A stretch of 60,485 nt of DNA from a virus (lineage: Duplodnaviria; Heunggongvirae; Uroviricota; Caudoviricetes), in IMG/VR virus record IMGVR_UViG_2671181056_000013, positions 1 through 60,485 of that record; one strand, written 5' to 3'. The notes under the pieces were generated by a model. It saw only the letters and a program-made list of their open reading frames with translations, did no database searches and was not told where the DNA came from. The translations under genes and the position numbers were made by a program. Below are positions 1 through 60,485 of this stretch, piece by piece (within the stretch, counting starts at the first letter, position 1; the number at the start of each line of letters is the position of its first letter).

Positions 1-35
1 AAGCCACTGGAGCACCTCAAAAACACCATCATACA

Positions 36-497
36 CTAAATCAGTAAGTTGGCAGCATCACCGCCACTTTCCAGTTCTTCCACCCAGGCCTGCGGGACAC
101 TGAAATCGAGACGAAAAACCCCGATATCCCAGGTATAGCTCCCACCCTGAACAAGTTGCTCAAATGTTAAACATTGCTTACCGCTGGCGAAGTTATCGCT
201 ATTAATGCCTAACCGCTTGATAACTTCTCTTGATAAACATGTTTCTTGCGGGTTGTCTTTAACAATAATCTCATATTTCCCGCGCCATTGCTTATTGACA
301 TAAATATCGATGTCATACTGCCCCGGTAAGGGTTGATTATCATCAAGACGAATATTTGCAACCTGCTGGTCTTTCATTCCACCTATCATAAAATGGGTAT
401 CAAAGGTTTCTTCAGCTGCATAAGCTTCAATGCCGAGCAATAACGCTACGATTGCTGATGCAAGTGGGGTCATTCTCAACATAGGCAGCTCCTGCAA
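36..497 (-). CDS. yehB: fimbrial usher, N-terminal 153 codons only (signal peptide plus N-terminal domain); ORF stops 35 nt from window edge
   Basis: Translation has a signal peptide and usher N-terminal-domain-like sequence, and sits directly downstream of the chaperone gene as in chaperone-usher operons. A TAG at 36-38 ends it far short of a full usher. Confidence 0.5.
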   Translation of the reverse strand: MQELPMLRMTPLASAIVALLLGIEAYAAEETFDTHFMIGGMKDQQVANIRLDDNQPLPGQYDIDIYVNKQWRGKYEIIVKDNPQETCLSREVIKRLGINSDNFASGKQCLTFEQLVQGGSYTWDIGVFRLDFSVPQAWVEELESGGDAANLLI

Positions 498-1217
498 TTA
501 AATTTTGTCACTAATATAGTTGCCATGGTCATCGATAATGGTCAGATGCCAGTTATTTGCATTATTACTTTTGACATTAACACTCTGACTTTCTAAGGGG
601 GCAATCATAATAGTTTCATAATTGACTTTGACATTATTAGCTTTGACATCCGAGATCGTCACCCAATTAGCTGAGTCATTTTTTATCACCAAACCATTGC
701 CACTGCGATTTACCAGCAATTTTTTAAATGTCGCTTTATTTACCGGAGCAATACCCGCTGGTCGGTAAAACAACTTAATTCTGTTTTGCATCGCAAACTT
801 CAGTGCATTCTTACCTTCTTGCTCTGGACTATTTGGTGGAATATCCAGAACATTCAGATAAAAAATGCTTTCTTTATTAGTGGGCAGTTTATTCGGCATA
901 ATTTTGATTTTTACTTGCTGCCCGGAATTTGCCCCTATTTTTGCCACTGGTGGCGTTAACATGAAAGGAACCTGAATTTTTTCTGGTGGTAATGACGTAT
1001 CGCCATCATCAATCCACGCCTGCAGCAGCGAAGAACGGTTTCCCTGGTTCATCAACTGCACCATCACTTCTTTATTTTCTGCCGGGTAAATAATGCGCGT
1101 CCCGTAGATAACAATTCCGGCATGTGCAGGAAGGACCATAGAAAAAATGAGTAAAGATAATAATCCTTTCATTTTAATGCCTCTTAAATTAAAAGGCCGC
1201 CATGGGATAGCGGCCAT
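498..1217 (-). CDS. yehC: periplasmic fimbrial chaperone (PapD-like)
   Basis: 239 aa with signal peptide and a PapD/FimC-like N-terminal motif (GIVIYGTRIIYP); lies between subunit and usher genes. Confidence 0.85.
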   Translation of the reverse strand: MAAIPWRPFNLRGIKMKGLLSLLIFSMVLPAHAGIVIYGTRIIYPAENKEVMVQLMNQGNRSSLLQAWIDDGDTSLPPEKIQVPFMLTPPVAKIGANSGQQVKIKIMPNKLPTNKESIFYLNVLDIPPNSPEQEGKNALKFAMQNRIKLFYRPAGIAPVNKATFKKLLVNRSGNGLVIKNDSANWVTISDVKANNVKVNYETIMIAPLESQSVNVKSNNANNWHLTIIDDHGNYISDKI

Positions 1218-1251
1218 GTTTATTACCTGGAGAAACTTACAATTTTATTTA

Positions 1252-1794
1252 TTAATCCTGCGCCACACGCATAACCAGAGAAGATAACACATCACCTGAT
1301 TGCACTGAGTTATCTGTCAGTTTCAGGTATTTTGCTTTAAACGGAATAGCATATTGACCTTCCGCTGTTTTATAACTCTCAATGTTAAAAGGTGCAGAAA
1401 CATCCAGGACATCGCTGTTATCACCTAAATAGAGATAGTAACCCACGGTATCGTTGCTACTGGCTATCGCCTTATCGTTACCGGTTATTTTATCGTTGGT
1501 AATCAACGAGAGTTTTACACCAGCAACTTCTTTCGGGCAGCTAATTTTTAACATGCTGCTGGTTACACCGACTGCATCATCATAGGTAGAATATTTAGCT
1601 TTACCTTCAAAGACAGTGGTTGGTACAGTCGGCATATTAATACTTACTGAATCACCACCCGCTTCGAATTTACACGGAGATTCTGCAATATTCCCCTTAA
1701 TAGTTAATGTTCCGGTATCAACGTCTGCAGCAAATACTCCAGCGCTCATAAAAAAAGAAGAAAAGACAGCGGCAGCAATAATTGAACGTTTCAT
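1252..1794 (-). CDS. yehD: fimbrial major subunit
   Basis: 180 aa with signal peptide and fimbrillin-like sequence; first gene of the operon, AT-rich upstream region. Confidence 0.8.
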   Translation of the reverse strand: MKRSIIAAAVFSSFFMSAGVFAADVDTGTLTIKGNIAESPCKFEAGGDSVSINMPTVPTTVFEGKAKYSTYDDAVGVTSSMLKISCPKEVAGVKLSLITNDKITGNDKAIASSNDTVGYYLYLGDNSDVLDVSAPFNIESYKTAEGQYAIPFKAKYLKLTDNSVQSGDVLSSLVMRVAQD

Positions 1795-2035
1795 AATATG
1801 TTCCTTAATAAAATTTTTTTTGGTTGTTAAGAGTCTGTATCTCTTGGAAACAAATTTCTCACATCAAAAAAGTTACCGCAATGTAAACACATTGTTTTAT
1901 TTATTTGAAACAAATTAACCATTGCAATATAAATACAACAAATATTTAAGAGTATTAACTATTTATCGCATCTATCAATTAATGTAGATTTATGTAAATG
2001 GTATTGTTGATATCAATAAAAATCAGGTTGCCAAA

Positions 2036-2317
2036 TTAATCGTAGCGATTTAACACGATTCGACGTTTGCTATCGCTACCTGCAACAACCACTTCTGTCG
2101 TTACACCTTTGACGGGCGAAGAAAACAGATGACGGGTGTCAACATTATACGTTAACTGACCACAATGCGGTTGAGGTTGACCATTAACCATAGCCATACT
2201 GCATGTTGGGGGACTGATCCTGCCATTAATCGCTAATGTGGCAGTCTCTGAAGAGAATGCGGGAGAAGCCAATCCATAGGCAAGAAAAATAATTCCTGAC
2301 AGCCAATACTTATTCAT
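2036..2317 (-). CDS. yehE: small secreted protein, YehE-like
   Basis: 93 aa ORF with N-terminal signal peptide between the fimbrial operon and mrp, matching the E. coli gene order yehD-yehE-mrp-metG. Confidence 0.6.
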   Translation of the reverse strand: MNKYWLSGIIFLAYGLASPAFSSETATLAINGRISPPTCSMAMVNGQPQPHCGQLTYNVDTRHLFSSPVKGVTTEVVVAGSDSKRRIVLNRYD

Positions 2318-2561
2318 TGAAGGTTATGCCTGGATAGAATGAGTGCATAACAAACTATAGCTGTACATCCACTACACAGCCACGAAGGATGATAATGAAG
2401 CATTGCCTGTATGATCAATCGACTTTGTAGAGTTTCGGACGAAGGTCCGCAGAATATTCGCAGTATTAAATAAGTGTTCATTAATGCGGCAAAAACTAAT
2501 ACACCGCATCAATGTAACATCTCTGCGGTGTATGAAGAATAACCAGAATGGTTAATAGGCG

Positions 2562-3671
2562 TTAGACCGCGCGGAAGGAAATCTCGCCTGGAATGACTTC
2601 ACCCTGCCAGTAGAGCTGAGCTGCAACGCGGTCAGCCAGCTGGCGGTAGATAGCGGTAAATTCGCTCTCCGGACGGCTGATAACCGTTGGCGTGCCTTTA
2701 TCGAGATCCTCACGTAAGGAGATGTGTAACGGCATCTGCCCCAGCAGCTGTGTGTGGTATTTTTCAGCCAGTTTCTCTGCACCACCGGTACCGAAAATCG
2801 GTTCATGGTGACCACAGTTACTGCAAATATGCACACTCATGTTCTCGACAATACCAAGCACCGGAACCTCGACTTTCTCGAACATCACAATGCCTTTTTT
2901 CGCATCGATCAAAGCGATGTCCTGCGGGGTGGTGACCACGACTGCACCAGTTACTGGAATGTTTTGCGCCAGCGTCAATTGAATGTCACCGGTGCCTGGC
3001 GGCATATCAAGCACCAGATAGTCGAGATCCGGCCACAAGGTTTCCTGCAACATCTGCATTAACGCCTTGCTCGCCATCGGTCCACGCCACACCATCGCAT
3101 TGTCGTCAGTGACCAGATAACCAATTGAATTGGTTGCCAGGCCATGAGACATAATCGGTGCCATATGGGTACCGTCCGGCGAAGTTGGACGCTGATTTTC
3201 TGCGCCCAGCATGGTGGGAATTGATGGGCCGTAGATATCGGCGTCCAGAATGCCGACTTTCGCCCCTTCCGCCGCCAGTGCCAGCGCCAGGTTTACCGCC
3301 GTGGAGGATTTACCCACGCCGCCTTTACCGGAACTGACCGCAATGATGTTCTTCACACCATTAATACCCGGCTGATTCTTCACGCGTTTTAAGGTGGCGA
3401 TATTGTGCGACAGTTTCCAGTCGATAGCTTTCGCCCCGGTGATACGCAGCAGTTCGGCGCTACATTGCTCTTTTAACTCTTCAAACGCGCTATGCCAGAC
3501 GAATGGCATAACCAGTTCCACATGCAACGTGTCGTCCATCCAGGCGACATGGTGCAACGCGTTCAGCGTGGTGAGGTTATGCTTCAGGGTTGGGTGCTGA
3601 AAATTGGCCAGTGTCCCGGCGACCATTGCGCGCAAGGCTTCTGGTGATTTGGCCTGGGATTGTTCGTTCAT
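2562..3671 (-). CDS. mrp: Fe-S cluster carrier ATPase Mrp/ApbC, copy 1
   Basis: P-loop GKGGVGKS and CxxC motif. Start set at MNEQSQ (369 aa); the ORF track begins 10 codons further upstream. Confidence 0.9.
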   Translation of the reverse strand: MNEQSQAKSPEALRAMVAGTLANFQHPTLKHNLTTLNALHHVAWMDDTLHVELVMPFVWHSAFEELKEQCSAELLRITGAKAIDWKLSHNIATLKRVKNQPGINGVKNIIAVSSGKGGVGKSSTAVNLALALAAEGAKVGILDADIYGPSIPTMLGAENQRPTSPDGTHMAPIMSHGLATNSIGYLVTDDNAMVWRGPMASKALMQMLQETLWPDLDYLVLDMPPGTGDIQLTLAQNIPVTGAVVVTTPQDIALIDAKKGIVMFEKVEVPVLGIVENMSVHICSNCGHHEPIFGTGGAEKLAEKYHTQLLGQMPLHISLREDLDKGTPTVISRPESEFTAIYRQLADRVAAQLYWQGEVIPGEISFRAV

Positions 3672-3802
3672 CCCGACTCCTTTTTTGTATAGATAAACCA
3701 TCAGCTGATAGTTTACCTGAAGAATATAGAGAAGTACTTACTTAACATTTTCCCATTTGGTACTATCTAACCCCTTTTCACTATTAAGAAGTAATGCCTA
3801 CT

Positions 3803-5221
3803 ATGACTCAAGTCGCGAAGAAAATTCTGGTGACGTGCGCACTGCCGTACGCTAACGGCTCAATCCACCTCGGCCATATGCTGGAGCACATCCAGGCTGA
3901 TGTCTGGGTCCGTTACCAGCGAATGCGCGGCCACGAGGTCAACTTCATCTGCGCCGACGATGCCCACGGTACACCGATCATGCTGAAAGCTCAGCAGCTT
4001 GGTATCACCCCGGAGCAGATGATTGGCGAAATGAGTCAGGAGCATCAGACTGATTTCGCAGGCTTTAACATCAGCTATGACAACTATCACTCGACGCACA
4101 GCGAAGAGAACCGCCAGTTGTCAGAACTTATCTACTCTCGCCTGAAAGAGAACGGTTTTATTAAAAACCGCACCATCTCTCAGCTGTACGATCCGGAAAA
4201 AGGCATGTTCCTGCCGGACCGTTTTGTGAAAGGCACCTGCCCGAAATGTAAATCCCCGGATCAATACGGCGATAACTGCGAAGTCTGCGGCGCGACCTAC
4301 AGCCCGACTGAATTGATCGAGCCGAAATCGGTGGTTTCTGGCGCTACGCCGGTAATGCGTGATTCTGAACACTTCTTCTTTGATCTGCCCTCTTTCAGCG
4401 AAATGTTGCAGGCATGGACCCGCAGCGGTGCGTTGCAGGAGCAGGTGGCAAATAAAATGCAGGAGTGGTTTGAATCCGGCCTGCAACAGTGGGATATCTC
4501 CCGCGACGCGCCATACTTTGGTTTTGAAATTCCGAACGCGCCGGGCAAATATTTCTACGTCTGGCTGGACGCACCGATTGGCTACATGGGTTCTTTCAAG
4601 AATCTGTGCGACAAGCGCAGCGACAGCGTAAGCTTCGATGAATACTGGAAGAAAGACTCCACCGCCGAGCTGTACCACTTCATCGGTAAAGATATTGTTT
4701 ACTTCCACAGCCTGTTCTGGCCTGCCATGCTGGAAGGCAGCAACTTCCGCAAGCCGACCAACCTGTTTGTTCATGGCTATGTGACGGTGAACGGCGCAAA
4801 GATGTCCAAGTCTCGCGGCACCTTTATTAAAGCCAGCACCTGGCTGAATCATTTTGACGCTGACAGCCTGCGTTACTACTACACTGCGAAACTCTCTTCG
4901 CGCATTGATGATATCGATCTCAACCTGGAGGATTTCGTTCAGCGTGTGAATGCCGATATCGTGAACAAAGTGGTTAACCTGGCCTCTCGTAATGCGGGCT
5001 TTATCAACAAGCGTTTTGACGGCGTGCTGGCAAGCGAACTGGCTGACCCGCAGTTGTACAAAACCTTCACTGATGCCGCTGAAGTGATTGGTGAAGCGTG
5101 GGAAAGCCGCGAATTTGGTAAAGCAGTGCGCGAAATCATGGCGCTGGCTGATCTGGCTAACCGCTATGTCGAAGTGGCCTTAAACAATTTGTTTTCTACC
5201 TTTTCTTGTTCGAGAAAATAA
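3803..5221 (+). pseudogene. metG: metG 5' portion (about 456 codons) fused in frame to phage-like sequence, ending after 16 unrelated codons
   Basis: Class I aaRS motif HLGH and KMSKS are present. MetG-like sequence stops at 5172/5173 where the full copy continues ...RYVDEQAPW; here it reads ...[19 protein letters not shown]. Confidence 0.8.
5183..5220 (+). promoter_or_regulatory. about 40-bp phage promoter-like element, copy 1 of 3 (AAACAATTTGTTTTCTACCTTTT...GAGAAAATAA)
   Basis: A 23-nt stretch is identical to 12203-12225 and near-identical to 16091-16113; possible -35 TTGTTT and -10 GAAAAT/GATAAT. Confidence 0.4.
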
Positions 5222-5253
5222 CGTTCCTTTGTCTGGTGCTATGTACCGATCAG

Positions 5254-5300
5254 TTGCACTGAGTGAGCTTCTTTCATGTATACTGTGTAAATGAACAGTA
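5254..5300 (+). promoter_or_regulatory. sigma70-like promoter (TTGCAC ... TATACT) overlapped by a LexA/SOS box TACTGTGTAAATGAACAGTA
   Basis: CTGT-N8-ACAG palindrome at 5281-5300, matching the LexA consensus at 16 of 20 positions by my alignment, about 17 nt upstream of the umuD'-like start. Confidence 0.65.
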
Positions 5301-5316
5301 TTGAGGGCAAAACGCT

Positions 5317-5706
5317 ATGGGCTTCCCTTCTCCTGCGGCGGATTATGCTGAGAGCCGTATTTCTCTTGATCAGCAGATAATTAGACATCCTTCAGCGACC
5401 TACTTCATGAGAGCAGCTGATAGTCATCATCGTGAGGGAATATTACAGGGTGCATTGCTGGTGGTTGATTCCTCACTTACCCCGGTTGATGGTTCTCTGC
5501 TTGTATGCGCTCTGGATGGGGAATATCGCGTAAAAAGATACCGGAAGTCTCCACGTCAGCATCTGGAGGATTTAAGAACCGGTAAGAAGGAAGCATTGCC
5601 AAAGGATGACGATGGATGCACGGGCAGCAATGCCGTGTTTGGTGTGATCACTCACATTATCAACGACGCAAGAAGTGGCGAGTTTGATGATTGTCCTGTG
5701 ATGTAG
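5317..5706 (+). CDS. UmuD'-like S24 peptidase-family protein, natively starting at the position equivalent to UmuD Gly25
   Basis: MGFPSPAADY...HPSATYF...VFGVITHII aligns with E. coli UmuD from the Cys24/Gly25 cleavage site onward. Good RBS GAGGG; in-frame TGA at 5302-5304 excludes a longer N-terminus. Confidence 0.8.
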   Translation: MGFPSPAADYAESRISLDQQIIRHPSATYFMRAADSHHREGILQGALLVVDSSLTPVDGSLLVCALDGEYRVKRYRKSPRQHLEDLRTGKKEALPKDDDGCTGSNAVFGVITHIINDARSGEFDDCPVM

Positions 5707-5718
5707 GAGAACTGATTA

Positions 5719-5745
5719 GGCGGTGCAATGCACCGCCTTTTTATC
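5719..5745 (+). terminator. intrinsic terminator (GGCGGTGCA-A-TGCACCGCC plus T-run)
   Basis: Perfect 9-bp stem followed by TTTTT, placed between the convergent umuD'-like gene and mrp copy B. Confidence 0.6.
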
Positions 5746-6844
5746 ACACTGCGCGGAATGCGATTTCGCCAGGTATTACTTCACCTTGCCAATACATTTG
5801 GGCAGCAACGCGATCTGCGAGGTCACGATAAATAGCCGTAAATTCGCTATCTGGACGACTAATAACGGTTGGTGTTCCGTTATCCAGATCTTCACGAAGA
5901 GAGATATGAAGTGGCATTTGGCCTAACAACTGCGTGTTGTATTTCTCGGCCAGTTTCTGTGCTCCACCGGTGCCAAAAATTGGCTCGTGATGACCGCAGT
6001 TACTGCAAATATGCACACTCATGTTTTCAACGATACCCAGTACCGGCACTTCGACTTTTTCGAACATCACAATGCCTTTCTTCGCATCGATCAGCGCGAT
6101 GTCTTGCGGCGTAGTTACCACAACCGCACCAGTTACAGGAATGTTCTGCGCCAGCGTCAATTGAATATCACCAGTGCCCGGTGGCATATCGAGAACGAGA
6201 TAGTCCAGATCAGGCCACAGTGTTTCCTGCAACATCTGCATCAGCGCCTTGCTCGCCATCGGTCCACGCCACACCATTGCATTGTCATCGGTGACCAGAT
6301 AACCAATAGAGTTGGTTGCCAGGCCATGAGACATGATAGGTGCCATGTGAGTACCGTCCGGTGAGGTTGGACGTTGGTTTTCCGCGCCCAGCATGGTTGG
6401 AATTGATGGACCATAGATATCGGCATCCAAAATACCAACTTTCGCACCTTCAGCAGCCAAAGCCAGTGCCAAGTTTACTGCTGTGGAGGATTTACCCACG
6501 CCGCCCTTGCCTGAGCTGACGGCGATAATGTTCTTAACGCCATTAATGCCTGGTTGGTTTTTGACGCGCTTAAGCGTGGCAATGTTGTACGACAGCTTCC
6601 AGTCAATAGCCTTTGCGCCAGTGATACGGAGCAGATCACCACTACATTGCTCTTTCAGGTCTTCAAAAGGCTTATTCCACACGAAAGGCATGATTAGTTC
6701 GACATGCAGTGTGTCATCCATCAACGCAACATGGTGTAACGCTTTAAGCGTAGTCAAGTTGTGTTTCAGGGTTGGGTGCTGAAAATTAGCCAGCGTACCG
6801 GCTACCATTGCTCTCAGGGCATCCGGCGATTTGGACTCGCTCAT
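5744..6844 (-). CDS. mrp: Mrp/ApbC, divergent copy B
   Basis: 366 aa with the same motifs as copy 1, but many synonymous and some non-synonymous differences; its flanking non-coding DNA is unrelated to copy 1. Confidence 0.85.
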   Translation of the reverse strand: MSESKSPDALRAMVAGTLANFQHPTLKHNLTTLKALHHVALMDDTLHVELIMPFVWNKPFEDLKEQCSGDLLRITGAKAIDWKLSYNIATLKRVKNQPGINGVKNIIAVSSGKGGVGKSSTAVNLALALAAEGAKVGILDADIYGPSIPTMLGAENQRPTSPDGTHMAPIMSHGLATNSIGYLVTDDNAMVWRGPMASKALMQMLQETLWPDLDYLVLDMPPGTGDIQLTLAQNIPVTGAVVVTTPQDIALIDAKKGIVMFEKVEVPVLGIVENMSVHICSNCGHHEPIFGTGGAQKLAEKYNTQLLGQMPLHISLREDLDNGTPTVISRPDSEFTAIYRDLADRVAAQMYWQGEVIPGEIAFRAV

Positions 6845-7001
6845 CCCGTCTCCTTTATTTTAATTTGCGCAATTGTCGCCTTGTAGTGTACTCCAGCTAC
6901 GACATTTAATCATTTATGAGAAATGCTGTTATCACATGGCAGACATAAGGCCATTTTGTTACTATCAAGCCCCTTTTCACTACAAAGAAGTAATGCCTAC
7001 T

Positions 7002-8837
7002 ATGACCCAAGTCGCGAAGAAAATTCTGGTGACGTGCGCGCTGCCGTACGCTAACGGCTCAATCCACCTCGGCCATATGCTGGAGCACATCCAGGCTGAT
7101 GTCTGGGTTCGTTACCAGCGAATGCGCGGCCACGAGGTTAATTTCATCTGTGCCGACGATGCCCACGGTACGCCAATCATGCTGAAAGCACAGCAGCTTG
7201 GTATCACACCGGAACAGATGATTGGCGAAATGAGTCAGGAACATCAGACTGATTTCGCAGGCTTTAACATCAGCTATGACAACTATCACTCGACGCACAG
7301 CGAAGAGAACCGTCAGTTGTCCGAGCTTATCTACTCTCGCCTGAAAGAAAACGGTTTTATTAAAAACCGCACCATCTCACAGCTGTACGATCCGGAAAAA
7401 TGCATGTTCCTGCCGGACCGTTTTGTAAAAGGCACCTGCCCGAAATGTAAATCCCCGGATCAATACGGCGATAACTGCGAAGTCTGCGGCGCGACCTACA
7501 GCCCGACTGAACTGATCGAGCCGAAATCGGTGGTTTCTGGCGCTACGCCGGTAATGCGTGATTCTGAACACTTCTTCTTTGATCTGCCCTCTTTCAGCGA
7601 AATGTTGCAGGCATGGACCCGCAGCGGTGCGTTGCAGGAGCAGGTGGCAAATAAAATGCAGGAGTGGTTTGAATCCGGCCTGCAACAGTGGGATATCTCC
7701 CGCGACGCGCCATACTTTGGTTTTGAAATTCCGAACGCGCCGGGCAAATATTTCTACGTCTGGCTGGACGCACCGATTGGCTACATGGGTTCTTTCAAGA
7801 ATCTGTGCGACAAGCGCAGCGACAGCGTAAGCTTCGATGAATACTGGAAGAAAGACTCCACCGCCGAGCTGTACCACTTCATCGGTAAAGATATTGTTTA
7901 CTTCCACAGCCTGTTCTGGCCTGCCATGCTGGAAGGCAGCAACTTCCGCAAGCCGACCAACCTGTTTGTTCATGGCTATGTGACGGTGAACGGCGCAAAG
8001 ATGTCCAAGTCTCGCGGCACCTTTATTAAAGCCAGCACCTGGCTGAATCATTTTGACGCTGACAGCCTGCGTTACTACTACACTGCGAAACTCTCTTCGC
8101 GCATTGATGATATCGATCTCAACCTGGAGGATTTCGTTCAGCGTGTGAATGCCGATATCGTGAACAAAGTGGTTAACCTGGCCTCTCGTAATGCGGGCTT
8201 TATCAACAAGCGTTTTGACGGCGTGCTGGCAAGCGAACTGGCTGACCCGCAGTTGTACAAAACCTTCACTGATGCCGCTGAAGTGATTGGTGAAGCGTGG
8301 GAAAGCCGCGAATTTGGTAAAGCAGTGCGCGAAATCATGGCGCTGGCTGATCTGGCTAACCGCTATGTCGACGAGCAGGCTCCGTGGGTGGTGGCAAAAC
8401 AGGAAGGCCGCGATGCCGACCTGCAGGCAATTTGCTCAATGGGCATAAACCTGTTCCGCGTGCTGATGACTTACCTGAAGCCGGTACTGCCGAAACTGAC
8501 CGAGCGCGCAGAAGCATTCCTCAATACAGAACTGACCTGGGATGGTATCCAGCAACCGCTGCTGGGCCACAAAGTGAATCCGTTCAAAGCGCTGTATAAC
8601 CGCATCGATATGAAGCAGGTTGAAGCACTGGTGGAAGCGTCTAAAGAAGAAGTGAAAGCAGCTGCCGCGCCAGTTACTGGCCCACTGGCAGATGATCCGA
8701 TTCAGGAAACCATCACCTTTGACGACTTCGCAAAAGTTGACCTGCGCGTGGCGCTGATCGAAAACGCAGAGTTTGTTGAAGGTTCTGACAAACTGCTGCG
8801 CCTGATGCGGTGTATGAAGAATAACCAGAATGGTTAA
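7002..8837 (+). CDS. metG: methionyl-tRNA synthetase copy B, truncated after about codon 601 and read through into 10 junction codons
   Basis: Near-identical to the other metG copies except scattered SNPs. Junction at 8805/8806 joins metG to sequence equal to 2524 onward. The ORF-track N-terminal extension (6873-6992) is treated as artefact. Confidence 0.8.
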
Positions 8838-8843
8838 TAGGCG

Positions 8844-9953
8844 TTAGACCGCGCGGAAGGAAATCTCGCCTGGAATGACTTCACCCTGCCAGTAGAGCTG
8901 AGCTGCAACGCGGTCAGCCAGCTGGCGGTAGATAGCGGTAAATTCGCTCTCCGGACGGCTGATAACCGTTGGCGTGCCTTTATCGAGATCCTCACGTAAG
9001 GAGATGTGTAACGGCATCTGCCCCAGCAGCTGTGTGTGGTATTTTTCAGCCAGTTTCTCTGCACCACCGGTACCGAAAATCGGTTCATGGTGACCACAGT
9101 TACTGCAAATATGCACACTCATGTTCTCGACAATACCAAGCACCGGAACCTCGACTTTCTCGAACATCACAATGCCTTTTTTCGCATCGATCAAAGCGAT
9201 GTCCTGCGGGGTGGTGACCACGACTGCACCAGTTACTGGAATGTTTTGCGCCAGCGTCAATTGAATGTCACCGGTGCCTGGCGGCATATCAAGCACCAGA
9301 TAGTCGAGATCCGGCCACAAGGTTTCCTGCAACATCTGCATTAACGCCTTGCTCGCCATCGGTCCACGCCACACCATCGCATTGTCGTCAGTGACCAGAT
9401 AACCAATTGAATTGGTTGCCAGGCCATGAGACATAATCGGTGCCATATGGGTACCGTCCGGCGAAGTTGGACGCTGATTTTCTGCGCCCAGCATGGTGGG
9501 AATTGATGGGCCGTAGATATCGGCGTCCAGAATGCCGACTTTCGCCCCTTCCGCCGCCAGTGCCAGCGCCAGGTTTACCGCCGTGGAGGATTTACCCACG
9601 CCGCCTTTACCGGAACTGACCGCAATGATGTTCTTCACACCATTAATACCCGGCTGATTCTTCACGCGTTTTAAGGTGGCGATATTGTGCGACAGTTTCC
9701 AGTCGATAGCTTTCGCCCCGGTGATACGCAGCAGTTCGGCGCTACATTGCTCTTTTAACTCTTCAAACGCGCTATGCCAGACGAATGGCATAACCAGTTC
9801 CACATGCAACGTGTCGTCCATCCAGGCGACATGGTGCAACGCGTTCAGCGTGGTGAGGTTATGCTTCAGGGTTGGGTGCTGAAAATTGGCCAGTGTCCCG
9901 GCGACCATTGCGCGCAAGGCTTCTGGTGATTTGGCCTGGGATTGTTCGTTCAT
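8844..9953 (-). CDS. mrp: Mrp/ApbC, copy 2 (identical to copy 1)
   Basis: Translation is identical to 2562-3701; the DNA repeat runs from 8806, offset 6282 from copy 1. Confidence 0.9.
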   Translation of the reverse strand: MNEQSQAKSPEALRAMVAGTLANFQHPTLKHNLTTLNALHHVAWMDDTLHVELVMPFVWHSAFEELKEQCSAELLRITGAKAIDWKLSHNIATLKRVKNQPGINGVKNIIAVSSGKGGVGKSSTAVNLALALAAEGAKVGILDADIYGPSIPTMLGAENQRPTSPDGTHMAPIMSHGLATNSIGYLVTDDNAMVWRGPMASKALMQMLQETLWPDLDYLVLDMPPGTGDIQLTLAQNIPVTGAVVVTTPQDIALIDAKKGIVMFEKVEVPVLGIVENMSVHICSNCGHHEPIFGTGGAEKLAEKYHTQLLGQMPLHISLREDLDKGTPTVISRPESEFTAIYRQLADRVAAQLYWQGEVIPGEISFRAV

Positions 9954-10084
9954 CCCGACTCCTTTTTTGTATAGATAAACCATCAGCTGATAGTTTACCT
10001 GAAGAATATAGAGAAGTACTTACTTAACATTTTCCCATTTGGTACTATCTAACCCCTTTTCACTATTAAGAAGTAATGCCTACT

Positions 10085-12118
10085 ATGACTCAAGTCGCGA
10101 AGAAAATTCTGGTGACGTGCGCACTGCCGTACGCTAACGGCTCAATCCACCTCGGCCATATGCTGGAGCACATCCAGGCTGATGTCTGGGTCCGTTACCA
10201 GCGAATGCGCGGCCACGAGGTCAACTTCATCTGCGCCGACGATGCCCACGGTACACCGATCATGCTGAAAGCTCAGCAGCTTGGTATCACCCCGGAGCAG
10301 ATGATTGGCGAAATGAGTCAGGAGCATCAGACTGATTTCGCAGGCTTTAACATCAGCTATGACAACTATCACTCGACGCACAGCGAAGAGAACCGCCAGT
10401 TGTCAGAACTTATCTACTCTCGCCTGAAAGAGAACGGTTTTATTAAAAACCGCACCATCTCTCAGCTGTACGATCCGGAAAAAGGCATGTTCCTGCCGGA
10501 CCGTTTTGTGAAAGGCACCTGCCCGAAATGTAAATCCCCGGATCAATACGGCGATAACTGCGAAGTCTGCGGCGCGACCTACAGCCCGACTGAATTGATC
10601 GAGCCGAAATCGGTGGTTTCTGGCGCTACGCCGGTAATGCGTGATTCTGAACACTTCTTCTTTGATCTGCCCTCTTTCAGCGAAATGTTGCAGGCATGGA
10701 CCCGCAGCGGTGCGTTGCAGGAGCAGGTGGCAAATAAAATGCAGGAGTGGTTTGAATCCGGCCTGCAACAGTGGGATATCTCCCGCGACGCGCCATACTT
10801 TGGTTTTGAAATTCCGAACGCGCCGGGCAAATATTTCTACGTCTGGCTGGACGCACCGATTGGCTACATGGGTTCTTTCAAGAATCTGTGCGACAAGCGC
10901 AGCGACAGCGTAAGCTTCGATGAATACTGGAAGAAAGACTCCACCGCCGAGCTGTACCACTTCATCGGTAAAGATATTGTTTACTTCCACAGCCTGTTCT
11001 GGCCTGCCATGCTGGAAGGCAGCAACTTCCGCAAGCCGACCAACCTGTTTGTTCATGGCTATGTGACGGTGAACGGCGCAAAGATGTCCAAGTCTCGCGG
11101 CACCTTTATTAAAGCCAGCACCTGGCTGAATCATTTTGACGCTGACAGCCTGCGTTACTACTACACTGCGAAACTCTCTTCGCGCATTGATGATATCGAT
11201 CTCAACCTGGAGGATTTCGTTCAGCGTGTGAATGCCGATATCGTGAACAAAGTGGTTAACCTGGCCTCTCGTAATGCGGGCTTTATCAACAAGCGTTTTG
11301 ACGGCGTGCTGACAAGCGAACTGGCTGACCCGCAACTGTACAAAACCTTTACTGATGCCGCTGAAGTGATTGGCGAAGCATGGGAAAGCCGCGAATTTGG
11401 TAAAGCTATCCGTGAAATCATGGCATTGGCTGACCTGGCTAATCGCTATGTCGATGAACAGGCTCCGTGGGTGGTGGCGAAGCAGGAAGGTCGCGATGCA
11501 GATCTGCAGGCGATTTGCTCTATGGGCATTAACCTGTTCCGCGTGCTGATGACGTACCTGAAACCGGTACTGCCGAAACTGACTGAACGTGCAGAAGCAT
11601 TCCTGAATACAGAACTGACCTGGGATGGTATCCAGCAACCGCTTCTGGGCCATAAAGTGAATCCGTTCAAGGCACTGTATAACCGTATCGATATGAAACA
11701 GGTGGAAGCACTGGTGGAAGCATCCAAAGAAGAAGTGAAAGCCACAGCTGCACCGGTAACTGGCCCACTGGCTGACGAACCGATTCAGGAAACCATCACC
11801 TTTGACGACTTCGCCAAAGTTGACCTGCGTGTGGCGCTGATTGAAAACGCGGAGTTTGTCGAAGGTTCTGACAAACTGCTTCGCCTGACGCTGGATCTCG
11901 GTGGTGAAAAGCGTAATGTCTTCTCAGGCATCCGTTCCGCTTATCCAGATCCACAGGCACTGATTGGTCGTCACACCATTATGGTGGCTAACCTGGCACC
12001 ACGTAAAATGCGCTTCGGTATCTCTGAAGGCATGGTGATGGCTGCCGGTCCTGGCGGGAAAGATATCTTCCTGTTAAGCCCGGATGCTGGTGCTAAACCT
12101 GGCCACCAGGTTAAGTAA
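10085..12118 (+). CDS. metG: methionyl-tRNA synthetase, full length (677 aa)
   Basis: Complete ORF including the C-terminal tRNA-binding domain. The 3' third differs at many sites from copies 1 and B. Confidence 0.9.
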
Positions 12119-12140
12119 TTAAACAACCTCTCTTCGCAAT

Positions 12141-12166
12141 GCCCGGCAACACGCCGGGCATTTTCA
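12141..12166 (+). terminator. intrinsic terminator of metG (GCCCGGC-AACAC-GCCGGGC plus T-run)
   Basis: 7-bp GC stem followed by ATTTTC, 23 nt after the metG stop. Confidence 0.7.
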
Positions 12167-12201
12167 TATAGACACAATCCCTCCTGATTTACACAAGCCC
12201 T

Positions 12202-12240
12202 AAAACAATTTGTTTTCTACCTTTTGTTGATTGAGATAAT
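12202..12240 (+). promoter_or_regulatory. about 40-bp phage promoter-like element, copy 2 of 3; apparent left edge of the phage region
   Basis: Same 23-mer as at 5183; sits between the metG terminator and the first phage-like gene. Confidence 0.4.
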
Positions 12241-12279
12241 AAGCCACATAAGAAAACAACTTGTTTTGGAGTAGTTGAA

Positions 12280-12579
12280 ATGTTGAACATTACCCAAGCC
12301 TACCAGGTGGCATTGATCAGTTCATCTCATACATCAGAGGAAGATGCTCGCCGATTCATGATCGCAAGCAATGAGCTGGATTGGGTTTCACAAATTGAGT
12401 ACGGTTGCATTGTCCACGCCGGGTTACAGGACGATGACTGGAAAGATGAGTTGCGTCGATATGGTATATCCGAGGGTGCGATTGCGAACATTCAGAAAGT
12501 ACTTGATGTAGGCTTTAACTCTGTACATTTTGATTGTGGCGCACCGGTCGTTGAAGGGCTTGAGTGCTGGCAATGGTAA
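12280..12579 (+). CDS. hypothetical early protein (99 aa)
   Basis: ORF with GGAG RBS, preceded by the GAAAACAAnTTGTTTTC palindrome. Confidence 0.55.
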   Translation: MLNITQAYQVALISSSHTSEEDARRFMIASNELDWVSQIEYGCIVHAGLQDDDWKDELRRYGISEGAIANIQKVLDVGFNSVHFDCGAPVVEGLECWQW

Positions 12580-12615
12580 TCCGGCAATCGCTTCATACTA
12601 GATAACGGAGAATTT

Positions 12616-12801
12616 ATGCTTAAAGAAGACTCATATCTACTAAAGGCGCTTGAAATGAGTGGCGTTGAACCTACAGTGAAAAACGCTCACGATATCTACC
12701 TTCAGTTTTCGACAGAGCTGAAACAGCTCATAAATAAATATGGAGTGAACGACTCCAGCGTCAAAGCCATGATAGATGATGAATTAGACCATCTCATCTA
12801 A
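12616..12801 (+). CDS. hypothetical small protein (61 aa)
   Basis: ORF with RBS-like GGAGAA upstream. Confidence 0.45.
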   Translation: MLKEDSYLLKALEMSGVEPTVKNAHDIYLQFSTELKQLINKYGVNDSSVKAMIDDELDHLI

Positions 12802-12899
12802 TCAAACCGTTGATAATGGCGGTCACAATTTGATTCTTTTCTATAAGAACCCGTTGATCGCCACTACTACCCTCCCATACCAGCAATCACATCATTAAA

Positions 12900-13700
12900 T
12901 ATCAATAGGTTATGGTTGTTTATACCAATAAGAAAACAACTAAATAACAGATCAACGAAACATCAACGCTTTCTCCCGATTTGGTCTAAAAAATTGACGT
13001 TATCACACATCACTTCTTATACCCGTAATTCTACGCAGCAGATAGCGCCACAGCGTCCAAATTTCACCACAGACGACTCAACACACTACCAACAAAAACA
13101 CACGCTCAAAATCGCTCCCGTTGCGTTACACAACCATATAAACAACTTATTTTCAGGCATAACAAAACAACCAAATAACACATATGCCATTACCCAAAAC
13201 AACCAACCTCTTTATGGCAGGCTACCGAAAAGACCCACCTCTTCTCCCCAGGCTACCGGACAACCAACCTAACTTTCACAGGCAATCCGAAAACATTCAT
13301 ACGCGCGATACCCACGACACGCCATTACCCAAACAGCGAAGAAACACCTGAACCGCTGAAACCCTAACGAAGCCTGTAACCGCAAGGTTTCTCTCAATCC
13401 CAAAAGACACGAAACATAACAATCACGGGAAACGCCATTACCCAATACACGAATAACTACAAAAGCCTTCACACACTCCAGACAAACAACTCAAACACAA
13501 TAACGAAAGCAATCGCCCACCTGCCATTACTCCATACACGGAGAAGAACAATCACCAAAACGACGAGAACACCCCCATAGAAGAACCACCGCAAAACTAA
13601 CGAAACCACATACACCGACAGAGAAAACAACACACCCAATTCACCAACAGAAATAGTCGCCGTATAGAACATTCTGGAAGGAGTGAGCATTAACGCCTAT
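12900..13700. repeat. G-poor, CA-rich non-coding tract with dispersed GCCATTACCCA and CAGGCTACCG...CCCACCT repeats
   Basis: Top strand is almost devoid of G for about 800 bp. Four GCCATTAC(C/T)C copies near 13186, 13321, 13433, 13523; two CAGGCTACCG copies at 13217-13273. The only ORF translates to low-complexity sequence. Confidence 0.6.
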
Positions 13701-13854
13701 AGAGAGGTTGAGACAGATAAAACACAACATGTATAGCGAAGAAGCCAGGTATGTATAAGTGGAGAGGGAAGGAGGGGGGTCGCCTCCTTTTTCGTATTTA
13801 TTCAACTCCTGATTTTATCCCCCGTAACACCCCCTACGGTCAGCCTTCGGTCCA

Positions 13855-13992
13855 TACAGGGAAAAGGTTGCATCCAGCTACAGAAACGGCTGGGTTGCCT
13901 TCGGGGGAACGGCTGGGGATTTTCAGGGAAACGGTCGAGTTGCCTGTGTGGATTTCGGGAAAAGGCTCGATGCCGGTTCTGGAACGGCGGCG
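13855..13992. repeat. iteron-like direct repeats (GGGAAAMGG family, about 6 copies at 21-32 bp spacing), set 1
   Basis: CAGGGAAAAGG, CAGAAACGGC, CGGGGGAACGGC, CAGGGAAACGG, TCGGGAAAAGGC, CTGGAACGGCGG in series; no convincing ORF. Confidence 0.55.
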
Positions 13993-14370
13993 TACCGGTA
14001 TAGCGAGAGAGAGAGTTGCAGCTACCCACCTGTAATGTGCGGGAAGAAGAGAGGCGCTCACGTGCAGGCTGACTTGCTTACCGCTGGATTCCCTCTGAAT
14101 GCCAGATACAGCGTAATTGTGCCAGACAGCCAGCGGGTCACAATCGATTTCAGTAGGTTTTCGGGGAGAGGATTATTCTACCCACCAGCCCCGCGGCGCG
14201 CGTAGAGCAGAATATCGTAAATACTGGCTCTCGTGTCGTTCCCGGATATTCACTGCCCAGCCTGGCTTTCCCGACATAAAATCCTTTTTCGCCTTTATCT
14301 TATTGCGATAATAACACCAACAAGTAAACAGCATATTTAGACGTTATAGAAACGAAGTGAGGATGAAGAG

Positions 14371-14589
14371 ATGATTAAGATGCCTGTGACGGTTGAGGTG
14401 TGGGGCGTGGATTCCCTGGCTGAGTGTCTGGATGCAGTGGGGCCGGAGTTGTACCGCAAGTTGTGGTCGTTCGTCCCGGCAGAAGGGGAATCGCCCAAAG
14501 GGAAGGATATCTGGCACCTGCTGAGTGAAGATGAAAAGCGGGAGCTGGTGGGCGCGGTACACAGCGAGTTCCCGGACGACCAAGATTAA
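14371..14589 (+). CDS. hypothetical acidic small protein (72 aa)
   Basis: ORF with GAGGA RBS, followed by a terminator. Confidence 0.5.
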   Translation: MIKMPVTVEVWGVDSLAECLDAVGPELYRKLWSFVPAEGESPKGKDIWHLLSEDEKRELVGAVHSEFPDDQD

Positions 14590-14595
14590 GAGTGA

Positions 14596-14618
14596 GGCCA
14601 CCAGCACGGTGGCTTTTG
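14596..14618 (+). terminator. intrinsic terminator (GCCACC-AGCAC-GGTGGC plus TTTT)
   Basis: Hairpin plus T-run immediately after the stop at 14589. Confidence 0.6.
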
Positions 14619-14727
14619 TCGCTATTAACCTCGGGGCAGCGCAGCACCGTAACGATATACTTTGTGGCCGTTTTCTTACTGGTATTGTTTACGTAATTCA
14701 GAAAACAACATGTTTAAGGATTGCTTT

Positions 14728-15057
14728 ATGTTTGCAAATATCGACATCAACCAAATTAAGAAATTGACTCAAAAAGAGTTTGACCAGTTTTATGAGCTGG
14801 AAGGTTGGTCTTCCACTCTGATTAATTCAAGATGGGTGCTGGAGCTGATGACTCGTGATGACGCACCTGCTTTGATGATTTGCGACATGGGTGAAGATGC
14901 TGACTTTATGGATATGAGCGAATTTTGTGTGGACACATACAACCGCAGCCAGAAGTACTACTTCACATGCGATAGCGAAAATGACGTGATTTCTAAGGTC
15001 TATCTTCACCTCGTCCAGCATTGGGACGTTCAGGACTTCCTTGCGATATTCGCGTAA
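14728..15057 (+). CDS. hypothetical early protein (about 110 aa)
   Basis: Start chosen at the ATG after an AAGGA RBS, downstream of the palindromic motif at 14701; the ORF track begins at 14662. Confidence 0.55.
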   Translation: MFANIDINQIKKLTQKEFDQFYELEGWSSTLINSRWVLELMTRDDAPALMICDMGEDADFMDMSEFCVDTYNRSQKYYFTCDSENDVISKVYLHLVQHWDVQDFLAIFA

Positions 15058-15211
15058 GCCCAACCAAAGCCAGCATTGCTGGCTTAACTTCATCTGTAGC
15101 CGCAGGGAAGAACCTGCATATCGCTCATGCGCCTGATCAATATGCTTTGTAGCCGTTTTCTTACTGGTATTATTTACGCCATTGAGAAAACAAGTTGTTT
15201 ACGGAGTTGTG

Positions 15212-15523
15212 ATGAAAAAATCATTGGTTCTTGGTCTGGACAAAGACCAGAAGAGAAAAGAGAAGCCTGCACTGGTTGCTCAATTAACTTTGCTGGACAT
15301 CGTTGCCAATGGAACCTCTATTCGTCTGTTCCGTGAAACAGCGGTGTCTTTCGATAAAAACACCTTTACTCGTTATGTAATGAATGTTCGTCGCCAGCGT
15401 GGAAAAGGCTGGATGGCATTTCAAAGAATGTGGCCGGAACATCAGCTCGAACTGGCTTTGATGGAAGTTAACCGCGTGGCCCAGCAAGAGATTCAGAGAG
15501 CATCAGTGATGGCAATAGCCTGA
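15212..15523 (+). CDS. hypothetical early protein (about 104 aa)
   Basis: ATG after a GGAG RBS; the 55-bp upstream block is shared with the 14660-14715 region. Confidence 0.55.
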   Translation: MKKSLVLGLDKDQKRKEKPALVAQLTLLDIVANGTSIRLFRETAVSFDKNTFTRYVMNVRRQRGKGWMAFQRMWPEHQLELALMEVNRVAQQEIQRASVMAIA

Positions 15524-15559
15524 TAATGTGCAAGTGGTAATTAGTCGACAGTACGACAG

Positions 15560-15585
15560 CCCCGCCATCCTTACGGGGTTTTTTG
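15560..15585 (+). terminator. intrinsic terminator (CCCCG...CGGGG plus T6)
   Basis: GC hairpin followed by TTTTTT. Confidence 0.7.
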
Positions 15586-15636
15586 TATTGTAAGTACATA
15601 CCTATGTCTATAAAATAGAAAAATAACCAAGACACT

Positions 15637-16044
15637 ATGGAGAGTGATATGAGCGTTAAACGAGAAAACCTGACAGTTGATGTCTACTATGCTTCAGAAA
15701 GCGCCGAAGGTAAGAATGTAGCTAAAATCACCGTCGTTACGTACAACACCGAAACTGGAACTGAAGTTCAGGCAAGTACTATTGTGCGTAAAGGAGATAC
15801 ATCAGGCGGGGAATATGAGGCGCAATATCAGTCCATTTTTGATGCAACGGACCCGTTGTTGTTGAAAATTGAAAGTTACTTCCGTAAGGTGAATAAAGAG
15901 GTGTTTGAAACCATGATGAATATGGTTAACACCGTATTCGCTTCCAGTCTGAACACTAACACTACCTGGATTGGTCAGTATGGTCTGCGCATTACCTCCG
16001 GCATTCCTGCTGACACCTTAATCCCTGAAAGCGTATTCGCTTAA
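15637..16044 (+). CDS. hypothetical early protein (135 aa)
   Basis: ORF with its own upstream AT-rich region and downstream terminator. Confidence 0.6.
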   Translation: MESDMSVKRENLTVDVYYASESAEGKNVAKITVVTYNTETGTEVQASTIVRKGDTSGGEYEAQYQSIFDATDPLLLKIESYFRKVNKEVFETMMNMVNTVFASSLNTNTTWIGQYGLRITSGIPADTLIPESVFA

Positions 16045-16056
16045 TCCTCTTTGAAT

Positions 16057-16080
16057 GGCGCGTAAACCGCGCCATTTTCT
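16057..16080 (+). terminator. intrinsic terminator (GGCGCG-TAAAC-CGCGCC plus T-run)
   Basis: Hairpin and ATTTTCT directly after the stop. Confidence 0.65.
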
Positions 16081-16090
16081 TATGCCCGAT

Positions 16091-16130
16091 AACAATTTGT
16101 TTTCTGCCTTATCTGATTTGTGAAAATGCT
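16091..16130 (+). promoter_or_regulatory. about 40-bp phage promoter-like element, copy 3 of 3
   Basis: AACAATTTGTTTTCTGCCTTATCTGATTTGTGAAAAT is closely similar to the elements at 5183 and 12203. Confidence 0.4.
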
Positions 16131-16162
16131 TTCACTGAAAGCAACTTGATAAGGAAACCATC

Positions 16163-16537
16163 ATGGGACTTGATATCTACATTGAGACGCAACCAAAAAA
16201 CGATCTGAATAACGATGCATCCAGAAAGAAGGTTGCTTACTTCCGTAAGTTCAATGCTCTCTTTGGGTGGATGGAACGCAACGTAGGTGAAGTCAAAAAT
16301 TGTGAGCTTTTAGAATTAACGATGAATGACATTTGTGCTCTGAAAGCTCATTTGATGCACATGAACGAAAGTAACTGCGAAGAGTACTTACCTACCTGTG
16401 AAGGTTTTTTCTTCGGCAGTCAGGAGTACGATGAAGGGTACTGGCATGACGTGGGGGAGTTGAAAAAACTTGTGGAAGAGCTGATTAAGAACCACGACTT
16501 TCACAATAACAGACTGACCTTCTGCGCCTGGTGGTAA
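16163..16537 (+). CDS. hypothetical early protein (124 aa, Cys-rich)
   Basis: ORF with AAGGAAA RBS. Confidence 0.6.
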   Translation: MGLDIYIETQPKNDLNNDASRKKVAYFRKFNALFGWMERNVGEVKNCELLELTMNDICALKAHLMHMNESNCEEYLPTCEGFFFGSQEYDEGYWHDVGELKKLVEELIKNHDFHNNRLTFCAWW

Positions 16538-16539
16538 AT

Positions 16540-16683
16540 ATGGGCGATTTCAAGAAACGCCTGAAGGAAAGAGCCGAGATAGTCAGAAAGCAAAACGCCT
16601 CTTCTGTCATCAGATACGCAAGGCAGTTTAGTCGCAACAACAAATCAGTTGAGGAAAAGATCCTTAGCGTAATCGGTCGATAA
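16540..16683 (+). CDS. hypothetical small basic protein (47 aa), possibly translationally coupled
   Basis: ATG 3 nt after the preceding stop; followed by hairpin AAGGCCACCACTGCTGGTGGCCTT. Not in the ORF track (below its size cut-off). Confidence 0.35.
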   Translation: MGDFKKRLKERAEIVRKQNASSVIRYARQFSRNNKSVEEKILSVIGR

Positions 16684-16732
16684 TTATTAAGGCCACCACT
16701 GCTGGTGGCCTTAAATGACCATCCTGTTTCCC

Positions 16733-16805
16733 GCAGGCTAAAAACACCAACCTCTTACCTCCAGGCAACCGACAAACCCACCTGTTCCCGTCCGGCTACC
16801 GCAAC
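16733..16805. repeat. second cluster of CAGGCTACCG...CCCACCT-family repeats
   Basis: GCAGGCTAAAAACACCAACCTC, CCAGGCAACCGACAAACCCACCTG and CCGGCTACCGCAAC resemble the repeats at 13217-13273. Confidence 0.45.
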
Positions 16806-16887
16806 TTTCCACTTTGACGCCTTATTCGTACAACGATAATTAACGCCAACAAGAAAACAATTTGTTATTTACGATAAGGAATTAATC

Positions 16888-17370
16888 ATGAATTTTATCG
16901 CTACTGTAAACGCACCCGCACATGGCAATATCGCTGTAACGTTCTCTGACATTGAAAAACGAGTACTTGGTGCATGGCGCGACAATGAGACGGTAGAACT
17001 GTCAGCACAAGAAAAATGCATTATTGCACGCGACATCATTGGCAATCGTCGTTACTCGCGGGTATTTGAGAAAGCGTATGTGGTAAATTCTGGATTCGGA
17101 ACGTTCGTCTTTCCGGTGCGCTCCGGGCGATTCTGCCAGTCCAAGCTGATTGAGTTCGCTACGCAGATTTCTGTCTGGATTAAAACTCAATCGTCGTTCA
17201 AATTTTCCGACGATGAAGCAGTATCGCAGGGGATGCGGATCGCCAACAATGCAATTAAATGCAAAAACATTACGTATACCGCTGGCGTTGATACATGGAA
17301 ACTGTTTTGCGCTAACTTTATGCTGAATGTATACGCAAGCAACCGCATCCACATCCTTGATGGCGTGTAA
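16888..17370 (+). CDS. hypothetical early protein (160 aa)
   Basis: ORF with AAGGA RBS, preceded by the palindromic motif at 16853. Confidence 0.6.
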   Translation: MNFIATVNAPAHGNIAVTFSDIEKRVLGAWRDNETVELSAQEKCIIARDIIGNRRYSRVFEKAYVVNSGFGTFVFPVRSGRFCQSKLIEFATQISVWIKTQSSFKFSDDEAVSQGMRIANNAIKCKNITYTAGVDTWKLFCANFMLNVYASNRIHILDGV

Positions 17371-17379
17371 CTGAGAAGA

Positions 17380-17402
17380 GGGCCAGTAACGGCCCTTTCT
17401 CT
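17380..17402 (+). terminator. intrinsic terminator (GGGCC-AGTAAC-GGCCC plus T-run)
   Basis: Hairpin and TTTCTCT 10 nt after the stop. Confidence 0.65.
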
Positions 17403-17417
17403 ATAGCCACCAGATGC

Positions 17418-17580
17418 CGCAGGGAAATTTTCAGAAACGGCGAGGAACGTATTCATGAACCGACGGGGAACGGCCAGGATTTTTTCGGGAAACGGCTGCA
17501 TTCGCCTTTATGTAGAAAAAACATCGGGAAGCTGGTGGAATCCAACCAGCGGTTGTCGGACAGGTGAGCGGGGAAAATTA
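17418..17580. repeat. iteron-like direct repeats (GGGAAAMGG family), set 2
   Basis: CAGGGAAATTTTCAGAAACGG, ACGGGGAACGGC, TCGGGAAACGGC, TCGGGAAGCTGG; closely resembles set 1 including the GATTTT...CGGGAAACGG units. Confidence 0.5.
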
Positions 17581-17962
17581 TGATGACTTTCGTCGCCTGA
17601 GACATCCAGATTTCTTTCGTAGCGTAATCGCATACGTGATTAAGTGGTGTGATTATGTGAAAAATCACGCGCACATAATACGCGAGCGGATACGGAACAA
17701 AACAAAATGCCGATCCGCGCCGACAAATAAACGCGGATCACATAGCAAGACTAAAAGCCAATGATTAACTATGCGCTATAGCGCAATATAACGCGTTTTA
17801 AGCGCGTTAATGTGTTAAGTAATGGGTATGTACTGGCAAGGATATAAAAGCGCGTCTATGGCGTTATTTTGGCGCTTATTTTTATGTTGTTGGAGTGAGT
17901 CAAAGACAATAAAAAACGCGCCATCATTGGCGCGTTATGGTGGGAGTATTGGAAACGAAAAA

Positions 17963-17997
17963 AGCGCCCACTATGGGCGCTATTGTTTTTATTTTTC
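17963..17997 (+). terminator. GC hairpin AGCGCCCA-CTA-TGGGCGCT plus T-run; inverted partner copy at 18458-18478
   Basis: One of several GCGC-rich hairpins in the AT-rich 17760-18000 tract; the same 19-mer recurs as its reverse complement 495 bp away. Confidence 0.55.
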
Positions 17998-18216
17998 TAA
18001 GCGAATATTAAAACCAGCGTTTAAAAATTCTTGAAGCATTAAAGTAACATCTGCTTCATTGATTCCTGCGCGCGCTCTATGTTCTACGTCATTGATGTTT
18101 ATTTTAAACGTTGTTTCATCAACCACTTCAGAACTTAGAGCATATCCAGCTAAACCAGCAATATCATAAACAAGAGTATGATTATTGATATTTACGCCAG
18201 AGATGAAAATAACCAT
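17989..18216 (-). CDS. hypothetical small protein (75 aa)
   Basis: Second ORF of a two-gene minus-strand cassette lying between the inverted GC hairpins; AT-rich. Confidence 0.45.
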   Translation of the reverse strand: MVIFISGVNINNHTLVYDIAGLAGYALSSEVVDETTFKININDVEHRARAGINEADVTLMLQEFLNAGFNIRLEK

Positions 18217-18236
18217 GATTAAGCTCCTTAAAAAAA

Positions 18237-18440
18237 TTAAATAGAATTATGAAGTTTTCCGATTAATGCGCTTAAACGTAAGTATTCACGTTTACGCTTG
18301 CAATCTCGTTTGCTGTTAAGCAAATCAGAAAACGTAAAATTTAATTGGTCGCGTTGCGCGATTAAATCATTGATTAATTCTAGTTTATAAGCGCGATACT
18401 TTGCGCGATATTCCGCGCGGATCTTGTCATAGCTGACCAT
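18237..18440 (-). CDS. hypothetical small basic protein (67 aa, K/R-rich)
   Basis: AAGGAG RBS 9 nt upstream, immediately preceded by the hairpin 18458-18478. Confidence 0.45.
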   Translation of the reverse strand: MVSYDKIRAEYRAKYRAYKLELINDLIAQRDQLNFTFSDLLNSKRDCKRKREYLRLSALIGKLHNSI

Positions 18441-18489
18441 TTTTTAAAGCTCCTTTAAAGCGCCCATAGTGGGCGCTTGATTCCATTAA

Positions 18490-19140
18490 TTACGCTTTGA
18501 AAGCGTCAGCTAGATAATTGTAGAAATCATTCTTGATAAAGCGATATTGCTGTGTACCAGCTTTGGCGCTTCCCATTCCTTTGACTTTCTCAACAAGTCC
18601 GAGACGTTCGCAAAGATTGATTAGCTGGTTAGCTTGAGTATAGCCAGCGTCCAATTTAATTTCACACGCTTTTTTAGCTTCATTCATTAAATCGAAAACA
18701 GCGCCATTCGTGAACGTGTCGATCTCGTCGTTAATCATATCGATTAAAGCGAATACACGAGATCCAGACATATCAGCGACGGAATAAACACATTTTCCAG
18801 CTTTAATTGATTTAACCAGATAAACCAGTTTTTCCAGTGAATAACTATTAGTCATAGCGTCACGAAAAAATACTTCTGGCGCTTGTTTGCTTGCTTTAAT
18901 CGCATAGTAGAAAACAGAGCATAATTTTTCGTCTTCTACAGCGTTTACGACGTTGTTGATGAAGTAAGCAAGTTTAGTGGTCGCAGCTTGCATATTTGCT
19001 TTGTCTGCTTTAGTGTGCGTACCATTTTTATAATGTTCGTTATATGTTTGAGTTGCCAGATCTGCTTTTTCGCGCAGTTCGTCGGATACAATAGATGCAG
19101 CTTCAATGATGGACTTTTTAGAAATGATAATGTTAGCCAT
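18490..19140 (-). CDS. hypothetical protein (216 aa)
   Basis: ORF with a long AT-rich upstream region (19141-19400). Confidence 0.6.
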   Translation of the reverse strand: MANIIISKKSIIEAASIVSDELREKADLATQTYNEHYKNGTHTKADKANMQAATTKLAYFINNVVNAVEDEKLCSVFYYAIKASKQAPEVFFRDAMTNSYSLEKLVYLVKSIKAGKCVYSVADMSGSRVFALIDMINDEIDTFTNGAVFDLMNEAKKACEIKLDAGYTQANQLINLCERLGLVEKVKGMGSAKAGTQQYRFIKNDFYNYLADAFKA

Positions 19141-19437
19141 GATTTTATTCCTTAGTATAAATATTAAAATTTAACTCAAGAAAGAAAGTGTTTTGCACTC
19201 GTTCCTGATGCGTTCAATTATCGATACGCGAAAAAAGATTGCAAGTGTTTTTTTAAGTTTTTTTGCAGGGATGAAAGTCCTAGAAATAAATGTTAGATCG
19301 TCGAGGGTGTTCCCTAAATAAATAATCGATTCCGGCTTTAGACCTTATATATTTATACGGGGTAGAATTGAAAGAGTATAAAATGAATGGCATGTAAAAT
19401 AATAACCGGACTTAGCCGGTTATTACCCTTATAGAAA

Positions 19438-19959
19438 TTAAAACGGAAGGATTCGTTCAACCCAATCGAAGAAAATAAGTATTTTTCTACCGTCTTCCAA
19501 CTTAAGTGTGACTAGACAGGCGTCAACGCCATCTGACGTTCCCTCAATTTCGCGACCGTCTGCCATGTAGACCCTTATAGATTTGCCGTTTTGGTAAGCC
19601 TGACGACATATCTTAAAAAAGTCACGACGTGATGGCTGATTAACCATCTGTTCATTGTTTAGCGTTAGTCGACCTGTGAATGAAGTGTCAACCTCTTCTA
19701 TGCCCGACTCAATTGTGCTAATGCGCTCAAGAGGGAGCCTTATACGATTTGTGTTGCTAAGCGGATCTGGTGTGAGGTTCAGCTTATTTCTTGCGCTCAA
19801 TAGCCCGTAGACATACATGCAAAACACTTGGCCGTCTTCGAGAGTGACTCTTACAGGAAATTTTGCACTCCGCCAGAAGAGCAAGGTACGTTCAGCATGT
19901 TCGTAGTCTCGCGGCCATACTTCAGCCGGTATGCCGTAGGTGATGTCCAATGTTCTCAT
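19438..19959 (-). CDS. hypothetical cytoplasmic protein (173 aa), translationally coupled to the upstream secreted protein
   Basis: ATGA overlap with the 19956-20549 ORF; a hairpin plus T-run terminator at 19396-19424 on the minus strand. Confidence 0.6.
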   Translation of the reverse strand: MRTLDITYGIPAEVWPRDYEHAERTLLFWRSAKFPVRVTLEDGQVFCMYVYGLLSARNKLNLTPDPLSNTNRIRLPLERISTIESGIEEVDTSFTGRLTLNNEQMVNQPSRRDFFKICRQAYQNGKSIRVYMADGREIEGTSDGVDACLVTLKLEDGRKILIFFDWVERILPF

Positions 19960-20549
19960 TCTGATACTCTTAGAGGTGTTTTCAGCAACCCAAATTTAAA
20001 TTCTTTGTTACCAACGACAAAGAAGGGAACCTCAACATAGATTTTTTTATCGACGGATTTAGAGTTCGCTGTTTTCTGTATGTCACGAACGATACGTTTT
20101 GAGGTATTTTCATCGATAAACAATACCTTTCCACTTGTATTCCCTTCAGCCTTGGCGTAAGTAACGATAGGCTCTTCATTGCCAACCCTAATGTTTACTT
20201 GGCAACCTGTTGTAGCCATTTCATCACAGTAAAGTGTGCCGTCTTGAACTTCCAAAACAATTCCAGATGGCTTCATGGCTTCGTCAGAGCTTACATTAAC
20301 GTTTTCTGGTACAGCGGTTCCGTTAATTTGCAACCGTAATCTTTCTTTTCCTGCATTAAGTATTGTTTCTTCTGCGTTATCTGAGAATCTGAACCAGACT
20401 GGTTGAATCAGACCTCGTGATTCGTATTTTAGTACGTCTTCAGAAGTATACATGCTGTACGTTTTTTGCATGTCGGAGACGATATCTGACAACGCATTGG
20501 CGGAAAATGACGAGAGGTATATACAAGCAAGAAGTAACGAACGTTTCAT
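19956..20549 (-). CDS. secreted or periplasmic protein (197 aa) with N-terminal signal peptide
   Basis: MKRSLLLACIYLSSFSANA-LSD looks like a signal peptide with an AxA cleavage site; own promoter region at 20550-20650. Confidence 0.6.
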   Translation of the reverse strand: MKRSLLLACIYLSSFSANALSDIVSDMQKTYSMYTSEDVLKYESRGLIQPVWFRFSDNAEETILNAGKERLRLQINGTAVPENVNVSSDEAMKPSGIVLEVQDGTLYCDEMATTGCQVNIRVGNEEPIVTYAKAEGNTSGKVLFIDENTSKRIVRDIQKTANSKSVDKKIYVEVPFFVVGNKEFKFGLLKTPLRVSE

Positions 20550-20730
20550 TTTTATACAGCGATTATTGCAAAGTAGAATTATAAATATCCAATAGTCTCA
20601 AACGATAAGTTTTCAACTGTAAATAGCAGACGTGTTTTCTCTAAAAGCTGTGCGGCAAAGGCGTTGTTGCCGCACTCTGTCTATTAGCTCTTCAAGTCTG
20701 GCAATTCTGAAATTGACTAAGAATCCAATA

Positions 20731-21009
20731 TTACGGCAGTTTGCTTAGAATTTGCTCTAAATCTTCCTTTGTCATATTAGAGTTCTCATAGATGCGCATG
20801 ATTTTCTCACGAGCCTTAGCAGAGACTCCAACGGCAGATGAAACTTTGTCAAATTCAGCCATCGTCATCGTCTCCAGAATGGTATTGATAACTTCAGCCT
20901 TAGACATTTTGATGTTTTTTTCTTTTAGTTTCATTTGAAACTTTCCAAGTTTGTCATTGGCCTTATCGGACAATGCCACCTGACAATAAGTTGTTTTCTT
21001 TTCGCTCAT
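20731..21009 (-). CDS. hypothetical small protein (92 aa)
   Basis: ORF immediately downstream of the helicase gene (3-nt gap); a hairpin terminator follows on the minus strand at 20650-20675. Confidence 0.5.
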   Translation of the reverse strand: MSEKKTTYCQVALSDKANDKLGKFQMKLKEKNIKMSKAEVINTILETMTMAEFDKVSSAVGVSAKAREKIMRIYENSNMTKEDLEQILSKLP

Positions 21010-21011
21010 AA

Positions 21012-22571
21012 CTAATCTCGTTTCAGAACTCCAAAATCGAATGCGCCATCAATAGGCAATACACCTTCTGCAAAGCCAGGTGTGGTGTCGATGATGTGTT
21101 TTCGCTCATAAGAGTGAGACAACAGGTATTTGTTGCTAATGTCAATGAAATCAGTGATAAAACACACGTTTGCCTGATTCTTCTTGGCTCGTAAGCCACG
21201 ACCGACACGCTGCCTCATTTCAACTTCTGCTTTCCCACCACCAGCAAGAATGACCGCACCAACGCTTGGCACATCAACACCGACATCCAGAATAGTCGAG
21301 CCTATTAAAACATCTATTTCTCCAGACGCTAAACTGTTCAGCTTTGCTTGCCTTGTCGCCTGGTTAGATTCCCCATAGATGAAGTCAACTCTAAGGCCGG
21401 ACTCTTTCATCATTTCCATCAGGATTTGCCCGTGGCGTTTAAGGCGAACCAGAGTCATACAATTGAGAGAATGTTGCTTATAGAGCAATGCTTCGCGCAC
21501 AATGGCCTCGTTACGTCCCAAATTATACACGATCCCCAACTGATAAGCCTTTTGGTAGGCGGTGCTCATACCAACTCTAAAATTGAGGTGTTTGTTGGCA
21601 AGTTCGGCCTTGATTCTGGCCTCGTCTGGCTTGTAGGCAACTTTATGATAAAGGAAGTACGGCTTTGCCAGAATGCCTCGATCAATCAGATACTTTTCTG
21701 TGACTTTAATTTCAATTCGCCCGGCCACCGCCATCAGGCGCATGTTGGCTTCCGTCGAATCCTTCATGAACGGCGTGGCTGTAAGCGCCAGACGATAGTC
21801 TGCGTTCACACATAATCTGGCGATGTCATAGAAATTTGAGCCTGAAGACTCATGCGCCTCTTCCAGAATAAGAAGAGAGACACTTGAAAGGAAGCGTTTC
21901 ACCAACTCCCGACGTTTGAGGTGGTAGCTTTTCTTATCTGGTGTTGCATCGCGTGGTGGTTCTTCGAGGAAACTTGCAAGAGTTTGAACTGTAGCGACGT
22001 TGATATGTCGTGATACCTGGAACTCACCCGAGCCAATGACTCCAACCTTTTGGTCTTTTAACCACGGTTCGCCATTTTTGGCGCGGTAGTCGATGGATCT
22101 CTGGAAGTTTTCGGCCATTTGAAACATCAGAACAGAGCGGGTTGTTAAAAATAATGTCATTCGACCGATACGTGCAGCTGCTTTGCAGGCAACGTTAGAT
22201 TTCCCGCCACCAGTAGCGATCTGCGCAATCATCATTCCCTCTCGAACCAGTGTTTCCACAGTCTGATCCTGATACGCATAATCAGGATTGTATGGGAATG
22301 GGTTAACCGCCGGATTTGGTTTACCAAGCGCCGGGGCTTTGTCTTTGCGGATATGAACACATTTGATGCCCGCCTTGTTCAAATTAGCCGCCACGGGCTT
22401 GGCAAAGCCAGCAGGGAACGAGTTTTTGCTCCAGTTGAACATTGTGCTTGTGCCCTTCCAGTCGCCAGCCTCGACTTCGTAGCTCAACATTTGCTGCACC
22501 AGTTGCTTTACCTTGTCATCTGCGCCAGAAATAAGCGCATTTACTGCGTTAGATACAATCCGAACAGTCAT
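21012..22571 (-). CDS. SF2 (DEAD/DEAH-box-like) helicase
   Basis: Walker A ATGGGKS, motif II LEEAHE, motif III TAT and motif VI QRVGRGLR are all present. Confidence 0.85.
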   Translation of the reverse strand: MTVRIVSNAVNALISGADDKVKQLVQQMLSYEVEAGDWKGTSTMFNWSKNSFPAGFAKPVAANLNKAGIKCVHIRKDKAPALGKPNPAVNPFPYNPDYAYQDQTVETLVREGMMIAQIATGGGKSNVACKAAARIGRMTLFLTTRSVLMFQMAENFQRSIDYRAKNGEPWLKDQKVGVIGSGEFQVSRHINVATVQTLASFLEEPPRDATPDKKSYHLKRRELVKRFLSSVSLLILEEAHESSGSNFYDIARLCVNADYRLALTATPFMKDSTEANMRLMAVAGRIEIKVTEKYLIDRGILAKPYFLYHKVAYKPDEARIKAELANKHLNFRVGMSTAYQKAYQLGIVYNLGRNEAIVREALLYKQHSLNCMTLVRLKRHGQILMEMMKESGLRVDFIYGESNQATRQAKLNSLASGEIDVLIGSTILDVGVDVPSVGAVILAGGGKAEVEMRQRVGRGLRAKKNQANVCFITDFIDISNKYLLSHSYERKHIIDTTPGFAEGVLPIDGAFDFGVLKRD

Positions 22572-22635
22572 AAACCTCTTTCCTTAGTGCCTTTTGTATG
22601 TTATTTGGCTATTATAATAAGTAAGTGATTACTTA

Positions 22636-23334
22636 GTGGATTGTAGCAATAAAATGGACGTAAAAATCACGATTTTGCAGGTTGATGTTGCCAACCTTCG
22701 CCCGAATACCTGGAACACCAATTCGGTTGGTGCGCAGAATTTCGAAAAACTGAAAGGTTCTATCGAAAAATTGGGCTTTTTTAAGCCAATTTTGGCTCGT
22801 GAACTTGAAGATGGATTTTTTGAAATCCTCGGCGGCGAACATCGCTGGCGTGCCGCTATTGAGCAAGGAATTTCAACGGTTCCAGTGCTTTCTGTGGGCA
22901 AAATTAGCGATGTCGTAGCTAAACAGATGTCACTGGTGGACAACGAGCGATACGGTGAAGACGACCAAATCGCATTGCAACGCTTCATTGAAGAAATTCA
23001 GTCAGAACTTGACTATCAACTGTCTGAAATCGCCCCGTATGACGACGAAATCTCGATGGTTTTAGCAAAAGAGGCGGCAATCGACCTTGAAGCACTGGAG
23101 GCGTTGTCTCGTGGTAGTGATGAGCCTGTCGATACCGACAAACGAGAGAAAACCGAACGTGTGGGGGCGGAACATCAGACCATGCGCTTCAAAGTAACTT
23201 TCGATGCGTCAGATCGTGTTGCAGAAACCATAAAAAACATCATCAAAGAGCAGGCTATTAACACCGGTAATGAAATGGAGAACGCTGGTGAGGCTCTGGT
23301 GTGGCTGGTCGACTACTACAAGGAGCGTATGTAA
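22636..23334 (+). CDS. ParB/Srx-fold N-terminal-domain protein (ParB-like nuclease domain)
   Basis: GGEHRWRAA motif typical of the ParB N-terminal domain; the true start may be the ATG at 22654. Confidence 0.7.
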   Translation: MDCSNKMDVKITILQVDVANLRPNTWNTNSVGAQNFEKLKGSIEKLGFFKPILARELEDGFFEILGGEHRWRAAIEQGISTVPVLSVGKISDVVAKQMSLVDNERYGEDDQIALQRFIEEIQSELDYQLSEIAPYDDEISMVLAKEAAIDLEALEALSRGSDEPVDTDKREKTERVGAEHQTMRFKVTFDASDRVAETIKNIIKEQAINTGNEMENAGEALVWLVDYYKERM

Positions 23335-24002
23335 TGACCAAAAAGTTTGAAATCGTATATCGCGACCCGGCAGATCTTATTCCCTATGAGATGAATGCCA
23401 AAAAGCATGATGAACAGCAGATCAGAGATCTGGCCGCAGCCATTAAAAAGCGCGGATTTGACCAGCCAATTACGGTCGATAAGAACGACGTAATTATTAC
23501 TGGCCACGGCCGTCGTGAGGCTGCAATTTTTGCTGGACTTGAGCGTGTACCGGTTATTGTTCGCGATGATCTCAGTGATGACGAGGTTCGTGCGAAGCGC
23601 CTTGAAGATAACCGACTTGCCAGCATTGATTACGATGCAATTAAGCTACAGAAAGAGCTTGAGTCGCTTGTTCTGGACGATATCGAGGTTTTCGGCTTCG
23701 AAGAGCGTGAGTTGAATGTTCTCGTTGGCAGTATGACAGAAGAAATGGACACCGACTCGCTAGTTATCGATCTTGGCGAAGAAACTAAACGACAGAAGGA
23801 TGAACACACCGAGATCAGTCGTGAAGTTGCAGCGGAAGAAGTACGTGTTGTCGACGTATTGGGCTTTAAAACGCTTCCTGCTGGCTCTGCCATTGTTGTT
23901 GGTGATTTGCTTGCCCACATGGAAGAAATGACGGGAGAAAGCGGGGTAGACGCATTTGTGGCATATGCGGAGAAAATCTCTTCCGGGGAGATGGCTGCAT
24001 GA
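23334..24002 (+). CDS. second ParB-like N-terminal-domain protein
   Basis: ITGHGRREAA motif; start overlaps the previous stop (TAATG). Confidence 0.7.
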   Translation: MTKKFEIVYRDPADLIPYEMNAKKHDEQQIRDLAAAIKKRGFDQPITVDKNDVIITGHGRREAAIFAGLERVPVIVRDDLSDDEVRAKRLEDNRLASIDYDAIKLQKELESLVLDDIEVFGFEERELNVLVGSMTEEMDTDSLVIDLGEETKRQKDEHTEISREVAAEEVRVVDVLGFKTLPAGSAIVVGDLLAHMEEMTGESGVDAFVAYAEKISSGEMAA

Positions 24003-24637
24003 GCAAATACATCATCAACGTATCGTTTCAGACACGCGTAAATAAAACCACGCGCACGTTGGAAATCGCTGAGTCGTTCGGGCTTGGCCTGGACGAAAAA
24101 GAGTGGACGCTTTACGACAATCTGGAGCTGGAAGTGAAGCAGGGCGATGTGGTGTACATCACCGGCCAATCCGGTTCCGGCAAATCCGTTGTGCTGCGCG
24201 AGTTGCAACGACAGATGAAGGATGAAGGGCTGTCTGTAGCCTCCATCGATGATTTTACCTTCGATAATGAGGTTAACGTCATCGATCAGTTGGGCAAAAC
24301 GACCAGTGATGCGCTTGGGTTGTTATCTATGGCTGGTCTGAACGATGCATATCTGTTTGTTCGCAAGCCTTCTGAAATGTCAGACGGCCAGAAATATCGT
24401 CTCAAGATTGCCAAACTGATTGAGTCAGGCGCTAAAGTATGGGCTGCTGACGAGTTCGGCGCTGTTCTAGACCGTGTAACCGCTCAGGTTGTGGCGTCTA
24501 ACCTCCAGCGTGCCGCTCGAAAGGTTGGTGCGACGGTAATGGTGGCGACGACTCACGAAGACCTGAAGAACGCGCTGCGCCCGGATATGCAGATCACCAA
24601 GCACTACAAAGAACGCGTGAAGGTGGAATATGCCTGA
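23999..24637 (+). CDS. ABC-type ATPase (no transmembrane domain)
   Basis: Walker A GQSGSGKS, signature-like MSDGQKYRL, Walker B AADEFGA and H-loop TTHE. Confidence 0.7.
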   Translation: MSKYIINVSFQTRVNKTTRTLEIAESFGLGLDEKEWTLYDNLELEVKQGDVVYITGQSGSGKSVVLRELQRQMKDEGLSVASIDDFTFDNEVNVIDQLGKTTSDALGLLSMAGLNDAYLFVRKPSEMSDGQKYRLKIAKLIESGAKVWAADEFGAVLDRVTAQVVASNLQRAARKVGATVMVATTHEDLKNALRPDMQITKHYKERVKVEYA

Positions 24638-24884
24638 TTTGAAGATCGTAGAGCTGAAGCCATCGAAAGAGACTGATAACAACAACGTGGAAGTCATCCG
24701 CCTGCTGGAAGAAGCACTTCAGCACGCCAGAGAAGGAAAAAGCCAGAGCCTGGCGCTGTTGATGATCAACAACGACGGCAGTGTTCTTGATTGCTGGCAT
24801 AACGGCGGGCGCCCGTATGTCATGGTAGGGGCGATGGAGTCTCTTCGCCTGGATTTCATCAATGCCAATATCGAGCGCAGGTGA
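24630..24884 (+). CDS. hypothetical protein (84 aa)
   Basis: ORF overlapping its neighbours by 8 and 4 nt, suggesting operon membership. Confidence 0.5.
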   Translation: MPDLKIVELKPSKETDNNNVEVIRLLEEALQHAREGKSQSLALLMINNDGSVLDCWHNGGRPYVMVGAMESLRLDFINANIERR

Positions 24885-25780
24885 TCGACATGGCAGATAT
24901 CATCATCAAACGCTACCGCCCTGAAGAGTTTCCGCGTCATCTGGACTTTCTGGAGCGAATGACTGTCACAAAGGGAACTGTAGAGGACTGGCACGCTCTT
25001 AAGTCGCTTCACTACAAAACAGACGGCAAACCTTTCGCGCCAACTTACTATCGCTGCGAACTTGATGACCGTCTGGTGGGCGTCGTGGTTATGGCTTACC
25101 CGAAACTACTGTTGGCACCTCGCCACCGCATGTTTCCTAAGTTGAAACCAACCACTAATACCACCGTAGCTAACCAGTACTGGGGTCGGTACGTGAATAA
25201 CAACTTTGCGGTGATCAGTCGCTCAGTTGTGGATACTCAGTATCGTGGCGTAGGCGTCTCTTATCGAATGATTAACCTGGTTAGCAGGATGCATGACCGG
25301 CCAATCATTGAGATCCAGTCCTCGATGAGCAAATACAATCCCTTCGCCATGAAAGCAGGGTTTAAGTTCATCCGCCCTGAGCGACCGAAGAGCTATGAAA
25401 GTGCACTGCGTGTATTCCAGCGCCATTTCCGTTCCGACCCTGGTGATAACGAGGCGATCGTCAAAGAGTTGTTCGCAATGAGCGAGTCTCGTCGTCGCCG
25501 TGCACTGCGTGATCTGGTGGCGGACTACCACAAGAACAGTTCCCTGGCAAAAGCTGGGCGGAATCGTGGCACGACGATTCAGGACATTGCCGACAGTCTG
25601 GTGGACGAGGCCAGCATTGTGAAGCTGCTCAAGGACATTCACAACCTGAGCTTTACGTCTCCGTTGTATGGTGTGTACCGAAACCCTGACTTTGGTCGTC
25701 GACTGCCTGACACGCTGCCACTGCTGGCATTCGACAAACAACCTTTGGATAAACCGTTAGAAATTGCTTTACCGGCATAA
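24881..25780 (+). CDS. hypothetical protein (299 aa) with a possible GNAT-like acyltransferase core
   Basis: Q-Y-R-G-V-G-V resembles the GNAT motif A (Q/RxxGxG/A); assignment is tentative. Confidence 0.4.
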   Translation: MIDMADIIIKRYRPEEFPRHLDFLERMTVTKGTVEDWHALKSLHYKTDGKPFAPTYYRCELDDRLVGVVVMAYPKLLLAPRHRMFPKLKPTTNTTVANQYWGRYVNNNFAVISRSVVDTQYRGVGVSYRMINLVSRMHDRPIIEIQSSMSKYNPFAMKAGFKFIRPERPKSYESALRVFQRHFRSDPGDNEAIVKELFAMSESRRRRALRDLVADYHKNSSLAKAGRNRGTTIQDIADSLVDEASIVKLLKDIHNLSFTSPLYGVYRNPDFGRRLPDTLPLLAFDKQPLDKPLEIALPA

Positions 25781-25789
25781 GGATTTGCC

Positions 25790-26056
25790 ATGACGTTAAC
25801 CGACAAACAAAAGGACATCATCAAAACGCTCAATCTCGGTTATGAGCGAGGTCATCTACTTGATCTGGACGAATTGCTTGAAGTTTTGCCGTACAAGACA
25901 ACCAAGCAAAGCATCCAGTTCTCAATTCGCGCTCTGATAAAAAAGGGGCTGGTGGAGAAAGGACATACGCGCCAACGCAGTGACAATCGCTATCACCGCC
26001 GGACTCTTGGGTTAACCACTTTAGGTCGAGCCAAAGCGAAGTTACTGGTGATGTAA
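25790..26056 (+). CDS. small basic protein (88 aa), possible DNA-binding regulator
   Basis: Basic C-terminus; followed by the long palindrome at 26081. Confidence 0.4.
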   Translation: MTLTDKQKDIIKTLNLGYERGHLLDLDELLEVLPYKTTKQSIQFSIRALIKKGLVEKGHTRQRSDNRYHRRTLGLTTLGRAKAKLLVM

Positions 26057-26080
26057 TCGGTCTGGGAGCTTATTTAAAGA

Positions 26081-26135
26081 CCTGCTTCTGTATATATAAA
26101 TAATAAGTAACTTATTAAATATATACAGAAGCAGG
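26081..26135. repeat. 55-bp imperfect palindrome with 17-bp perfect arms (CCTGCTTCTGTATATAT ... ATATATACAGAAGCAGG), copy 1
   Basis: Read directly; outer arms GGTCTGGG / CCCAGACC extend the symmetry to about 100 bp. A second copy lies at 56965-57017. Confidence 0.7.
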
Positions 26136-26252
26136 CTTAGTAAGACATGCCCAGACCTAATTAAACACCCCAGAAAACAAGTTGGTTAGCATATGCAGTA
26201 AACAAGTTGTTTTAGAGCGCATGGACGCGCTCTGTGTGTTTTAGAGGGATCT

Positions 26253-26885
26253 ATGACGGTCGAAAAAGACGAGGTAAAAACTCGCCTGACACCAGCGGAG
26301 TGGGCCGAAGCTGAAGCCAAATGGACGTCAGGCGAATATACACTCTCAAAGCTGGAGGAAGAGTACGGCATTCGTCGTGAAACACTCTCCAGACATTTCA
26401 AAAAGCGAGGATTAGAGAAAGGCGCGGACTCTGTTGGGAAGATGGTTCGTGAGTCTCTTAAATCTGACGCAGAGCTTCGCGCTAAAGCCCGTGCGGAAAA
26501 GATAGAAGAACGTCGTACACGTTATGACGGCTGGGCGTATGCGTTGGGGCAGATGGTGATGGTCGAAGTCACTACGGCCAAACGTGAGGGTAAGCCTTTA
26601 GGGGCGATTGAGGATTCTCTCAAGAGCTTACAGAGAGCCAGTAATACTCTTGCAAAATGCTTTGAAGTTTCGTCCAAAGCATTGGGCATGGATCATGCGG
26701 AAAATGACGAGGAAGAAATTCCGAACCTGGTATTTGGTGAGCTTACGCCTTCCCAGGTGGCGAAATTACGTCAGGAAGACGACGAGCCTGAAATCATCGA
26801 TGACGAATTGCTTGAGACGTTGGAAGAAGAAGCTCTAAGCGAATTTGATGCGACAGATGATGGAAGTGAAGGGGAGGACGAATAA
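26253..26885 (+). CDS. putative terminase small subunit
   Basis: Directly upstream of, and abutting, the large terminase; 210 aa with acidic C-terminus. Call rests on position. Confidence 0.55.
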   Translation: MTVEKDEVKTRLTPAEWAEAEAKWTSGEYTLSKLEEEYGIRRETLSRHFKKRGLEKGADSVGKMVRESLKSDAELRAKARAEKIEERRTRYDGWAYALGQMVMVEVTTAKREGKPLGAIEDSLKSLQRASNTLAKCFEVSSKALGMDHAENDEEEIPNLVFGELTPSQVAKLRQEDDEPEIIDDELLETLEEEALSEFDATDDGSEGEDE

Positions 26886-28141
26886 TGGCAATCCCGTCCT
26901 CGCTCAGTCTTGTGCAACTGCATTCTGGACAGATGAAAGTCTTCCAGTCTCCGCATCGATTTAAAGTTGTTTGTGCTGGTCGACGCTGGGGAAAATCCCG
27001 GTTGTCGATCTCCACTATTATTCGTGCGGCGGCAAAGGAAAAAAAGCAAAGAGTCTGGTATGTCGCTCCTACTTACCAGATGGCTCGCCAGATTTTGTGG
27101 GACGATCTACAGGAAGTTCTGCCTCGTAAGTGGGTTAGGAAAAAGAACGACACCACGATGACAATCGTGTTGAAGAACGGTTCGGAGATCGCCCTCAAAG
27201 GTGCTGATAAGCCTGACACTCTGCGCGGCGTAGCGTTGCATTTTGTAGTGCTTGATGAATTTCAGGATATGAAGGCTGACACCTGGTACAAGGTGTTACG
27301 ACCTACTCTTTCATCGACACGCGGCGGTGCACTGATCATTGGTACGCCAAAAGGCTTCTCGGAATTTCACAAACTGTGGACTATAGGCCAGAACGTAGAG
27401 CTGCAAAGAAAGGGACAGTGGAAGAGCTGGCAGTTTGTAACTGCCGATTCTCCGTTTGTACCTACGGCGGAAATTGAAGCTGCTAAGAACGATATGGACC
27501 CGAAATCGTTCGCTCAGGAGTACCTGGCGAGCTTTGAGAACATGTCCGGGCGCGTTTACTACCCGTTCGATCGTAACGTGCATGTAAAACCGCTTCAGTT
27601 CAACCCTCGGTTGCCTATATGGGTAGGGCAGGACTTCAACATTGACCCGATGTCTTCAGTAATTTTGCAACCTCAGCCAAATGGTGAGCTATGGGCAATT
27701 GATGAATTGGTGCTCTTTTCCTCTAACACGGCAGAAGTTTGTGATGAGCTTGAGAGACGCTTCTGGCGCTGGAAATCACAGGTAACGGTATTTCCAGATC
27801 CGGCAGGTGCTTATCGCCAACATGCTCGTGGGGAGTCTGACGTAGACATATTCAAAGAGAAGGGATTCTTACGTGTCGATTATTCGAAAAAGCACCCGCC
27901 AATTGCGGATCGTGTTAATGCTGTTAACCGAATGCTGATGTCCGCATCTGGAGATATCCGGCTGTATATCGATCCGAAGTGCAAGCATTTGATTGATTCA
28001 CTGGAAAAAGTCATCTACAAGCCTGGAACACGAGATATGGATAAGACAGGTGGCATTGAGCATAGTGCAGACGCATTGGGCTATCCAGTACATCGTAGGT
28101 ATCCAGTAAAAAATCGTGTTATTCTTGGTGGTTCTCGATAG
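26885..28141 (+). CDS. terminase large subunit
   Basis: Walker A AGRRWGKS and Walker B VVLDEF in the N-terminal ATPase; nuclease-like C-terminal half. Confidence 0.85.
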   Translation: MAIPSSLSLVQLHSGQMKVFQSPHRFKVVCAGRRWGKSRLSISTIIRAAAKEKKQRVWYVAPTYQMARQILWDDLQEVLPRKWVRKKNDTTMTIVLKNGSEIALKGADKPDTLRGVALHFVVLDEFQDMKADTWYKVLRPTLSSTRGGALIIGTPKGFSEFHKLWTIGQNVELQRKGQWKSWQFVTADSPFVPTAEIEAAKNDMDPKSFAQEYLASFENMSGRVYYPFDRNVHVKPLQFNPRLPIWVGQDFNIDPMSSVILQPQPNGELWAIDELVLFSSNTAEVCDELERRFWRWKSQVTVFPDPAGAYRQHARGESDVDIFKEKGFLRVDYSKKHPPIADRVNAVNRMLMSASGDIRLYIDPKCKHLIDSLEKVIYKPGTRDMDKTGGIEHSADALGYPVHRRYPVKNRVILGGSR

Positions 28142-28167
28142 GTAAGTAATTATCTAAGGTTATTCAA

Positions 28168-29742
28168 ATGGAATTGAACGACAAACAAATTAAGGATCTG
28201 GTGGCGCGACGCCACCCGGAATACGAAAAGAAAAAAGAACATTGGGACTTCCTCGCCAGCACTTACGCTGGCGGGCGTGGTTGGTTTACAGACAATATCT
28301 TTCGTTACTTTAAAGAGGGAGATCAGGAGTTTAAGGAGCGAGTTGAACGTGCTTATCGCTTCAACCACACTCGTGAGGTGGTAAACCTCATCAACAAATA
28401 TCTCTTTAAAGAAGACATTCATAGAAATATCGAAGAGGCACCAGAGCAGATCCGCAATTTCTGGAAACGTGCGACTCGCCAGAATGCCTCTATTGACTCA
28501 TTTATGGCCGCTATTGATTTGCAGTCGTCTATTTACGGTCGCATATGGGTTGTTGTCGATAGCACGATGAGTGGTGATGTTGAGTCAGTAGCTGACGAGA
28601 AAAAGAAAGATGCTCGCGCCTACGCCTACTGGATTTCACCTCAGCAAATGCTGGATGTGGCATGGGACGACGACGGGAATATGTTGTGGGCGTTAATTGT
28701 GGAAGTCGCTCGTGATGACGCAGATCCTTTTACTTCTACAGGTCAGGAATACCAACGTTATCGTCTGTGGACACAAAACGAGTGGTATCTGTTCCGTGAG
28801 GAAGTGAAGAAGGGCGCTGGTGGAGCAGGTCGCCGTCAGGCAAAAGTTATTTTAGAGGATAGCGGTGAGCATAATCTCGGCGTAGTTCCTGTGTTTCCTG
28901 TTGATTGTATTGGAGAAAGTGAATCACCGTATTTCAGCCCATCGTTGATCGATGATATCGCTTATCTTGATCGTGCGGTTGCAAACTATCTGTCAAACCT
29001 TGATGCCATTATTCAGGATCAGACATTTAGCCAGTTGGCTATACCGGTACAGTCGCTTTTACCTGGTGATGAAAACCACACTAAAGTGCTTGAAATGGGC
29101 ACAAAGCGAGTCTTCACCTACGATTCTGAAGGTGGAAACCAGCCGTTTTATCTGTCACCAGACCCGAAACAAGCTCAGATGATCATCACTACGATTAAGA
29201 CGGTGATTAACGAAATCTACCATTCAGTTGGTGTAGCTGGTGAGCGAACGAAGCAGGACAACGCACAGGGAATCGATAATTCATCTGGTGCCGCAAAAAT
29301 GTATGACTTCCAGCGTGTAAATAGCTTGCTTGTCACAAAAGCAGAGCGTCTGGAAAGGGCTGAACGCCAAATCATGCTACTGGTTGCGAAATGGATGGGG
29401 GTAGATCTGGACGAAGACCACTCTTTAATTGCGTATCCAGAAAGTTTCGATATTCGTGGCCTTACTGATGAATTTTCTGTTGCCGAGAAACTGTCATTAC
29501 TTCAGGCACCGGACTCTGTACGTCGTCACCAGATGGAAATGCTTATTGAGAAGATTTTCCCGAACATTACTGAGGCGATGAAAAAGGAATTTGATAAAGA
29601 TCTCTTGAATTTTCCTCCAAAAAATGATCTAAATACCCTTGAAAATAAGTCAGTACTTACTTATGATCGTGGTGCAGCCCAAGAAAGCGGGCAAGATCAA
29701 CCCCGAGGGAATGGGGACTCATCTACTCAAGAGAACGAGTGA
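28168..29742 (+). CDS. portal protein
   Basis: 524 aa ORF immediately after the terminase; call rests on position and size. Confidence 0.7.
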   Translation: MELNDKQIKDLVARRHPEYEKKKEHWDFLASTYAGGRGWFTDNIFRYFKEGDQEFKERVERAYRFNHTREVVNLINKYLFKEDIHRNIEEAPEQIRNFWKRATRQNASIDSFMAAIDLQSSIYGRIWVVVDSTMSGDVESVADEKKKDARAYAYWISPQQMLDVAWDDDGNMLWALIVEVARDDADPFTSTGQEYQRYRLWTQNEWYLFREEVKKGAGGAGRRQAKVILEDSGEHNLGVVPVFPVDCIGESESPYFSPSLIDDIAYLDRAVANYLSNLDAIIQDQTFSQLAIPVQSLLPGDENHTKVLEMGTKRVFTYDSEGGNQPFYLSPDPKQAQMIITTIKTVINEIYHSVGVAGERTKQDNAQGIDNSSGAAKMYDFQRVNSLLVTKAERLERAERQIMLLVAKWMGVDLDEDHSLIAYPESFDIRGLTDEFSVAEKLSLLQAPDSVRRHQMEMLIEKIFPNITEAMKKEFDKDLLNFPPKNDLNTLENKSVLTYDRGAAQESGQDQPRGNGDSSTQENE

Positions 29743-29763
29743 TAAGTAACAAAAGGAATTTTT

Positions 29764-30651
29764 ATGAATCTGTGGCAAATGCTTTTGGCCCGTCGTGGTC
29801 TGATGGATGTCGCTGAAGCGCATGAGCGTGGAGGCGCTGGCGGTGTAGCTGCTGATAATGAGCAGAGTACACAAGATCCTGACAAACAGGGTGAACAAAA
29901 AGAGCAGCCGAAGGGCGATGACGAATACGCTGGCATGACTCAGGAAGAGTTACTGGCCGAACTTCGTAAAACCAAGAAAGCTGGTGCTGAACTGCTGAAG
30001 GAGAACATGAAGCGCAAAGAGAAAGAGCGCACATTGGCCGATCAGCTTGCTCAGTACGGTGATATCGACCCGGCGCGTGCTCGCCAGCTTTTAGAGGCTG
30101 AACAGGCCGCAGAAAACACACGTCGTGAGGCGGAGCAAGCTGAACTGGAGCGTCGTGGTGAGTTCGATGCTGTTAAAAAACAGATGATCGAAGCACACCA
30201 GGCAGAGCTGGCACAGCGTGACGAACGTTATGCAGCACTGGAAAGTGAAAACGCATCACTGAAATCTCAATTAGTTGAGATGACCGTTGGCGCGTCATTT
30301 AGTAATTCTGCCTTCCTTCGTGACAAAGTTCTAATGACTCCCGCGAAAGCTCGCGTGATCTACGGTTCTCATTTTGAAGTCGGTGATGACGGTAGCGTAG
30401 TGGGTTATGACAAACCGGCAGGCCACAAAGATCGAGCTGTTCTGGTTGACGGTGAAGGAAACACGTTGTCATTTGAATCTGCGATTGAACGCATTGTGCG
30501 GGCAGATCCAGAGGCTGACGCAGTCATGCGCAGCGAAGCCAAACAGGGTGCTGGTTCTAATAGCAAACCAACCCATAAGGTAGTCCAACAGAAGTCTAAG
30601 TCGACGATGGACAAGTTGACCTCTGGTCTTGGGAAAATTGGACTTAAGTAA
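29764..30651 (+). CDS. putative scaffolding protein
   Basis: Charged, Ala/Glu/Lys-rich coiled-coil-like sequence between portal and capsid genes. Confidence 0.55.
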   Translation: MNLWQMLLARRGLMDVAEAHERGGAGGVAADNEQSTQDPDKQGEQKEQPKGDDEYAGMTQEELLAELRKTKKAGAELLKENMKRKEKERTLADQLAQYGDIDPARARQLLEAEQAAENTRREAEQAELERRGEFDAVKKQMIEAHQAELAQRDERYAALESENASLKSQLVEMTVGASFSNSAFLRDKVLMTPAKARVIYGSHFEVGDDGSVVGYDKPAGHKDRAVLVDGEGNTLSFESAIERIVRADPEADAVMRSEAKQGAGSNSKPTHKVVQQKSKSTMDKLTSGLGKIGLK

Positions 30652-30676
30652 CATCTAAATCAAAGGGAATTGATAG

Positions 30677-31597
30677 ATGCCATTACTGCGTGAAGAAGCT
30701 GAAAAGCTATCCAATAATGAACTTGAACAGGGTGTGATCGAAACTATCATCGATCGCGATGACCTGTTTGCGATTCTGCCTTTTATGAAGATTAACTCGA
30801 AGGCATATCTTTATAATCGCGAAGCAACGCTTAGTGAAGCGACCTTTATTGATGTAAACGATACTATTGCGGAAGGCGCAGCAACATTCAGCGAACATGT
30901 TGCAAAACTGCGTATTCTGGCTGGTGACGTTGACGTTGATAAATTCTTAGCAACAACTATGTCCGATACTAACAATCAGTTGGCTGTTCAGGTTCGCCAG
31001 AAAGTTAAAGGTCTGGCTCGTGCATTCCGTCGAAATCTGATCTTGGGTAATTCTGAAACTAATACCAAAGCGTTTGATGGTATTCCGCGTCTGATGCACA
31101 AAGATCAGAAGATCGACATTGCTGGTGCATCTATGACTTTCTCTATGTTCGACGAGCTGGTCGATGCGGTGAAAGATTTGGGCGCTGACTGCATCATGAT
31201 GCGTTCAGAGCACCTGCGTGCTTACCGTGCGCTGCTGCGTACAGTAAACGTAGGCCCGTCTGAAATCATGATGGAGAACTTCGGTCGTCCTATGCTGTGC
31301 CATAATGGTATTCCATTTATTGTTAACGACTTCATTCCTAAAAATGGGGTTAAAGTTACTGAAGATTCAGAGCAGAAAACGGAAGGCCAGGAAGGCACTG
31401 CTAACATTTATTGTCTGCATTTGTCAGAAGAAAATGGTCTTACCGGTCTGTATGGCGGTGACAATGCTGGTATCGTTGTGGAGAACATTGGCACGGTACA
31501 GAATAAAGATGCAGTACGTACTCGTGTGAAATGGTACTGCTCTCTGGCGAATAAGCACGATAAGGCTATCGCTGCACTGAACAATGTAAAAATTTAA
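30677..31597 (+). CDS. putative major capsid protein
   Basis: 306 aa ORF after the scaffold gene, followed by a strong terminator as is usual for capsid genes. Confidence 0.65.
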   Translation: MPLLREEAEKLSNNELEQGVIETIIDRDDLFAILPFMKINSKAYLYNREATLSEATFIDVNDTIAEGAATFSEHVAKLRILAGDVDVDKFLATTMSDTNNQLAVQVRQKVKGLARAFRRNLILGNSETNTKAFDGIPRLMHKDQKIDIAGASMTFSMFDELVDAVKDLGADCIMMRSEHLRAYRALLRTVNVGPSEIMMENFGRPMLCHNGIPFIVNDFIPKNGVKVTEDSEQKTEGQEGTANIYCLHLSEENGLTGLYGGDNAGIVVENIGTVQNKDAVRTRVKWYCSLANKHDKAIAALNNVKI

Positions 31598-31630
31598 CTA
31601 AAATAATAGGTGTGTAATTACCTATGCTTA

Positions 31631-31658
31631 AGGGTGGGCTATACGCCCACCCTTTTTG
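31631..31658 (+). terminator. strong intrinsic terminator (AGGGTGGGC-TATAC-GCCCACCCT plus T5)
   Basis: Perfect 9-bp stem followed by TTTTT. Confidence 0.75.
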
Positions 31659-31694
31659 TAGGTTTTAAATATGCCTGTATAGCGAGAAAGCGTA

Positions 31695-32129
31695 ATGAAA
31701 CCAGCAAAAATTCGTTTATTGGAACCGCAATTTTCTGATTATTCGGGAATGTTGTGTGGAGTTAAGTTTGAGAATGGGGTATCCGTTTCCGAGTTACCTT
31801 TTATCGACCAGCAGAGGATTTGTGCATCAATGCGCGCATCAACTGTTGAGGGTAAAAACGTTTCTCCATCTGCTGCATATGGCGAACGTAATGATCTGAA
31901 CGTAGATCAGATTGTTGAGCCATCAGCACCTGACATTGTTCCAATGAAGCGCGGAACGGCAGATGAACCAGCTAAACCAATTCAAACTTTCACACGGGAA
32001 GAACTGGAGTCAATTGCTGATAGTGAGGGTATTGCCGGTTTACGTTTAATTGGGAATAAGATTGGTGTTAAGGCGAAAGGAATTGTCGAAATGATTGACG
32101 GCATCATGAAAGCACAAGGCGGTGAGTAA
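31695..32129 (+). CDS. head-associated hypothetical protein (144 aa)
   Basis: Position in the structural module only. Confidence 0.5.
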   Translation: MKPAKIRLLEPQFSDYSGMLCGVKFENGVSVSELPFIDQQRICASMRASTVEGKNVSPSAAYGERNDLNVDQIVEPSAPDIVPMKRGTADEPAKPIQTFTREELESIADSEGIAGLRLIGNKIGVKAKGIVEMIDGIMKAQGGE

Positions 32130-32962
32130 TGGCGCAGATCGACTCGTATCGTAGCGGTGAAGCTGTTTCTCTTTCATTTGCCTTCAACGTGCTGGATATC
32201 GAATCTGCCACCTACACAGTAAAGGACAGCACCGGGGCTATTCTCGTTGATGGCGAGCCGCTAGAAATTACCAGCGGTCAAATGTCGATTCCGGTTGTCG
32301 TGTCGGCTGAATATAACCAGCTCTCTGAGAAAGAACGAGATCTGCGGTACGTCATTGTGAAGGCTGTTGCATCGGGCCTTACGCATGAAGAGCGTCAAAT
32401 GTATGTTCTGCTGAATACTTTTGAACTGTCGATACCAGAACAGTCGTTTGCAACTGTCGCTGATGCTCAAATGCAGGCGATCGATATGCTGAATGGGGAC
32501 ACTTTGCTGTCGGATGGTGAAGGCTTAATGCGCAAGCGTCTCATTGAGGCTACAAGACGTATTAAAACTTTACCGTTCTCAATCCGCAAAATTCTACGTA
32601 TCGACTTTGACCGATACGATCGCCCTCAAAATATGCTGAATGTGTATGACATTCCGTGGGGAGCAGATGGAGCGTACCGGCATGATTTAGTCGATTGGGA
32701 AAAGATGACTCAGGAGAAGTTTGAAGAGTTCCCTGACTACTTCAAAGAAGCGTTAATGCTAGCCGTTGTTAATGAAGCGTGTGAGATAGCAAATGGCAAT
32801 GATATCGTCGCAGCACGAGAGGATGGCATTTTGTCAGAATCGATCGGTGAAACGACCAACATGTATCGTACAGGTAAATCAGCAAACGTGCATGTTGCTC
32901 GCAGCACCTGGCGTTTACTGATCCGTTATATAGACAATCGTATGATTGTTCGACGTTCGTAA
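32129..32962 (+). CDS. hypothetical structural protein (277 aa)
   Basis: Position; start overlaps the previous stop. Confidence 0.5.
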   Translation: MAQIDSYRSGEAVSLSFAFNVLDIESATYTVKDSTGAILVDGEPLEITSGQMSIPVVVSAEYNQLSEKERDLRYVIVKAVASGLTHEERQMYVLLNTFELSIPEQSFATVADAQMQAIDMLNGDTLLSDGEGLMRKRLIEATRRIKTLPFSIRKILRIDFDRYDRPQNMLNVYDIPWGADGAYRHDLVDWEKMTQEKFEEFPDYFKEALMLAVVNEACEIANGNDIVAAREDGILSESIGETTNMYRTGKSANVHVARSTWRLLIRYIDNRMIVRRS

Positions 32963-33033
32963 TGTCTTTCTCATTATTTGGTTTTGGAAGCAATAGTTTT
33001 GGCTGGCAATGAGATCGACAACAGGGAGAGAGC

Positions 33034-33378
33034 GTGAATATTTCATGGCAAACAGAAATTGCGATCTACCGCTTTGGCACAAAGAACGTCTACGGTGAAG
33101 CGCAATTGCAGTTCGTCAGGAAGACGAATGTCGGTGTAGTTAAATTCGAACAGAGTAATGAGAAATCGTCAGTTCGTGCTGATAGCTCTGGTAGTCGTGG
33201 CAAGGCGAGTCTGGAGCTGTTTGATGCTGTGTTAGTTGTCCCTTTGGAATCGGCTGTACAACTTGATGATGTACTGATCCTTGAAGGTCAAAAATTAAAG
33301 GTGTCCAGTGTTCATCGCCGCTGGGGGCTACGAGGAAGACCTGGGCATCTTGAAGTAGGGGCGAATATATGGGTCTGA
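33034..33378 (+). CDS. hypothetical head-tail joining region protein (114 aa)
   Basis: Position. Confidence 0.5.
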   Translation: MNISWQTEIAIYRFGTKNVYGEAQLQFVRKTNVGVVKFEQSNEKSSVRADSSGSRGKASLELFDAVLVVPLESAVQLDDVLILEGQKLKVSSVHRRWGLRGRPGHLEVGANIWV

Positions 33379-33842
33379 AATACGATGCGCATCAGTTCAA
33401 ACGTGCGGGGAATAGACTCAACAACAGCCAGAAAGCATTTAAGCGATATCTTATTCGGGATATGGAAAAGCTGGCGCGTTTGGTTGAGCGCCTCAGCCGT
33501 GCAATGGCCCCGCTGGAAACCGGATCTCTGGAGACAGCCATCTTTGCTAGGGTGATTAAAGAAGGTTATTCAGGGCTGCGCATTGAGCTTTCTGTGTCTG
33601 GAGCAAAGCCACGTCAGGGGCATCCTGGCGTAGAAGTAGGTGACTATGCTAAGTACATGGAGCTGGGCAAATACCGTCTCGGTTATCTTTCTCGAATGAA
33701 GAACGTGACAAACCCACCAATTGAAGGTGTAAAACCTCGTGTTGGTCCACACTTTCTGGAAAGAGCGGTGGAAATTAGCGAGAAGCAGTTCTCCGAAGCG
33801 ATTCTTGAGGCTGCCAAAAAAGCCGGGTTTACGAGAGGTTAA
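33369..33842 (+). CDS. hypothetical head-tail joining region protein (157 aa)
   Basis: Position; overlaps the previous gene by 10 nt. Confidence 0.5.
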   Translation: MGLKYDAHQFKRAGNRLNNSQKAFKRYLIRDMEKLARLVERLSRAMAPLETGSLETAIFARVIKEGYSGLRIELSVSGAKPRQGHPGVEVGDYAKYMELGKYRLGYLSRMKNVTNPPIEGVKPRVGPHFLERAVEISEKQFSEAILEAAKKAGFTRG

Positions 33843-33843
33843 T

Positions 33844-34227
33844 GTGTTTATTGAAGCATTTGCAAATTTGATGCAGAAGGCAAAGATTGGCACGGTAGGG
33901 ACAGACATTTTCTGTCATTACTTACCTGCCTATGTCAAATCCGGTGTCCTGCTTATTAACCCAAATACCGGTATCAGTATCGATCATGAGTTACAGGGCT
34001 TTTATCATGAGTCGTTCACAATCATTGTGCGTGGCTCGTCAATTACAACGACTATTGAGAAAGCGCGTAAGATCATTGATATGTTTCCCGTAGAGGAAAC
34101 GGAATCTGGAGAGGTCTATTTTCGACTTGTACGGCCTATGGCTATGCCTGTCGTTTATCCGAAAAATGATGGATCGTTAATAGAAGCCGGTATTCCAGTT
34201 GAATTTGCTGGCTATTTATTGAATTAA
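33844..34227 (+). CDS. hypothetical tail-completion-region protein (about 127 aa, GTG start)
   Basis: GTG at 33844 with a GAGAGG RBS right after the upstream stop; the ORF-track start at 33739 would overlap the previous gene by about 100 nt. Confidence 0.45.
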   Translation: MFIEAFANLMQKAKIGTVGTDIFCHYLPAYVKSGVLLINPNTGISIDHELQGFYHESFTIIVRGSSITTTIEKARKIIDMFPVEETESGEVYFRLVRPMAMPVVYPKNDGSLIEAGIPVEFAGYLLN

Positions 34228-34300
34228 ATAAATAGGTAAGTATATACTTAAATATAGCGCAATGAATGCGTGAAATTAACGGAAAAAGGAGTTTCCATCA

Positions 34301-35038
34301 ATGTCTAATACCCATGTAAAAAACATCAAGCTTGGTGCCTGCAAGGTATCATTTGGTGGTGTGGATCTGGGTTACACCAAAGGTGGTGTTCAGGTTGAAG
34401 TAGCCACTGAAACGCTTAAAGTTACAGTCGATCAACAAGGTCAGACAGTAATCTCTGAATTGGTTCAGGGGCGTAACATTACCATTACCGCACCTCTGGC
34501 CGAGTCTGTGCTCAAAAACATGGTCGATCTTATGCCTGGTTCTACTTTGAGCGAAGATGACAACTCCGTCACCATCACATCTGCACAGGGCGTAAATCTG
34601 ATCAACGTGGCGAAGGAACTCGTCCTGACACCGCAGGACACCACCGACTATGTGTTGACGCTCCCGAAAGCGGCAACCGCTGGCAACTTCACTATGTCCT
34701 ACCAGTCTGATGATGTACGTGTGTTCTCTGTTCAGTTCAACGCGTACCCTGATGATGAGGGGGTTCTTGGCAAAATGAGTGGCCCAAAACCGGTGAAAAA
34801 CGTGACGATTACACCTGAATCTCCGAGTGTAAAGGTCGGGGCGACAGTTCAACTGACTGCTAATTTCACCCCAGATGATGTAGTTGATAAAACAGGCGTA
34901 TGGTCATCTGATAATAAAAAAGCCACTGTTGATCACACTGGTCTTGTGCGTGGTGTGGAACAAGGTTCTGCAAACATATCATTCACCAGCAATAGCGGTA
35001 GCAAGAAAGTAACCAAATTAGTGACGGTTAATCAATAA
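34301..35038 (+). CDS. major tail protein with C-terminal Ig-like (Big_2-type) domain
   Basis: The C-terminal roughly 80 aa match the Big_2 pattern (VTITPESPSVKVGATVQLTA...VWSSDNKKATVD...); lies just upstream of the chaperone and tape-measure genes. Confidence 0.75.
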   Translation: MSNTHVKNIKLGACKVSFGGVDLGYTKGGVQVEVATETLKVTVDQQGQTVISELVQGRNITITAPLAESVLKNMVDLMPGSTLSEDDNSVTITSAQGVNLINVAKELVLTPQDTTDYVLTLPKAATAGNFTMSYQSDDVRVFSVQFNAYPDDEGVLGKMSGPKPVKNVTITPESPSVKVGATVQLTANFTPDDVVDKTGVWSSDNKKATVDHTGLVRGVEQGSANISFTSNSGSKKVTKLVTVNQ

Positions 35039-35064
35039 TCAAGCAACTTATTAATCTATAAATT

Positions 35065-35090
35065 GAGGCTCATGATGGGCCTCTCTTTTA
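35065..35090 (+). terminator. intrinsic terminator-like hairpin (GAGGC...GCCTC plus T-rich tail)
   Basis: Hairpin plus TCTTTT after the major tail gene. Confidence 0.55.
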
Positions 35091-35105
35091 AAAGGATTTT
35101 AACAA

Positions 35106-35423
35106 ATGACAAAATTACTCGATCTCGACTCCATCCTACCTCCTAAAAAAAGTGTCAAATTTGGCGGCCAGGAATATCCCATCGTTGAAATGACGGTAGG
35201 TCTGTTCGTTTCCATTAAGCAGATGGAAGGTAAAGATCTGACCAATATGTCTCCTGTTGAGCAAGTGACAGCTTATGCAGATCTGGTTCGCAAGGTTATC
35301 CCTTCAGTGCCCGACGAAGTTCTTGAAAAACTGACTGTTCCGCAACTTCAGCAGATCTTCACCTTCGCTATGGAAGTGATTGATGAAGAAAACGAAAAAG
35401 CGGCTGGCGAAGGGGCAAAGTAA
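35106..35423 (+). CDS. tail assembly chaperone (lambda G-like)
   Basis: Small acidic protein immediately upstream of the tape measure. Confidence 0.6.
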   Translation: MTKLLDLDSILPPKKSVKFGGQEYPIVEMTVGLFVSIKQMEGKDLTNMSPVEQVTAYADLVRKVIPSVPDEVLEKLTVPQLQQIFTFAMEVIDEENEKAAGEGAK

Positions 35424-35773
35424 TTTCCCGCGATGAATCCGGGACAAGGACCGTCTCAATAGATCTCGGATTCTATTTCAGTCGTATAGTTGCTCACTAC
35501 GCCGTGTCGCCGTTAGAACTACTGAACATCCCTCTCACGATGTTCTGGATGCTCAGTCGCAACATCGACCGTCTACGTGCGGAAGAGGATGTCCGCAACC
35601 TGCAAGTCGCTCGCGCTGCTCAGGCAGATGGCGAGGGCGTGAAGGCGTTCATGGAGGGTTTGCAACTCAGGATTGGAAGACCAGTCGTAACAGATAAAGT
35701 CTACGATCCAAGCCAGGATAGGGCAGACCCTGACGCCAAAGAGCAACTGATGCAAATATTTGGCAGAGGATGA
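35387..35773 (+). other. -1-frame open segment overlapping the chaperone 3' end: candidate frameshift extension (G-T-like)
   Basis: The frame is open from 35387 to 35773 with no stop, overlapping the chaperone's last 36 nt; an A-rich stretch GAAAACGAAAAAG lies in the overlap. No canonical slippery heptamer identified. Confidence 0.45.
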
Positions 35774-38700
35774 CAAGGGAATGTCACAAAACGTAGAGTT
35801 TATCCTGTCGCTGGAAGACAAACAGTTTACAGCGTCAATCGATCGTGCGGGAAAACTGCTTACTCGATTTGGTGAGCAGGTAACAAAGCCTGCTCAAAAA
35901 ATCCAAACCTTTGAACGCTCTTTGGGTTCGGTCGCCCGTATCATTGGCGTTCTGGAAAGCAAGCTCGATTCTACGGCAGATAAACTACAGGATGTAGCTG
36001 TCGGTTTTGAGCTTGCTTCAGATGCTACGCGTAAAATGCGTGGCAACATCACCAGCCTCAATTCTGGTCTTAAAGCTCTGATTGAGCGCGTCGATACGAC
36101 AACTTCTTCAGTAGATAAACTCACCGCGTCATTACGTAAAGTGCAATCAGAGCTAAATGATTTCTCTGACTGGGCGACCTATGCAAGCAAAAGCGCAAGC
36201 CGTTTTGGTACGGAGGTCAAAGAAGCCTCTGCGTCCGTGAGTGGCATGAATACGCGCCTTAACACCACGACGAAGCGACTCAGTAATTGGGGTGTGACAA
36301 CAAGCCAGGCTGCCGAGGGACTAAAAAAAGTTCGTGAGCAGATGGACGAAGTTATCGGACGTCAGCAACTCATTAACAAGCCTGTACGCGTTCGCACATC
36401 AGGAAGCGGAAATGGTGGGGGTAGCGGTGGACGTGGTGGTTACTCTTGGCATATCGGTAAAAATAACGAAGGCAGTATGTTCTCTGGCCTTCGTGGCAAC
36501 ATTTTCCTGCTTGGTGAGATCGGAGATGCTGCAAGAACCGTCACCAGTATCATGTTTGGTTGGCAGAAGCCTATTATTGAAGCTGCGGCCGAAATGGAAC
36601 GTATGCGGGTGATGCTTCGAGGGTTGAATAAGGAGAAGTCCAACCCGGGCCAGGCTGCCGCTGATGATATGAAGTACATCGTAGACATGGCTCAAAATGC
36701 GCCGTTCGCGATGCAGGCGTTAACAGACTCCTTCGTGAAGTTTCGTTCTGCTGGCTTAGATCCAACCGATGGTTCTCTGAAGGCGCTGGTGGACTCCGTT
36801 GCTCGTTTTGGTGGTGATAGTGAGCTGTTGAAACGTGCGGCTGTGGCCGTTCAGCAGATGTCCGGTAAGGGCGTTGTGTCAATGGAAGAGCTACGTCAGC
36901 AATTAGGTGAAGCCGTTCCTAACGCGATGCAGGCAATGGCAGACGCCGCAGGCATCACTATGGGGGAACTGACTAAAGCCGTTGCCAGCGGTACGGTTGA
37001 GGCAAAACAGGCGTTGTCTCTGATGTTTGTTGGTCTGCGTGCGGAGAATGAGAACGCAGCGAAAGACATGATGCAAACCTACACAGGTGCGCTGGCGCAA
37101 CTTCAGACGTCATTCACGTTATTTGCTGATCGGGTTGGTCAGGCCGGATATCTGGATTCTCTATCGAAGGGGATGAAAGAACTGGCTTCAATCATGAATA
37201 GCGCCGAAGGGATTTCGTTTGCCAATTCTTTAGGTTCGGGGTTAACGACGGCAATCGATGGGTTGCGTCAGCTTGCTCAATGGTTAGCAAAGAACCAAGA
37301 GCTGGTAATTAATCTCGGTAAGGTCGTGGCCGCGATGGTTGCGTTCAAACTGATGCGAGCAGGGATCATGGGAGTAGTTGGCGCAGGCAGCAAGATGGTT
37401 AGCACCTTTGCCACGATGGCGACCGCCATACAGACTCCATTTAACCTCGGCGCTACAGCAGTAACTCGATTCAATCGTGCGGCACGTATGGGGCTGGCTC
37501 CGATCCCCTCTCTTATTTTCGCCATCCGTGGGGCGATTACGGGGCTTAAAGGCGCTTTTGCTGGATTAACGGCGTTCATTGCAGCAAATCCTATAGGGGC
37601 AGCATTTACAGTTGCCACTGTAGCTGTTGCTGGCCTAATCACGTACATGACCATGCTCCGCAGCGAAACTTCAAAGGTCGTTGACGAGATTAGGAAAATA
37701 CCAGAGGCGATGACGGCGGCCAAACGTGCACAAATGGCCGACCGCGCAGAAAAGCTCGAAAAGCAGATTCTTGCTGATCAACGAGCATTAAAAACTGGTG
37801 AGGGTGTTAATTACGTATCTAACTCTGCCGGTGTTATTACTCACAAAGAGTCGAAGGCTGACATCGAAGCACGCCTGAAAAAAAATCAGGAAGAGTATCA
37901 AAAGATAACCGGCACGATAGCTCTTGGTGACGGCGCTGTAGCAAAGCGTTTGGCTAAAGAGGCTGCCGAATCTCAGATTGAGAAAATTCGAGCGGAAAAC
38001 CAGATTTTCGCGGCAACATTCGTGAAAGCCCGGCAGGAGGCTCTGGATAAGATCCAGAAAATCAATGATGACGGTTCACTTTCAGATGACGAAAAGAACA
38101 AGCTATTGGCACCGTTACGTGAAACGGTAAACAAAAGCTATCTGGAGCCTGCGCAAAAACTGGTTGATTCATTTTCTTCTCGTAAGAATGCTACCGAGAA
38201 GCAAATAGCGACTCTTAATGATCAGCTTGAAAAAGCCAAAAAGGATGGAAATACCGAGCAAATCCAGAAACTGCAAGGCAGTATCCGTGGTTATCAGGAG
38301 CATTTGGAAGCCGTTGCTCAGGAACTGACACAGGCAGAGTTCGAGAGAGATAACGCGGCCAAAACTGGTAAGGGCGTAATGTCAAACCAGGGGACTGTTC
38401 TTGGGTTAGGTACAACTGATAAAGCTGCTCAGAAGGCGCTGGCGCAATATATGCGAAACCAGATGGATTCTGCGACTTATCAACGTACTTTGCCTGACGG
38501 CACTCCGATGATGGACTTCGAAGGTAAGCCGATTATTGGGCCTAAACAACTCAAGACGCAGCTTAATTTGCAGAAAGCATCCAGTGCCAGCTCTCTGGAG
38601 AAAATGAGCGATGAAGAGCGTGCCGCAGCCATTGCCGCACTGACTAAAGCTCGTGAACAGGATGCCGCAGCCGCCGAGAAAGCAGCCCAACGATCAGCTA

Positions 38701-40337
38701 ATGCCTCGCAGCGTGCGGCCAAGAAAGAACAGACAGCGCAACAGAAACTGGCAGCCGGATACCAGAAGGCTCTGGATAAAGCCGATCAGCTTATGGGGCA
38801 AATGGGTGAAAGCTCTAAGGCTACGGTATCGTTTGATCAGTCTCTTCGCGATACAACGAAATCGCTGACAGATTTGGCTAATGCGGTTCCTAACGAGTTC
38901 ATCACTCAAGAGATGATCGACAAGGCGAAAAAACGTCTTGAAGACCTCAAAAATGCGACACCTGAATATCGCGAGATGTTTAATCGCCGCAATGTTGAGC
39001 AGATGATCTCCACCTGGGCACCGGAGTCGGATTCCATTATTAGTGCTGGCTATACGCCGTCTCGTGAAGAGAAAGTTGCTGATTTCGAAGACACCTACAA
39101 CCGCAATCTCAAAGCGTTGATAGAACTTCGTGATAAGGCGTCTGATCCTAAAGTTGTGGCGCTTTATACAAAGAAAATCAATCAACTGATTGCTGCTGGC
39201 AATACCGCGCTTATTAAAGAGACGGGGACTGCGACGCAGAAGTTGGCACTGGAATACGAAAACCTGGCAGAGCAGATCGAAAGCACCTGGACTGATTTGT
39301 TTAGTGGCTTAACTGATGTCCTGACTGATTTCGTTATTAACGGGAAGATGAGTTTCTCCAGCCTATCTCAGTCCATTTTGAAAGATATCACCAATATGGT
39401 CGTGAAGTCGCAAATCACGCTGCCTCTAATGAACATGTTGGGGATGGGAACCACCGCAGCTGGTAGTTCACAGAGTGGTAATTTGCTGACCGGGGTTGCT
39501 TCCGCCGTTGCCAATCAAGGGGTACGAATGGGCAACACTGTTAACGGCGACAAGTCGGTAGGAGAAGCCACGAAGGAGACGTCCAGTTCGGTAACTGGAT
39601 TAGGGCAAACAACACAGCAGACCACCAGCGCAATTGGCACTGCAACAAATGCGATTGGTAGCTGGGTATCAGGGCTATTTGATAGCACTGAAGCCAAAGA
39701 TGCCGAGACAAAAGCCGTGAAGGACTCCATCTTCTCGATGCAGAACCTCAGCTCTGTTACCGGCGCGCTGTCTGCCGCGTTTGCAATGCTTGGAGCTAAT
39801 GCTTCCGGCTCTGGTAATAAGTGGTTGAGTTTTGGAGCAACGGTTGCATCTGGTCTTGTTTCAGCTTGGGCTGGCGGTGGTTTCGACAGCTTGACATCAA
39901 GCTCTGCTAAAACCGCAACCAGCAGTGTGGCTGACGGAACTAAAGGCATTCCTGCAATCCCGAAGTTTGCAAATGGAGGAATATTCGGAAAAGACGGCGT
40001 GATCCCGCTCCGGGCATACCAGAAAGGCGGTATTGCTAACTCGCCTCAATTAGCGTTGTTTGGGGAAGGTTCTATGAATGAGGCGTATGTTCCATTGCCT
40101 GATGGCCGAACAATCCCTGTAACGCTCAGTACCGATGGTATGAGTGGAGGCGGAAATGTTCTTTCTCCTGTATCAATTGAGATCAACGTCCATAGTGACG
40201 GTAGCACAACTGAATCCGGCGATACAGAAAGCATATGGAACAATGCCGCTCAACGGATGAAAGCAATCGCGCTTGAGACTATCGCTCAAGAGAAACGCCC
40301 TGGCGGATCACTCAACCCAAACACTCAACGTAACTAA
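35760..40337 (+). CDS. tail tape measure protein
   Basis: 1525 aa, Ala/Gly-rich with hydrophobic segments, in the canonical position. Confidence 0.85.
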   Translation: MAEDDKGMSQNVEFILSLEDKQFTASIDRAGKLLTRFGEQVTKPAQKIQTFERSLGSVARIIGVLESKLDSTADKLQDVAVGFELASDATRKMRGNITSLNSGLKALIERVDTTTSSVDKLTASLRKVQSELNDFSDWATYASKSASRFGTEVKEASASVSGMNTRLNTTTKRLSNWGVTTSQAAEGLKKVREQMDEVIGRQQLINKPVRVRTSGSGNGGGSGGRGGYSWHIGKNNEGSMFSGLRGNIFLLGEIGDAARTVTSIMFGWQKPIIEAAAEMERMRVMLRGLNKEKSNPGQAAADDMKYIVDMAQNAPFAMQALTDSFVKFRSAGLDPTDGSLKALVDSVARFGGDSELLKRAAVAVQQMSGKGVVSMEELRQQLGEAVPNAMQAMADAAGITMGELTKAVASGTVEAKQALSLMFVGLRAENENAAKDMMQTYTGALAQLQTSFTLFADRVGQAGYLDSLSKGMKELASIMNSAEGISFANSLGSGLTTAIDGLRQLAQWLAKNQELVINLGKVVAAMVAFKLMRAGIMGVVGAGSKMVSTFATMATAIQTPFNLGATAVTRFNRAARMGLAPIPSLIFAIRGAITGLKGAFAGLTAFIAANPIGAAFTVATVAVAGLITYMTMLRSETSKVVDEIRKIPEAMTAAKRAQMADRAEKLEKQILADQRALKTGEGVNYVSNSAGVITHKESKADIEARLKKNQEEYQKITGTIALGDGAVAKRLAKEAAESQIEKIRAENQIFAATFVKARQEALDKIQKINDDGSLSDDEKNKLLAPLRETVNKSYLEPAQKLVDSFSSRKNATEKQIATLNDQLEKAKKDGNTEQIQKLQGSIRGYQEHLEAVAQELTQAEFERDNAAKTGKGVMSNQGTVLGLGTTDKAAQKALAQYMRNQMDSATYQRTLPDGTPMMDFEGKPIIGPKQLKTQLNLQKASSASSLEKMSDEERAAAIAALTKAREQDAAAAEKAAQRSANASQRAAKKEQTAQQKLAAGYQKALDKADQLMGQMGESSKATVSFDQSLRDTTKSLTDLANAVPNEFITQEMIDKAKKRLEDLKNATPEYREMFNRRNVEQMISTWAPESDSIISAGYTPSREEKVADFEDTYNRNLKALIELRDKASDPKVVALYTKKINQLIAAGNTALIKETGTATQKLALEYENLAEQIESTWTDLFSGLTDVLTDFVINGKMSFSSLSQSILKDITNMVVKSQITLPLMNMLGMGTTAAGSSQSGNLLTGVASAVANQGVRMGNTVNGDKSVGEATKETSSSVTGLGQTTQQTTSAIGTATNAIGSWVSGLFDSTEAKDAETKAVKDSIFSMQNLSSVTGALSAAFAMLGANASGSGNKWLSFGATVASGLVSAWAGGGFDSLTSSSAKTATSSVADGTKGIPAIPKFANGGIFGKDGVIPLRAYQKGGIANSPQLALFGEGSMNEAYVPLPDGRTIPVTLSTDGMSGGGNVLSPVSIEINVHSDGSTTESGDTESIWNNAAQRMKAIALETIAQEKRPGGSLNPNTQRN

Positions 40338-40379
40338 CTATCGACTGCCCCGGTCGGGGCAGTCTCACAAGGATGTGAG

Positions 40380-40715
40380 ATGGAAAGACAAACGTTTAAT
40401 TGGTATCCAGATTACGAATCTGAAAAGAGCGTAAAACCGAATGTAACGGTACTTAATTTTGGTGATGACTACGAGCAGCGACAGGCTCAAGGTCTTAATC
40501 GTATTAAAGAAGAATGGTCGTTAACCTTTACCAGATCATACAACGAAATTAATGCAATCGATGACTTCCTTACTGAGCGATCAGGTGTTGAATCGTTCTA
40601 TTGGGTTAATCCAAGAGGCAAGCAGATTGTAGTTGTATGTGACAGTCATACGGTCAAGAGATATCAGGGGTACTGTGTCTTAACTGCTACATTCAGACAA
40701 GTATTTGAGGCTTAA
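40380..40715 (+). CDS. minor tail protein (lambda M-like)
   Basis: 111 aa, first gene after the tape measure; size and order match the lambda M-L-K-I-J arrangement. Confidence 0.7.
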   Translation: MERQTFNWYPDYESEKSVKPNVTVLNFGDDYEQRQAQGLNRIKEEWSLTFTRSYNEINAIDDFLTERSGVESFYWVNPRGKQIVVVCDSHTVKRYQGYCVLTATFRQVFEA

Positions 40716-40764
40716 GTATCTGGATAAGTAAGTACTAATTTACTATCATTGTGGCGCTGACAGG

Positions 40765-41496
40765 ATGTCAGCGCCTACTTATTTCAAGGATGAAACAATG
40801 GGAATTAAAGCTGATATTCAGAGCTTATCTCCCTCTGCACTCATTGAGTTGTTCGTACTGGATATGTCGAACACAACTTCAGGGGGGAAGCTATTCTTCC
40901 ACGCCGGAACAAACGAACTGATGCAACCGGTCGTCTGGCAAGGAGTGACATACGAGCCGTGGCCAATCAAAGCATCAGGCTTTGACAAAACTGGCCAGGG
41001 AACGTTGCCACGTCCAAAAATTCAGGTATCGAACTTTGCCGGAACCGTCTCTGCGGAAGTTCAGGCGAACGACGATCTTGTTGGCTGCCGCATTATTCGC
41101 AAGATGACGCTGGCTCGCTTCCTCGATGCCGTTAATTTTAAAGACGGCAACCCAACAGCAGATCCAAACCAACATTTCCCGGATGAAATGTGGTTTATCG
41201 AACAGAAAACTCTCGAAACTCATCAGGTTGTCGAGTTTGAATTGTCCAGTGTGTTCGATTTGATGGGGGTACAACTGCCGTATCGTCAGATCATTAAAAA
41301 CACCTGCCCGTGGAAATACCGAGGGCCAGAATGCGGCTATACCGGTCCATATTTCGACAAAAATAACCAGCAGACGTCTATGTCTGGTGCGGATTACTGC
41401 ACAAAACGTTATGACGCCTGTAATGCGCGTCGGAATTATTTTGCCGACGGTGTGATCCATTTTGGTGGATTTATTGGAGCTACGCGGTATGGGTAA
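40765..41496 (+). CDS. minor tail protein (lambda L-like)
   Basis: 243 aa with a Cys-rich C-terminus (CPWKY...CGY...YCTKRYDAC), as in L-type proteins. Confidence 0.7.
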   Translation: MSAPTYFKDETMGIKADIQSLSPSALIELFVLDMSNTTSGGKLFFHAGTNELMQPVVWQGVTYEPWPIKASGFDKTGQGTLPRPKIQVSNFAGTVSAEVQANDDLVGCRIIRKMTLARFLDAVNFKDGNPTADPNQHFPDEMWFIEQKTLETHQVVEFELSSVFDLMGVQLPYRQIIKNTCPWKYRGPECGYTGPYFDKNNQQTSMSGADYCTKRYDACNARRNYFADGVIHFGGFIGATRYG

Positions 41497-42286
41497 TAAA
41501 GCAATCCCTGAGCTTGGCTCTGACGTTATGCAGCAAATCTATCTCTGCGCCATAAATCGCTACCCTAATGAAGCGTGTGGCTTTCTGGTTAGAACTAATG
41601 GCGACAAATATCGCTTTATGGAAGCGCGGAATGTTTCGGAGAACCCGCAGAACACTTTTGTAATGCACGTTGACGACATTATGGCGGCTGAGGATGCGGG
41701 TGATGTTATCGCAATCTGGCATTCACATACTGATGAATCAGCAGAAGCATCTGATGCCGATCGTGCAGGCTGCGAAGCGACGGAAGTTCCGTGGATGATT
41801 CTGGCTATTCGCAAGAATGTTGAGGGAGATGCCCCTTTCCATTTTAGCGAGATGAATGTGATCACACCTGATGGTTTCGAAATGCCATACCTGTGCAGAC
41901 CGTATGTATTTGGCGTATTCGATTGCTGGATGTTGTGTCGGGACTATTTGAAGCGTGAGTTTAACGTCGAACTAAACCCGAACGCACACCTGCATATTCC
42001 ATCGTGGTACACCGGCGATAACGACATTCTCGACCAGAACTACCGAAACGAAGGATTGGTACGGCTTGCGCCCGGAACAGAACCTCAACGTGGGGACGTC
42101 TTCTTTATCCAATACGGAAAAATGCCTGACCACTGTGCGGTTTATATCGGCGATGGAATGATTCTTCATCACCAGATCGACCGCCTTAGTTGTCGTGCTT
42201 ATTACGGCGGGATGTATCAGAAACATACGACGCATCACTTGCGTCACAGAGACTTGCTCAAGGGAGATGAGACGTGTCTGAGTTAG
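41462..42286 (+). CDS. tail tip protein (lambda K-like) with JAB/MPN and NlpC/P60-like domains
   Basis: JAMM motif HSHT...S..D (IWHSHTDESAEASDAD); C-terminal Cys/His residues consistent with an NlpC/P60 fold. Confidence 0.8.
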   Translation: MVDLLELRGMGNKAIPELGSDVMQQIYLCAINRYPNEACGFLVRTNGDKYRFMEARNVSENPQNTFVMHVDDIMAAEDAGDVIAIWHSHTDESAEASDADRAGCEATEVPWMILAIRKNVEGDAPFHFSEMNVITPDGFEMPYLCRPYVFGVFDCWMLCRDYLKREFNVELNPNAHLHIPSWYTGDNDILDQNYRNEGLVRLAPGTEPQRGDVFFIQYGKMPDHCAVYIGDGMILHHQIDRLSCRAYYGGMYQKHTTHHLRHRDLLKGDETCLS

Positions 42287-42867
42287 TTCATGTGCAGCTT
42301 GGCGGCCCTATGGCCAAACATTTTGGCCGCCACTGGCATCTAAAGGTGCGCAATACAAAACAGGCTCTGGATTTAATTGAGGCCAATAAGCCTGGTTTTA
42401 AAGCATGGATGAAGCGCAATATCAAAACCTATGACAGATACCACATCCAGATCACCAATAAACAGGGCCACAAGTGGTCTGTGGACGAGAGTGAATATCA
42501 GATGATGGGGCAGTCTGACAACATTGCCAAAATCCGCATTACCCCTGTTCCGCGAGGAAGCGGCGGATCTGCTTTTGGGTGGTTTCAGACGGTAGTAGGG
42601 GCCGCTTTGTTGGTTGTATCGGCGGTAATGATGCCCGCTCTTGCCCCTCTCGGTTTGTCACTGATGATGGGCGGTATAGCGCAAATCATATCTCCGCAAG
42701 CCACTAACGAAAGTGTGAGGCAGGCGGATAACTCGAACTCTTATTACTTTGATGGACCTCAAAACACAACAAACCAGGGGAACCCTGTACAGCTTATCTA
42801 TGGCGAGGAAATTTTAGTTGGCTCACAGGTCGTGAGTTCTTCTATCACCATCGACCAGCTTATGTAA
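42274..42867 (+). CDS. tail assembly protein (lambda I-like)
   Basis: Position between the K-like and J-like genes; hydrophobic C-terminal half. Confidence 0.6.
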   Translation: MSELVHVQLGGPMAKHFGRHWHLKVRNTKQALDLIEANKPGFKAWMKRNIKTYDRYHIQITNKQGHKWSVDESEYQMMGQSDNIAKIRITPVPRGSGGSAFGWFQTVVGAALLVVSAVMMPALAPLGLSLMMGGIAQIISPQATNESVRQADNSNSYYFDGPQNTTNQGNPVQLIYGEEILVGSQVVSSSITIDQLM

Positions 42868-42877
42868 TCAAGGATTT

Positions 42878-45800
42878 TTGGACATGGAACAGTTCAAGAA
42901 GAAAAAGTTACCTCTATTAATTGCAGGTTCTGGTGGCAAAAAAAGTAGCAAAAGCTCTAGTCGCACACCAGTTGAAGCAGACGATACCGTAAATTCTCGT
43001 GCTATGGCCTCTATTCTCGATCTTCTTGGAGAAGGCGTAATTGGCGGCTTGGTAAATGGCGCAAGATCTATTTTTGTCGACGATTTGCCCATAGTAAATG
43101 AAGACGGCTCTTCAAACTTTAGCGGAATTTCATGGGATTTTCGAGACGGCTCGCAAGACCAGACACCAATGTCTGGCTTTGATTTCGTCGAAACACCTAA
43201 ATCGATCAATATCCAACTAAAGAAATCGCATTATGTGACGGTTTCAATAGATAACGATGAGGCCGATCGTGTTCGAGTCATCATGAAGTTCCCTTCTCTG
43301 CGAAGAATAGACCAAAAAACGGGTGATACAAACGGCACTACCGTTGAGTATAAGTTCCAGATCTCAAATGGAGATTCAACATTTGTAGATGTGGTCGCAG
43401 AAGGTGAAAAAAACGTTGGTATTAAGTTAACAGCGAAGAAAACCGGTGCTTATTATCGTAGTTATGAGCTGAAGTTACCCAAGCCAGGTCGGGCATACAG
43501 TGTTCGAGTAGTTCGTATTACTGATGATAACAGCGGTCAGTATCTTTATAACGATACATGGGTGGACTCAATCGGTGAGATCGTTGATACACCGATGAAC
43601 TACCCAAACTCTGCGTTGGTGGGACTGAAGGTTAATTCTGAGCAGTTTGGCGGCTCTATGCCTTCTCGTTCCTATCTGGTGCGGGGATTAAAAATTCGCG
43701 TACCATCAAACTACAACGAGGCTAGCAACACTTATGATGGCGTATGGGATGGCTCTTTTAAGCTGTTGTCATCTTCAAACCCTGCGTGGATTCTCTTCGA
43801 CTTGCTTACCAATTCTCGATATGGGCTTGGTCAGTATGTGTCGGAATCTATGATTGATCTCGGCCAACTGTACCAGATCGGTCGATATTGTGACGAAGAG
43901 GTTGATGATGGCTTTGGTGGTAAAGAGAAACGCTTTGCAATCAATACGCAGATCACCAGTAGACAGGATGCATACCGACTAATTCAGGATATTGCCGGTG
44001 CATTCCGCGGCATGGTGTTTTGGGCTGGTGGCATGGTTAACATCATGCAGGATAGCCCATCAGATCCAGTAATGATGTTTACCAACTCGAACGTCAAAGA
44101 TGGATTGTTTACCTATAAAGGTTCTGCGCGTAAAGATCGCCCATCCGTTGCGCTCGTAACCTACAACAACAAGGAGGACGGTTATAAGCAAAACATTGAG
44201 TACGTTGAAGATCAGGACGCAATGCGCCGTTATGGTGAGCGTAAAACAGAAGTCGTAGCATTTGGATGTACAAGCCGAGGCCAGGCTCACCGAGTTGGTT
44301 TGTGGCTTTTGTATACCGCCAGAATGGAGTCGGATGTAATTACATTTACTGCCGGTTTAGACGCCTCATTTCTGATGCCCGGTGAAACCGTTCTGATTCA
44401 GAACAAATATCGTGCAGGTAAACGTAACTCCGGTCGAATTGTGGAGTTTACCAAAAACAGCATCACTCTCGATGCGCCTGTGTCGTTAGCTAAAAGCGGC
44501 AGCTTTATTCGGATATTGAATCAGGAAGGCAAAATCGTTGAACGCGATGTTCTTGAAACTGGCGAAAACATAACAAAGGTTACGTTTTCAAAAGCTCTGT
44601 CGTCAGCGGAAACGCCTGTTTTGAACGGTGTATGGACAATCACAGAACCAGATCTCGAACCTATGCGCGTTCGCATCGTTAACATCGCTCAGGGGGAAAC
44701 GTCGGGTAGCTTTGACATCACCGCTGTTGAGAACAATCCGTCTAAATATGAGGCAATCGACAATGGTGCAACGCTTATCCCGCAGAATACGACGGTATTG
44801 GACCCGACTTACTCCAAGCCGTCTAATTTGCAAATCACCGAAGGGACTTATCTCTCAAGCCCAGGCAACCTGTCAGTAAAACTGACTGCAACATGGGAAG
44901 GGAAATCTCCAGAGTATTGGATCAGTTGGCGACGTTCTGATGAAAACAATGTATCGAACTGGCAATCGGCACGTGTAACCGAAGAGCAATACGAAATCGT
45001 TAATGTCGCGGAGAATGGACGCTACGACTTCCAACTGTATGCGGTTTCATTCAACGGTAAAAAAACAGAGATTATCAGTACCGTTTATCAGGTGCTGGGC
45101 ACAATGACACCGCCGGATGCACCAACGTCATTAACGGCCGTTGGAGACTATCGTAATGTGATACTGAATTGGGTTAATCCAGATTCGGTAGACCTTGATC
45201 ACATTAATGTTTACGCATCCCAGACCAACAATCTGGATACGGCGAAACTGATCGCAGAGTCTGCAAGCACCACCTTTACACATTCTGGTCTTGGGGATAG
45301 TGAAACTTGGTATTACTGGGTTAGATCAGCAAATAAGCGTGGCATGTTGAGTCGCCCAAACTCAAATCTTGGTACAGAGGCCACAACGCGAGATGTTCTT
45401 TCATTTTTAGCCAATAAAATTACCTCGTCAGAACTTGGCCAGGCTTTAAATGAGGAAATTGACAGTAAGGCTTCTCAACAAGCTGTTGATGAAATCAATA
45501 ATCATATCGATCAGAGCGTCGAATCTCTGGAAGGTGAAATTTCCGCATTAAATAAGGAGCTAACGAGTAGTATCGATGAGTTCAAAACATCGTTTACTGA
45601 ACGCAGCGAGACACTGGAGAATGCGCAAAGCGAGCTTAGAACGGAAGTTTCTAGCACTCGGGAAAAAGTAGATGATGCATTACGACAAGTTGAAAATTCA
45701 AATGCAGCACTTATTGAACTACGTAATACAGTATCAAAACAAGGTGATTCTGTTGCTGGTGTCGTAGAAGCAGCAAATGCGGCACTTGAAAATGCATCAT

Positions 45801-47590
45801 CTTTAATTGCCGAAGAGCGTAAAGTTCGTGCACAAGCAGATCTAGCGAATGCTAAAAAGATAGAAACGATGAGATCATCGGTTGATGAAAGTGTTGCGGC
45901 TGTAGAAGAAATGCGGAGAACGGTTGCTGAGGTAGGAAGAGTAAGTTCAGAAATCACAACTAATCTTGAAGCCATTTCTAAGACAAATATCGATCTTGCG
46001 TTGCGGCAGGACGAAGATCAGCACAGACAGCTGGTAAATAACGCGAAAATTGCCACGACTCAAAAGATTCTTGTCGATGATGTGTCAGCAATGGCGTCTA
46101 AGGTTGAAGAGATACGAGCCGAGATTGGTGACAACATTCGAGCATCTATTCTCGAAGAAGCGACAGCCAGAACTGATGGTGATAATGCGTTAGCCAATCG
46201 TGTGACACAATTACAGAGTAAATTTGAAGGTGATATCAGTGCCGCAATAAGGACCGAACAATCTGCAAGAGCATCGGCCAATGAGACTCTTTCAAAGCAG
46301 ATCACACAACTGGAGTCTAAAGTAAATACTGATATTTCAACCGCTATTAGAGAAGAGCAACAAACAAGAGCAACGCAAGATGAAGCATTATCAAGGCAAA
46401 TAACTCAACTTCAAACAAAAGTTAATAACGATATATCTGCTGCTATTAAAAGTGAGCAACAAGCGCGAGTTAGCGGCGATTCAGCGTTATCCACACAAAT
46501 TAATCAATTGCAGGCAAAAGTAGATGATGACATATCAGCTGCTATTAATGAGGAAAGAGAAGCCAGAGCATCAGGCGATAGTGCACTATCAAGAGAAGTT
46601 AGTAGTTTAAAAACAAAAACAGGTAAAGACATTGCAGCGGCGGTAGCAGTTGAAACCAAAGCAAGAACTGACGCTAACGATGCATTATCCAGACAAATTT
46701 CTTCTCTTACTACGAGGGCTAATAATCTTCAGTCCTCGATAGAGCGAGAATCGACATCTCGTACAAGTCAGGATTCTGCCATTGCAAAAGACTTGGCAAG
46801 TTTTAAAACAAAAACTGCTAAGGATATAAGTGCAGCTGTTGCGGTTGAAACTCAAGCAAGAGCTGCCGCTGATACCGCATTGACGTCGCAGATTAACTCA
46901 CTAAAGACACAAACAGGTAAAGATATAAAGGCTGCTGTAGCAGAAGAGACGAAAGCCAGAACTGATGCTGATGCAGCGCTTTCGACAAGGGTAACTAATC
47001 TCCAGTCGCAAACAACAAATTATATCAATGCAGCGATTACGTCAGAGTCAAAGGCCAGAACAAGTGCAGACAACGCTCTAGGAAAACGAATTGATACACT
47101 GAAAGCGTCTGTAGATGGAAATGTTGCCGTTATTCAGCAGCAGGCTTCTGCTATAGCTGACGCTAATAGAAAAGTATCAACCTCGTACACATTGAAGATG
47201 GAAACTTCAACGAGTGGTGGGCAGAAGTATGTAGCGGGCATTGCGCTGGGTATTGATACAACGGGGCTTTCTCAGTTTTTGGTGCGGGCAGATCGATTTG
47301 GTTTGGTCAACAATGTTAATGGGAAGATCACAACGCCATTTGTTATCGAAAACAGCGTTGCGTATATGAACGGTGCTTATATCAAAGATGGCACTATCAC
47401 AAACGCAAAGGTAGGTGACTTACAATCAACAAACTTCGTAAGAGGACGAGCCGGATGGAGATTTGGCAAAAACGGAACGCTTGAGATTAACGGTAACAGT
47501 GGAGGAAATGGGAGATTAGTTATCAATGGGCAGAGAATCGACGTTTACGACGACAATAATGTACTCAGGGTAAGAATTGGTCGACTTTGA
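42878..47590 (+). CDS. central tail fibre / host specificity protein (lambda J-like) with C-terminal tandem coiled-coil repeats
   Basis: 1570 aa; about 13 tandem units of roughly 29 aa (..DISAAI..E...R...D.ALS.QI..L..K.) encoded at about 46150-47100. Confidence 0.85.
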   Translation: MDMEQFKKKKLPLLIAGSGGKKSSKSSSRTPVEADDTVNSRAMASILDLLGEGVIGGLVNGARSIFVDDLPIVNEDGSSNFSGISWDFRDGSQDQTPMSGFDFVETPKSINIQLKKSHYVTVSIDNDEADRVRVIMKFPSLRRIDQKTGDTNGTTVEYKFQISNGDSTFVDVVAEGEKNVGIKLTAKKTGAYYRSYELKLPKPGRAYSVRVVRITDDNSGQYLYNDTWVDSIGEIVDTPMNYPNSALVGLKVNSEQFGGSMPSRSYLVRGLKIRVPSNYNEASNTYDGVWDGSFKLLSSSNPAWILFDLLTNSRYGLGQYVSESMIDLGQLYQIGRYCDEEVDDGFGGKEKRFAINTQITSRQDAYRLIQDIAGAFRGMVFWAGGMVNIMQDSPSDPVMMFTNSNVKDGLFTYKGSARKDRPSVALVTYNNKEDGYKQNIEYVEDQDAMRRYGERKTEVVAFGCTSRGQAHRVGLWLLYTARMESDVITFTAGLDASFLMPGETVLIQNKYRAGKRNSGRIVEFTKNSITLDAPVSLAKSGSFIRILNQEGKIVERDVLETGENITKVTFSKALSSAETPVLNGVWTITEPDLEPMRVRIVNIAQGETSGSFDITAVENNPSKYEAIDNGATLIPQNTTVLDPTYSKPSNLQITEGTYLSSPGNLSVKLTATWEGKSPEYWISWRRSDENNVSNWQSARVTEEQYEIVNVAENGRYDFQLYAVSFNGKKTEIISTVYQVLGTMTPPDAPTSLTAVGDYRNVILNWVNPDSVDLDHINVYASQTNNLDTAKLIAESASTTFTHSGLGDSETWYYWVRSANKRGMLSRPNSNLGTEATTRDVLSFLANKITSSELGQALNEEIDSKASQQAVDEINNHIDQSVESLEGEISALNKELTSSIDEFKTSFTERSETLENAQSELRTEVSSTREKVDDALRQVENSNAALIELRNTVSKQGDSVAGVVEAANAALENASSLIAEERKVRAQADLANAKKIETMRSSVDESVAAVEEMRRTVAEVGRVSSEITTNLEAISKTNIDLALRQDEDQHRQLVNNAKIATTQKILVDDVSAMASKVEEIRAEIGDNIRASILEEATARTDGDNALANRVTQLQSKFEGDISAAIRTEQSARASANETLSKQITQLESKVNTDISTAIREEQQTRATQDEALSRQITQLQTKVNNDISAAIKSEQQARVSGDSALSTQINQLQAKVDDDISAAINEEREARASGDSALSREVSSLKTKTGKDIAAAVAVETKARTDANDALSRQISSLTTRANNLQSSIERESTSRTSQDSAIAKDLASFKTKTAKDISAAVAVETQARAAADTALTSQINSLKTQTGKDIKAAVAEETKARTDADAALSTRVTNLQSQTTNYINAAITSESKARTSADNALGKRIDTLKASVDGNVAVIQQQASAIADANRKVSTSYTLKMETSTSGGQKYVAGIALGIDTTGLSQFLVRADRFGLVNNVNGKITTPFVIENSVAYMNGAYIKDGTITNAKVGDLQSTNFVRGRAGWRFGKNGTLEINGNSGGNGRLVINGQRIDVYDDNNVLRVRIGRL

Positions 47591-47684
47591 TTATGGAAAA
47601 AAATATTTTTATCGATAATAATAGGTAGTTACATACTTAATGGTGGGCAAGGATAGCCCACCTGATTAAAGGAGCAGATTCAAC

Positions 47685-50600
47685 ATGTGGTACAGGGAAG
47701 GTACTATCACATTTACACAAGGCAGCAATACTCTGGTTGGTGCTGGGACAGCATGGAACGTTACGGCCAATGGTGTGTTGCCTGGCATGATTGTCGTCGC
47801 ACCTGATAATAAATTGTATGAAATTAAAAGCGTAACAAATGACACAACCTTAACGTTGGTTGAAAACTATACTGGTGAAACGCAAAGTGATATACCATGT
47901 AGGATCATCACTACCTACGAAGGAGATTTGACACAGTTTAGTGCGAGATTTACGGCTCTTTTATCACGAATGTCTGGTGATGCAAAAACAGTTCGAAATT
48001 GGTTAACTGCCGTAGATGAAGTTACTCTTGAGCGAGAAGATGGCACTAATGTTAATGTAAAACCTCTTTCTAAGATTATCGCGGAGCATAATAAGCACGT
48101 AGAATGGTATGAAAATAATACTAACGCAATTAATTCCGCAGGAGATAAAGCAAAACAGGCTGCGGCCAGTGCGTCGGCTGCGGCGAAGAGTGCGAATCTA
48201 GCAAGCAGTAAGGCTACTCAGGCATCTAATAGTGCGTTGGATGCTACAGCGTCTAAAAATGCAGCAAATAAAAGTGCATCAAGTGCTAAAGCATCAGAAA
48301 CAAGTGCTTTAGAGGCGAAGAACGCAGCTGCAATTTCTGCATCAACAGCTTCCACTAAGGCAACAGAAGCCACAAGTTCGGCTAATGCTGCGTTGGTCTC
48401 TAAAGAGGCTGCAAAATTATCTGAAATGAATGCTGCTTCTGGTGCTGGCAGTGCATCAACTTCTGCAAATCAGGCTAGAGAGTCGGCAAGGTCTGCGAAG
48501 ACATCCGCTAATCAGGCTTCAACTTATGCGTCTGCTGCTAGAGCTTCGAAGGATGAAGCTAGCCGAAAGTCTGCTGAAGCCTCAACTAGTGCTAGTAACG
48601 CATCATCGAAATCAGCTGAATCTGCGGCTAAAGCAGAAGAAGCAAAGCAAAGCCAAACATCAGCACTTGCATCGGCAGAGCGTGCAGAGATAGCTGCTAC
48701 TAGAGCAGAAAGAGCTTTGTCAGCGATATCATTACATGATGCCAGTTTGACTATGAAGGGTATTGTCAAATTAAGCAGTGAGACGAGCAGTTCGTCAGAA
48801 GAATTTGCAGCAACACCAAAAGCAGTAAAGGCTGCGTTTGATCTTGCTAAATCAAAATATACTGCAAATGACGCGACAACTTCACAAAAAGGGCTGGTTC
48901 AATTAAGTAGCGATACAAATAACGCCTCTGAATCATTGGCCGCAACAACAAAAGCGGTTAAAAGTGTAAAGGATCTTGCTGATAGAAAAGCAGCAATCAA
49001 CAGCCCAGCATTTACTGGCACACCAACGGCACCAACGGCGACTCAAGGCACTAATAATACGCAAATTGCCACAACTGCTTATGTAAGAGAAGCGATCTCA
49101 GGTCTTGTAGGATCATCACCTGAAGCGCTTGATACTCTTAATGAGTTGGCAAGGGCTTTGGGTGATGATCCCGATTTTGCCACAACAATGACGAACAAGT
49201 TGGCCACAAAACAACCTCTTGATGCTACGCTGACTGCACTGGCTGGACTAACAACAGCCGCTAATAAACTTCCTTATTTTACAGGGAATGATACAGCTGG
49301 ATTAGCAACAATAACTTCTGTTGGTCGAGATATTCTTTCTAAAGCAAGTGTACAGGCGATTATTCAGTATCTTGGATTGAAGGAAAATGGAACAAGTGGC
49401 GATAAAATACCTTTATTGAGTACAGCCAATACATGGAGTGCAAAGCAAACATTTAGTAATGGTCTTGCAGGCTCACTTAACGGAAATTCCGATACCGCAA
49501 CAAAATTAAAAGCAGCACGAAAAATTGGCGGAGTACCGTTTGATGGTTCATCAGATATAAATCTACCAGGTGTAAACTCAACAGGAACTCAGAGTACTAG
49601 TGGAAACGCTGCCTCTGCCACTAAGTTAGCAACACCTCGTTCAATTGGTGGAATGTTATTTGACGGCACTGCAAATATTGACTTACCAGGCGTTAACAAG
49701 GTTGGAAATCAGAGTACAACAGGTAATGCAGGGAGCGCAACGAGACTGCAAACGGCAAGAACAATAGGTGGGGTATCGTTTAATGGCACTGCAAATATTG
49801 ACTTACCTGGTGTCAATAAAGCTGGAAATCAGAACACGTCAGGTAATGCTGCAACGGCGACAAAACTTGCAACGGCACGAAAAATAAATGGGGTCAGTTT
49901 TGATGGCTCAAAGAATATAAGCATCACGCCAAAACAACTAGGTGCAGCAAAATATGTTGCTAATCTTGCTACGGGGAATACTCAAGAGTGGACAACTGCA
50001 CAATTTGTCGCATGGTTAAATTCACAAGGGGCATTTGATGCAACTCAGTGGAGCACACGTTGTAGCTGGTCTTATGGTAGTAACTGTTATATAGGAAATG
50101 CATCAACGGGATGTGGAGTTATACCTCTTGCTGGTTCTGTTATTGAGGTGTTTTCAACCGGTACAAGTAATTACACTATACGCATTACAACACCTTCAAC
50201 ATCTGGAGGTGCATCTGGTGCTGTTCTTAATAGTGAGTTTATTTATACATACAACGGCGATAACTATAGCCCAACATGGCGTCGTAATTACAGTTCTCAA
50301 AATAAACCAACGGCTTCAGAGATAGGCGCCCTTGCCTCAAATGGAAATGCAGTTTCGGCTACGAAACTGAAAACAGCGAGAAATATAGGGGGGGTATCGT
50401 TTGATGGTACAGCGAATATAGATTTACCAGGCGTTAACAAAGCTGGAAATCAGAACACATCAGGTAATGCTGCAACAGCTACTAAATTAAAAACATCAAG
50501 AACAATAGGTGGAGTATCATTTGATGGTAGCGCAAACATTAATCTTCCAGGTGTGAATACGTCAGGAAATCAGAATACATCTGGTAACGCAGCATCAGCA

Positions 50601-51056
50601 ACTAAGCTACAAACAGCACGTACTATAAATGGAGTAAGTTTCGACGGAACAAAAAATATTAGTATAAGTGCCGCTCAAATTGGTGCTTTGCCTATCGGTG
50701 GGGGTACGATAACAGGTAATTTGACTGTAAATGGAAATGGCTCATTTAATGATGTTCAGATCCGCTCAGATAAGCGTAACAAGCGTAATCTGGTAAAGCT
50801 AGATAATGCGTTAGATCGTTTGGAGGCACTTACTGGTTATCTTTATGAAATCCAACTCTCTGATGATAGTTGGAAAACGTCAGTTGGTTTAATTGCTCAG
50901 GATGCACAAAAAGCATTGTCTGAACTGGTAACTGAAGACACAGACGTTATATCTGGTGAAAAACGTCTGTGTCTTAACTACAACGGCATAATTGCATTGT
51001 TAGTCGAGGGCTTTAAAACACTTCGTCATGAGATTAAAGAACTTCGGGAGAAGTAA
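47685..51056 (+). CDS. tail fibre with internal repeats and a C-terminal intramolecular chaperone domain
   Basis: Repeated GVSFDG..NI.LPGVN..GNQNTSGNAA.ATKL units, and a C-terminus resembling auto-cleaving chaperone domains of L-shaped fibres and endosialidases. Confidence 0.8.
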   Translation: MWYREGTITFTQGSNTLVGAGTAWNVTANGVLPGMIVVAPDNKLYEIKSVTNDTTLTLVENYTGETQSDIPCRIITTYEGDLTQFSARFTALLSRMSGDAKTVRNWLTAVDEVTLEREDGTNVNVKPLSKIIAEHNKHVEWYENNTNAINSAGDKAKQAAASASAAAKSANLASSKATQASNSALDATASKNAANKSASSAKASETSALEAKNAAAISASTASTKATEATSSANAALVSKEAAKLSEMNAASGAGSASTSANQARESARSAKTSANQASTYASAARASKDEASRKSAEASTSASNASSKSAESAAKAEEAKQSQTSALASAERAEIAATRAERALSAISLHDASLTMKGIVKLSSETSSSSEEFAATPKAVKAAFDLAKSKYTANDATTSQKGLVQLSSDTNNASESLAATTKAVKSVKDLADRKAAINSPAFTGTPTAPTATQGTNNTQIATTAYVREAISGLVGSSPEALDTLNELARALGDDPDFATTMTNKLATKQPLDATLTALAGLTTAANKLPYFTGNDTAGLATITSVGRDILSKASVQAIIQYLGLKENGTSGDKIPLLSTANTWSAKQTFSNGLAGSLNGNSDTATKLKAARKIGGVPFDGSSDINLPGVNSTGTQSTSGNAASATKLATPRSIGGMLFDGTANIDLPGVNKVGNQSTTGNAGSATRLQTARTIGGVSFNGTANIDLPGVNKAGNQNTSGNAATATKLATARKINGVSFDGSKNISITPKQLGAAKYVANLATGNTQEWTTAQFVAWLNSQGAFDATQWSTRCSWSYGSNCYIGNASTGCGVIPLAGSVIEVFSTGTSNYTIRITTPSTSGGASGAVLNSEFIYTYNGDNYSPTWRRNYSSQNKPTASEIGALASNGNAVSATKLKTARNIGGVSFDGTANIDLPGVNKAGNQNTSGNAATATKLKTSRTIGGVSFDGSANINLPGVNTSGNQNTSGNAASATKLQTARTINGVSFDGTKNISISAAQIGALPIGGGTITGNLTVNGNGSFNDVQIRSDKRNKRNLVKLDNALDRLEALTGYLYEIQLSDDSWKTSVGLIAQDAQKALSELVTEDTDVISGEKRLCLNYNGIIALLVEGFKTLRHEIKELREK

Positions 51057-51141
51057 ACGACAGCTGTTGGAGTTTCTGGTTTCTACTGAATTTAAATTGT
51101 GGGGGTGATACTCACCCCACGCATTCAAAAGGAGGGGTAAA

Positions 51142-51654
51142 ATGGGGGTAGCGTCGGGATGGGTCGGTTCTTCGGCTAAGAGCGAAACGGGCGAACAATG
51201 GATGAGCGCTGCGGGTACTAAGTTAGGATTGGGTAAACCTTTTATGATGAGTCAAATGGTGGGACGATCTATGGGCTGTAAAATTGCAACCGCTTACTAT
51301 AAAGGGAATCCTCCTGATAAAGTCGAAAACTGGGGGGCTGTAGGTTCAGATTGGCCATTGGCTGAAAAGAACCAAGGTACAATTGCTGGTGCTTCGAGCT
51401 GTGGTTTAGGTCGTTTAGTGGGGATCGTGCTTACGCAAGCTCACTACGTTCCTGGTTTACCGCCCACTGGGGGTTTATACATCGCAGGGGGAAGGGCAAG
51501 CAATATTACAGTAACAGTTGGTGGAGTCTCACAAGTTTTTACTTACAATAGTGTTATTAACGGTTTTCACTATTACTGGCAAGGAACACCTAGTTCGGCC
51601 TTTATAACGGCAATGAAAAGGACGGGGGTTACACAAGATTTGAAAATTAGTTAA
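51142..51654 (+). CDS. hypothetical Gly-rich protein downstream of the tail fibre (170 aa)
   Basis: ORF with GGAGGGG RBS; function unknown. Confidence 0.5.
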   Translation: MGVASGWVGSSAKSETGEQWMSAAGTKLGLGKPFMMSQMVGRSMGCKIATAYYKGNPPDKVENWGAVGSDWPLAEKNQGTIAGASSCGLGRLVGIVLTQAHYVPGLPPTGGLYIAGGRASNITVTVGGVSQVFTYNSVINGFHYYWQGTPSSAFITAMKRTGVTQDLKIS

Positions 51655-51751
51655 AATATAAAAGGTTATATATTATTTAAATTTCAGTTGATATTTAAAT
51701 TACATAAAATTATGTAAGGGGATATTAAAATAGATTGCTCATGGAGGAAGC

Positions 51752-52075
51752 ATGGCTAATGACGTAGGAGGCGTCACTCATGATCAGGTTGAGAGAATAG
51801 CTAAAATTGTCGCCAGAGAAGTTGTTGGTAAATTAGGAAAAGAAATCAGAGAGGAGATAGTTCATGAGGTTCATGAGCAGTTGAAAAACTATTTTGGTGA
51901 CATGACTCCGGCTCAACACAGTATTCAACATTCCAATCTGGATAAACTACTTAATAGGTTAGATTCGATCTCAAGCGGCTTCTTTGGAGGCATTATTTCT
52001 AAAGTGACGTCGTTTATTATAACCGCACTAATTTTAGGATTAGCCGCATATGGCGTAAAAAATGGACTGCAATAA
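51752..52075 (+). CDS. putative holin-like membrane protein
   Basis: 107 aa with a C-terminal hydrophobic helix; first gene of the lysis cluster, AT-rich upstream region. Confidence 0.45.
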   Translation: MANDVGGVTHDQVERIAKIVAREVVGKLGKEIREEIVHEVHEQLKNYFGDMTPAQHSIQHSNLDKLLNRLDSISSGFFGGIISKVTSFIITALILGLAAYGVKNGLQ

Positions 52076-52088
52076 CAGGAGAACAAGG

Positions 52089-52781
52089 ATGAAGACTCCG
52101 AGAGGCATTCGTAATAATAACCCCGGTAATCTTGATAAAGGATCACCGTGGCAAGGTCTGGTTGCGAATCCAGACGAACCTCGCTTTTGCACGTTTAAAG
52201 ACCCTGTTTGGGGTATTCGTGCTCTGGCAGTGACTCTAATTACCTACCACGATAAACGTCGCGCCAAAGACGGCTCAAGTATTGATACCATTCGCGAAGT
52301 TATTGAACGTTGGGCACCGCCGAATGAAAACAACACTGACACCTACATTAATGAGGTGTCTAAAGCTGTTGGTGTAACCGCAGACATGATCATCGATCTG
52401 CATGATTACGACATCCTTCGACCTTTGGTTGAGGCAATCATTCGCCATGAGAATGGGCGAGGTCCGCTAAAAACGCTGAACACCTGGTATGCGGCAGAAG
52501 TTATTGAGGAAGGTCTGCGTCGAGCTGGAGTCGTTAAGCCGGTGAAAACCGTGAAGGCTGTTCCTGTAACTAAAGAAACAGCAGGCGCAACTGTTACAGC
52601 AGGTATTGGTCTGGCGCAGCTGGCCGATGTTATGCCGCAGGTTTCCGCTGCTATGGATAAAGCACAAGGTCATATCTCTAGTGGGGATACAGTACGCATC
52701 ATCTTCGGTATTGCCACTATTGTTGTGGCAGGATTCATTGCCTGGTCGCAGGTAAGAAAACACCAGAAAGGGATGGCCTAA
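52089..52781 (+). CDS. putative endolysin-position protein with C-terminal transmembrane segment
   Basis: Sits between the holin-like and spanin genes; hydrophobic segment IIFGIATIVVAGFIAW near the C-terminus. No catalytic family recognised by eye. Confidence 0.4.
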   Translation: MKTPRGIRNNNPGNLDKGSPWQGLVANPDEPRFCTFKDPVWGIRALAVTLITYHDKRRAKDGSSIDTIREVIERWAPPNENNTDTYINEVSKAVGVTADMIIDLHDYDILRPLVEAIIRHENGRGPLKTLNTWYAAEVIEEGLRRAGVVKPVKTVKAVPVTKETAGATVTAGIGLAQLADVMPQVSAAMDKAQGHISSGDTVRIIFGIATIVVAGFIAWSQVRKHQKGMA

Positions 52782-52782
52782 T

Positions 52783-53034
52783 ATGCTAGGTAGCCTGATG
52801 ATAAAGCTAAAAGTTGCTTTGATTACTCTGGCTGCCGTTCTTTTCGTTCTGGTCGGCGCTTACACGATGGGCGGAAATGCGGCGCGACGAGCAATGGAAG
52901 AGAAGGCAAAACAGGAAGACAGGAAACGACTTCAAAGCACAGTGGATGTCAAAAATGAAACACTTGATGAGTTACGGCGCAAAGATGCTTCTACTGTTCA
53001 TCATGAGTTGCACAATAAGTGGTTGCGTGATTAA
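52783..53034 (+). CDS. i-spanin (Rz-like)
   Basis: N-terminal transmembrane helix followed by a charged coiled-coil-like region. Confidence 0.6.
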   Translation: MLGSLMIKLKVALITLAAVLFVLVGAYTMGGNAARRAMEEKAKQEDRKRLQSTVDVKNETLDELRRKDASTVHHELHNKWLRD

Positions 53035-53185
53035 GCCTCAATCCTCTGGTGTGCTTTTCTGCGATGCGGCTACACCGCTATACATCAGCCGTGATGATCT
53101 CATGACCGAAGAGACTGAAAGGGAAGTACTTTTTCACAATATGATAGGGGAGCGATTGTGTGGATGGGGCAGAAAAGTGCCATAA
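52955..53185 (+). CDS. o-spanin (Rz1-like lipoprotein), overlapping Rz in another frame
   Basis: Signal peptide with lipobox TISGC inside the +1 frame of the i-spanin gene; extends past the i-spanin stop. Confidence 0.6.
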   Translation: MKHLMSYGAKMLLLFIMSCTISGCVIKPQSSGVLFCDAATPLYISRDDLMTEETEREVLFHNMIGERLCGWGRKVP

Positions 53186-53359
53186 TAAAAGCGGAATTTT
53201 CTAACATAAAATTTGCATATTATTAGAGCACAAGGTAGATTTGAAGCATGGATGTCAAGTAAATCATACCTTGTTTTAATAAATCGACGCATACTCGTAG
53301 CCTCTAAACCGACAAGGTCGCCGCTATGACATAAAGTTATTACCGGCTAAGGTGGAAAC

Positions 53360-53758
53360 ATGCATACTGCGCTTAACGCATCTCGTTCTATTCAGACGAT
53401 AAGAGACTGTACCAAGATGATCGCATCGGTTCCGTTGCGGCATTGGAATGACTCGCTCCAAATTCGTGAAATGAACAAACCGGGTATGCTTAAGGATCAG
53501 CGTTTCATCGTTAACCTTAAAAGTGACGTTGAAGAAGGCAAGTTTACCATCAAATTGTTTGCAGAAATGATGGTGCTCAACAATCGGTTACGTTTTCTTG
53601 TTAAGCCAGAAAAACAGTTTCCCGATGTTGTGCGTTGTGAACAGGATGCTTTCTATGAGATTGAAAGCAAAATAGCTAAATTTATCAAAGATAAATACCG
53701 CGTAGATGTTAAAATAGCGAAACTGGATTCATCTACGGATATGCGGCTTGCTAACTAA
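53360..53758 (+). CDS. hypothetical protein (132 aa), first gene of a two-gene cassette
   Basis: AT-rich promoter-like region upstream; GGTGGAAA RBS; stop abuts the next start. Confidence 0.55.
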   Translation: MHTALNASRSIQTIRDCTKMIASVPLRHWNDSLQIREMNKPGMLKDQRFIVNLKSDVEEGKFTIKLFAEMMVLNNRLRFLVKPEKQFPDVVRCEQDAFYEIESKIAKFIKDKYRVDVKIAKLDSSTDMRLAN

Positions 53759-54535
53759 ATGTCACCATCATTCATAGCAGAGTATTCAAAAGTACTGTCT
53801 GATTTCCCTGAATGTGAAGCAAGAGAGAAAATCAGAGTTGGCTACATGGTTAACTCTGATTTTTCTGTTTTACGGCTCACAGAGTGGTCCTTGATCGGGT
53901 CTAATTATGATTACTGTTTGACAGTGTCATTTGTAGGCGACCCTGATGCAGATTGGCTTCAAGAACATGCAATGGATCTTGACGAGCAGGGGCATTCAGA
54001 AGAAGAGATAGTTCATAGTGTTCGTGAATTAGTTGGTGATGAGCAAGAAGATGATGACGGCATTCAGATCGCCAGGTTCGTCTACAAACGATTCCAGTTT
54101 CGCTCACAAAAAGGCTCTCACCTTGGGGTCCAGATTAAAGGGGCATTTGTAACCCCTTCAAAGGAACAAAAGGGACTTGCTAGAAGAGTTTACAATTTTC
54201 TTCTCAATTGGCATGACCATGTAGTATGTGATGACCATCAGACGGTTTACGGTGCCAGAATTTGGGCTGTAGGTATGCTTTTGGTCGGTCGTGTCCAAAT
54301 CTATGACAATTTAAATAAAGAATTTATAGATGTCCTTGTTGAAGGTGGTATTGGGCAGAATGGCGTCAAACCGTGGGATGCGCTGCTATTGAACAGCGAG
54401 GCTCAGTTACGTCACTGGAACCCTATGGCTGTCAGCATAGACCCATCTAGTCAGATTCTCACCATCATCTCCAAAGAAGACCGCCACATTGAAGTGGGCG
54501 TTACAACATTTGATGCCAGGTCTACCAACCACTAA
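53759..54535 (+). CDS. hypothetical protein (258 aa), second gene of the cassette
   Basis: Start immediately follows the upstream stop; terminator 9 nt after its own stop. Confidence 0.6.
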   Translation: MSPSFIAEYSKVLSDFPECEAREKIRVGYMVNSDFSVLRLTEWSLIGSNYDYCLTVSFVGDPDADWLQEHAMDLDEQGHSEEEIVHSVRELVGDEQEDDDGIQIARFVYKRFQFRSQKGSHLGVQIKGAFVTPSKEQKGLARRVYNFLLNWHDHVVCDDHQTVYGARIWAVGMLLVGRVQIYDNLNKEFIDVLVEGGIGQNGVKPWDALLLNSEAQLRHWNPMAVSIDPSSQILTIISKEDRHIEVGVTTFDARSTNH

Positions 54536-54543
54536 TTCCTAAA

Positions 54544-54565
54544 CCCGCTACGGCGGGTTTTTTGT
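54544..54565 (+). terminator. intrinsic terminator (CCCGC-TACG-GCGGG plus T6)
   Basis: Hairpin plus TTTTTT. Confidence 0.7.
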
Positions 54566-54697
54566 TATTAAGTCCTTACCAAATCTATGTACCTATCATT
54601 AAACCTTTACACAGCAGCCGTAGGCATTTAGGCTATATCACATATAAGAAAACAAGTTGTTTCAGACAATAATAATAGACGCAAAGGAAACTCTCCA

Positions 54698-55366
54698 ATG
54701 ACCAAGATCTTTGTGGTTGGCGGCACAAAGGGCGGGCCTGGCAAATCCACCGTTGCCCAGCAAATTGCCGTTTGCCTGAAAGTCAAAAAGAAGAAGAAGG
54801 TTTATATTACCGATATAGATATTCAGCGCACGACAACGAGCTGGTGTGAAGACCGTCGACAGAACGAAGACCTTGAGCTGATTCCTTTTGCATACGTTCA
54901 GGATGACATCATTAAGCACCTAAAATCGCTTCAGGGTAGAGCTGAGTTTGTAGTGGTAGATGCTGGTGGCTTCGACTCCGAAATTCAGCGACAAGCGATG
55001 CTGATGGCTGACGTTATCATTATCCCGCTGCGTCCTAAGCGTCGTGATTTGAAATCTTTACGTGACATCGATCCTATTATCGACAATGTTCGCAATGTAA
55101 ACGATAAAGTGAAGGTCCGCGCGGTCATGAACCAGTGCCCGGCTTTGCCATCACAAGTGTCTCGCATTCTGGCGGCTAAAGAGATTGTTGAGACGTTTGG
55201 CATCGAGTCTGCGCCAGTCAATCTATATAACCGCAACGTCTATGATGATGCGGAAGAGTCTGGTCGTTCTATCTTTGAAATGACCGGTAGCGAGCGCGAC
55301 AAAAAGGCGGAAGCCGAGTTTGAAGAATTTGTAGATTATCTGTTGAGTCTGGAGGAAGAAGAATAA
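54698..55366 (+). CDS. ParA/MinD-family partition ATPase
   Basis: Deviant Walker A GGTKGGPGKST; 222 aa, typical small ParA size. Confidence 0.8.
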   Translation: MTKIFVVGGTKGGPGKSTVAQQIAVCLKVKKKKKVYITDIDIQRTTTSWCEDRRQNEDLELIPFAYVQDDIIKHLKSLQGRAEFVVVDAGGFDSEIQRQAMLMADVIIIPLRPKRRDLKSLRDIDPIIDNVRNVNDKVKVRAVMNQCPALPSQVSRILAAKEIVETFGIESAPVNLYNRNVYDDAEESGRSIFEMTGSERDKKAEAEFEEFVDYLLSLEEEE

Positions 55367-55725
55367 TGTCCATGAAAATGGGTGACCTAGCAAAGCGCAA
55401 AGAGTCTGATGCACCGGCTAAGAACACAACTCCTTTGCGCCAACCAGTCAGACCACAGGGACGCCCGACTCGTGGCAAAGAGAAAATTAAAAGCCGCACA
55501 ATGTCACTGGAGGACGAATACTTCGAACTGCTGGAGATGATGAAGTTCATCCCTCGCTTCGAGAAATTCACCCGCTCTGATGTGATTCGTGCTGCTATTT
55601 TCCATCTGGCAGAGAAGTCACCGCAGGAAATCGAGGACATCGTGAAGCTTAACGAGGCGATCACTGCTGCCGATGTCACGATGCGTACCGATGAAATTAA
55701 ACGCGAGTTAATGAAGAAAGGTTGA
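55366..55725 (+). CDS. putative partition partner protein (ParG/ParB-like adaptor)
   Basis: Overlapping start with parA-like (ATAATG); basic N-terminus. Call rests on position. Confidence 0.5.
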   Translation: MSMKMGDLAKRKESDAPAKNTTPLRQPVRPQGRPTRGKEKIKSRTMSLEDEYFELLEMMKFIPRFEKFTRSDVIRAAIFHLAEKSPQEIEDIVKLNEAITAADVTMRTDEIKRELMKKG

Positions 55726-55734
55726 TATAAATCT

Positions 55735-55764
55735 CTAAGGCTGGTCTGCATTGGACAGCCTTAG
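55735..55764. terminator. hairpin between convergent genes (CTAAGGCTG...CAGCCTTAG)
   Basis: 9-bp stem with 12-nt loop; the flanking A/T runs are weak. Confidence 0.45.
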
Positions 55765-55785
55765 AAATATTTCGTTCTATGAAAG

Positions 55786-56859
55786 CTATTCGTAGTTAAG
55801 CTCACCGAACAGACTGAACATCAAGTCACCATCCAAAATTTCAAAGGGCAACTCAACATACTCATCCTTATGTCTCGGAATTGCATTGCCGTCGTTAGGG
55901 GCATTCTTGGTATAACCTTTTACATGTTTACCGTTTTCTTTTGTATACGGCAGCACGACAATTCGACCGTGATTTTTTGAAATGATAGTTCCTTCTTTCC
56001 AGAGCGTATTGCCTCTTGAGGTGGTTTCGCTTTCGCTAGCAACTTTAACACTCCAACCTACCTGATTTTTGTCCTCAAACCAGAAAACAAAGTTGCCAAC
56101 AACCAGTACCTTTTGCCCATTCCTGAGAGCTTCATCCAGCATTCTTTTTACGCTGGCGAGTTGCAGTAACCGGTTAGCACGCGGCAGAAGCATTGAGCGA
56201 ATAGTCGCTTTTGTTTTTCCCCAATGTGCAGCACCTGATAAACCAAAACCTCTGGCTATGCGTTCTTGGTAGCAGATCTTCGCTGTCTTAGCTTTGTTGT
56301 TATATGAACATTCCCAAGTGTTAGGAGCAACGAGTTGAAGTGAAACTTGGAATTTGGGAAGAAAAACAAAATGTAAGTAAGGCATCTCGCTTAGCACGTC
56401 AAAAAGGGGTTGACGCAAAGTTTCGTAATCTGGGTTAATTATTAACTCATTTAATGTCACTCGCGGATCGTTGGCGTGTGCCTTAATTGCTTCGTTGAGC
56501 ATTATATACTCTTCATCCATGAGACGTGATTTGGCTTTGAGTGCTTTGTCAACTTTCAAACGCAATGACTTCTTTTGAAACATAGATAGAGGAAGTTTTT
56601 CAATGTCAAAGCTCACGTTTTTATTCAGCTCTAATGCCGCTTTTCTTGCTTCAGGATAGTTATCGTAGTCGTCATCAACAGCGTGGTTTGGCATACCACG
56701 ATCAACATATCGCCGATACCAAGCAAGGGTTCCATCATTACGGAGTTTCAGACAGAACATCGACCATTTATTCCGTTCATATTTAGGCTGAGGCCAAAAA
56801 GCCAGTTCGGGAAGGCCATATCCTGGAAGTCTATTCATGCGCATGGTGACAATATCCAC
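55786..56859 (-). CDS. hypothetical protein (357 aa), lone minus-strand gene in a plus-strand region
   Basis: Long ORF with its own upstream region containing palindrome copy 2. Confidence 0.65.
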   Translation of the reverse strand: MDIVTMRMNRLPGYGLPELAFWPQPKYERNKWSMFCLKLRNDGTLAWYRRYVDRGMPNHAVDDDYDNYPEARKAALELNKNVSFDIEKLPLSMFQKKSLRLKVDKALKAKSRLMDEEYIMLNEAIKAHANDPRVTLNELIINPDYETLRQPLFDVLSEMPYLHFVFLPKFQVSLQLVAPNTWECSYNNKAKTAKICYQERIARGFGLSGAAHWGKTKATIRSMLLPRANRLLQLASVKRMLDEALRNGQKVLVVGNFVFWFEDKNQVGWSVKVASESETTSRGNTLWKEGTIISKNHGRIVVLPYTKENGKHVKGYTKNAPNDGNAIPRHKDEYVELPFEILDGDLMFSLFGELNYE

Positions 56860-56964
56860 GAGGCTAAAACACTAATTCTAACATGATCTCCCTTGATAAA
56901 TCTGTCAATGACATAGCATCTGGAGTTGGAGTCAAATTATGTTGTTCTTGGTATCCATTAGGAG

Positions 56965-57017
56965 CCTGTTTCTGTATATAAATAATAAGTAACTTATTAA
57001 ATATATACGGAAGCAGG
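56965..57017. repeat. 55-bp imperfect palindrome, copy 2 (two substitutions relative to copy 1)
   Basis: CCTGTTTCTGTATATAT...ATATATACGGAAGCAGG; both substitutions keep pairing as G-U in plus-strand RNA. Confidence 0.7.
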
Positions 57018-57124
57018 TCTTTTAAAAGACACCACCAGAACAACTCCCTTCCGTTTTCACTTCCAAAAACTGACACCAGTCGCTATCATCCGTCCATTGT
57101 GATAAGTAAGTAACTACCTACCAG

Positions 57125-57874
57125 GTGAGCCACATGAGCCAAATCTTTTTCGATACCATCGACAACGACCAGTACGACTTCATGACAGAGTGGAATACCG
57201 CTGTTATGGACAAGTGGGTCGCTGAAAACATTGGTTTGTCGCGCTGTAAAGACGAGGCTGAACTCTTCGAGACGAAGTGGTTTGATTACCGAGACATGCA
57301 TCCTCTTATGGCCACCTGTCTGTTTACGGAGGCATACAAACGTCAGTACTCAAATATCATGCTGACGCACGGTCGCGAACACTTTGAAACAGCTCCGTTC
57401 ACCACCGGGTTAAAACGCCTGCCTTATCAGGAGTTGTCGACTGCCAATAAAACGTCTCTATGGAAAGCACGCCAGTTTGCTGACCGCTATTGCTGCTCAT
57501 ACGACTACTTTATCTCCACCGTTCTTTCCGCAGCTGCACGACGGCTGTGGGACAAGCTGCCGCGCCCACAGCATTTGTGGCAGCCAGAGCTGGTTGAGAT
57601 ATTCGAAGAGAAATTAGCCAGACGCGCAACAACCCGTCTGGATGACTCTCTTGTTAGCTTTAAGCATATGGGAGACATGCAGTTCAACCCGATTCAGGAA
57701 AGCTATTTTGAGTGGATTCTGGAGTGTTTGCGCACCATCCCTCGCAGCAAGCGCATACGCGCAATTTTCTCCGCTATCTGGCTAATGGAAATCGTTCCAG
57801 AGCGCCTTATTTCCGCCCACTTTCCAGAAGAACTGGAAGAAGCACGGCGGTTTATTGATCCCCTATCTAATTAA
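57125..57874 (+). CDS. hypothetical protein (249 aa), possibly replication-associated
   Basis: Lies immediately upstream of the DnaB-like helicase. Confidence 0.55.
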   Translation: MSHMSQIFFDTIDNDQYDFMTEWNTAVMDKWVAENIGLSRCKDEAELFETKWFDYRDMHPLMATCLFTEAYKRQYSNIMLTHGREHFETAPFTTGLKRLPYQELSTANKTSLWKARQFADRYCCSYDYFISTVLSAAARRLWDKLPRPQHLWQPELVEIFEEKLARRATTRLDDSLVSFKHMGDMQFNPIQESYFEWILECLRTIPRSKRIRAIFSAIWLMEIVPERLISAHFPEELEEARRFIDPLSN

Positions 57875-57917
57875 CTAATACTAGAAAACAATTTGTTTAA
57901 AAAACAAAGGAAAGCAC

Positions 57918-59258
57918 ATGACAGAACTTTGCCATACAGGACGCGGGCTGTCCGAAGAGTTTGATGAAGATTTCCAGAACAGACTGACGGCATATTTTTG
58001 TCGTGATCACGAGTTTCTTACTCGTGCGGGAGATCTGGTTGTGCCTAGCCAATTTGCCAATGCGGCCAATGCCATATTGGTTAATATGGTTTCGGGCTAT
58101 TACCGTATGTACAAGAGCGCGCCCTCTTCATCTGCAATTCTGGATATGCTTAAGCGTGCGAAACGCGATAAGACTATCCGTGAGGAACTATTCGCCGATG
58201 TTGTTGCTGCGTTTAAGCGCATTCTTGCAGAAAAATTGTCCGATACCTCGTACATGGTTGACCAGGTATCAACCTTCGCAAAAAGTGTAGCGTTTGATGA
58301 TGCTCTGATTAAGGCTGCTGAACTGAAAGAGAAAGGCGACTTTCAGGGAGCGATGGCAATCATGGCTAAGGTTCAGCAGATTGGATCGAACGAAGCGACC
58401 GGAATCTATGACTACTACACCTCCGCAAGTGAGCGATTGAAAGCGCGTGAATATGAGGCTTCAGAGGAGTATGTGCCAAACAGCATTACAACTGGACTCC
58501 CTCTGCTCGATAGGTTGCTGTACCAAAAAGGCTGGGCGAAGCGTGAAATGGTGCTCTTCATGGGGTTCGCTAAATCCGGTAAATCGACCGCAATGGGTGA
58601 GTTTTCCATAAACGCAACGCTTGCTGGCTACAATGTTCTGTATCTCTCGCTGGAGGTTCACACCACCATTTTATCCGACCGTTTTGATGCAAGATTGTCG
58701 GAGACAGAAATGTCCAAGCTGGTGGAACGGCGCGATGAGGTTCATCGTAAGTTGGCAGAGTTGGGAGCCACGAAGGGGATTGGTAGTTTGTGGGTGGTTG
58801 AGCGTCCGTCAGGAAGTATGTCACCGGCAGATCTGGACCGTATGCTTAACAGCATGAAAGCCAACGGCATGGTGCCTGACATGGTTGTTGTCGACTACGC
58901 AGATTTGATGCGTGCCAGTTATGACCTTCGTGATGATCGCGCCAACATTCGTAGTATCTACACCGATTTACGTGCTCTTTATGACAAGCATAACGTTGCT
59001 GGGATCACGGCATCGCAGACAAACCGTGAAGGTGGCGCGTCAGAAGTTGCCACAATGATGCACGCTGCCGACAACATCGAAAAAGTACGTATTGCTGACC
59101 TGGTAATAACGATCAACAAAACCGAAGAAGAAGAAGCGAAAGGAGAGGCTCGTCTCTACTTTGCTGGTTCACGTAACCAGCAGGGAGGGATCAGCATTCG
59201 CGTTAAACAAAACCTCGAACAAATGCGCTTCATTGAGCGAATCTTAGACGTTACCTAA
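57918..59258 (+). CDS. DnaB-like replicative helicase
   Basis: RecA-fold Walker A GFAKSGKST in the C-terminal half; 446 aa. Confidence 0.8.
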   Translation: MTELCHTGRGLSEEFDEDFQNRLTAYFCRDHEFLTRAGDLVVPSQFANAANAILVNMVSGYYRMYKSAPSSSAILDMLKRAKRDKTIREELFADVVAAFKRILAEKLSDTSYMVDQVSTFAKSVAFDDALIKAAELKEKGDFQGAMAIMAKVQQIGSNEATGIYDYYTSASERLKAREYEASEEYVPNSITTGLPLLDRLLYQKGWAKREMVLFMGFAKSGKSTAMGEFSINATLAGYNVLYLSLEVHTTILSDRFDARLSETEMSKLVERRDEVHRKLAELGATKGIGSLWVVERPSGSMSPADLDRMLNSMKANGMVPDMVVVDYADLMRASYDLRDDRANIRSIYTDLRALYDKHNVAGITASQTNREGGASEVATMMHAADNIEKVRIADLVITINKTEEEEAKGEARLYFAGSRNQQGGISIRVKQNLEQMRFIERILDVT

Positions 59259-59339
59259 AAAATAAGCGTGGAGAACACCTCCACGCTTGATTCATTGGTG
59301 AAACAACTTTTCTTTTGCCAAACCACAAAAGAAAAACAC

Positions 59340-60485
59340 ATGAGCCTTTATGTTATATCAACATTTAGATTGGTCACAATATTGCCTGTTAAAAGTGGAA
59401 TTATCGTGAGCGAGCTGAAAGAGCTAATTGCCGAATTAGATTTTGAACAATGGTTGGATACTGAAGGTATCGTTTATCGACGTGGAGGCGTGAGTACTCG
59501 CGGTCGTGAAGTGAATATCAAGGAGTGTCCGGTATGCGGCAGCTCCAACTGGAAGGTATATTTCAATCTGACCAGTGGCGTCGGCAAATGCTTCGCTGGT
59601 GATCATCCCGAAGAGATTCAGTTCAATAAGCTGGTCTTCCTCAAGCACTACAGCGGTAAATCACGACGACAGTTCGAGGAATATGTGCAGAACGCTCTTC
59701 TTTCCCAGGGGTGGGCACCAAAGAAAGAAGAGCTAGTGCTTGCAAGCACAGTCGAGTTAGAGGGGCCAGTTGCACTCCCTCGTCATTACGAGCTTCCTAT
59801 AGATGGCCGTCTTCCAGATTATCTGGTTGAACGAAACATATCACCTGAAATGGCAAAGTATTTTGACCTACGATACTGCGTCGAAGGCAAGCACGCTTAT
59901 GTAGATCCGTATACAGATCAGGTAAAAGGGCAGATATTCGATATGCGAATACTGATACCGGTTTACGATCTGGATGGGGTAATGAAGACATTTCAGGGAC
60001 GAGACATTACCGGTACAGCAGAACGCCGCTACCTCTTTCCTATGCAGCTTCCAGCTTCAGGTAAATTTCTCTACAACGGCCATAATGCAGTCGGCAAACA
60101 GACTGTAGTTGTCTGTGAGGGTGCGTTCGATGTTATGGGGGTCAAACGAGCTATTTTCGACGAAGAAACATTACGTGATTACGTGGAGCCAATAGGAACG
60201 TTCGGGATGCATCTATCTGGCAACACCACTCAGGATGCAGAAGATCAGTTGGGCGCGTTCCTGACGCTCAAGGCGCGTGGATTACGTAATGTGATCATGA
60301 TGTGGGATAGTGAAAAGCAAGCTATACGCAACACGATGGCCGCAGCCAGGCGACTGACCAGTATCGGTCTTAATGTCAAAGTTGCGTGTTTGGGTGAGGA
60401 AGGACTCGACCCGGGCGGTGCAACGCCAGAACAAATTATCAAAGCCTATTATCGGTGGATTTGCCCCTATATTTCCAGACACCTG
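59340..60485 (+). CDS. DNA primase (zinc ribbon plus TOPRIM), 3' end beyond the window
   Basis: CPVCGSS...KCFAGDH zinc-binding motif and TOPRIM-like VVVCEGAFDVMG. The frame is open from ATG 59340 (alternative GTG 59406) to the window end. Confidence 0.75.
   Translation, partial: MSLYVISTFRLVTILPVKSGIIVSELKELIAELDFEQWLDTEGIVYRRGGVSTRGREVNIKECPVCGSSNWKVYFNLTSGVGKCFAGDHPEEIQFNKLVFLKHYSGKSRRQFEEYVQNALLSQGWAPKKEELVLASTVELEGPVALPRHYELPIDGRLPDYLVERNISPEMAKYFDLRYCVEGKHAYVDPYTDQVKGQIFDMRILIPVYDLDGVMKTFQGRDITGTAERRYLFPMQLPASGKFLYNGHNAVGKQTVVVCEGAFDVMGVKRAIFDEETLRDYVEPIGTFGMHLSGNTTQDAEDQLGAFLTLKARGLRNVIMMWDSEKQAIRNTMAAARRLTSIGLNVKVACLGEEGLDPGGATPEQIIKAYYRWICPYISRHL

Follow-up and report, generated by a model that had tools for sequence, protein, structure and literature searches.

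Two sets of iterons are a feature of the P1 oriR-repA-incA and RepFIB replicons, and the satellite phage-plasmid P4 carries two iteron-bearing cis regions, ori and crr, that lie about 4.5 kb apart and are bound by its alpha protein. Ribbon-helix-helix centromere binders recognize direct repeat arrays with 7-, 11- or 20-bp units, often in two clusters, examples being R1 parC, pB171 parC1/parC2, pSK41, and the omega heptads. Partition specificities usually diversify, as in the P1/P7/pMT1 par systems, and in the phage-plasmid N15 the centromere sites are dispersed away from the par operon. Winged-helix proteins also serve as centromere binders, TubR coating the tubC iteron arrays of pBtoxis and of Clostridium phage c-st. 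The DNA examined here (the window, i.e. the whole stretch of 60,485 nucleotides) is an E. coli phage-plasmid of the SSU5/pHCM2/pMT1 type. It contains two phased, non-coding, deeply conserved arrays of direct repeats that are insulated by hairpins and unrelated to RepA iterons.

Array 1 (13859..13987, plus strand) was defined by sequence, motif count, and conservation in relatives, and comprises six GGGAAACGG-type units, all on the plus strand: GGGAAAAGG (13859-13867), CAGAAACGG (13881-13889), GGGGAACGG (13904-13912), GGGAAACGG (13926-13934), GGGAAAAGG (13957-13965), and CTGGAACGG (13979-13987). The six share the core G[AG]AA[AC]GG at intervals of 22, 23, 22, 31, and 22 bp, and local GC content is approximately 57%. 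Array 2 (17422..17495, plus strand), defined by sequence, motif count, and an alignment of relatives, has three strict units, CAGAAACGG (17432-17440), GGGGAACGG (17465-17473), and GGGAAACGG (17487-17495), together with two degenerate ones, GGGAAAT (17422-17428) and GAACCGA (17457-17463), again all on the plus strand. The degenerate units correspond to GGGAA and GGAACCGA in relatives, and since they are kept there the cores of array 2 fall at intervals of 11, 22, 11, and 22 bp. An earlier note on this DNA had described two iteron-like sets of direct repeats spaced about two helical turns apart. Both observations were borne out, with a 22-23 bp register in array 1 (apart from one 31-bp gap) and an 11/22-bp grid in array 2. 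The second set had been drawn from 17418 to 17580, which holds for 17422-17495 but not beyond approximately 17500, where only weak look-alikes occur (GGGAAGC at 17525 and GGGGAAAA at 17570).

The arrays lie in the same orientation 3.5 kb apart and have in common a 31-nt stretch of 81% identity (repeat family D12), so the shared flanking sequence that had also been proposed is real. Positions flanking the 7-mer core carry modest information (G at -1 and -2, C at +7, GGR at +9 to +11), and the effective repeat unit is approximately (TTTTC)R-GGGAAACGG-C-Y-GG. The motif G[AG]AA[AC]GG has 27 matches on both strands of the 60.5-kb window, of which nine lie inside the two arrays, all on the plus strand. 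The biggest cluster held six matches in 140 bp, compared with a maximum of four in 1000 Markov-1 simulated windows. Jointly, the two array segments (442 nt) held nine matches, whereas 5000 simulations at local composition gave 0.48 on average and never more than 4.

The arrays recur in related phages and plasmids; a lack of conservation in related phages would have counted against the earlier note. Among 76 related viral contigs, almost every one has both clusters, which share a strand; the other strand yielded none. Array 2 was found in 767 PLSDB plasmids, including Yersinia pestis pMT1 and pHCM2, and is intact in 55 Yersinia pMT1 records. Across relatives the array cores are kept and the spacers have diverged; a 22/22/22/31/22 bp spacing is common to elements from E. 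coli and Salmonella despite an identity of only approximately 72% in the region, and the cores lie at whole helical turns in the E. coli, Salmonella, and Klebsiella lineages. The copy number of array 1 ranges from 3 to 6 in relatives and varies by whole-unit indels, while the last two units of array 2 and the spacer between them are nearly invariant across genera. Distant relatives also retain the arrays. A GGGAA(A)CG core survives in L208, L213, and L214, whose homologues of a 216-aa protein encoded next to array 2 (P216, see below) are 53%, 33%, and 31% identical, respectively, and in L213 many cores are only 7 bp apart (GGGAAACGGGAAACGGGGAAAGG).

In agreement with the earlier note, the arrays lie outside any convincing gene, as no reading frame is kept open across them among relatives. 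A protein-coding tandem repeat was rejected on account of a 23-bp unit indel between close relatives, and the ORFs over the array change frame and product among the window, PhiR41_1, Cyrano, SSU5, and pJN2-26. The 94-aa ORF over the array had no PHROG match. Every unit lies on the strand of the flanking genes, just past terminators, and most units contain GGA at a spacing of approximately 22 nt, as might be expected if the repeats acted in RNA, e.g. as a purine-rich GGA-containing protein sponge or as an antitermination signal on read-through transcripts. However, an Rfam search of the arrays returned no family at the gathering threshold, with only unrelated sub-threshold matches elsewhere, and RNAalifold consensus folds were weak (-14.3 and -12.1 kcal/mol over approximately 230 nt) with negligible covariation terms (-1.0 and -0.6 kcal/mol). 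Neither array is framed by a dedicated promoter or terminator, and a spacing conserved in whole helical turns points to DNA; a function in RNA is considered highly unlikely.

Hairpin terminators flank the arrays, which do not overlap promoter-like sites; the closest downstream promoter-like element is approximately 300 bp from array 1. An intrinsic-terminator-like hairpin (13766..13793, plus strand), conserved in position in the alignment, lies approximately 65 nt upstream of array 1 and closes a C+A-rich region. A second hairpin was read from the sequence at 17374..17402 (plus strand; GGGCC-AGTAAC-GGCCC followed by TTTCTCT), 3' of the stop codon of a 160-aa gene and approximately 20 nt ahead of array 2. 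It was not called by the consensus terminator scan, and the alignment reveals a compensatory change, with GGGCC/GGCCC in the window and GGGGC/GCCCC in SSU5. The 160-aa gene (phrog_1641; 16888..17370, plus strand) has its stop codon directly before array 2 in nearly all relatives, and fold comparison of its AF2 model (pLDDT 85) gave no match. Past array 2, a conserved non-coding spacer (17496..18236) with hairpin terminators on both strands extends to a minus-strand operon.

Between the arrays, gene calls and relatives place seven small early genes (14371..17370, plus strand), several with their own promoter-like element and palindromic operator. The content and length of this block differ among relatives, and the arrays bracket a small-gene block in every examined lineage with both arrays even though the genes themselves differ. 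Such an arrangement raises the possibility that the arrays are boundary or silencer elements bridged by a repressor-like protein (P216 or another), which would hold the early or accessory genes off or time their expression. The bracketed blocks have promoter-like elements of their own in all examined two-array lineages, the arrays are co-oriented, and many fold neighbours of P216 are MarR/ArsR-type repressors. Furthermore, the repeated promoter element contains GCCGTTTTC, the complement of the near-iteron GAAAACGGC, although this likeness could be due to chance. Set against these points, the arrays are clear of promoter-like sites, the promoters already have a separate palindromic operator, and P216 (CYRAN_113) is not listed among the genes transcribed above local background in the Cyrano lysogen, when silencing would be needed (PMC9928086). 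Overall, a silencing role appears unlikely.

The earlier note had connected the arrays with plasmid replication, incompatibility, or copy control, together with a ParA system. As iterons of the plasmid initiator they would form the origin, incompatibility, or copy-control (handcuffing) locus of a plasmid prophage, and their iteron-like anatomy, with two sets of direct repeats spaced two helical turns apart, is of the expected kind. However, both a RepA gene and RepA-type iterons were searched for across the window and neither is present. In the relative Cyrano, RepA is located approximately 33 kb from the arrays, with iterons of its own at 21-bp spacing (CTCTATAGTGGATA) on its flanks; next to these iterons the sequence shows DnaA-box-like TGTGGATAA motifs and runs rich in GATC. 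The RepA iterons are unrelated in sequence to the GGGAAACGG array cores. The array core is unchanged in a Klebsiella relative of a different replicon type (rep_cluster_2469), and pMT1, which is without array 1, still replicates stably. No initiator gene adjoins the arrays, no AT-rich unwinding region occurs beside either of them (local GC 51-57%), and no DnaA-box cluster is found nearby (a single relaxed box lies 160 bp away, and relaxed boxes in the window number 3 against 6.8 expected, i.e. they are not enriched), which weakens an origin role. GC skew was uninformative, as the cumulative skew of the whole Cyrano genome shows a nearly monotonic rise without marking an origin. The arrays are not the plasmid's replication iterons; this interpretation is largely refuted and extremely improbable. 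The family's own RepA replicon is of the P1 oriR-repA-incA/RepFIB type, and DnaB-like helicase and primase genes, without such repeats, lie approximately 40 kb from the arrays.

The proposed tie to ParA was likewise unsupported. Three "ParA" genes near the arrays (2562-3701, 5744-6844, and 8844-9983) match PF10609 (NUBPL/Mrp iron-sulfur carrier; E about 1e-102) and are each paired with metG. A partition ATPase identity was rejected for these genes, which encode Mrp/ApbC-type iron-sulfur carrier ATPases. A small true ParA (222 aa; 54698-55366, plus strand) is encoded approximately 37 kb from the region of the arrays, and forms a partition-type pair (54698..55725, plus strand) with a ribbon-helix-helix-like protein (119 aa; 55366-55725, plus strand).

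The interpretation tentatively favored here is that the arrays act in cis at the level of DNA, rather than as RNA or coding sequence, as cooperative platforms for an element-encoded protein, with P216 the likeliest binder. P216 (216 aa, phrog_1513; 18490..19140, minus strand) became a candidate through its fold and synteny, and the support from adjacency and fold is circumstantial. Its gene points towards array 2 from a distance of 0.8-1.1 kb and adjoins array 2 in nearly every examined relative. It reads in the same direction as a UvsW-like DEAD/DEAH helicase gene that opens the minus-strand run to which both belong; the run also encodes an FljA-like protein and small proteins without an assigned family. 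P216 is composed of an N-terminal helical bundle and a C-terminal winged-helix domain, a fold match that is generic for winged helices. Five residues of the predicted recognition helix (D164, T168, Q169, Q172, and L176) are invariant down to 31% overall identity. The family is very small, with 23 representatives in a set of 1.8 billion proteins, and has no characterised homologue to guide function.

Several copies of one sequence-specific, element-encoded protein may bind the GGGAAACGG(C) cores side by side, and since the cores lie at whole helical turns in the three lineages named above, the protein would coat one face of approximately 75-130 bp. If this protein is P216, the most probable candidate, the helical bundle at its N terminus could allow it to oligomerise and the two arrays to pair, in which case the intervening early-gene block would be looped out. 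Because the P216 run is headed by a UvsW-like helicase and the arrays are independent of replicon type, we infer that the complex would serve phage-mode DNA metabolism, as an initiator-loading, origin-type, or fork/transcription-barrier locus rather than in RepA copy control. The lack of an AT-rich unwinding element or DnaA-box cluster by the arrays weakens the origin variant. Furthermore, in a rearranged Serratia element a P216 homologue of 63% identity is retained but no array lies within 6 kb, and the 7-bp packing of cores in L213 would be too tight for winged-helix dimers, resembling instead the heptad arrays of ribbon-helix-helix proteins. The absence of P216 from the lysogen transcription table fits a lytic role, and fits equally well a ribbon-helix-helix protein using the arrays in lysogeny.

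A serious rival, though in itself doubtful, is that the arrays are dispersed partition centromeres coated by dimers of the ribbon-helix-helix partner of the small ParA, which would segregate the resulting complex. No repeat array was found upstream or downstream of the par operon in the window, and the same is true in Serratia, so its centromere has no assigned site. The 11/22-bp grid, like the packing in L213, fits the ribbon-helix-helix pattern, and a 52%-identical homologue, whose element keeps the same array core, has conserved the protein's arm and beta-strand segment (PVRPQGRPTRGK..IKSRTMS). The ribbon-helix-helix protein and array 2 are found in nearly the same plasmids (797 and 767, respectively) with a near-equal genus profile, and the gene (CYRAN_29) is listed as transcribed above background in the Cyrano lysogen (PMC9928086). 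However, the arrays are 37-41 kb from the par operon and not at the par promoter. The organisms listed for the ribbon-helix-helix protein do not include Yersinia, so that no more than one Yersinia record can carry it, compared with the 55 pMT1 records that have array 2; in pMT1, array 2 without a matching ribbon-helix-helix gene could be a recent relic. The array core is also invariant across lineages, unlike usual partition specificities, and the palindrome AAACAAnTTGTTT, present at the parA promoter and at least ten other promoters, offers the protein an alternative target.

With P216 as the binder, the arrays and the P216 family may, on a still more tentative view, constitute an iteron module of SSU5/pHCM2/pMT1-type phage-plasmids that has not been described before and is separate from RepA and ParA functions. 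P216 would then coat two phased arrays bracketing an early/accessory gene island, and the module could cooperate with the UvsW-like helicase as the missing lytic origin or a fork barrier, or else switch the island through a looped, chromatin-like structure.

Among known systems, the arrays resemble P1 oriR-repA-incA and RepFIB in having direct repeats approximately 20 bp apart, two sets in the same orientation, and presumably a winged-helix-type binder. Unlike those replicons, the sets do not flank an initiator gene, have no sequence in common with the RepA iterons, lack both DnaA boxes and an AT-rich region, and occur irrespective of replicon type. In P4 (ori and crr) and SPP1 (oriL/oriR), too, a phage genome has one type of repeat in two separate sets; those repeats bind an initiator, whereas the arrays have neither a primase-helicase nor a G38P-type initiator linked to them. 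As in lambda OL-OR, bridged by CI, two phased site clusters a few kb apart flank phage regulatory or accessory genes; the lambda operators, however, are palindromic and overlap promoters, while the units here are direct repeats away from promoters. R1 parC, pB171 parC1/parC2, pSK41, and the pSM19035 omega heptads are likewise clusters of short direct repeats, with a grid of 11, 20 or 7 bp and frequently two blocks, and this element, too, encodes a small ParA and a ribbon-helix-helix protein; those centromeres, in contrast, lie against the par promoter or overlap it, whereas the distance here is 37-41 kb. No TubZ-like GTPase (tubulin/FtsZ family) was found in the gene context or in family searches that included the neighbouring minus-strand genes, and P216 has an extra 120-aa helical N-terminal domain relative to TubR. 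As in TubR-tubC, a winged-helix protein is encoded beside iterons.

The earlier note had described two sets of iteron-like direct repeats, and both reading of the sequence and simulations bear this out. Array 1 (13859-13987, plus strand) comprises six units, GGGAAAAGG at 13859, CAGAAACGG at 13881, GGGGAACGG at 13904, GGGAAACGG at 13926, GGGAAAAGG at 13957 and CTGGAACGG at 13979, spaced by 22, 23, 22, 31 and 22 bp. In array 2 (17422-17495, plus strand), the units at 17432, 17465 and 17487 are strict and those at 17422 and 17457 degenerate, the latter retained in relatives as GGGAA and GGAACCGA. Since relatives preserve the degenerate units, the cores of array 2 lie 11, 22, 11 and 22 bp apart. 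Within the interval first assigned to the second set (17418-17580), these units stand, and the tail from ~17500 to 17580 carries no convincing units. The core motif G[AG]AA[AC]GG has 27 matches on both strands of the window, nine of which fall within the two arrays, all on the plus strand. Six of them lie within 140 bp, whereas no cluster in 1000 simulated windows exceeded 4. The two array segments hold nine matches in 442 nt, and 5000 simulations with the local composition gave 0.48 on average and never more than 4. The two arrays share a 31-nt stretch of 81% identity, and in the whole genome of Cyrano (pLF82) motif clusters occur at the two array sites only. Among the matches listed in a pattern scan of genome contigs for three phased cores, there were only chance ones in unrelated taxa.

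The window corresponds to Cyrano from 89.3 kb across the record end to 34.6 kb. Its segment 13700-17700 is 98.9% identical to Escherichia phage CMS-2020a (CP054387), 98% to PhiR41_1 and 94% to Cyrano, SSU5-type phage-plasmids of ~108 kb each. An anchor search with the 160-aa protein encoded at 16888-17370 (plus strand) recovered 76 related viral contigs (67-100% protein identity), in nearly all of which both clusters lie on the strand of the anchor and in none on the opposite strand. Array 2 follows the anchor stop codon, with array 1 located 1.4-4 kb upstream. Among relatives the spacers diverge while the cores are kept; SSU5, ~72% identical here, has six units with spacing identical to that of the window. 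Array 2 is present in 767 PLSDB plasmids of Klebsiella, Escherichia, Enterobacter, Yersinia (pMT1, 55 records), Salmonella (including S. Typhi pHCM2), Citrobacter and Cronobacter. In Y. pestis 91001 pMT1, array 1 was lost via an IS1541-associated rearrangement and array 2 is intact. The architecture is retained in more distant elements, which encode homologues of P216, a predicted winged-helix protein considered below. In element L208 (homologue 53% identical) both arrays are present and the core is unchanged, the GC-rich L213 (only 33%) has both arrays with more copies and some cores only 7 bp apart, and the AT-rich L214 (31%) carries GGGAAAGTTTTCCC and GGGAACGTTTTCCC at the equivalent position.

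As previously proposed, neither array region encodes a convincing protein, given unit indels and ORF frames and products that differ among relatives. Several ORFs of 73-94 aa overlap array 1, where some public records annotate hypothetical proteins, and those called across it differ in frame and product between the window, PhiR41_1, Cyrano, SSU5 and pJN2-26. PhiR41_1 has one 23-bp unit fewer than the window, another relative is missing 55 bp and Klebsiella elements have four units. The start of the 94-aa ORF falls within a terminator hairpin, and this ORF has no PHROG match. Judged from sequence, the ORFs across array 1 are not credible as genes; under array 2, most records carry no annotation. 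Lack of conservation in related phages and location within a translated gene were both considered, and neither was found, since the arrays are kept in related and distant elements and are non-coding. No description of these repeats was found in the searchable literature linking SSU5, pHCM2 or pMT1 to iterons, a centromere or an origin. The arrays are real and deeply conserved, and are iteron-like candidate protein-binding sites that have gone unannotated.

The suggestion that the arrays and a ParA system provide plasmid-like replication control was not upheld. The ParA-like genes beside the region encode Mrp/ApbC-type NUBPL ATPases instead (PF10609, E ~1e-102), each coupled with a methionyl-tRNA synthetase gene, an arrangement that we take to resemble the chromosomal metG-mrp pair. 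This mrp(apbC)-metG pair is present in three partly divergent copies at 2524-12118 and as a single copy in Cyrano and PhiR41_1. Segments 2524-5172 and 8806-11454 match at 99.5%, and 6951-8805 and 10035-11888 at 95.6%; the mrp copies have a mutual identity of 83%, and one metG copy is truncated (475 aa). The triple copies could represent segmental amplification or a recombinant mosaic. A true small ParA with a ribbon-helix-helix-like partner of 119 aa is encoded at 54698-55725. A search for a Rep-like initiator yielded no RepA gene and no RepA-type iterons within the window. Cyrano RepA lies ~33 kb from the arrays with 21-bp-spaced CTCTATAGTGGATA iterons on both flanks, beside which DnaA-box-like TGTGGATAA sequences and GATC-rich runs are visible. 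Furthermore, GGGAAACGG units are retained at both sites in a Klebsiella relative typed to another replicon cluster. The arrays have a GC content of 51-57%, with no adjoining AT-rich element and no DnaA-box cluster detected. Cumulative GC skew of the complete Cyrano genome rises almost monotonically, tracking gene orientation, and gave no origin signal. With RepA and unrelated iterons elsewhere and the arrays kept across replicon types, the arrays are not part of the RepA replicon.

The DnaB/primase module was also considered as the site of a lytic origin and rejected, since it has no iterons and only a 53-bp AT-rich palindrome. This near-perfect palindrome (56965-57017) occupies a divergent intergenic region upstream of genes for a 249-aa protein (no match in Pfam or NCBIfam), a DnaB-like helicase and a primase, and could alternatively serve as a lytic origin or as a site of bidirectional control. 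No description of the lytic origin or partition site of SSU5-type phage-plasmids was found in searchable records and papers.

An RNA-level explanation was likewise set aside. No Rfam family fits, as nothing relevant was found at the gathering threshold across the whole window or at an E-value threshold on 13200-18500, and RNAalifold on 14-16 diverse sequences gave weak consensus folds lacking covariation. Neither array has its own promoter and terminator, and whole-helical-turn spacing is common to the E. coli, Salmonella and Klebsiella elements. Together these observations favor protein binding on one face of duplex DNA. A hairpin called by terminator scan lies upstream of array 1 (13766-13793), and another upstream of array 2 (~17374-17402) shows compensatory change in the alignment of relatives; terminators at 17908-17995 shield array 2 from the converging minus-strand operon. 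Both arrays therefore sit in transcriptionally insulated DNA away from promoter-like sites, a setting more typical of structural cis-sites (origins, centromeres, barriers) than of operators. That the arrays constitute a regulatory boundary is given a rather low probability, about equal to that of the centromere reading below, and the remaining weight is spread over RNA-level roles, RepA control, packaging and other roles.

Two further stretches flank this region. The ~850 nt at 12900-13760 are strongly C+A-rich on the plus strand (GC skew down to -0.56, AT skew up to +0.62), beginning past an operator-bearing promoter-like site (12932) and ending at the 13766-13793 hairpin before array 1. This stretch is kept, and longer, in Klebsiella relatives and L213, and could specify a long non-coding RNA or be a place where Rho or Hfq loads; a 118-aa ORF of public records within it is doubtful. 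The conserved non-coding segment 17580-18236 contains many GCGC-type hairpins and terminator-like sites on both strands (17668-17740, 17852-17876 and 17915-17981). Rfam gave sub-threshold matches only, and the segment may encode small RNAs on the minus strand.

The candidate array binder is P216, a 216-aa protein (18490-19140, minus strand, phrog_1513) that is the next conserved neighbor beyond the 160-aa protein. It was present in 74 of 74 related loci whose sequence extends that far; except in two truncated matches, it converges on array 2 from a distance of 0.8-1.1 kb. Its identity is 83-100% in all but one locus (74%), and that of the 160-aa protein drops to 67%. Neither protein matches Pfam or NCBIfam, and a PDB sequence search with P216 found nothing; the 160-aa protein has a confident structure model, yet no fold match. 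The P216 family is very small, 1.8 billion proteins yielding 23 representatives. In almost all relatives examined, P216 is encoded downstream of a UvsW-like DEAD/DEAH helicase and in the same orientation, and an FljA-like protein usually lies between the two. In the window the latter (19438-19959, minus strand) matches PF03614, repressor of phase-1 flagellin (E 1e-68), and its gene, in the same run as P216 and the helicase, is kept in most relatives examined, including pMT1. Against P216, a rearranged Serratia element (L212) has the protein but no GGGAAACGG array within 6 kb. In this natural rearrangement, a potential comparison case, the orientation of the P216 homologue is opposite to the usual one with respect to the helicase, and the homologue of the 160-aa anchor gene is truncated (L212 5548-6000). 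The 7-bp core packing in L213 is also awkward for a winged-helix dimer. Our preferred model, favored only tentatively, is that P216 would coat the arrays and act in phage-mode DNA metabolism, the arrays possibly being paired across the block of small early genes between them.

In the chief rival reading, the arrays could be the centromere of the ParA/ribbon-helix-helix system, to which we assign a rather low probability. The classical targets of centromere-binding ribbon-helix-helix proteins are direct repeats of 7, 11 or 20 bp, grouped into one cluster or two, a layout that the arrays resemble, and the operon itself has no adjoining repeats in E. coli or Serratia. When divergent ribbon-helix-helix proteins were compared with the arrays for specificity covariation, the DNA-reading segment proved conserved among them, including in a homologue 52% identical overall. 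A PDB sequence search with the protein found nothing. In the Cyrano lysogen, the ribbon-helix-helix gene is listed as transcribed and P216 is absent from the list (PMC9928086). However, the operon lies 37-41 kb from the arrays, Yersinia pMT1 keeps array 2 although Yersinia is absent from the listed hosts of the ribbon-helix-helix gene, and the protein has another plausible target in the palindrome AAACAAnTTGTTT, found at the parA promoter and at least 10 other promoters. If the arrays are the ParA centromere, they would set the incompatibility behavior of the SSU5-type family.

Phage-plasmids of the SSU5 type occur commonly in clinical Enterobacterales and include carriers of resistance genes. 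The array pair and P216 as candidate binder offer a concrete, cheap target for finding the lytic origin or partition site, and the arrays may also account for control of the variable early-gene island. The finding is a clear lead, open to testing, in a family widespread in the clinic, and does not amount to a surprising new principle.

Two further features were observed. The interval 22636-25780 encodes two ParB N-terminal-domain proteins in tandem and then two ABC-type ATPases. These genes lie immediately upstream of those for the terminase and diverge from the helicase; their synteny is retained even in the most distant relatives (L213, L214), and they do not form a classical partition operon. 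Many genes, among them parA, terS and the one for the DnaB-like helicase, are closely preceded by the palindrome (G)AAAACAAnTTGTTTT(C) (sites at 1885, 5182, 12203, 12254, 14703, 15188, 16091, 16855, 26173/26200, 54650 and 57886), which sits inside a repeated ~77-nt promoter-like element (14644-14720, 15129-15205, 16812-16866). The palindrome resembles a dispersed operator for a single global regulator, in the manner of P1 C1 or RK2 KorB sites.

Follow-up and report, generated by a model that had tools for sequence, protein, structure and literature searches.

We consider it likely that a 19-nt terminator hairpin, joined to a Shine-Dalgarno (SD) leader, serves as the junction at which small accessory genes are swapped at the 3' end of a minus-strand operon, and that the flips of its loop arise by template switching. 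The operon lies in the window, by which we mean the whole stretch of DNA analysed here (60,485 nt). The variable slot at its end is an example of known processes, namely terminator- or linker-mediated modular shuffling and hairpin-loop micro-inversion, and it is no transposon.

The best matches of the region are SSU5-like phage-plasmids. Its sequence identity is 90-94% with the Escherichia phage-plasmids PhiR41_1, CMS-2020a and Cyrano and about 80% with the Salmonella phage SSU5, and by these matches the window belongs to an SSU5-like phage-plasmid. Of 5426 complete E. coli genomes, 223 contain the 661 bp that surround the cassette, in every case on a plasmid of about 100-115 kb. The slot shows accessory-gene shuffling in a family of temperate phage-plasmids that is present in about 4% of complete E. 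coli genomes. An annotated close relative, NZ_CP113488.1, has the gene content typical of SSU5-like elements; its annotation shows no integrase within about 25 kb on either side of the slot, and no transposase near it.

The initial annotation of this DNA had described a two-gene, AT-rich cassette between two inverted hairpins. The AT-richness is borne out: GC between the hairpins is 0.335 compared to 0.462 for the window, which places the interval in the lowest 0.3% of equal-sized windows. The low-GC tract (0.32-0.39), however, continues through the neighbouring gene C (GC 0.386) and the promoter region to about position 19437. The hairpins therefore do not bound it, and low GC is a property of the whole three-gene operon.

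Anatomy of the operon and its hairpins

The features of the operon are listed below in the order in which they are read on the minus strand.

19217..19244, minus strand: candidate sigma-70 promoter upstream of gene C (TTGCAA-16-GATAAT), a weak match to the consensus
18490..19140, minus strand: gene C, 216 aa, the conserved anchor in 79 related loci, with the slot at its 3' end
18441..18477, minus strand: proximal hairpin and SD leader of gene B; the hairpin, at 18459-18477, reads AGCGCCCA-CTA-TGGGCGCT on the minus strand
18237..18440, minus strand: gene B, 67 aa
18217..18236, minus strand: B-A junction with the SD leader of gene A, TTTTTTTAAGGAGCTTAATC
17989..18216, minus strand: gene A, allele type A1, 75 aa
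17953..17981, minus strand: terminal hairpin and T-tract; the hairpin, at 17963-17981, reads AGCGCCCA-TAG-TGGGCGCT on the minus strand
17915..17936, minus strand: predicted second, back-up intrinsic terminator hairpin, AACGCGCCA-ATGA-TGGCGCGTT on the minus strand

The two small minus-strand ORFs, one of them basic, are thus found as initially annotated, and so are the further hairpins nearby, that is AACGCGCCA-TCAT-TGGCGCGTT at 17915-17936 and others within 17668-17876. Starting from the stop codon of C, the minus strand reads 12 nt, the proximal hairpin, TTTAAAGGAGCTTTAAAAA and gene B from its ATG to TAA. Then follow TTCTATTTAATTTTTTTAAGGAGCTTAATC and gene A from its ATG to TAG, and finally AAAAATAAAAACAAT, the terminal hairpin, TTTTTCGTTTCC, the second terminator hairpin and TTTTATTG.

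The terminal hairpin starts 7 nt past the stop codon of gene A and is followed by the T-tract TTTTTCGTTT at 17953-17962. It has the structure of an intrinsic terminator (GC-rich stem, short loop and T-tract, downstream of a stop codon), and T4-6 C(C)GTTT follows it in all 69 of the 69 relatives. It is the predicted intrinsic terminator of the C-B-A operon. A T-rich run also follows it on the plus strand, and the predicted terminator is therefore probably bidirectional. The second terminator hairpin (-14.8 kcal/mol, z -3.5) is followed by TTTTATTGTC at 17905-17914. The proximal hairpin conforms to the definition of a terminator only in part, having just TTT after its stem, followed by AAAGGAG. 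With three Ts, an attenuator or a stabiliser of the upstream RNA end is likelier than a full terminator, and this is the predicted role that we assign to it.

The SD leader of gene B, TTTAAAGGAGCTTTAAAAA, occupies positions 18441-18458 directly after the proximal hairpin. The distance from hairpin to start codon is 18-20 nt and corresponds to the SD leader; no promoter-like site was found between the two, and the number of promoter-like matches in the region does not exceed the shuffled expectation. The B-A junction of the window is without a hairpin, and its leader (TTTAAGGAGCTTAATC) is the one that stands directly after the hairpin in genomes that have A only. Searches of Rfam gave sub-threshold matches only, to the terminator ends of sRNA models.

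On the plus strand the 19-nt sequence AGCGCCCACTATGGGCGCT is found at 17963-17981, and its exact reverse complement AGCGCCCATAGTGGGCGCT at 18459-18477, one position away from the 18460-18478 first assigned to the second copy. The window holds no further copy of the hairpin at up to 3 mismatches; the expectation was 0.00 copies in 100 shuffles, compared to the two observed. Each copy consists of an 8-bp stem, AGCGCCCA/TGGGCGCT (6 GC), and a 3-nt loop. Aligned in direct orientation, the two copies are identical at 16 of 19 positions and differ in the loop alone (CTA vs TAG). Because the stem is itself an inverted repeat, the exact reverse complementarity amounts to a mere difference of a 3-nt loop.

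Among relatives the stem is perfect over its 8 bp in 140 of 153 hairpins, and majority identity is 97.5-99.5% for the stems compared to 63-84% for the 25-nt flanks. Even in the distant locus L078, whose gene C is only 53% identical, the terminal hairpin is the same. A genome-wide scan for the stem outside the window yielded, among the matches listed, scattered single copies in unrelated bacterial phyla, about as many as 16 fixed bases should yield by chance in 596 Gb; pairs of copies were confined, among these matches, to SSU5-like contigs of Kluyvera. Given these sporadic single copies, a REP-like repeat family was dropped as a candidate. REP and BIME elements are present in tens to hundreds of copies per genome, unlike the slot hairpin with two copies in the 60.5-kb window.

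Slot contents and loop orientation among relatives

We compared 79 IMG/VR loci anchored on gene C, the window and three annotated phages, and tabulated 82 loci. With h denoting the hairpin, the slot has the following contents.

C-h, the empty slot with exactly one hairpin: 10 loci
C-h-B-h: about 27 loci, L050 among them, with a 4-nt loop in its proximal hairpin
C-h-A2-h: 17 loci
C-h-A1-h: 4 loci
C-h-B-A2-h: 17 loci
C-h-B-A1-h, the type seen in the window: 3 loci
C-h-A1-h-A2-h, with three hairpins: 2 loci

Summed over the 82 loci, B occurs alone in about 27, A alone in 21, both together in 20 and neither in 10. The proposed comparison with relatives lacking the insert hence turned up empty sites, each with one hairpin, and the idea that the hairpin-bounded DNA is variable cargo is upheld by presence and absence and by replacement junctions that fall exactly at hairpins. 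The two genes do not form one cassette, however, since each is often found without the other, and this also rules out an obligate toxin-antitoxin pair, for which the initial annotation had itself named lack of conservation as a pair as the refuting observation.

In the empty sites the stop codon of C is followed by the hairpin, TTTTTTCGTTTC and the second terminator, and exactly TTTTTTCGTTTC is likewise found after the terminal hairpin where the site is occupied. It follows that the variable unit consists of SD leader, gene, about 10 nt and hairpin, and that it lies between a hairpin and the T-tract. Leaders of the form T(1-4)AAGGAG stand after the internal hairpins. In L078 the arrangement is unchanged, with a B-like gene that has diverged. 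Cyrano has A only and SSU5 has B only, both with two hairpins in the same orientation, and PhiR41_1 has both genes. Neither A nor B lies on the opposite strand in any of the 82 loci. Inverted cassettes, which are expected if palindromic sites recombine in either register, were looked for and did not occur among the loci tabulated.

Pairwise comparisons place the limits of exchange at the hairpins. The window and PhiR41_1 are 95-100% identical save for gene A (47-62%), with the drop extending from A's SD leader to the hairpin; A1 of the window is replaced by A2 in its closest relatives, and identity falls across gene A only. Locus L045 and SSU5 are 93-100% identical outside the proximal and terminal hairpins, and between them carry non-homologous cassettes (A1-like and B, respectively). 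This swap is the clearest evidence for the hairpins as the junctions of module replacement. The mosaic locus L038, on the other hand, has one breakpoint about 350 nt into gene C and the other beyond the slot, about 550 nt on its downstream side, which indicates that ordinary homologous exchange in the flanks also moves cassettes.

The loops of the proximal and the terminal hairpin, in this order, are distributed as follows over the 69 loci that have at least two hairpins.

CTA / CTA: 41 loci
CTA / TAG: 8 loci
TAG / CTA: 8 loci
TAG / TAG: 0 loci
other combinations: 12 loci

An inverted arrangement is therefore found in 16 of 69 loci, compared to 41 with direct CTA/CTA copies. PhiR41_1, the closest GenBank phage, is flipped the opposite way to the window, with TAG at A's end (plus strand) and CTA at the other. 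The exact loop configuration of the window recurs elsewhere only in one identical IMG/VR contig, L004. These figures do not agree with the inverted terminal repeats of a mobile element that had been proposed. The inverted pair of the window is one flipped loop in one of two direct copies of a predicted terminator. For annotation this calls for caution, as one flipped loop is enough to give direct terminator copies the look of a mobile element with terminal inverted repeats.

TAG and CTA have no position in common, and with 17 occurrences TAG is more frequent than all single-substitution variants combined. The rarer loops of the cassette hairpins also form reverse-complement pairs (TTA/TAA, TTG/CAA and TCA/TGA). 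The same is true of the second terminator, which does not mark a cassette junction: its loops are TCAT in 17 cases and ATGA in 14, TTGT in 25 and ACAA in 8, and TTGA in 3 and TCAA in 1. Two unrelated hairpins, at 15067-15085 (ATT/AAT) and at 17789-17809, flip between relatives as well. Since the second terminator and unrelated hairpins flip too, no site-specific enzyme is needed to account for the flips. They are scattered among near-identical genomes. By Fitch parsimony at least 10 flips are needed for the proximal hairpin, at least 6 for the terminal one and at least 15 for the second terminator, at least 31 in sum, as counted on a neighbour-joining tree of the single gene C in a recombining population, where transfer of flipped alleles could inflate the counts.

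Quasi-palindrome mutagenesis in E. coli and minute inversions at chloroplast hairpins are changes of a related kind. Inversion of a loop or spacer by template switching during replication, with its length kept, has been described (Monttinen & Loytynoja 2022, PMC8794818; Abraham & Hazkani-Covo 2021, PMC8604942), and intra-hairpin template switching also homogenises the arms of the stem (PMC8794818, PMC8604942). The hairpins carry the signature of such events, with the spacer changed to its exact reverse complement at the same length, perfect short arms and recurrent, homoplasious flips among close relatives. Template-switch micro-inversion is the best fit to the loop flips, to judge by these sequence patterns. 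Unlike published micro-inversions, those found here are very frequent, about one quarter to one third of the alleles being flipped, and they affect terminator hairpins of a phage-plasmid. With at least 31 events at three hairpins in about 80 close relatives, they form a dense natural data set on which template-switch mutagenesis of enterobacterial plasmids and phages could be measured.

Proposed mechanism of module exchange, its alternatives and related systems

In the mechanism that we propose, the minus-strand operon runs from C through B to A and would end in two tandem intrinsic terminators, with one hairpin at each junction of the 3'-terminal variable slot. Of the copies, the terminal one, which keeps its U-tract, would terminate transcription, and the internal one with its SD leader would probably attenuate it or stabilise the 3' end of the upstream RNA. 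Units of SD leader, gene and hairpin may be gained, lost and replaced exactly between hairpin and T-tract, where the identical hairpin and the common SD leader could provide the short homology for unequal recombination or copy-choice between co-resident relatives. Unequal exchange would give rise to empty, single, double and three-hairpin arrays; three-hairpin arrays and empty sites may be its two reciprocal products, formed when the terminal hairpin in one genome recombines with the proximal hairpin in a second one. The loop of the terminal copy would be micro-inverted by intra-hairpin template switching, a recurrent and probably neutral change in which the stems stay perfect. Some points speak against linker exchange. 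The homology at the junctions, about 19-21 nt, is short for RecA-dependent recombination, no recombinase was found, and the breakpoints of L038 lie in the flanks and not at the hairpins. The hairpin-less B-A junction, too, demands one further event, in which the palindrome may have been lost or the repeated SD leader may have been the site of exchange.

That the pair marks a small mobile element or moron, with terminal inverted repeats around a two-gene toxin-antitoxin or exclusion module as one foreign, AT-rich unit, is extremely improbable. Such an element would fit the exact reverse complementarity of the window's two hairpins, the low percentile of GC between them, the combination of an acidic and a basic protein and the relatives with an empty site. 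It is contradicted by the prevalence of direct copies and the opposite flip in PhiR41_1, by the frequent occurrence of A or B alone, by a low-GC tract that takes in gene C and the promoter region and by the lack of matches of either protein to toxin, antitoxin or defence families in Pfam, NCBIfam and PADLOC. Moreover, there are no target-site duplications nor any other visible flanking duplication, and the pair is confined to one slot and never found elsewhere, features that also set it apart from MITEs and IS elements together with the unconserved orientation of the hairpins.

A different possibility is that the hairpin is a recombination site, read as folded single-stranded DNA or as a cruciform by an enzyme of the phage-plasmid or the host (integron-attC-like, HUH/Y1-type or a structure-specific nuclease) that moves a gene together with its hairpin, the flips being the footprint of the reaction. 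One hairpin per junction, the single copy at empty sites and arrays of up to three hairpins do look like a cassette array with attC sites, conservation of the stems far exceeds that of their flanks even where gene C has diverged to 53% identity, and cassette swaps end exactly at the hairpins. Still, we judge this very unlikely. The 19-nt perfect palindrome is without attC features, its terminal copy has the structure of a textbook intrinsic terminator, and flips are equally seen at the neighbouring terminator without a junction and at unrelated hairpins. Furthermore, there is no integrase or transposase near the slot of the annotated close relative, cassettes are never found in other slots or inverted, and the stem occurs elsewhere in bacteria, among the matches listed, as sporadic single copies at about chance level. 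For the narrower version, a miniature integron-like system served by a structure-specific enzyme with the flips as its by-product, the chances are slightly slimmer still. If the hairpins were selected terminators only, the slot contents would reflect old polymorphism, recombination in the flanks and occasional deletions. The breaks of the L038 mosaic in the flanks, the marginal homology offered by 19-21 nt and the co-divergence of B with C (97% vs 87% for the two main clades), as in vertical descent, are in line with this. It leaves unexplained, however, why the same 19 nt are found at every junction, including the middle of A1-h-A2, why exactly one copy is joined to the T-tract at empty sites and why L045 and SSU5 differ by a non-homologous swap exactly at the hairpins in backgrounds that are 93-100% identical. 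Independent terminators of unrelated genes are, besides, not expected to be identical, the chance expectation being 0. We therefore regard this reading as unlikely.

Exchange at the terminator hairpin, which we prefer, has its closest analogue in the PeSLs of T4-type phages, conserved intergenic stem-loop motifs next to ORFans, within which indels and replacements between close relatives end (Arbiol et al. 2010, PMC2839356; Comeau et al. 2014, PMC4122927). The PeSL is a composite motif with a sigma-70-like early promoter, and excised mini-circles with one chimeric motif each have been shown for it (PMC2839356, PMC4122927). The slot hairpin works like a PeSL but is not one. In both cases a stem-loop terminator motif, whose activity is here predicted from structure, flanks small genes in a variable region, endpoints of replacements and indels fall in the motif, and where one genome has a flanked gene, another has just one copy of the motif. 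In both, too, cassettes bring regulatory signals, which in the slot are a terminator and an SD leader. Unlike a PeSL, the linker of the slot is without a promoter, with about 20 nt including the SD from hairpin to start codon. Its motif of about 19-21 nt is about five times shorter than the PeSL (about 100 nt), the 60 kb contain two copies, both at the one slot, instead of some 50 per genome that are dispersed and concentrated in hyperplastic regions, and its host is a temperate siphovirus phage-plasmid and not a T4-type phage. The slot extends the PeSL idea beyond T4-type lytic phages, to a different type of virus and to a much smaller, promoter-less linker.

The slot genes share with morons their small size, deviant composition, 3' terminator and presence or absence between relatives; unlike morons, they have no detected promoter, lie at the end of an operon and are expected to be expressed by read-through. 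Morons of temperate phages are accessory genes placed between conserved ones, as the slot genes are. Like integron cassettes, the slot genes are small, promoter-less and each accompanied by a palindromic element, one of which is kept at the empty site. An attC site has 57-141 nt and forms an imperfect palindrome with extrahelical bases and a GTTRRRY core. The slot differs from such cassettes in its 19-nt perfect terminator hairpin without GTTRRRY, in holding at most two cassettes and in the confinement of exchange to one homologous slot.

The encoded proteins

None of the three proteins matched a toxin, antitoxin or defence family in Pfam, NCBIfam or PADLOC, and their PHROGs are all without functional assignment. 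The toxin-antitoxin identity that had been suggested for A and B thus receives no backing from the profile searches. In both this and the lack of co-conservation, A and B are unlike a type II toxin-antitoxin system. Protein C (216 aa, phrog_1513) has no match in a sequence search of the PDB, and its single-sequence AlphaFold model (pLDDT 52) is unusable.

B is a basic (pI 9.9), helical protein of 67 aa (phrog_6145), found only in SSU5-like phage-plasmids of Enterobacteriaceae, and it co-diverges with C in two main clades. Its label as an MIT family metal ion transporter in PHROG and SSU5 is an annotation artefact, clearly spurious for a protein of 67 aa.

A is acidic (75 aa, pI 4.7, phrog_1585). 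It is modelled as a small ferredoxin-like domain with a pLDDT of 93, for which a fold search returned no informative structural neighbours. A1 and A2 are two allele classes with about 47% protein identity, and mosaics of them are also present. An exhaustive search recovered about 20 further small relatives of A at 33-48% identity, and tblastn against phage genomes detected homologues in Pseudomonas Pakpunavirus and in T5-like Providencia phages. These homologues have different terminators, which indicates that the hairpin does not travel with gene A across phage families.

Homologues of A and C are absent from the Cyrano genes expressed above background in the transcriptome table of an LF82 lysogen (PMC9928086), which argues weakly against a moron expressed in lysogeny. 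Our best guess is that A and B are independent accessory proteins which may act during infection. For A we would suggest, again as a best guess, a role in infection or host takeover, because its family is also found in early regions of lytic phages: the homologue in PR1 lies in the terminal repeat, which we take to be the pre-early region of T5-type phages, and there has its own annotated promoter and a different terminator.

Loop inversion at hairpins outside the cassette

We compared the window with Cyrano, a close relative, at two hairpins that are unrelated to the cassette, the variable slot 3' of the 216-aa anchor gene C. In both of them the loop is replaced by its reverse complement, at 15067-15085 (ATT versus AAT) and at 17789-17809 (TTTTAAG versus CTTAAAT). 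Since hairpins unconnected to the cassette are also flipped between close relatives, loop micro-inversion is a general feature of the perfect hairpins of this phage-plasmid lineage.

The second of these hairpins lies in an intergenic region of roughly 600 bp between convergent genes, which is dense in GCGC-type hairpins, several of them with minus-strand T-tracts:

17371-17962, hairpin-rich intergenic region
17668-17684, GCGC-type hairpin
17711-17740, GCGC-type hairpin
17789-17809, GCGC-type hairpin
17852-17876, GCGC-type hairpin

The region is 92-100% identical (40-nt windows) to that of the close Escherichia phage-plasmid PhiR41_1, and an Rfam search returned zero families at threshold. It may represent a small RNA gene or a protein-binding array.

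The slot and its genes in other phages

In a distant related locus (L078, 3640-3960), whose gene C is 53% identical, the layout of the slot is the same as in the window. The proximal hairpin has diverged (CGCGCTCC-ATAG-TGGGCGCG), the slot gene is a diverged, B-like one, and the terminal hairpin is identical to that of the window. Downstream lies an additional hairpin with a 4-nt loop (AGCGCCCA-CAAT-TGGGCGCT).

In SSU5, the 67-aa homologue of the basic protein B (3991-4194) is labeled 'putative MIT family metal ion transporter CorA'. The label has also passed into the description of the PHROG 6145 family. A CorA transporter identity is ruled out for this 67-aa, soluble, basic and helical protein.

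Distant homologues of the acidic, 75-aa protein A are found in lytic phages:

1441-1762, Providencia phage PR1
1492-1725, Pseudomonas phage PAK_P2

In the T5-like PR1 the gene stands alone inside the terminal repeat, where a promoter and a terminator of its own are annotated. This arrangement hints at a function of the A family early in infection.

Host-related genes in the window

Two further features of the window are of note:

19438-19959, minus strand, full-length FljA homologue (Pfam Flag1_repress, E 1e-68), upstream of the C operon
2520-12120, divergent gene pair, repeated in tandem to give three copies, with a period of about 3.1-3.2 kb

FljA is the Salmonella repressor of phase-1 flagellin, an odd host-interaction gene for a phage-plasmid, and its homologue is missing in at least one close relative.

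The repeated pair consists of an ApbC/Mrp-type P-loop NTPase and a methionyl-tRNA synthetase (metG); a close relative plasmid has only one such metG-apbC pair. Over 300-nt blocks, copy 1 matches copy 3 with 100% identity; copy 2 shows 70-94% identity. The metG gene is altered or truncated in two of the three copies (475 and 654 aa, compared to 680 aa). The triple arrangement could reflect a true amplification, on the phage-plasmid, of genes that came from a host, or it could stem from the assembly.

Follow-up and report, generated by a model that had tools for sequence, protein, structure and literature searches.

Does a short minus-strand unit in a phage genome, made up of a gene for an exported protein and a second gene translationally coupled to it, encode a dedicated pair that keeps other phages out, as was originally predicted, or does it bring together two genes that are co-expressed without depending on one another? 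The unit lies in a stretch of 60,485 nucleotides from a virus of the Caudoviricetes (the whole of the DNA analysed, hereafter the window). Over the region in question, Shigella sonnei plasmids of ~108 kb match the window at 100% identity and many E. coli plasmids of 105–128 kb, p09EL50 of O104:H4 included, at 95–99%, and the related phages are CMS-2020a, PhiR41_1, Cyrano, and SSU5. To judge from this relatedness, the window carries a phage-plasmid of the SSU5/pHCM2 type. Such elements, with pMT1 as a further representative, are common among clinical Enterobacteriaceae. The pair sits in the maintenance region, where it adjoins two ParB-like genes and a DEAD-box helicase gene, and the analysis shows the unit to be an accessory module that is genuine, though of a fairly ordinary kind.

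The two open reading frames exist as predicted and encode proteins of 197 and 173 aa (Table 1), and reading the sequence directly confirms that the stop codon of the former and the start codon of the latter share an ATGA. Purifying selection acts on the two of them (dN/dS of about 0.2–0.27), so that they are real genes; their evolution is several-fold faster than that of the helicase and 216-aa genes on either side. The unit had also been described as transcribed opposite to flanking early genes, which is incorrect, because the neighbours on both sides are likewise on the minus strand. A 4.6-kb run of minus-strand genes thus encloses the unit, and plus-strand blocks are found only beyond it. 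In the phage-plasmid loci examined, the backbone has a constant order, namely the helicase gene, the 92-aa gene, a variable slot, the fljA-like gene, and the 216-aa gene. An Rfam scan of positions 17000–23000 returned sub-threshold matches only, near 17908–17995.

Table 1. Positions of the two genes, their associated signals, and their neighbours in the window
Feature	Position	Strand	Remarks
Plus-strand blocks, only beyond the minus-strand neighbours	12280–17370 and 22636 onward	plus	
Neighbour genes, 3' side	18490–19140, 18237–18440, 17989–18216	minus	216-, 67-, and 75-aa genes
Downstream hairpin	19396–19429	minus	dG −15.3 kcal/mol, z −3.4; right after the fljA-like stop
fljA-like gene, 173 aa	19438–19959	minus	PF03614 (Flag1_repress)
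ATGA stop/start overlap	19956–19959	minus	implies translational coupling
Exported orphan gene, 197 aa	19956–20549	minus	phrog_18942
Predicted Sec (signal peptidase I) signal peptide, residues 1–19	20493–20549	minus	cleavage after ANA, by rule
Promoter-like sites	20562–20591	minus	extended −10 candidate TGGATA-18-TGcAATAAT; consensus scan
Perfect TATAAT	20583–20578	minus	read from the sequence
Upstream GC-rich hairpin	20650–20675	minus	dG −22.1 kcal/mol, z −4.0; after the 92-aa gene
Neighbour genes, 5' side	20731–21009, 21012–22571	minus	92-aa gene and helicase

The claim that the unit has its own promoter and is bounded by hairpin terminators on both sides holds in part. Both hairpins are present, and the downstream one resembles a terminator. 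It is followed by AUUUUA, a short U-run, and is kept in loci L001–L004, L007, L009, and L012, with compensatory changes and longer T-runs in L009 and L012. A hairpin, a U-run, and conservation, the features by which Rho-independent terminators are recognized, are thus found together at this site, which probably is an intrinsic terminator closing the unit, and the conservation with compensatory changes indicates a genuine 3' end of the unit. A simple terminator scan did not flag this downstream hairpin. The upstream hairpin, in contrast, is followed on the minus strand only by AGCUUUUAG, a 4-U run; the terminator scan found it on the plus strand. SSU5 and L007 likewise have a hairpin behind the 92-aa gene, in their case with a T-run. 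It is possible that it serves as a terminator splitting the unit from the helicase and 92-aa genes. As for the promoter, a perfect TATAAT and an extended −10 candidate are present, but neither of these −10 candidates is accompanied by a good −35 element, and the nine promoter-like sites in the region compare with 9.4 expected in shuffled sequence. A promoter for the unit in this interval is therefore only plausible.

The 197-aa protein starts with MKRSLLLACIYLSSFSANA, followed across the predicted cleavage site by LSD. Its n-region is basic (K2 and R3), the h-region SLLLACIYLSSF forms a 12-residue hydrophobic core with a highest 9-residue Kyte–Doolittle mean of 2.43, and A-N-A occupies positions −3 to −1, with L next. 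The signal peptide with an ANA site that had been proposed is thus borne out, all parts of a Sec signal being present; the call was made by rule and by conservation across homologues. The signal-like N-terminus and the AxA site are kept at 46–58% identity and in a 29%-identical relative, and the residues of the h-region vary among homologues though the signal-peptide character stays. Two cysteines, C108 and C116, are conserved down to 29% identity as well. Together, the conserved signal peptide, AxA site, and cysteines support export of the protein via Sec, with a putative disulfide bond formed in the periplasm. Two other readings of the N-terminus were considered and rejected. If LLAC were a lipobox, Cys9 would leave a signal peptide of 8 residues, and this cysteine is not conserved, being absent from the homologues P0010, P0013, P0014, and P0099. 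A start at Met27, where the PHROG profile begins, would remove a signal-like N-terminal extension that is conserved in divergent homologues.

Little is revealed by the rest of the protein. Its sole family match is phrog_18942 (E = 2.9e-118), to which no function is assigned there, and searches of Pfam, NCBIfam, and PADLOC, as well as a sequence search of the PDB, gave no match. In the AF2 model (pLDDT 66), the mature part is predicted to be β-rich, and the fold search that had been suggested as a check was uninformative, retrieving only generic β-sandwiches and uncharacterised phage proteins. Two findings had been named beforehand as fatal to the original prediction, the lack of a signal peptide and a homologue with a virion-structural role, and neither turned up. 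The family is a very small orphan family that is almost confined to phage-plasmids: it comprises 15 clusters in a collection of 5.8 billion proteins, a profile search of 1.84 billion representatives gave 8 hits, all in the same phage-plasmid slot, and the gene occurs in 65 plasmid records and one phage record, with Klebsiella and Shigella plasmids among the carriers. The dN/dS ratio of this gene is about 0.21–0.22, and its dN is 0.33–0.43 versus 0.06 for the helicase gene.

FljA is a Salmonella repressor of phase-1 flagellin translation, and it is to this family that the second gene of the unit belongs. The 173-aa protein matches PF03614 over profile positions 1–170 of 170 (E = 1.4e-68; 230.5 bits against a cut-off of 24) and also matches phrog_1444. 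For comparison, canonical FljA proteins were retrieved by a sequence search; aligned along its entire length, the 173-aa protein is 35% identical to that of Salmonella (P0102) and 36% identical to that of E. coli (P0111). Fourteen columns are invariant in both clades (Y8, G9, E13, R17, R72, E84, D113, F115, G140, G144, D165, W166, V167, and R169). At 35% identity, the function of the FljA-like protein could differ from translational repression. Its fold is predicted to consist of two tandem Sm/Hfq-like domains, the model having the N-terminal helix and, after it, the strongly bent β-sheet of five strands that characterize such domains, and this modelled architecture suggests an RNA-binding regulator. 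Folds of the Sm-like and WYL types also bind ssDNA or small ligands. An internal repeat sought in the sequence was not significant (E = 0.14), and a PDB sequence search with the protein gave no match. The fljA-like annotation is already present in the database records of SSU5 and pHCM2, and a literature search for studies of FljA-like genes on SSU5, pHCM2, and pMT1 elements found none.

The distribution of the fljA-like gene is broad. By tblastn, it was found in 835 plasmid records, where the copies are nearly all full length; 345 of the records are from Klebsiella, 229 from Escherichia, 92 from Enterobacter, 62 from Yersinia, and 60 from Salmonella, and Shigella plasmids are also among the carriers. 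Nearly all of these plasmids are about 100–115 kb in size and non-mobilizable, and a scan of a genome collection added five further loci, all of the phage-plasmid type and none with a canonical FljA. The gene is a backbone gene of SSU5/pHCM2/pMT1-type phage-plasmids. No flagellin gene adjoins it in the window or in any phage-plasmid locus examined. Klebsiella, Y. pestis, and Shigella have no functional flagella, and E. coli LF82, E. coli O104:H4 2009EL-2050, and S. Typhi CT18 with pHCM2, all of which carry the gene, are flagellated, H-typed strains. Given the carriage of the gene both by non-flagellated hosts and by known flagellated strains, constitutive repression of host fliC is unlikely to be the main role of the protein. 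Moreover, conservation in hosts without flagella and the consistent separation from flagellin genes make a phage-plasmid mRNA, or another non-flagellin mRNA, the more likely main target than host fliC alone.

How closely the two genes belong together can be seen from their relatives. Among homologues at least 46% identical, the exported-protein gene stands directly upstream of the fljA-like gene, with an overlap or a gap of at most 6 nt. The spacing is −4, −1, or +6 nt in the pairs of L004, L007, and L009, the comparison covering homologues of 46–58% identity from Klebsiella, Salmonella, and metagenomic phage-plasmids. Because such tight spacing is kept in divergent pairs, co-expression of the two genes seems to be selected. 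The prediction of a coupled cytoplasmic partner was right in that a cytoplasmic gene is translationally coupled to the first, but this gene belongs to the FljA family and is mostly found without the exported-protein gene. The latter is on only ~8% of the related plasmids (65 versus 835 records), and the exported protein is missing from PhiR41_1, whose FljA-like protein is 100% identical to that of the window along 169 residues. The two FljA-like proteins differ at their N-termini, which read MRTLDITYG in the window and MVKDITYG in PhiR41_1, and are identical in the remainder. For these reasons, the exported protein and the FljA-like protein are regarded as co-expressed and not as obligate or dedicated partners. 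It should be noted that the adjacency and coupling across divergent pairs could reflect a real functional link, which is perhaps underrated here.

The place of the exported-protein gene is a variable slot between the conserved 92-aa gene and the fljA-like gene. The slot is empty in L012, holds a lipoprotein gene in SSU5 and other orphans in PhiR41_1 and Cyrano, and is filled in varying combinations by recurring families, namely orphans A, B, and C and lipoproteins. In the most divergent lineage, the gene overlapping the fljA-like gene is a different orphan, and the member of the 197-aa family lies on the opposite strand. In plasmids of the p09EL50 type, homology ends just upstream of the ATG of the 197-aa gene. 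The exported orphan is a reasonable candidate for lysogenic conversion, as one of several envelope-directed cargo genes in a recombination hot spot.

Thus, it appears probable, if by no means certain, that the locus is a short unit of the SSU5/pHCM2 type in which an optional, envelope-directed cargo gene is joined to a backbone gene for an FljA-like regulator, rather than an obligate pair. The product of the first gene would be exported by Sec as a β-rich and probably disulfide-bonded periplasmic protein, and that of the second, coupled to it through the ATGA, would be an FljA paralogue of the phage-plasmid clade with two Sm/Hfq-like domains. By homology to FljA, the regulator most likely prevents translation of an mRNA by binding to the leader, with a phage-plasmid or other non-flagellin mRNA, rather than fliC alone, as its presumed main target. 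The exported protein would be a co-expressed, envelope-directed accessory of the moron type, which need not depend on the regulator.

According to the original prediction, the unit is a cassette for superinfection exclusion or receptor masking: the periplasmic protein would keep this or other phages from entering, assisted by the downstream protein. It has several observations in its favour: the 197-aa protein carries an export signal, the unit has terminators of its own, the slot is variable and in relatives holds lipoproteins and secreted orphans, as is typical of lysogenic-conversion loci, and the high dN of the exported-protein gene relative to the helicase gene is compatible with an arms race. 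A cassette of this kind is nevertheless speculative and seems unlikely. The searches of PADLOC, Pfam, and NCBIfam gave no match of the 197-aa protein to exclusion or defence proteins, its fold resembles nothing more specific than generic β-sandwiches and uncharacterised phage proteins, and its rarity on related plasmids also speaks against such a role. The supposed assistant, for its part, is an Sm-fold regulator of the FljA family and occurs without the exported protein.

A different use of the same two proteins would be to shut off motility, the FljA-like protein repressing host fliC and the periplasmic protein acting on flagella or the envelope, so that the lysogen becomes non-flagellated and gains resistance to flagellotropic phages, immune evasion, or a saving of energy. 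Homology to FljA over the full length, with conserved motifs, agrees with this, and repressors of the FljA type encoded by plasmids do shut down fliC, with loss of motility as a possible outcome in E. coli (PMC2652032). In addition, fliC and the 197-aa gene both have TTGCAATA in their leaders, 22 nt from the ATG in each case, and it is found at that distance from only 0.19% of the ATGs in the window. As a fliC-leader-like operator, however, this motif was rejected: neither the identical fljA-like gene of PhiR41_1 nor the divergent homologues have it upstream, and it overlaps a candidate −10 element. Given that it is not conserved where expected and coincides with a possible promoter element, it was treated as a chance match. 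The host range weighs further against flagellar shut-off, which is quite improbable overall. The gene is intact in phage-plasmids of Klebsiella, Y. pestis, and Shigella, the exported protein is likewise present on Klebsiella and Shigella plasmids, the named E. coli and S. Typhi carriers are flagellated, and a flagellin gene is never linked, unlike in the canonical case. There is, finally, very little reason to believe that the genes are unrelated neighbours whose overlap carries no functional meaning and arose simply through the recombination of cassettes where the fljA-like gene begins. A recombination junction does fall exactly at the fljA-like start, as the N-termini of the window and PhiR41_1 proteins indicate, and both the end of homology in p09EL50-type plasmids and the rearranged order in the most divergent lineage conform to cassette exchange, but the tight overlap or abutment is kept in three divergent lineages, which suggests selected co-expression. 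This alternative is largely compatible with the preferred explanation, an optional cargo gene beside a backbone regulator, and differs from it in degree only.

On that preferred explanation, the consequences depend on what the regulator binds. Were it to repress host flagellin, motility, H-antigen, TLR5 stimulation, and sensitivity to flagellotropic phages would be altered. Should its targets instead be other RNAs, to which the host range points, it would be a post-transcriptional regulator of phage-plasmid biology, and non-flagellin targets would also hint at a phage origin of fljA. A more far-reaching idea, which can be offered only tentatively, is that the FljA-like proteins of the phage-plasmid clade are widespread tandem-Sm, RNA-binding translational repressors of phage-plasmid or host mRNAs other than flagellin mRNA, that canonical fljA is a domesticated offshoot of them, and that the coupled exported protein is an envelope effector under the same control. 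Targets could then be, for example, mRNAs for maintenance, the lysis–lysogeny decision, or immunity between related elements. The idea would extend to hundreds of elements in clinical Klebsiella and E. coli, in Salmonella Typhi (pHCM2), and in Y. pestis (pMT1).

Among known systems, the closest is FljA itself, as encoded by Salmonella fljBA, the flk/flm-type loci of E. coli, and fljA of pBSSB1, with PF03614 in common. As in the fljBA operon, the regulator is the second gene and follows a gene for an exported product, and, like canonical fljA, the gene is carried on or near mobile, phage-like DNA. Canonical fljA, however, always directly follows a flagellin gene (L025 and L027), whereas the fljA-like gene of the window does not, and the encoded protein falls into a separate phage-plasmid clade, is part of the backbone of a ~108-kb element, and, unlike its canonical counterpart, has its gene present in hosts without flagella. 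With regard to Hfq, which is a single-domain hexamer, the FljA-like protein differs in having two Sm-like domains predicted in tandem per chain, and it has no significant sequence similarity to Hfq despite the likeness to Hfq, Sm-like, and WYL domains. Among the structures superposed with the exported protein was IalB (invasion-associated locus B; PDB 3dtd), an exported protein of the β-sandwich type. The 197-aa protein, which is no lipoprotein, has no sequence or fold similarity to Cor, Llp, SieA, or T4 Imm and Sp, but in common with these it is a small exported protein of a temperate element, encoded in a moron-like slot with its own terminators, and its relatives in the slot include lipoproteins, as in conversion and exclusion loci.

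The slot that separates the fljA-like gene from the conserved 92-aa gene is a hot spot of recombination. When this slot in the window was compared with its equivalents in the related loci L001-L004, L007, L009, L012, L019, and L023, it was found to be occupied by varying combinations of recurring orphan families, designated A, B, and C, along with lipoproteins and a secreted protein of 117 aa. Its break points coincide exactly with gene boundaries, one of which is the fljA-like start codon. Relatives with a family A gene have a conserved hairpin (CATGTGCTC...GAGCACATG) around the start of this gene; this structure would sequester both the Shine-Dalgarno sequence and the ATG, and it could be a translational control element. 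The hairpin is absent from the window. An integrated, decaying copy of the exported-protein/fljA-like region is also present on the E. coli chromosome CP125919 (locus L011), in which the exported-protein gene is broken into fragments of 81 and 112 aa, adjoined by a degenerate FljA-like gene with 48% identity.

Locations and properties of the features considered here
Feature	Sequence	Position	Length	Start of product
Slot	window	19960-20730		
Slot family A			~178-199 aa	LxELPFVD
Slot family B			~183-198 aa	MALSN
Slot family C (exported protein)			197 aa	
Family A start hairpin	L004	~4240-4282		
Family A start hairpin	L009	~3645-3684		
Family A start hairpin	L023	~4814-4855		
Octamer TTGCAATA	window	20571-20564		
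Octamer TTGCAATA	L022 (E. coli K-12 fliC leader)	4629-4622		
Decaying exported-protein/fljA-like copy	L011 (CP125919)	5321-6525		
Sub-threshold Rfam cluster	window, both strands	17908-17995		
ORF matching phrog_6145	window	18237-18440	67 aa	
Chromosomal-type DNA	window	1-12200		
PapD-like fimbrial chaperone	window	498-1217		
Match to E. coli chromosomes	window	63-12119		

Canonical fljA-flagellin pairs lie amid phage-type genes themselves. On an E. coli contig (RROQ01000050, locus L025), the genes in question are Ead/Ea22, a Phd/Fic pair, a phage integrase, and a P7-type C1 repressor, and the Salmonella locus L027 has Hin and a P4-like primase. Such surroundings are consistent with both fljA and the flagellin phase-variation cassette having come from phages. 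The leaders of fliC and the 197-aa gene have one octamer in common, TTGCAATA, located exactly 22 nt 5' of the ATG in both. Runs of at least 8 nt shared with the fliC leader at the same offset occur at only 4 of the 2127 ATGs in the window, and the octamer is not conserved in the related loci; therefore, the match is probably either a coincidence or a piece of a -10 element.

Downstream of the exported-protein/fljA-like pair, directly after the 75-aa gene, sub-threshold matches to Rfam sRNAs cluster on both strands, including Hrs1, STnc350, and MicX, the last at 34 bits where the gathering score is 75; the most likely identity of this segment is a bidirectional terminator hairpin, not an sRNA. 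The phrog annotated as 'MIT family metal ion transporter' is matched by a nearby ORF, a label that is implausible because the product has merely 67 residues and looks soluble, and that is probably a mis-annotation propagated from SSU5_119.

One end of the window is chromosomal-type DNA, not phage DNA. There, the fimbrial chaperone gene is followed by three tandem copies of a divergent apbC/mrp and metG (methionyl-tRNA synthetase) pair with a period of ~3.1-3.2 kb. According to the repeat finder, copies 1 and 3 are identical across 300-nt repeat segments, and copy 2 shows an identity of just 78-94%; the metG of copy 1 is truncated to 475 aa, and copy 3 has a full-length metG of 680 aa. Given that E. 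coli chromosomes match nearly this entire end (yehC-yehE-apbC-metG) and that the phage-plasmids of S. sonnei and E. coli themselves carry a single apbC-metG copy, the window looks like a phage-plasmid and a chromosome joined via recombination in the shared apbC-metG segment, or an assembly chimera.

Follow-up and report, generated by a model that had tools for sequence, protein, structure and literature searches.

On the IncP plasmid RK2, a short palindrome called OB lies at many plasmid promoters and is bound by KorB, a ParB-family global repressor that regulates its own gene; the OB operator is a 13-bp sequence, TTTAGCSGCTAAA. In the plasmid prophage P1, lytic functions are restrained via many scattered C1 operators (P1 annotation), which are asymmetric 17-mers, and the late genes have their own regulator, Lpa, whose boxes upstream of the morphogenesis genes place an AAGT..ACTT inverted repeat by a TAnnnT hexamer. 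The P1 boxes that we extracted have a 9-bp inverted repeat (AAGTNACTT) and then, after 4 bp, an oriented TAnnnT. In the phage-plasmid N15, four sites are bound by classical SopB, and Ravin and colleagues are said to have described these ParB-type palindromic sites among phage genes as influencing late gene expression.

Here we analyse a window of 60,485 nucleotides (the whole stretch of DNA that was studied), which is an SSU5/pHCM2/pMT1-type phage-plasmid. A sequence-only reading of the window had drawn attention to a recurrent motif, ATAAGTAAGTA, described as partly palindromic in several copies. The symmetry is present but was understated, since the repeated motif is one arm of a palindrome that extends throughout 20 bp, with the half-sites ATARGTAAGT and ACTTACYTAT (site logo; the palindrome sequence as placed in a 30-bp probe duplex is ATAGGTAAGTACTTACCTAT). 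Conservation is strongest at T2 and A3, and position 7 is A in 0.9 and G in 0.01 of sites. The recurrence itself is real: ATARGTAAGTA has 5 exact matches in the window against 0.03 expected, a count reached in none of 100 shuffles, and allowing up to one mismatch raises the total to 12 against 1.08 expected. A background-corrected scan with a weight matrix for the 20-bp palindrome, built on seed sites from SSU5, PhiR41_1 and pJN2-26, whose own site counts given below also use this matrix, found 12 window positions of at least 14 bits against 0.03 in dinucleotide shuffles. These correspond to 11 distinct sites:

3726-3745, no strand: palindrome ATAGAGAAGTACTTACTTAA, 18.5 bits, between divergent Mrp-like (-) and MetRS (+) genes
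10008-10027, no strand: duplicate of the 3726 site with the same sequence, in unit three of the tandem repeat
15586-15605, no strand: palindrome TATTGTAAGTACATACCTAT, 14.7 bits, 31 nt upstream of orf135 (15637)
22617-22636, no strand: palindrome ATAAGTAAGTGATTACTTAG, 21.1 bits, between the divergent DEAD-box helicase (-) and ParB-like (+) operons
28138-28157, no strand: palindrome ATAGGTAAGTAATTATCTAA, 23.6 bits, spanning the large-terminase stop codon, with the portal ATG 10 nt downstream
29645-29664, no strand: palindrome ATAAGTCAGTACTTACTTAT, 28.7 bits, within the 3' end of the portal gene
31606-31625, no strand: palindrome ATAGGTGTGTAATTACCTAT, 21.5 bits, with the major capsid stop 9 nt upstream
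34232-34251, no strand: palindrome ATAGGTAAGTATATACTTAA, 24.3 bits, with the major tail gene 49 nt downstream
40724-40743, no strand: palindrome ATAAGTAAGTACTAATTTAC, 23.1 bits, right arm imperfect, between the M-like and L-like tail genes
47621-47640, no strand: palindrome ATAGGTAGTTACATACTTAA, 20.8 bits, between the J-like and tail-fibre genes
57102-57121, no strand: palindrome ATAAGTAAGTAACTACCTAC, 24.3 bits, 12 nt upstream of orf246, the gene preceding the DnaB-like helicase

Six of the eight copies listed previously correspond to true sites, although their coordinates were off by a few bases. The other two are not: that at 26098 is the centre of a different hairpin of about 55 bp (26081-26135), and that at 29739 is a half-site-like sequence, ATAAGTAAC, at the portal stop codon. 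Five sites had been missed (3726-3745, 10008-10027, 15586-15605, 29645-29664 and 31606-31625), the first two of which belong to a tandem duplication: the 3726 site is in its copy 1, and the repeat unit around it is identical to that around the 10008 site. Placement was thought to be always intergenic, and this is so for 10 of the 11 sites, in a window that is 89% coding by a crude ORF-based gene call; the exception, 29645-29664, lies inside the portal gene. The proposed distance of 20-40 nt before start codons proved too narrow, as the gap from palindrome end to start codon is about 10-69 nt in the window (ORF coordinates) and from 2 to more than 130 nt in relatives. Stop codons in several frames occur inside the motif and could alone drive it out of coding sequence (read from sequence).

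The motif was also supposed to be specific to this phage, but it is common to the whole SSU5/pHCM2/pMT1 family and to more distant relatives. With a threshold of at least 12 bits we found 35 sites in SSU5, 22 in PhiR41_1 and 37 in the Klebsiella plasmid pJN2-26, where about 0.2 are expected. Whole genomes of relatives hold about 20-37 palindromes, spaced about every 3-5 kb between genes, as in the window element, and located at orthologous junctions before replication and structural genes alike, although the flanking sequences differ between relatives. Orthologues were identified for the sites at 15586 (SSU5 93165, PhiR41_1 33340, pJN2-26 28031), 28138 (SSU5 2031, pJN2-26 40580, pAYP-A2 7518, L093 13774, L100 12191), 29645 (SSU5 3544, PhiR41_1 49146, pJN2-26 42093, L093 15273), 31606 (SSU5 5471, PhiR41_1 51107, pJN2-26 44026) and 57102 (SSU5 33600, PhiR41_1 75254, pJN2-26 74983), and the 34232 site likewise has orthologues in relatives. 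The position of the 22617 site is occupied in PhiR41_1 (42346), in the Acinetobacter element pAYP-A2 (14850), more weakly in pJN2-26 (34775, 15.9 bits), and in the distant relatives L093 (7935), L095 (386) and L100 (6972). One intergenic region of the window is matched by 777 PLSDB records.

In the more distant relatives, some of them marine, the palindrome itself varies, and symmetric variants particular to each lineage occupy the same junctions. Acinetobacter pAYP-A2 carries 37 sites of a symmetric variant with the half-sites WWWAGTAAGC and GCTTACTWWW, and a further lineage (L039) has the symmetric variant TTAAGTAAGTACTTACTTAA. Matches to AGT[AC]A-N4-T[GT]ACT number 5 in L093, 4 in L099 and 2 in L100 (0.07, 0.02 and 0.11 expected, respectively); the palindrome centre differs in L093 (GTCACC), and L097 has similar half-sites at another spacing. 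The variant-bearing relatives have the helicase, ParB-like, terminase and portal genes in a common order, and the arrangement of helicase, then ParB1-ParB2, then terminase is kept in pAYP-A2, L093, L097, L099 and L100. Perfect GTAAGTAAGTACTTACTTAC palindromes occur in unrelated viral contigs as well, in a number that we estimate to be near the expectation from chance plus redundancy.

The motif had been interpreted as a late or middle promoter or activator site. The sequence supports this in its broader sense, that of a protein-binding site with a regulatory role associated with gene starts, and 6 of the 11 window sites are overlapped by sigma-70-like promoter matches, seven in all, where we estimate about 0.5 by chance. 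Such matches arise in part from the palindrome itself, which is AT-rich with TAT...T at its ends, and no promoter was predicted at the remaining 5 of 11 sites. One of the overlapped sites is that inside the portal gene, which occupies the spacer of TTGAAA-17-TATGAT (29639-29667), the best promoter-like match in the 22-42 kb region (10/12). Here A is replaced by C at position 7, which abolishes an in-frame TAA (read from sequence); with this one substitution, the only one required to avoid a stop codon, the site has been kept within a gene. Elsewhere, TTGAAT-18-TATACT overlaps the 34232 site, a match at 15588-15616 overlaps the 15586 site, which lies directly 3' of a terminator-like hairpin, and TGGAAA-17-AATAAT ends at position 2 of the 47621 palindrome, which is followed by the inverted repeat GGTGGGC...GCCCACC. 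An intrinsic-terminator-like hairpin with a T-run (31632-31648) begins 6 nt past the 31606 site, and a GC hairpin (40753-40775) follows the 40724 site.

The idea of an oriented promoter did not survive the comparison of strands. Among 45 gene-oriented sites, a TATYAT hexamer is present at palindrome positions 18-23 in 28, with a mostly poor -35 position, and the mirrored position on the other strand has a -10-like hexamer in 29; because such hexamers are equally frequent on both strands, the palindrome has no intrinsic direction, and we rejected the oriented promoter motif on this symmetry. Nor is the layout fixed, since the palindrome may lie in the promoter spacer, just downstream of the -10 or over the -35. 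Such varying registers relative to sigma-70-like promoters suit a repressor operator and not an activator-dependent late promoter. At the terminase/portal junction, in the window and in relatives, only 10-17 nt separate the end of the site from the ATG; the site also overlaps the ribosome-binding site, and too little space remains for a portal transcript to start. Restriction to late or middle genes can also be set aside: the genes downstream include portal, tail and fibre genes, and also those for helicase, SSB, ribonucleotide reductase, thymidylate synthase and methylase.

These data bear on the possibility that the sites are activator-dependent promoters of the P1 late type, in which a -10 and an inverted repeat recruit an Lpa-like activator instead of a -35. 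The palindrome does contain AAGT..ACTT, as do the P1 late promoters (AAGTKACTT-N4-TAnnnT), and the 28 TATYAT hexamers combined with poor -35 positions would fit such an arrangement. However, the P1 boxes have a fixed 4-bp distance, are oriented and serve late genes only, whereas here a 20-bp symmetric site precedes early-type and late-type genes, some sites are only 2-17 nt from a start codon, the hexamer is no rarer on the opposite strand, and the promoter register varies, as described above. Furthermore, no Lpa homologue was found in the window, SSU5, PhiR41_1, pJN2-26 or pAYP-A2 (tblastn, nothing at E<=1; phmmer, nothing significant). We therefore regard activation of this kind as unlikely.

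Since the palindrome is often close to ribosome-binding sites, it might instead act as an RNA hairpin in transcripts that governs processing, stability or translation, perhaps bound by an FljA-like protein. FljA proteins act on fliC mRNA (PMC2652032), and the window encodes a member of this family (PF03614, E 1e-68). Against this, the two arms vary independently: at pair 4-17 the counts are GC 16, AT 15, AC 14 and GT 14, so that A-C mismatches are as frequent as chance, and pair counts equal the independence expectation at all 10 arm pairs, with no covariation at any of them. Independent arms indicate a protein-bound DNA site and not an RNA hairpin, and on this ground we rejected the hairpin reading, which now appears extremely improbable. 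The FljA-like protein (19438-19959) was also discarded as a binder, as its gene is absent from the site-keeping Acinetobacter relative and the E. coli fliC leader has no similarity.

A host protein that recognizes a similar sequence is the nucleoid-occlusion factor SlmA, which could repress promoters at the palindromes or couple the plasmid to cell division. The published rule for its sites requires G, T, A and G at positions 1, 2, 4 and 5, a purine at 3 and a pyrimidine at 6, with the A variant bound at about 60 nM (PMC3020112), and the consensus core GTAAGT-ACTTAC fits this 12-bp rule. A natural SlmA-binding sequence, SBS17, reads GTAA-GTAAATGGTCAC-TAAC (PMC4117426, Table S7), and a reporter is repressed when a SlmA site is inserted between its -35 and -10 (PMC3573117). 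However, the 12-bp GTRAGYRCTYAC rule has 0 exact matches in the window (3 of the 11 sites lie within one mismatch), and the conservation profile is different: the most conserved positions, T2 and A3, fall outside the SlmA core, position 7 is nearly always A where SlmA prefers G, and the centre is altered in L093. Chromosomal SlmA sites are mostly within genes, unlike the intergenic palindromes. A. baumannii is without SlmA (PMC7481262, PMC13060281), yet the Acinetobacter relative, an A. baumannii plasmid, has 37 homologous sites. With few strict-rule sites in the window and a variable core, we demoted host SlmA as the primary binder, a role that we consider very unlikely. It is perhaps a little less improbable, if still doubtful, that in enteric hosts SlmA might also bind the 20-37 palindromes per genome, an array denser than that of the whole chromosome (E. 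coli has only 24-52 SlmA sites). If such binding were true, the array could keep the septum off the plasmid, block division in lytic replication or act in co-repression, and would constitute a DNA-encoded hijack of a cell-division checkpoint. Because Acinetobacter lacks SlmA and the palindrome core is not invariant, we favour a binder encoded by the element itself; a search of the element for SlmA or TetR homologues was negative.

The genes next to the 22617 site encode two such candidates:

22654-23334, + strand: ParB-like protein 1, candidate binder, with a ParB/Srx N-domain and a conserved C-terminal strand-helix-helix module
23301-24002, + strand: ParB-like protein 2, alternative or partner candidate, PF02195, second gene of the conserved operon and conserved in pAYP-A2

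Assignment to the ParB family is based on PF02195 and on structural matches that include KorB. The 22617 site lies 17 nt upstream of the ParB-like 1 gene, and a palindrome is found immediately upstream of this gene in five lineages (enteric, Acinetobacter, L093, L095 and L100). The protein is conserved across the palindrome-bearing lineages, with an almost invariant C-terminal strand motif, RFKV. It has no recognisable helix-turn-helix motif, a ribbon-helix-helix (Arc/Mnt/CopG type) at its C-terminus was unconfirmed by sequence and fold searches, and the single-sequence AF2 model of the C-terminal domain is of low confidence. ParB-like 1 is nevertheless our best, though unproven, candidate, and would also regulate its own gene. 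Other conserved proteins, namely ParB-like 2, the small terminase subunit and the orf246 product, could serve as the binder. We rejected orf124 (16163-16537), which has no family annotation and is not conserved in pAYP-A2; the hint had come from one unrelated phage lineage in which a homologue lies about 900 bp from a perfect palindrome, a pairing that is probably coincidental.

ParB-type proteins may also act mainly as architectural factors, with the palindromes as loading or anchoring sites, comparable to parS or Noc sites, that condense, partition or prepare for packaging a 100-kb genome and with secondary effects on transcription. Consistent with such a role, two proteins of the ParB/Srx fold are encoded in a conserved block adjoining the packaging genes, the sites are spread genome-wide at about one per 3 kb, and the in-motif stops could explain their exclusion from coding sequence. 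However, positions are conserved at particular gene junctions beyond mere density, the site within the portal gene is preserved precisely where a promoter spacer lies, and there is no strong palindrome in the 48-57 kb stretch of the window, where the lysis, partition and replication-initiator genes are found. A primarily architectural function thus seems improbable. The array also differs from the four Sop sites of N15 in that there are dozens of palindromes here and no strong one adjoins the ParA locus (54698-55366).

From these observations we infer that the palindrome controls transcription. Its most likely role is that of a master control site acting on the lytic genes of the virus, as opposed to a one-way promoter, and on balance the sequence evidence makes it probable that it is a dispersed operator for a symmetric, element-encoded binder (candidate ParB-like 1) that exerts coordinate negative control of these genes. 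In this model, a symmetric dimeric or tetrameric protein of the phage-plasmid would bind the palindromes, which lie before or between nearly all lytic-cycle operons, both those for replication and nucleotide metabolism and those for head, tail and fibre, and which overlap or adjoin sigma-70-like promoter elements. The bound protein may occlude promoters or block read-through, and the lytic genes would thereby be silent during plasmid life. The ParB-family protein encoded just past the 22617 site would be the one that binds, regulating its own expression in the process. One point against a repressor is that, if it acted on both early and late genes, it would not account for the temporal programme.

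Such control would resemble that by KorB at OB on IncP plasmids or by C1 at its operators on P1. As with KorB, one palindrome is present at many operon starts and a ParB-family gene has a site upstream. The site differs from OB in its 20-bp length, its half-site ATARGTA and its copy number (about 35 versus 12), the candidate ParB-like 1 is without a canonical helix-turn-helix, and the element is a phage-plasmid in which the sites flank lytic genes. Unlike the P1 C1 operators, the palindrome is symmetric, and it covers late as well as early genes, whereas P1 leaves its late genes to Lpa; our search for a C1 homologue found none.

Searches of the literature with the motif strings, SSU5 promoters and SlmA with phage-plasmids returned nothing relevant, the motif being undescribed there, and nothing was found in searchable papers on the switch between plasmid life and lytic growth in SSU5-like elements. 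Among these phage-plasmids are pHCM2 (S. Typhi), pMT1 (Y. pestis) and hundreds of plasmids from Klebsiella, E. coli and Enterobacter, and some of the group carry resistance genes. A single operator that recurs at almost all lytic operons and is retained even in Acinetobacter and marine relatives would provide a handle on that switch: the palindrome defines a regulon, names a candidate regulator and gives a signature for annotating and typing these elements.

The 11-mer ATARGTAAGTA, described in the sequence-only reading as a recurrent motif in eight copies, occurs in the window well above background, with five exact copies (0.03 expected) and 12 copies at no more than one mismatch (1.08 expected). 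As seen in SSU5 copies, this 11-mer is the left arm of a full 20-bp palindrome, ATARGTAAGT-ACTTACYTAT. Using a symmetric weight matrix trained on sites of SSU5, PhiR41_1 and Klebsiella pJN2-26, we identified 12 window positions of at least 14 bits, compared with 0.03 in dinucleotide shuffles. The 11 distinct sites, named by left coordinate, are:

3726, 10008, 15586, 22617, 28138, 29645, 31606, 34232, 40724, 47621 and 57102

Ten of these lie between genes, in a window that is 89% coding; the exception to the proposal that copies are always intergenic falls in the 3'-terminal part of the portal gene. Six of the eight copies originally listed are among the 11, five of the 11 had been missed, and the copy at 29739 is a stray half-site. 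The copy at 26098 is instead part of a separate hairpin of ~55 bp. Two such near-perfect palindromes are present (26081-26135 and 56965-57017), with arms CCTGCTTCTGTATATAT... and centre ATAAGTAACTTAT, which corresponds to the outer half-sites of the operator without its 6-bp centre. One precedes the small terminase gene, the second separates the replication-initiator gene from orf246, and copies are found at matching places in SSU5 (33473, 78319), PhiR41_1 (13448, 45595) and pJN2-26 (15285, 74858). Possible roles are an origin, a pac-related site or a bidirectional terminator.

Over 26-46 kb the window shares 98% identity with Escherichia phage CMS-2020a and PhiR41_1; identity is 94% with Cyrano and about 80% with Salmonella phage SSU5, and on these values we assign it to the SSU5/pHCM2/pMT1-type phage-plasmids. 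A single 141-bp intergenic piece matched 777 plasmid records, from Klebsiella, Escherichia, Enterobacter, Yersinia pestis, Salmonella, Citrobacter and Cronobacter. Gene order agrees with annotated relatives:

First block: accessory region of three tandem Mrp-like/MetRS units
Leftward operon: DEAD-box helicase to FljA-like protein
Rightward operon: ParB-like 1, ParB-like 2, ABC-type ATPase, small and large terminase subunits, portal, head, tail, fibre
Last block: lysis genes, parA, replication initiator, DnaB-like helicase

The tandem units (2524-12118; ~3.1-3.2 kb each) pair an Mrp-like gene (-) with a methionyl-tRNA synthetase gene or fragment (+). Units 1 and 3 are identical over the reported repeat segments and unit 2 is 70-94% identical to both; this looks like an amplified accessory region.

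Sites of at least 12 bits number 35 in SSU5, 22 in PhiR41_1 and 37 in pJN2-26 (whole genomes; about 0.2 expected), counts that are not independent because the matrix was trained there; the independent test is the ATARGTAAGTA pattern count in the window. Despite diverged flanks, the palindromes recur at orthologous junctions of relatives:

Packaging and head: terminase/portal junction; inside the portal 3' end; after the capsid gene
Other late genes: before the major tail, L-like, fibre and holin genes
Before the gene preceding the helicase
Replication and metabolism: before the SSB, ribonucleotide reductase, thymidylate synthase, methylase and RNase H genes

Since sites also precede the SSB, ribonucleotide reductase and thymidylate synthase genes, the association with structural and replication genes does not define a late or middle class. 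The portal-internal site is ATAAGTCAGT... in SSU5, pJN2-26, the window and lineage L093. Its single non-consensus base, A7->C, abolishes an in-frame TAA, so this site is under double constraint. At the terminase/portal junction the site reaches 23.6 bits in the window (28138) but just 11 bits in PhiR41_1 (47639), a 98%-identical relative, so individual sites can decay rapidly between close relatives.

We rejected an RNA hairpin as the selected form. Among 66 unique enteric sites the arms vary independently at all ten pairs, with no selection for base pairing; at pair 4-17, the informative one, GC was counted 16 times, AT 15, AC 14 and GT 14. Each arm is selected separately towards the same consensus, a pattern characteristic of a symmetric protein bound to double-stranded DNA. 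Information per arm is high at T2 and A3, low at R4 and high at G5, T6 and A7, a profile that would suit, speculatively, a pair of protein dimers bound with their centres 12 bp apart, one per pseudo-symmetric TARGTA sub-site.

Similar sites are found in deeper relatives. The A. baumannii plasmid pAYP-A2 shares 39 proteins and gene order with the window and carries 37 copies of the variant WWWAGTAAGC-GCTTACTWWW, including one in the helicase/ParB divergent region and one between terminase and portal, 17 nt ahead of the ATG. A contig whose proteins are about 50% identical (L039, L056, L065) bears TTAAGTAAGTACTTACTTAA. Relatives found by ParB-like 1 protein search (30-45% identity, GC 0.46-0.60) comprise a single chromosomal prophage plus several contigs from metagenomes, some of them marine. 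Among those with enough flanking sequence for comparison (L093, L097, L099, L100), the helicase, then ParB1-ParB2-ATPase/GNAT-terminase order is kept, with portal next where identifiable. The palindrome AGT[AC]A-N4-T[GT]ACT occurs five times in L093 (0.07 expected), including the divergent region, terminase/portal junction and portal interior, four times in L099 (0.02 expected), twice in L100 (0.11 expected), upstream of ParB1 and at the junction downstream of the large terminase gene, and once in L095, upstream of ParB1. The arms shift jointly between lineages, which points to a binder evolving together with the phage-plasmid; the outer half-site (T)AAGT(A/C)A is constant.

The Acinetobacter relative also encodes a sigma-70-family sigma factor (pAYP-A2 68800-69465, corresponding to L091 18800-19465), flanked by its genes for a MoxR/CobS-like ATPase and DNA polymerase; no gene of similar size occupies this position in the annotated enteric genomes. 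Viral contigs with no relation to SSU5 also contain perfect GTAAGTAAGTACTTACTTAC palindromes, in some cases more than one in a contig and frequently beside a hairpin (L014, L085, L082, L059, L074; L023 at 11624 and 11679; L021, L064, L067; further L024, L032, L038, L062, L086). One group of these has weak nucleotide matches to Pelagibacter phages. By our own estimate, which does not account for the multi-copy contigs, their number is near the chance-plus-redundancy level.

The palindrome has no intrinsic direction. When 45 sites were oriented by the downstream gene, a -10-like hexamer (at least 4 bits) was present at positions 18-23 in 28, and at the mirror position on the opposite strand in 29, which argues against a one-way promoter motif. 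One flank is A-rich and the opposite one T-rich, and positions 18-23 thus read TATYAT. Of 50 sigma-70-like promoter matches in about 58 kb scanned, seven overlap six of the 11 window sites, which together cover less than 1% of the sequence (estimated chance expectation about 0.5). The promoter-like matches include:

29639-29667: palindrome in the spacer, TTGAAA-17-TATGAT; top match of its region
34219-34248 and 40721-40749: palindrome in the spacer
31578-31607 and 47594-47622: -10 ends at palindrome position 2
15588-15616: -35 within the palindrome

Activators require fixed geometry. Of the proposed promoter or activator role, the overlap with promoter-like matches is retained; the registers differ, and such variable geometry suits a repressor or roadblock. 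In every lineage 10-17 nt separate the end of the terminase/portal palindrome from the ATG, and the palindrome overlaps the ribosome-binding site, so it cannot be a portal promoter. Many late-region palindromes have a GC-rich hairpin 5-10 nt downstream (window 31606, 40724, 47621; SSU5 5471, 15589, 21937, 67775), a pairing conserved across genomes; the hairpin behind the capsid-gene palindrome is terminator-like with a T-run.

The host protein SlmA was a strong lead as binder; its site represses a reporter when placed between -35 and -10 (PMC3573117). The consensus core GTAAGT-ACTTAC satisfies the published SlmA site rule (PMC3020112), and the natural site SBS17 is similar to the half-site (PMC4117426). 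However, the window contains no exact match to the rule, conservation is strongest outside the SlmA core, the site centre differs in L093, and SlmA is missing from A. baumannii (PMC7481262, PMC13060281), whose plasmid pAYP-A2 has variant sites. SlmA may bind some of the enteric sites, but as the primary function this is not parsimonious; SlmA capture by the phage-plasmid would be a striking side possibility of low probability.

We propose instead that an element-encoded symmetric protein would bind about 20-37 operators per genome and silence the lytic operons while the element is a plasmid, occluding promoters at sites that overlap the core promoter and acting as a roadblock at junction sites. 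The binder would limit its own operon via the site at 22617. ParB-like 1 (22654-23334, +), the putative binder, has a ParB/Srx N-domain and a conserved C-terminal strand-helix-helix module (THQxxRFKV...NAGDALV) rather than a recognisable helix-turn-helix. It matches 6917 cluster representatives at E<=0.001, the module is conserved in 70 aligned full-length relatives, and all five relatives whose loci were read adjoin DEAD-box helicase or phage packaging genes. The FljA-like protein (PF03614) is an unlikely binder, as it is not conserved in pAYP-A2, which has the sites. This full-length protein of the leftward operon (19438-19959, -; 'repressor of phase-1 flagellin', E 1e-68) could influence host motility or serve as a regulator of the element.

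Dispersed operators of plasmids and plasmid prophages (KorB/OB, P1 C1) are a known kind, to which the palindrome system belongs; homologues of P1 Lpa and C1 were not found in the element. We found no description of the motif, its regulon or its depth of conservation in the searchable literature. The palindrome regulon concerns a clinically widespread plasmid family and is directly testable.
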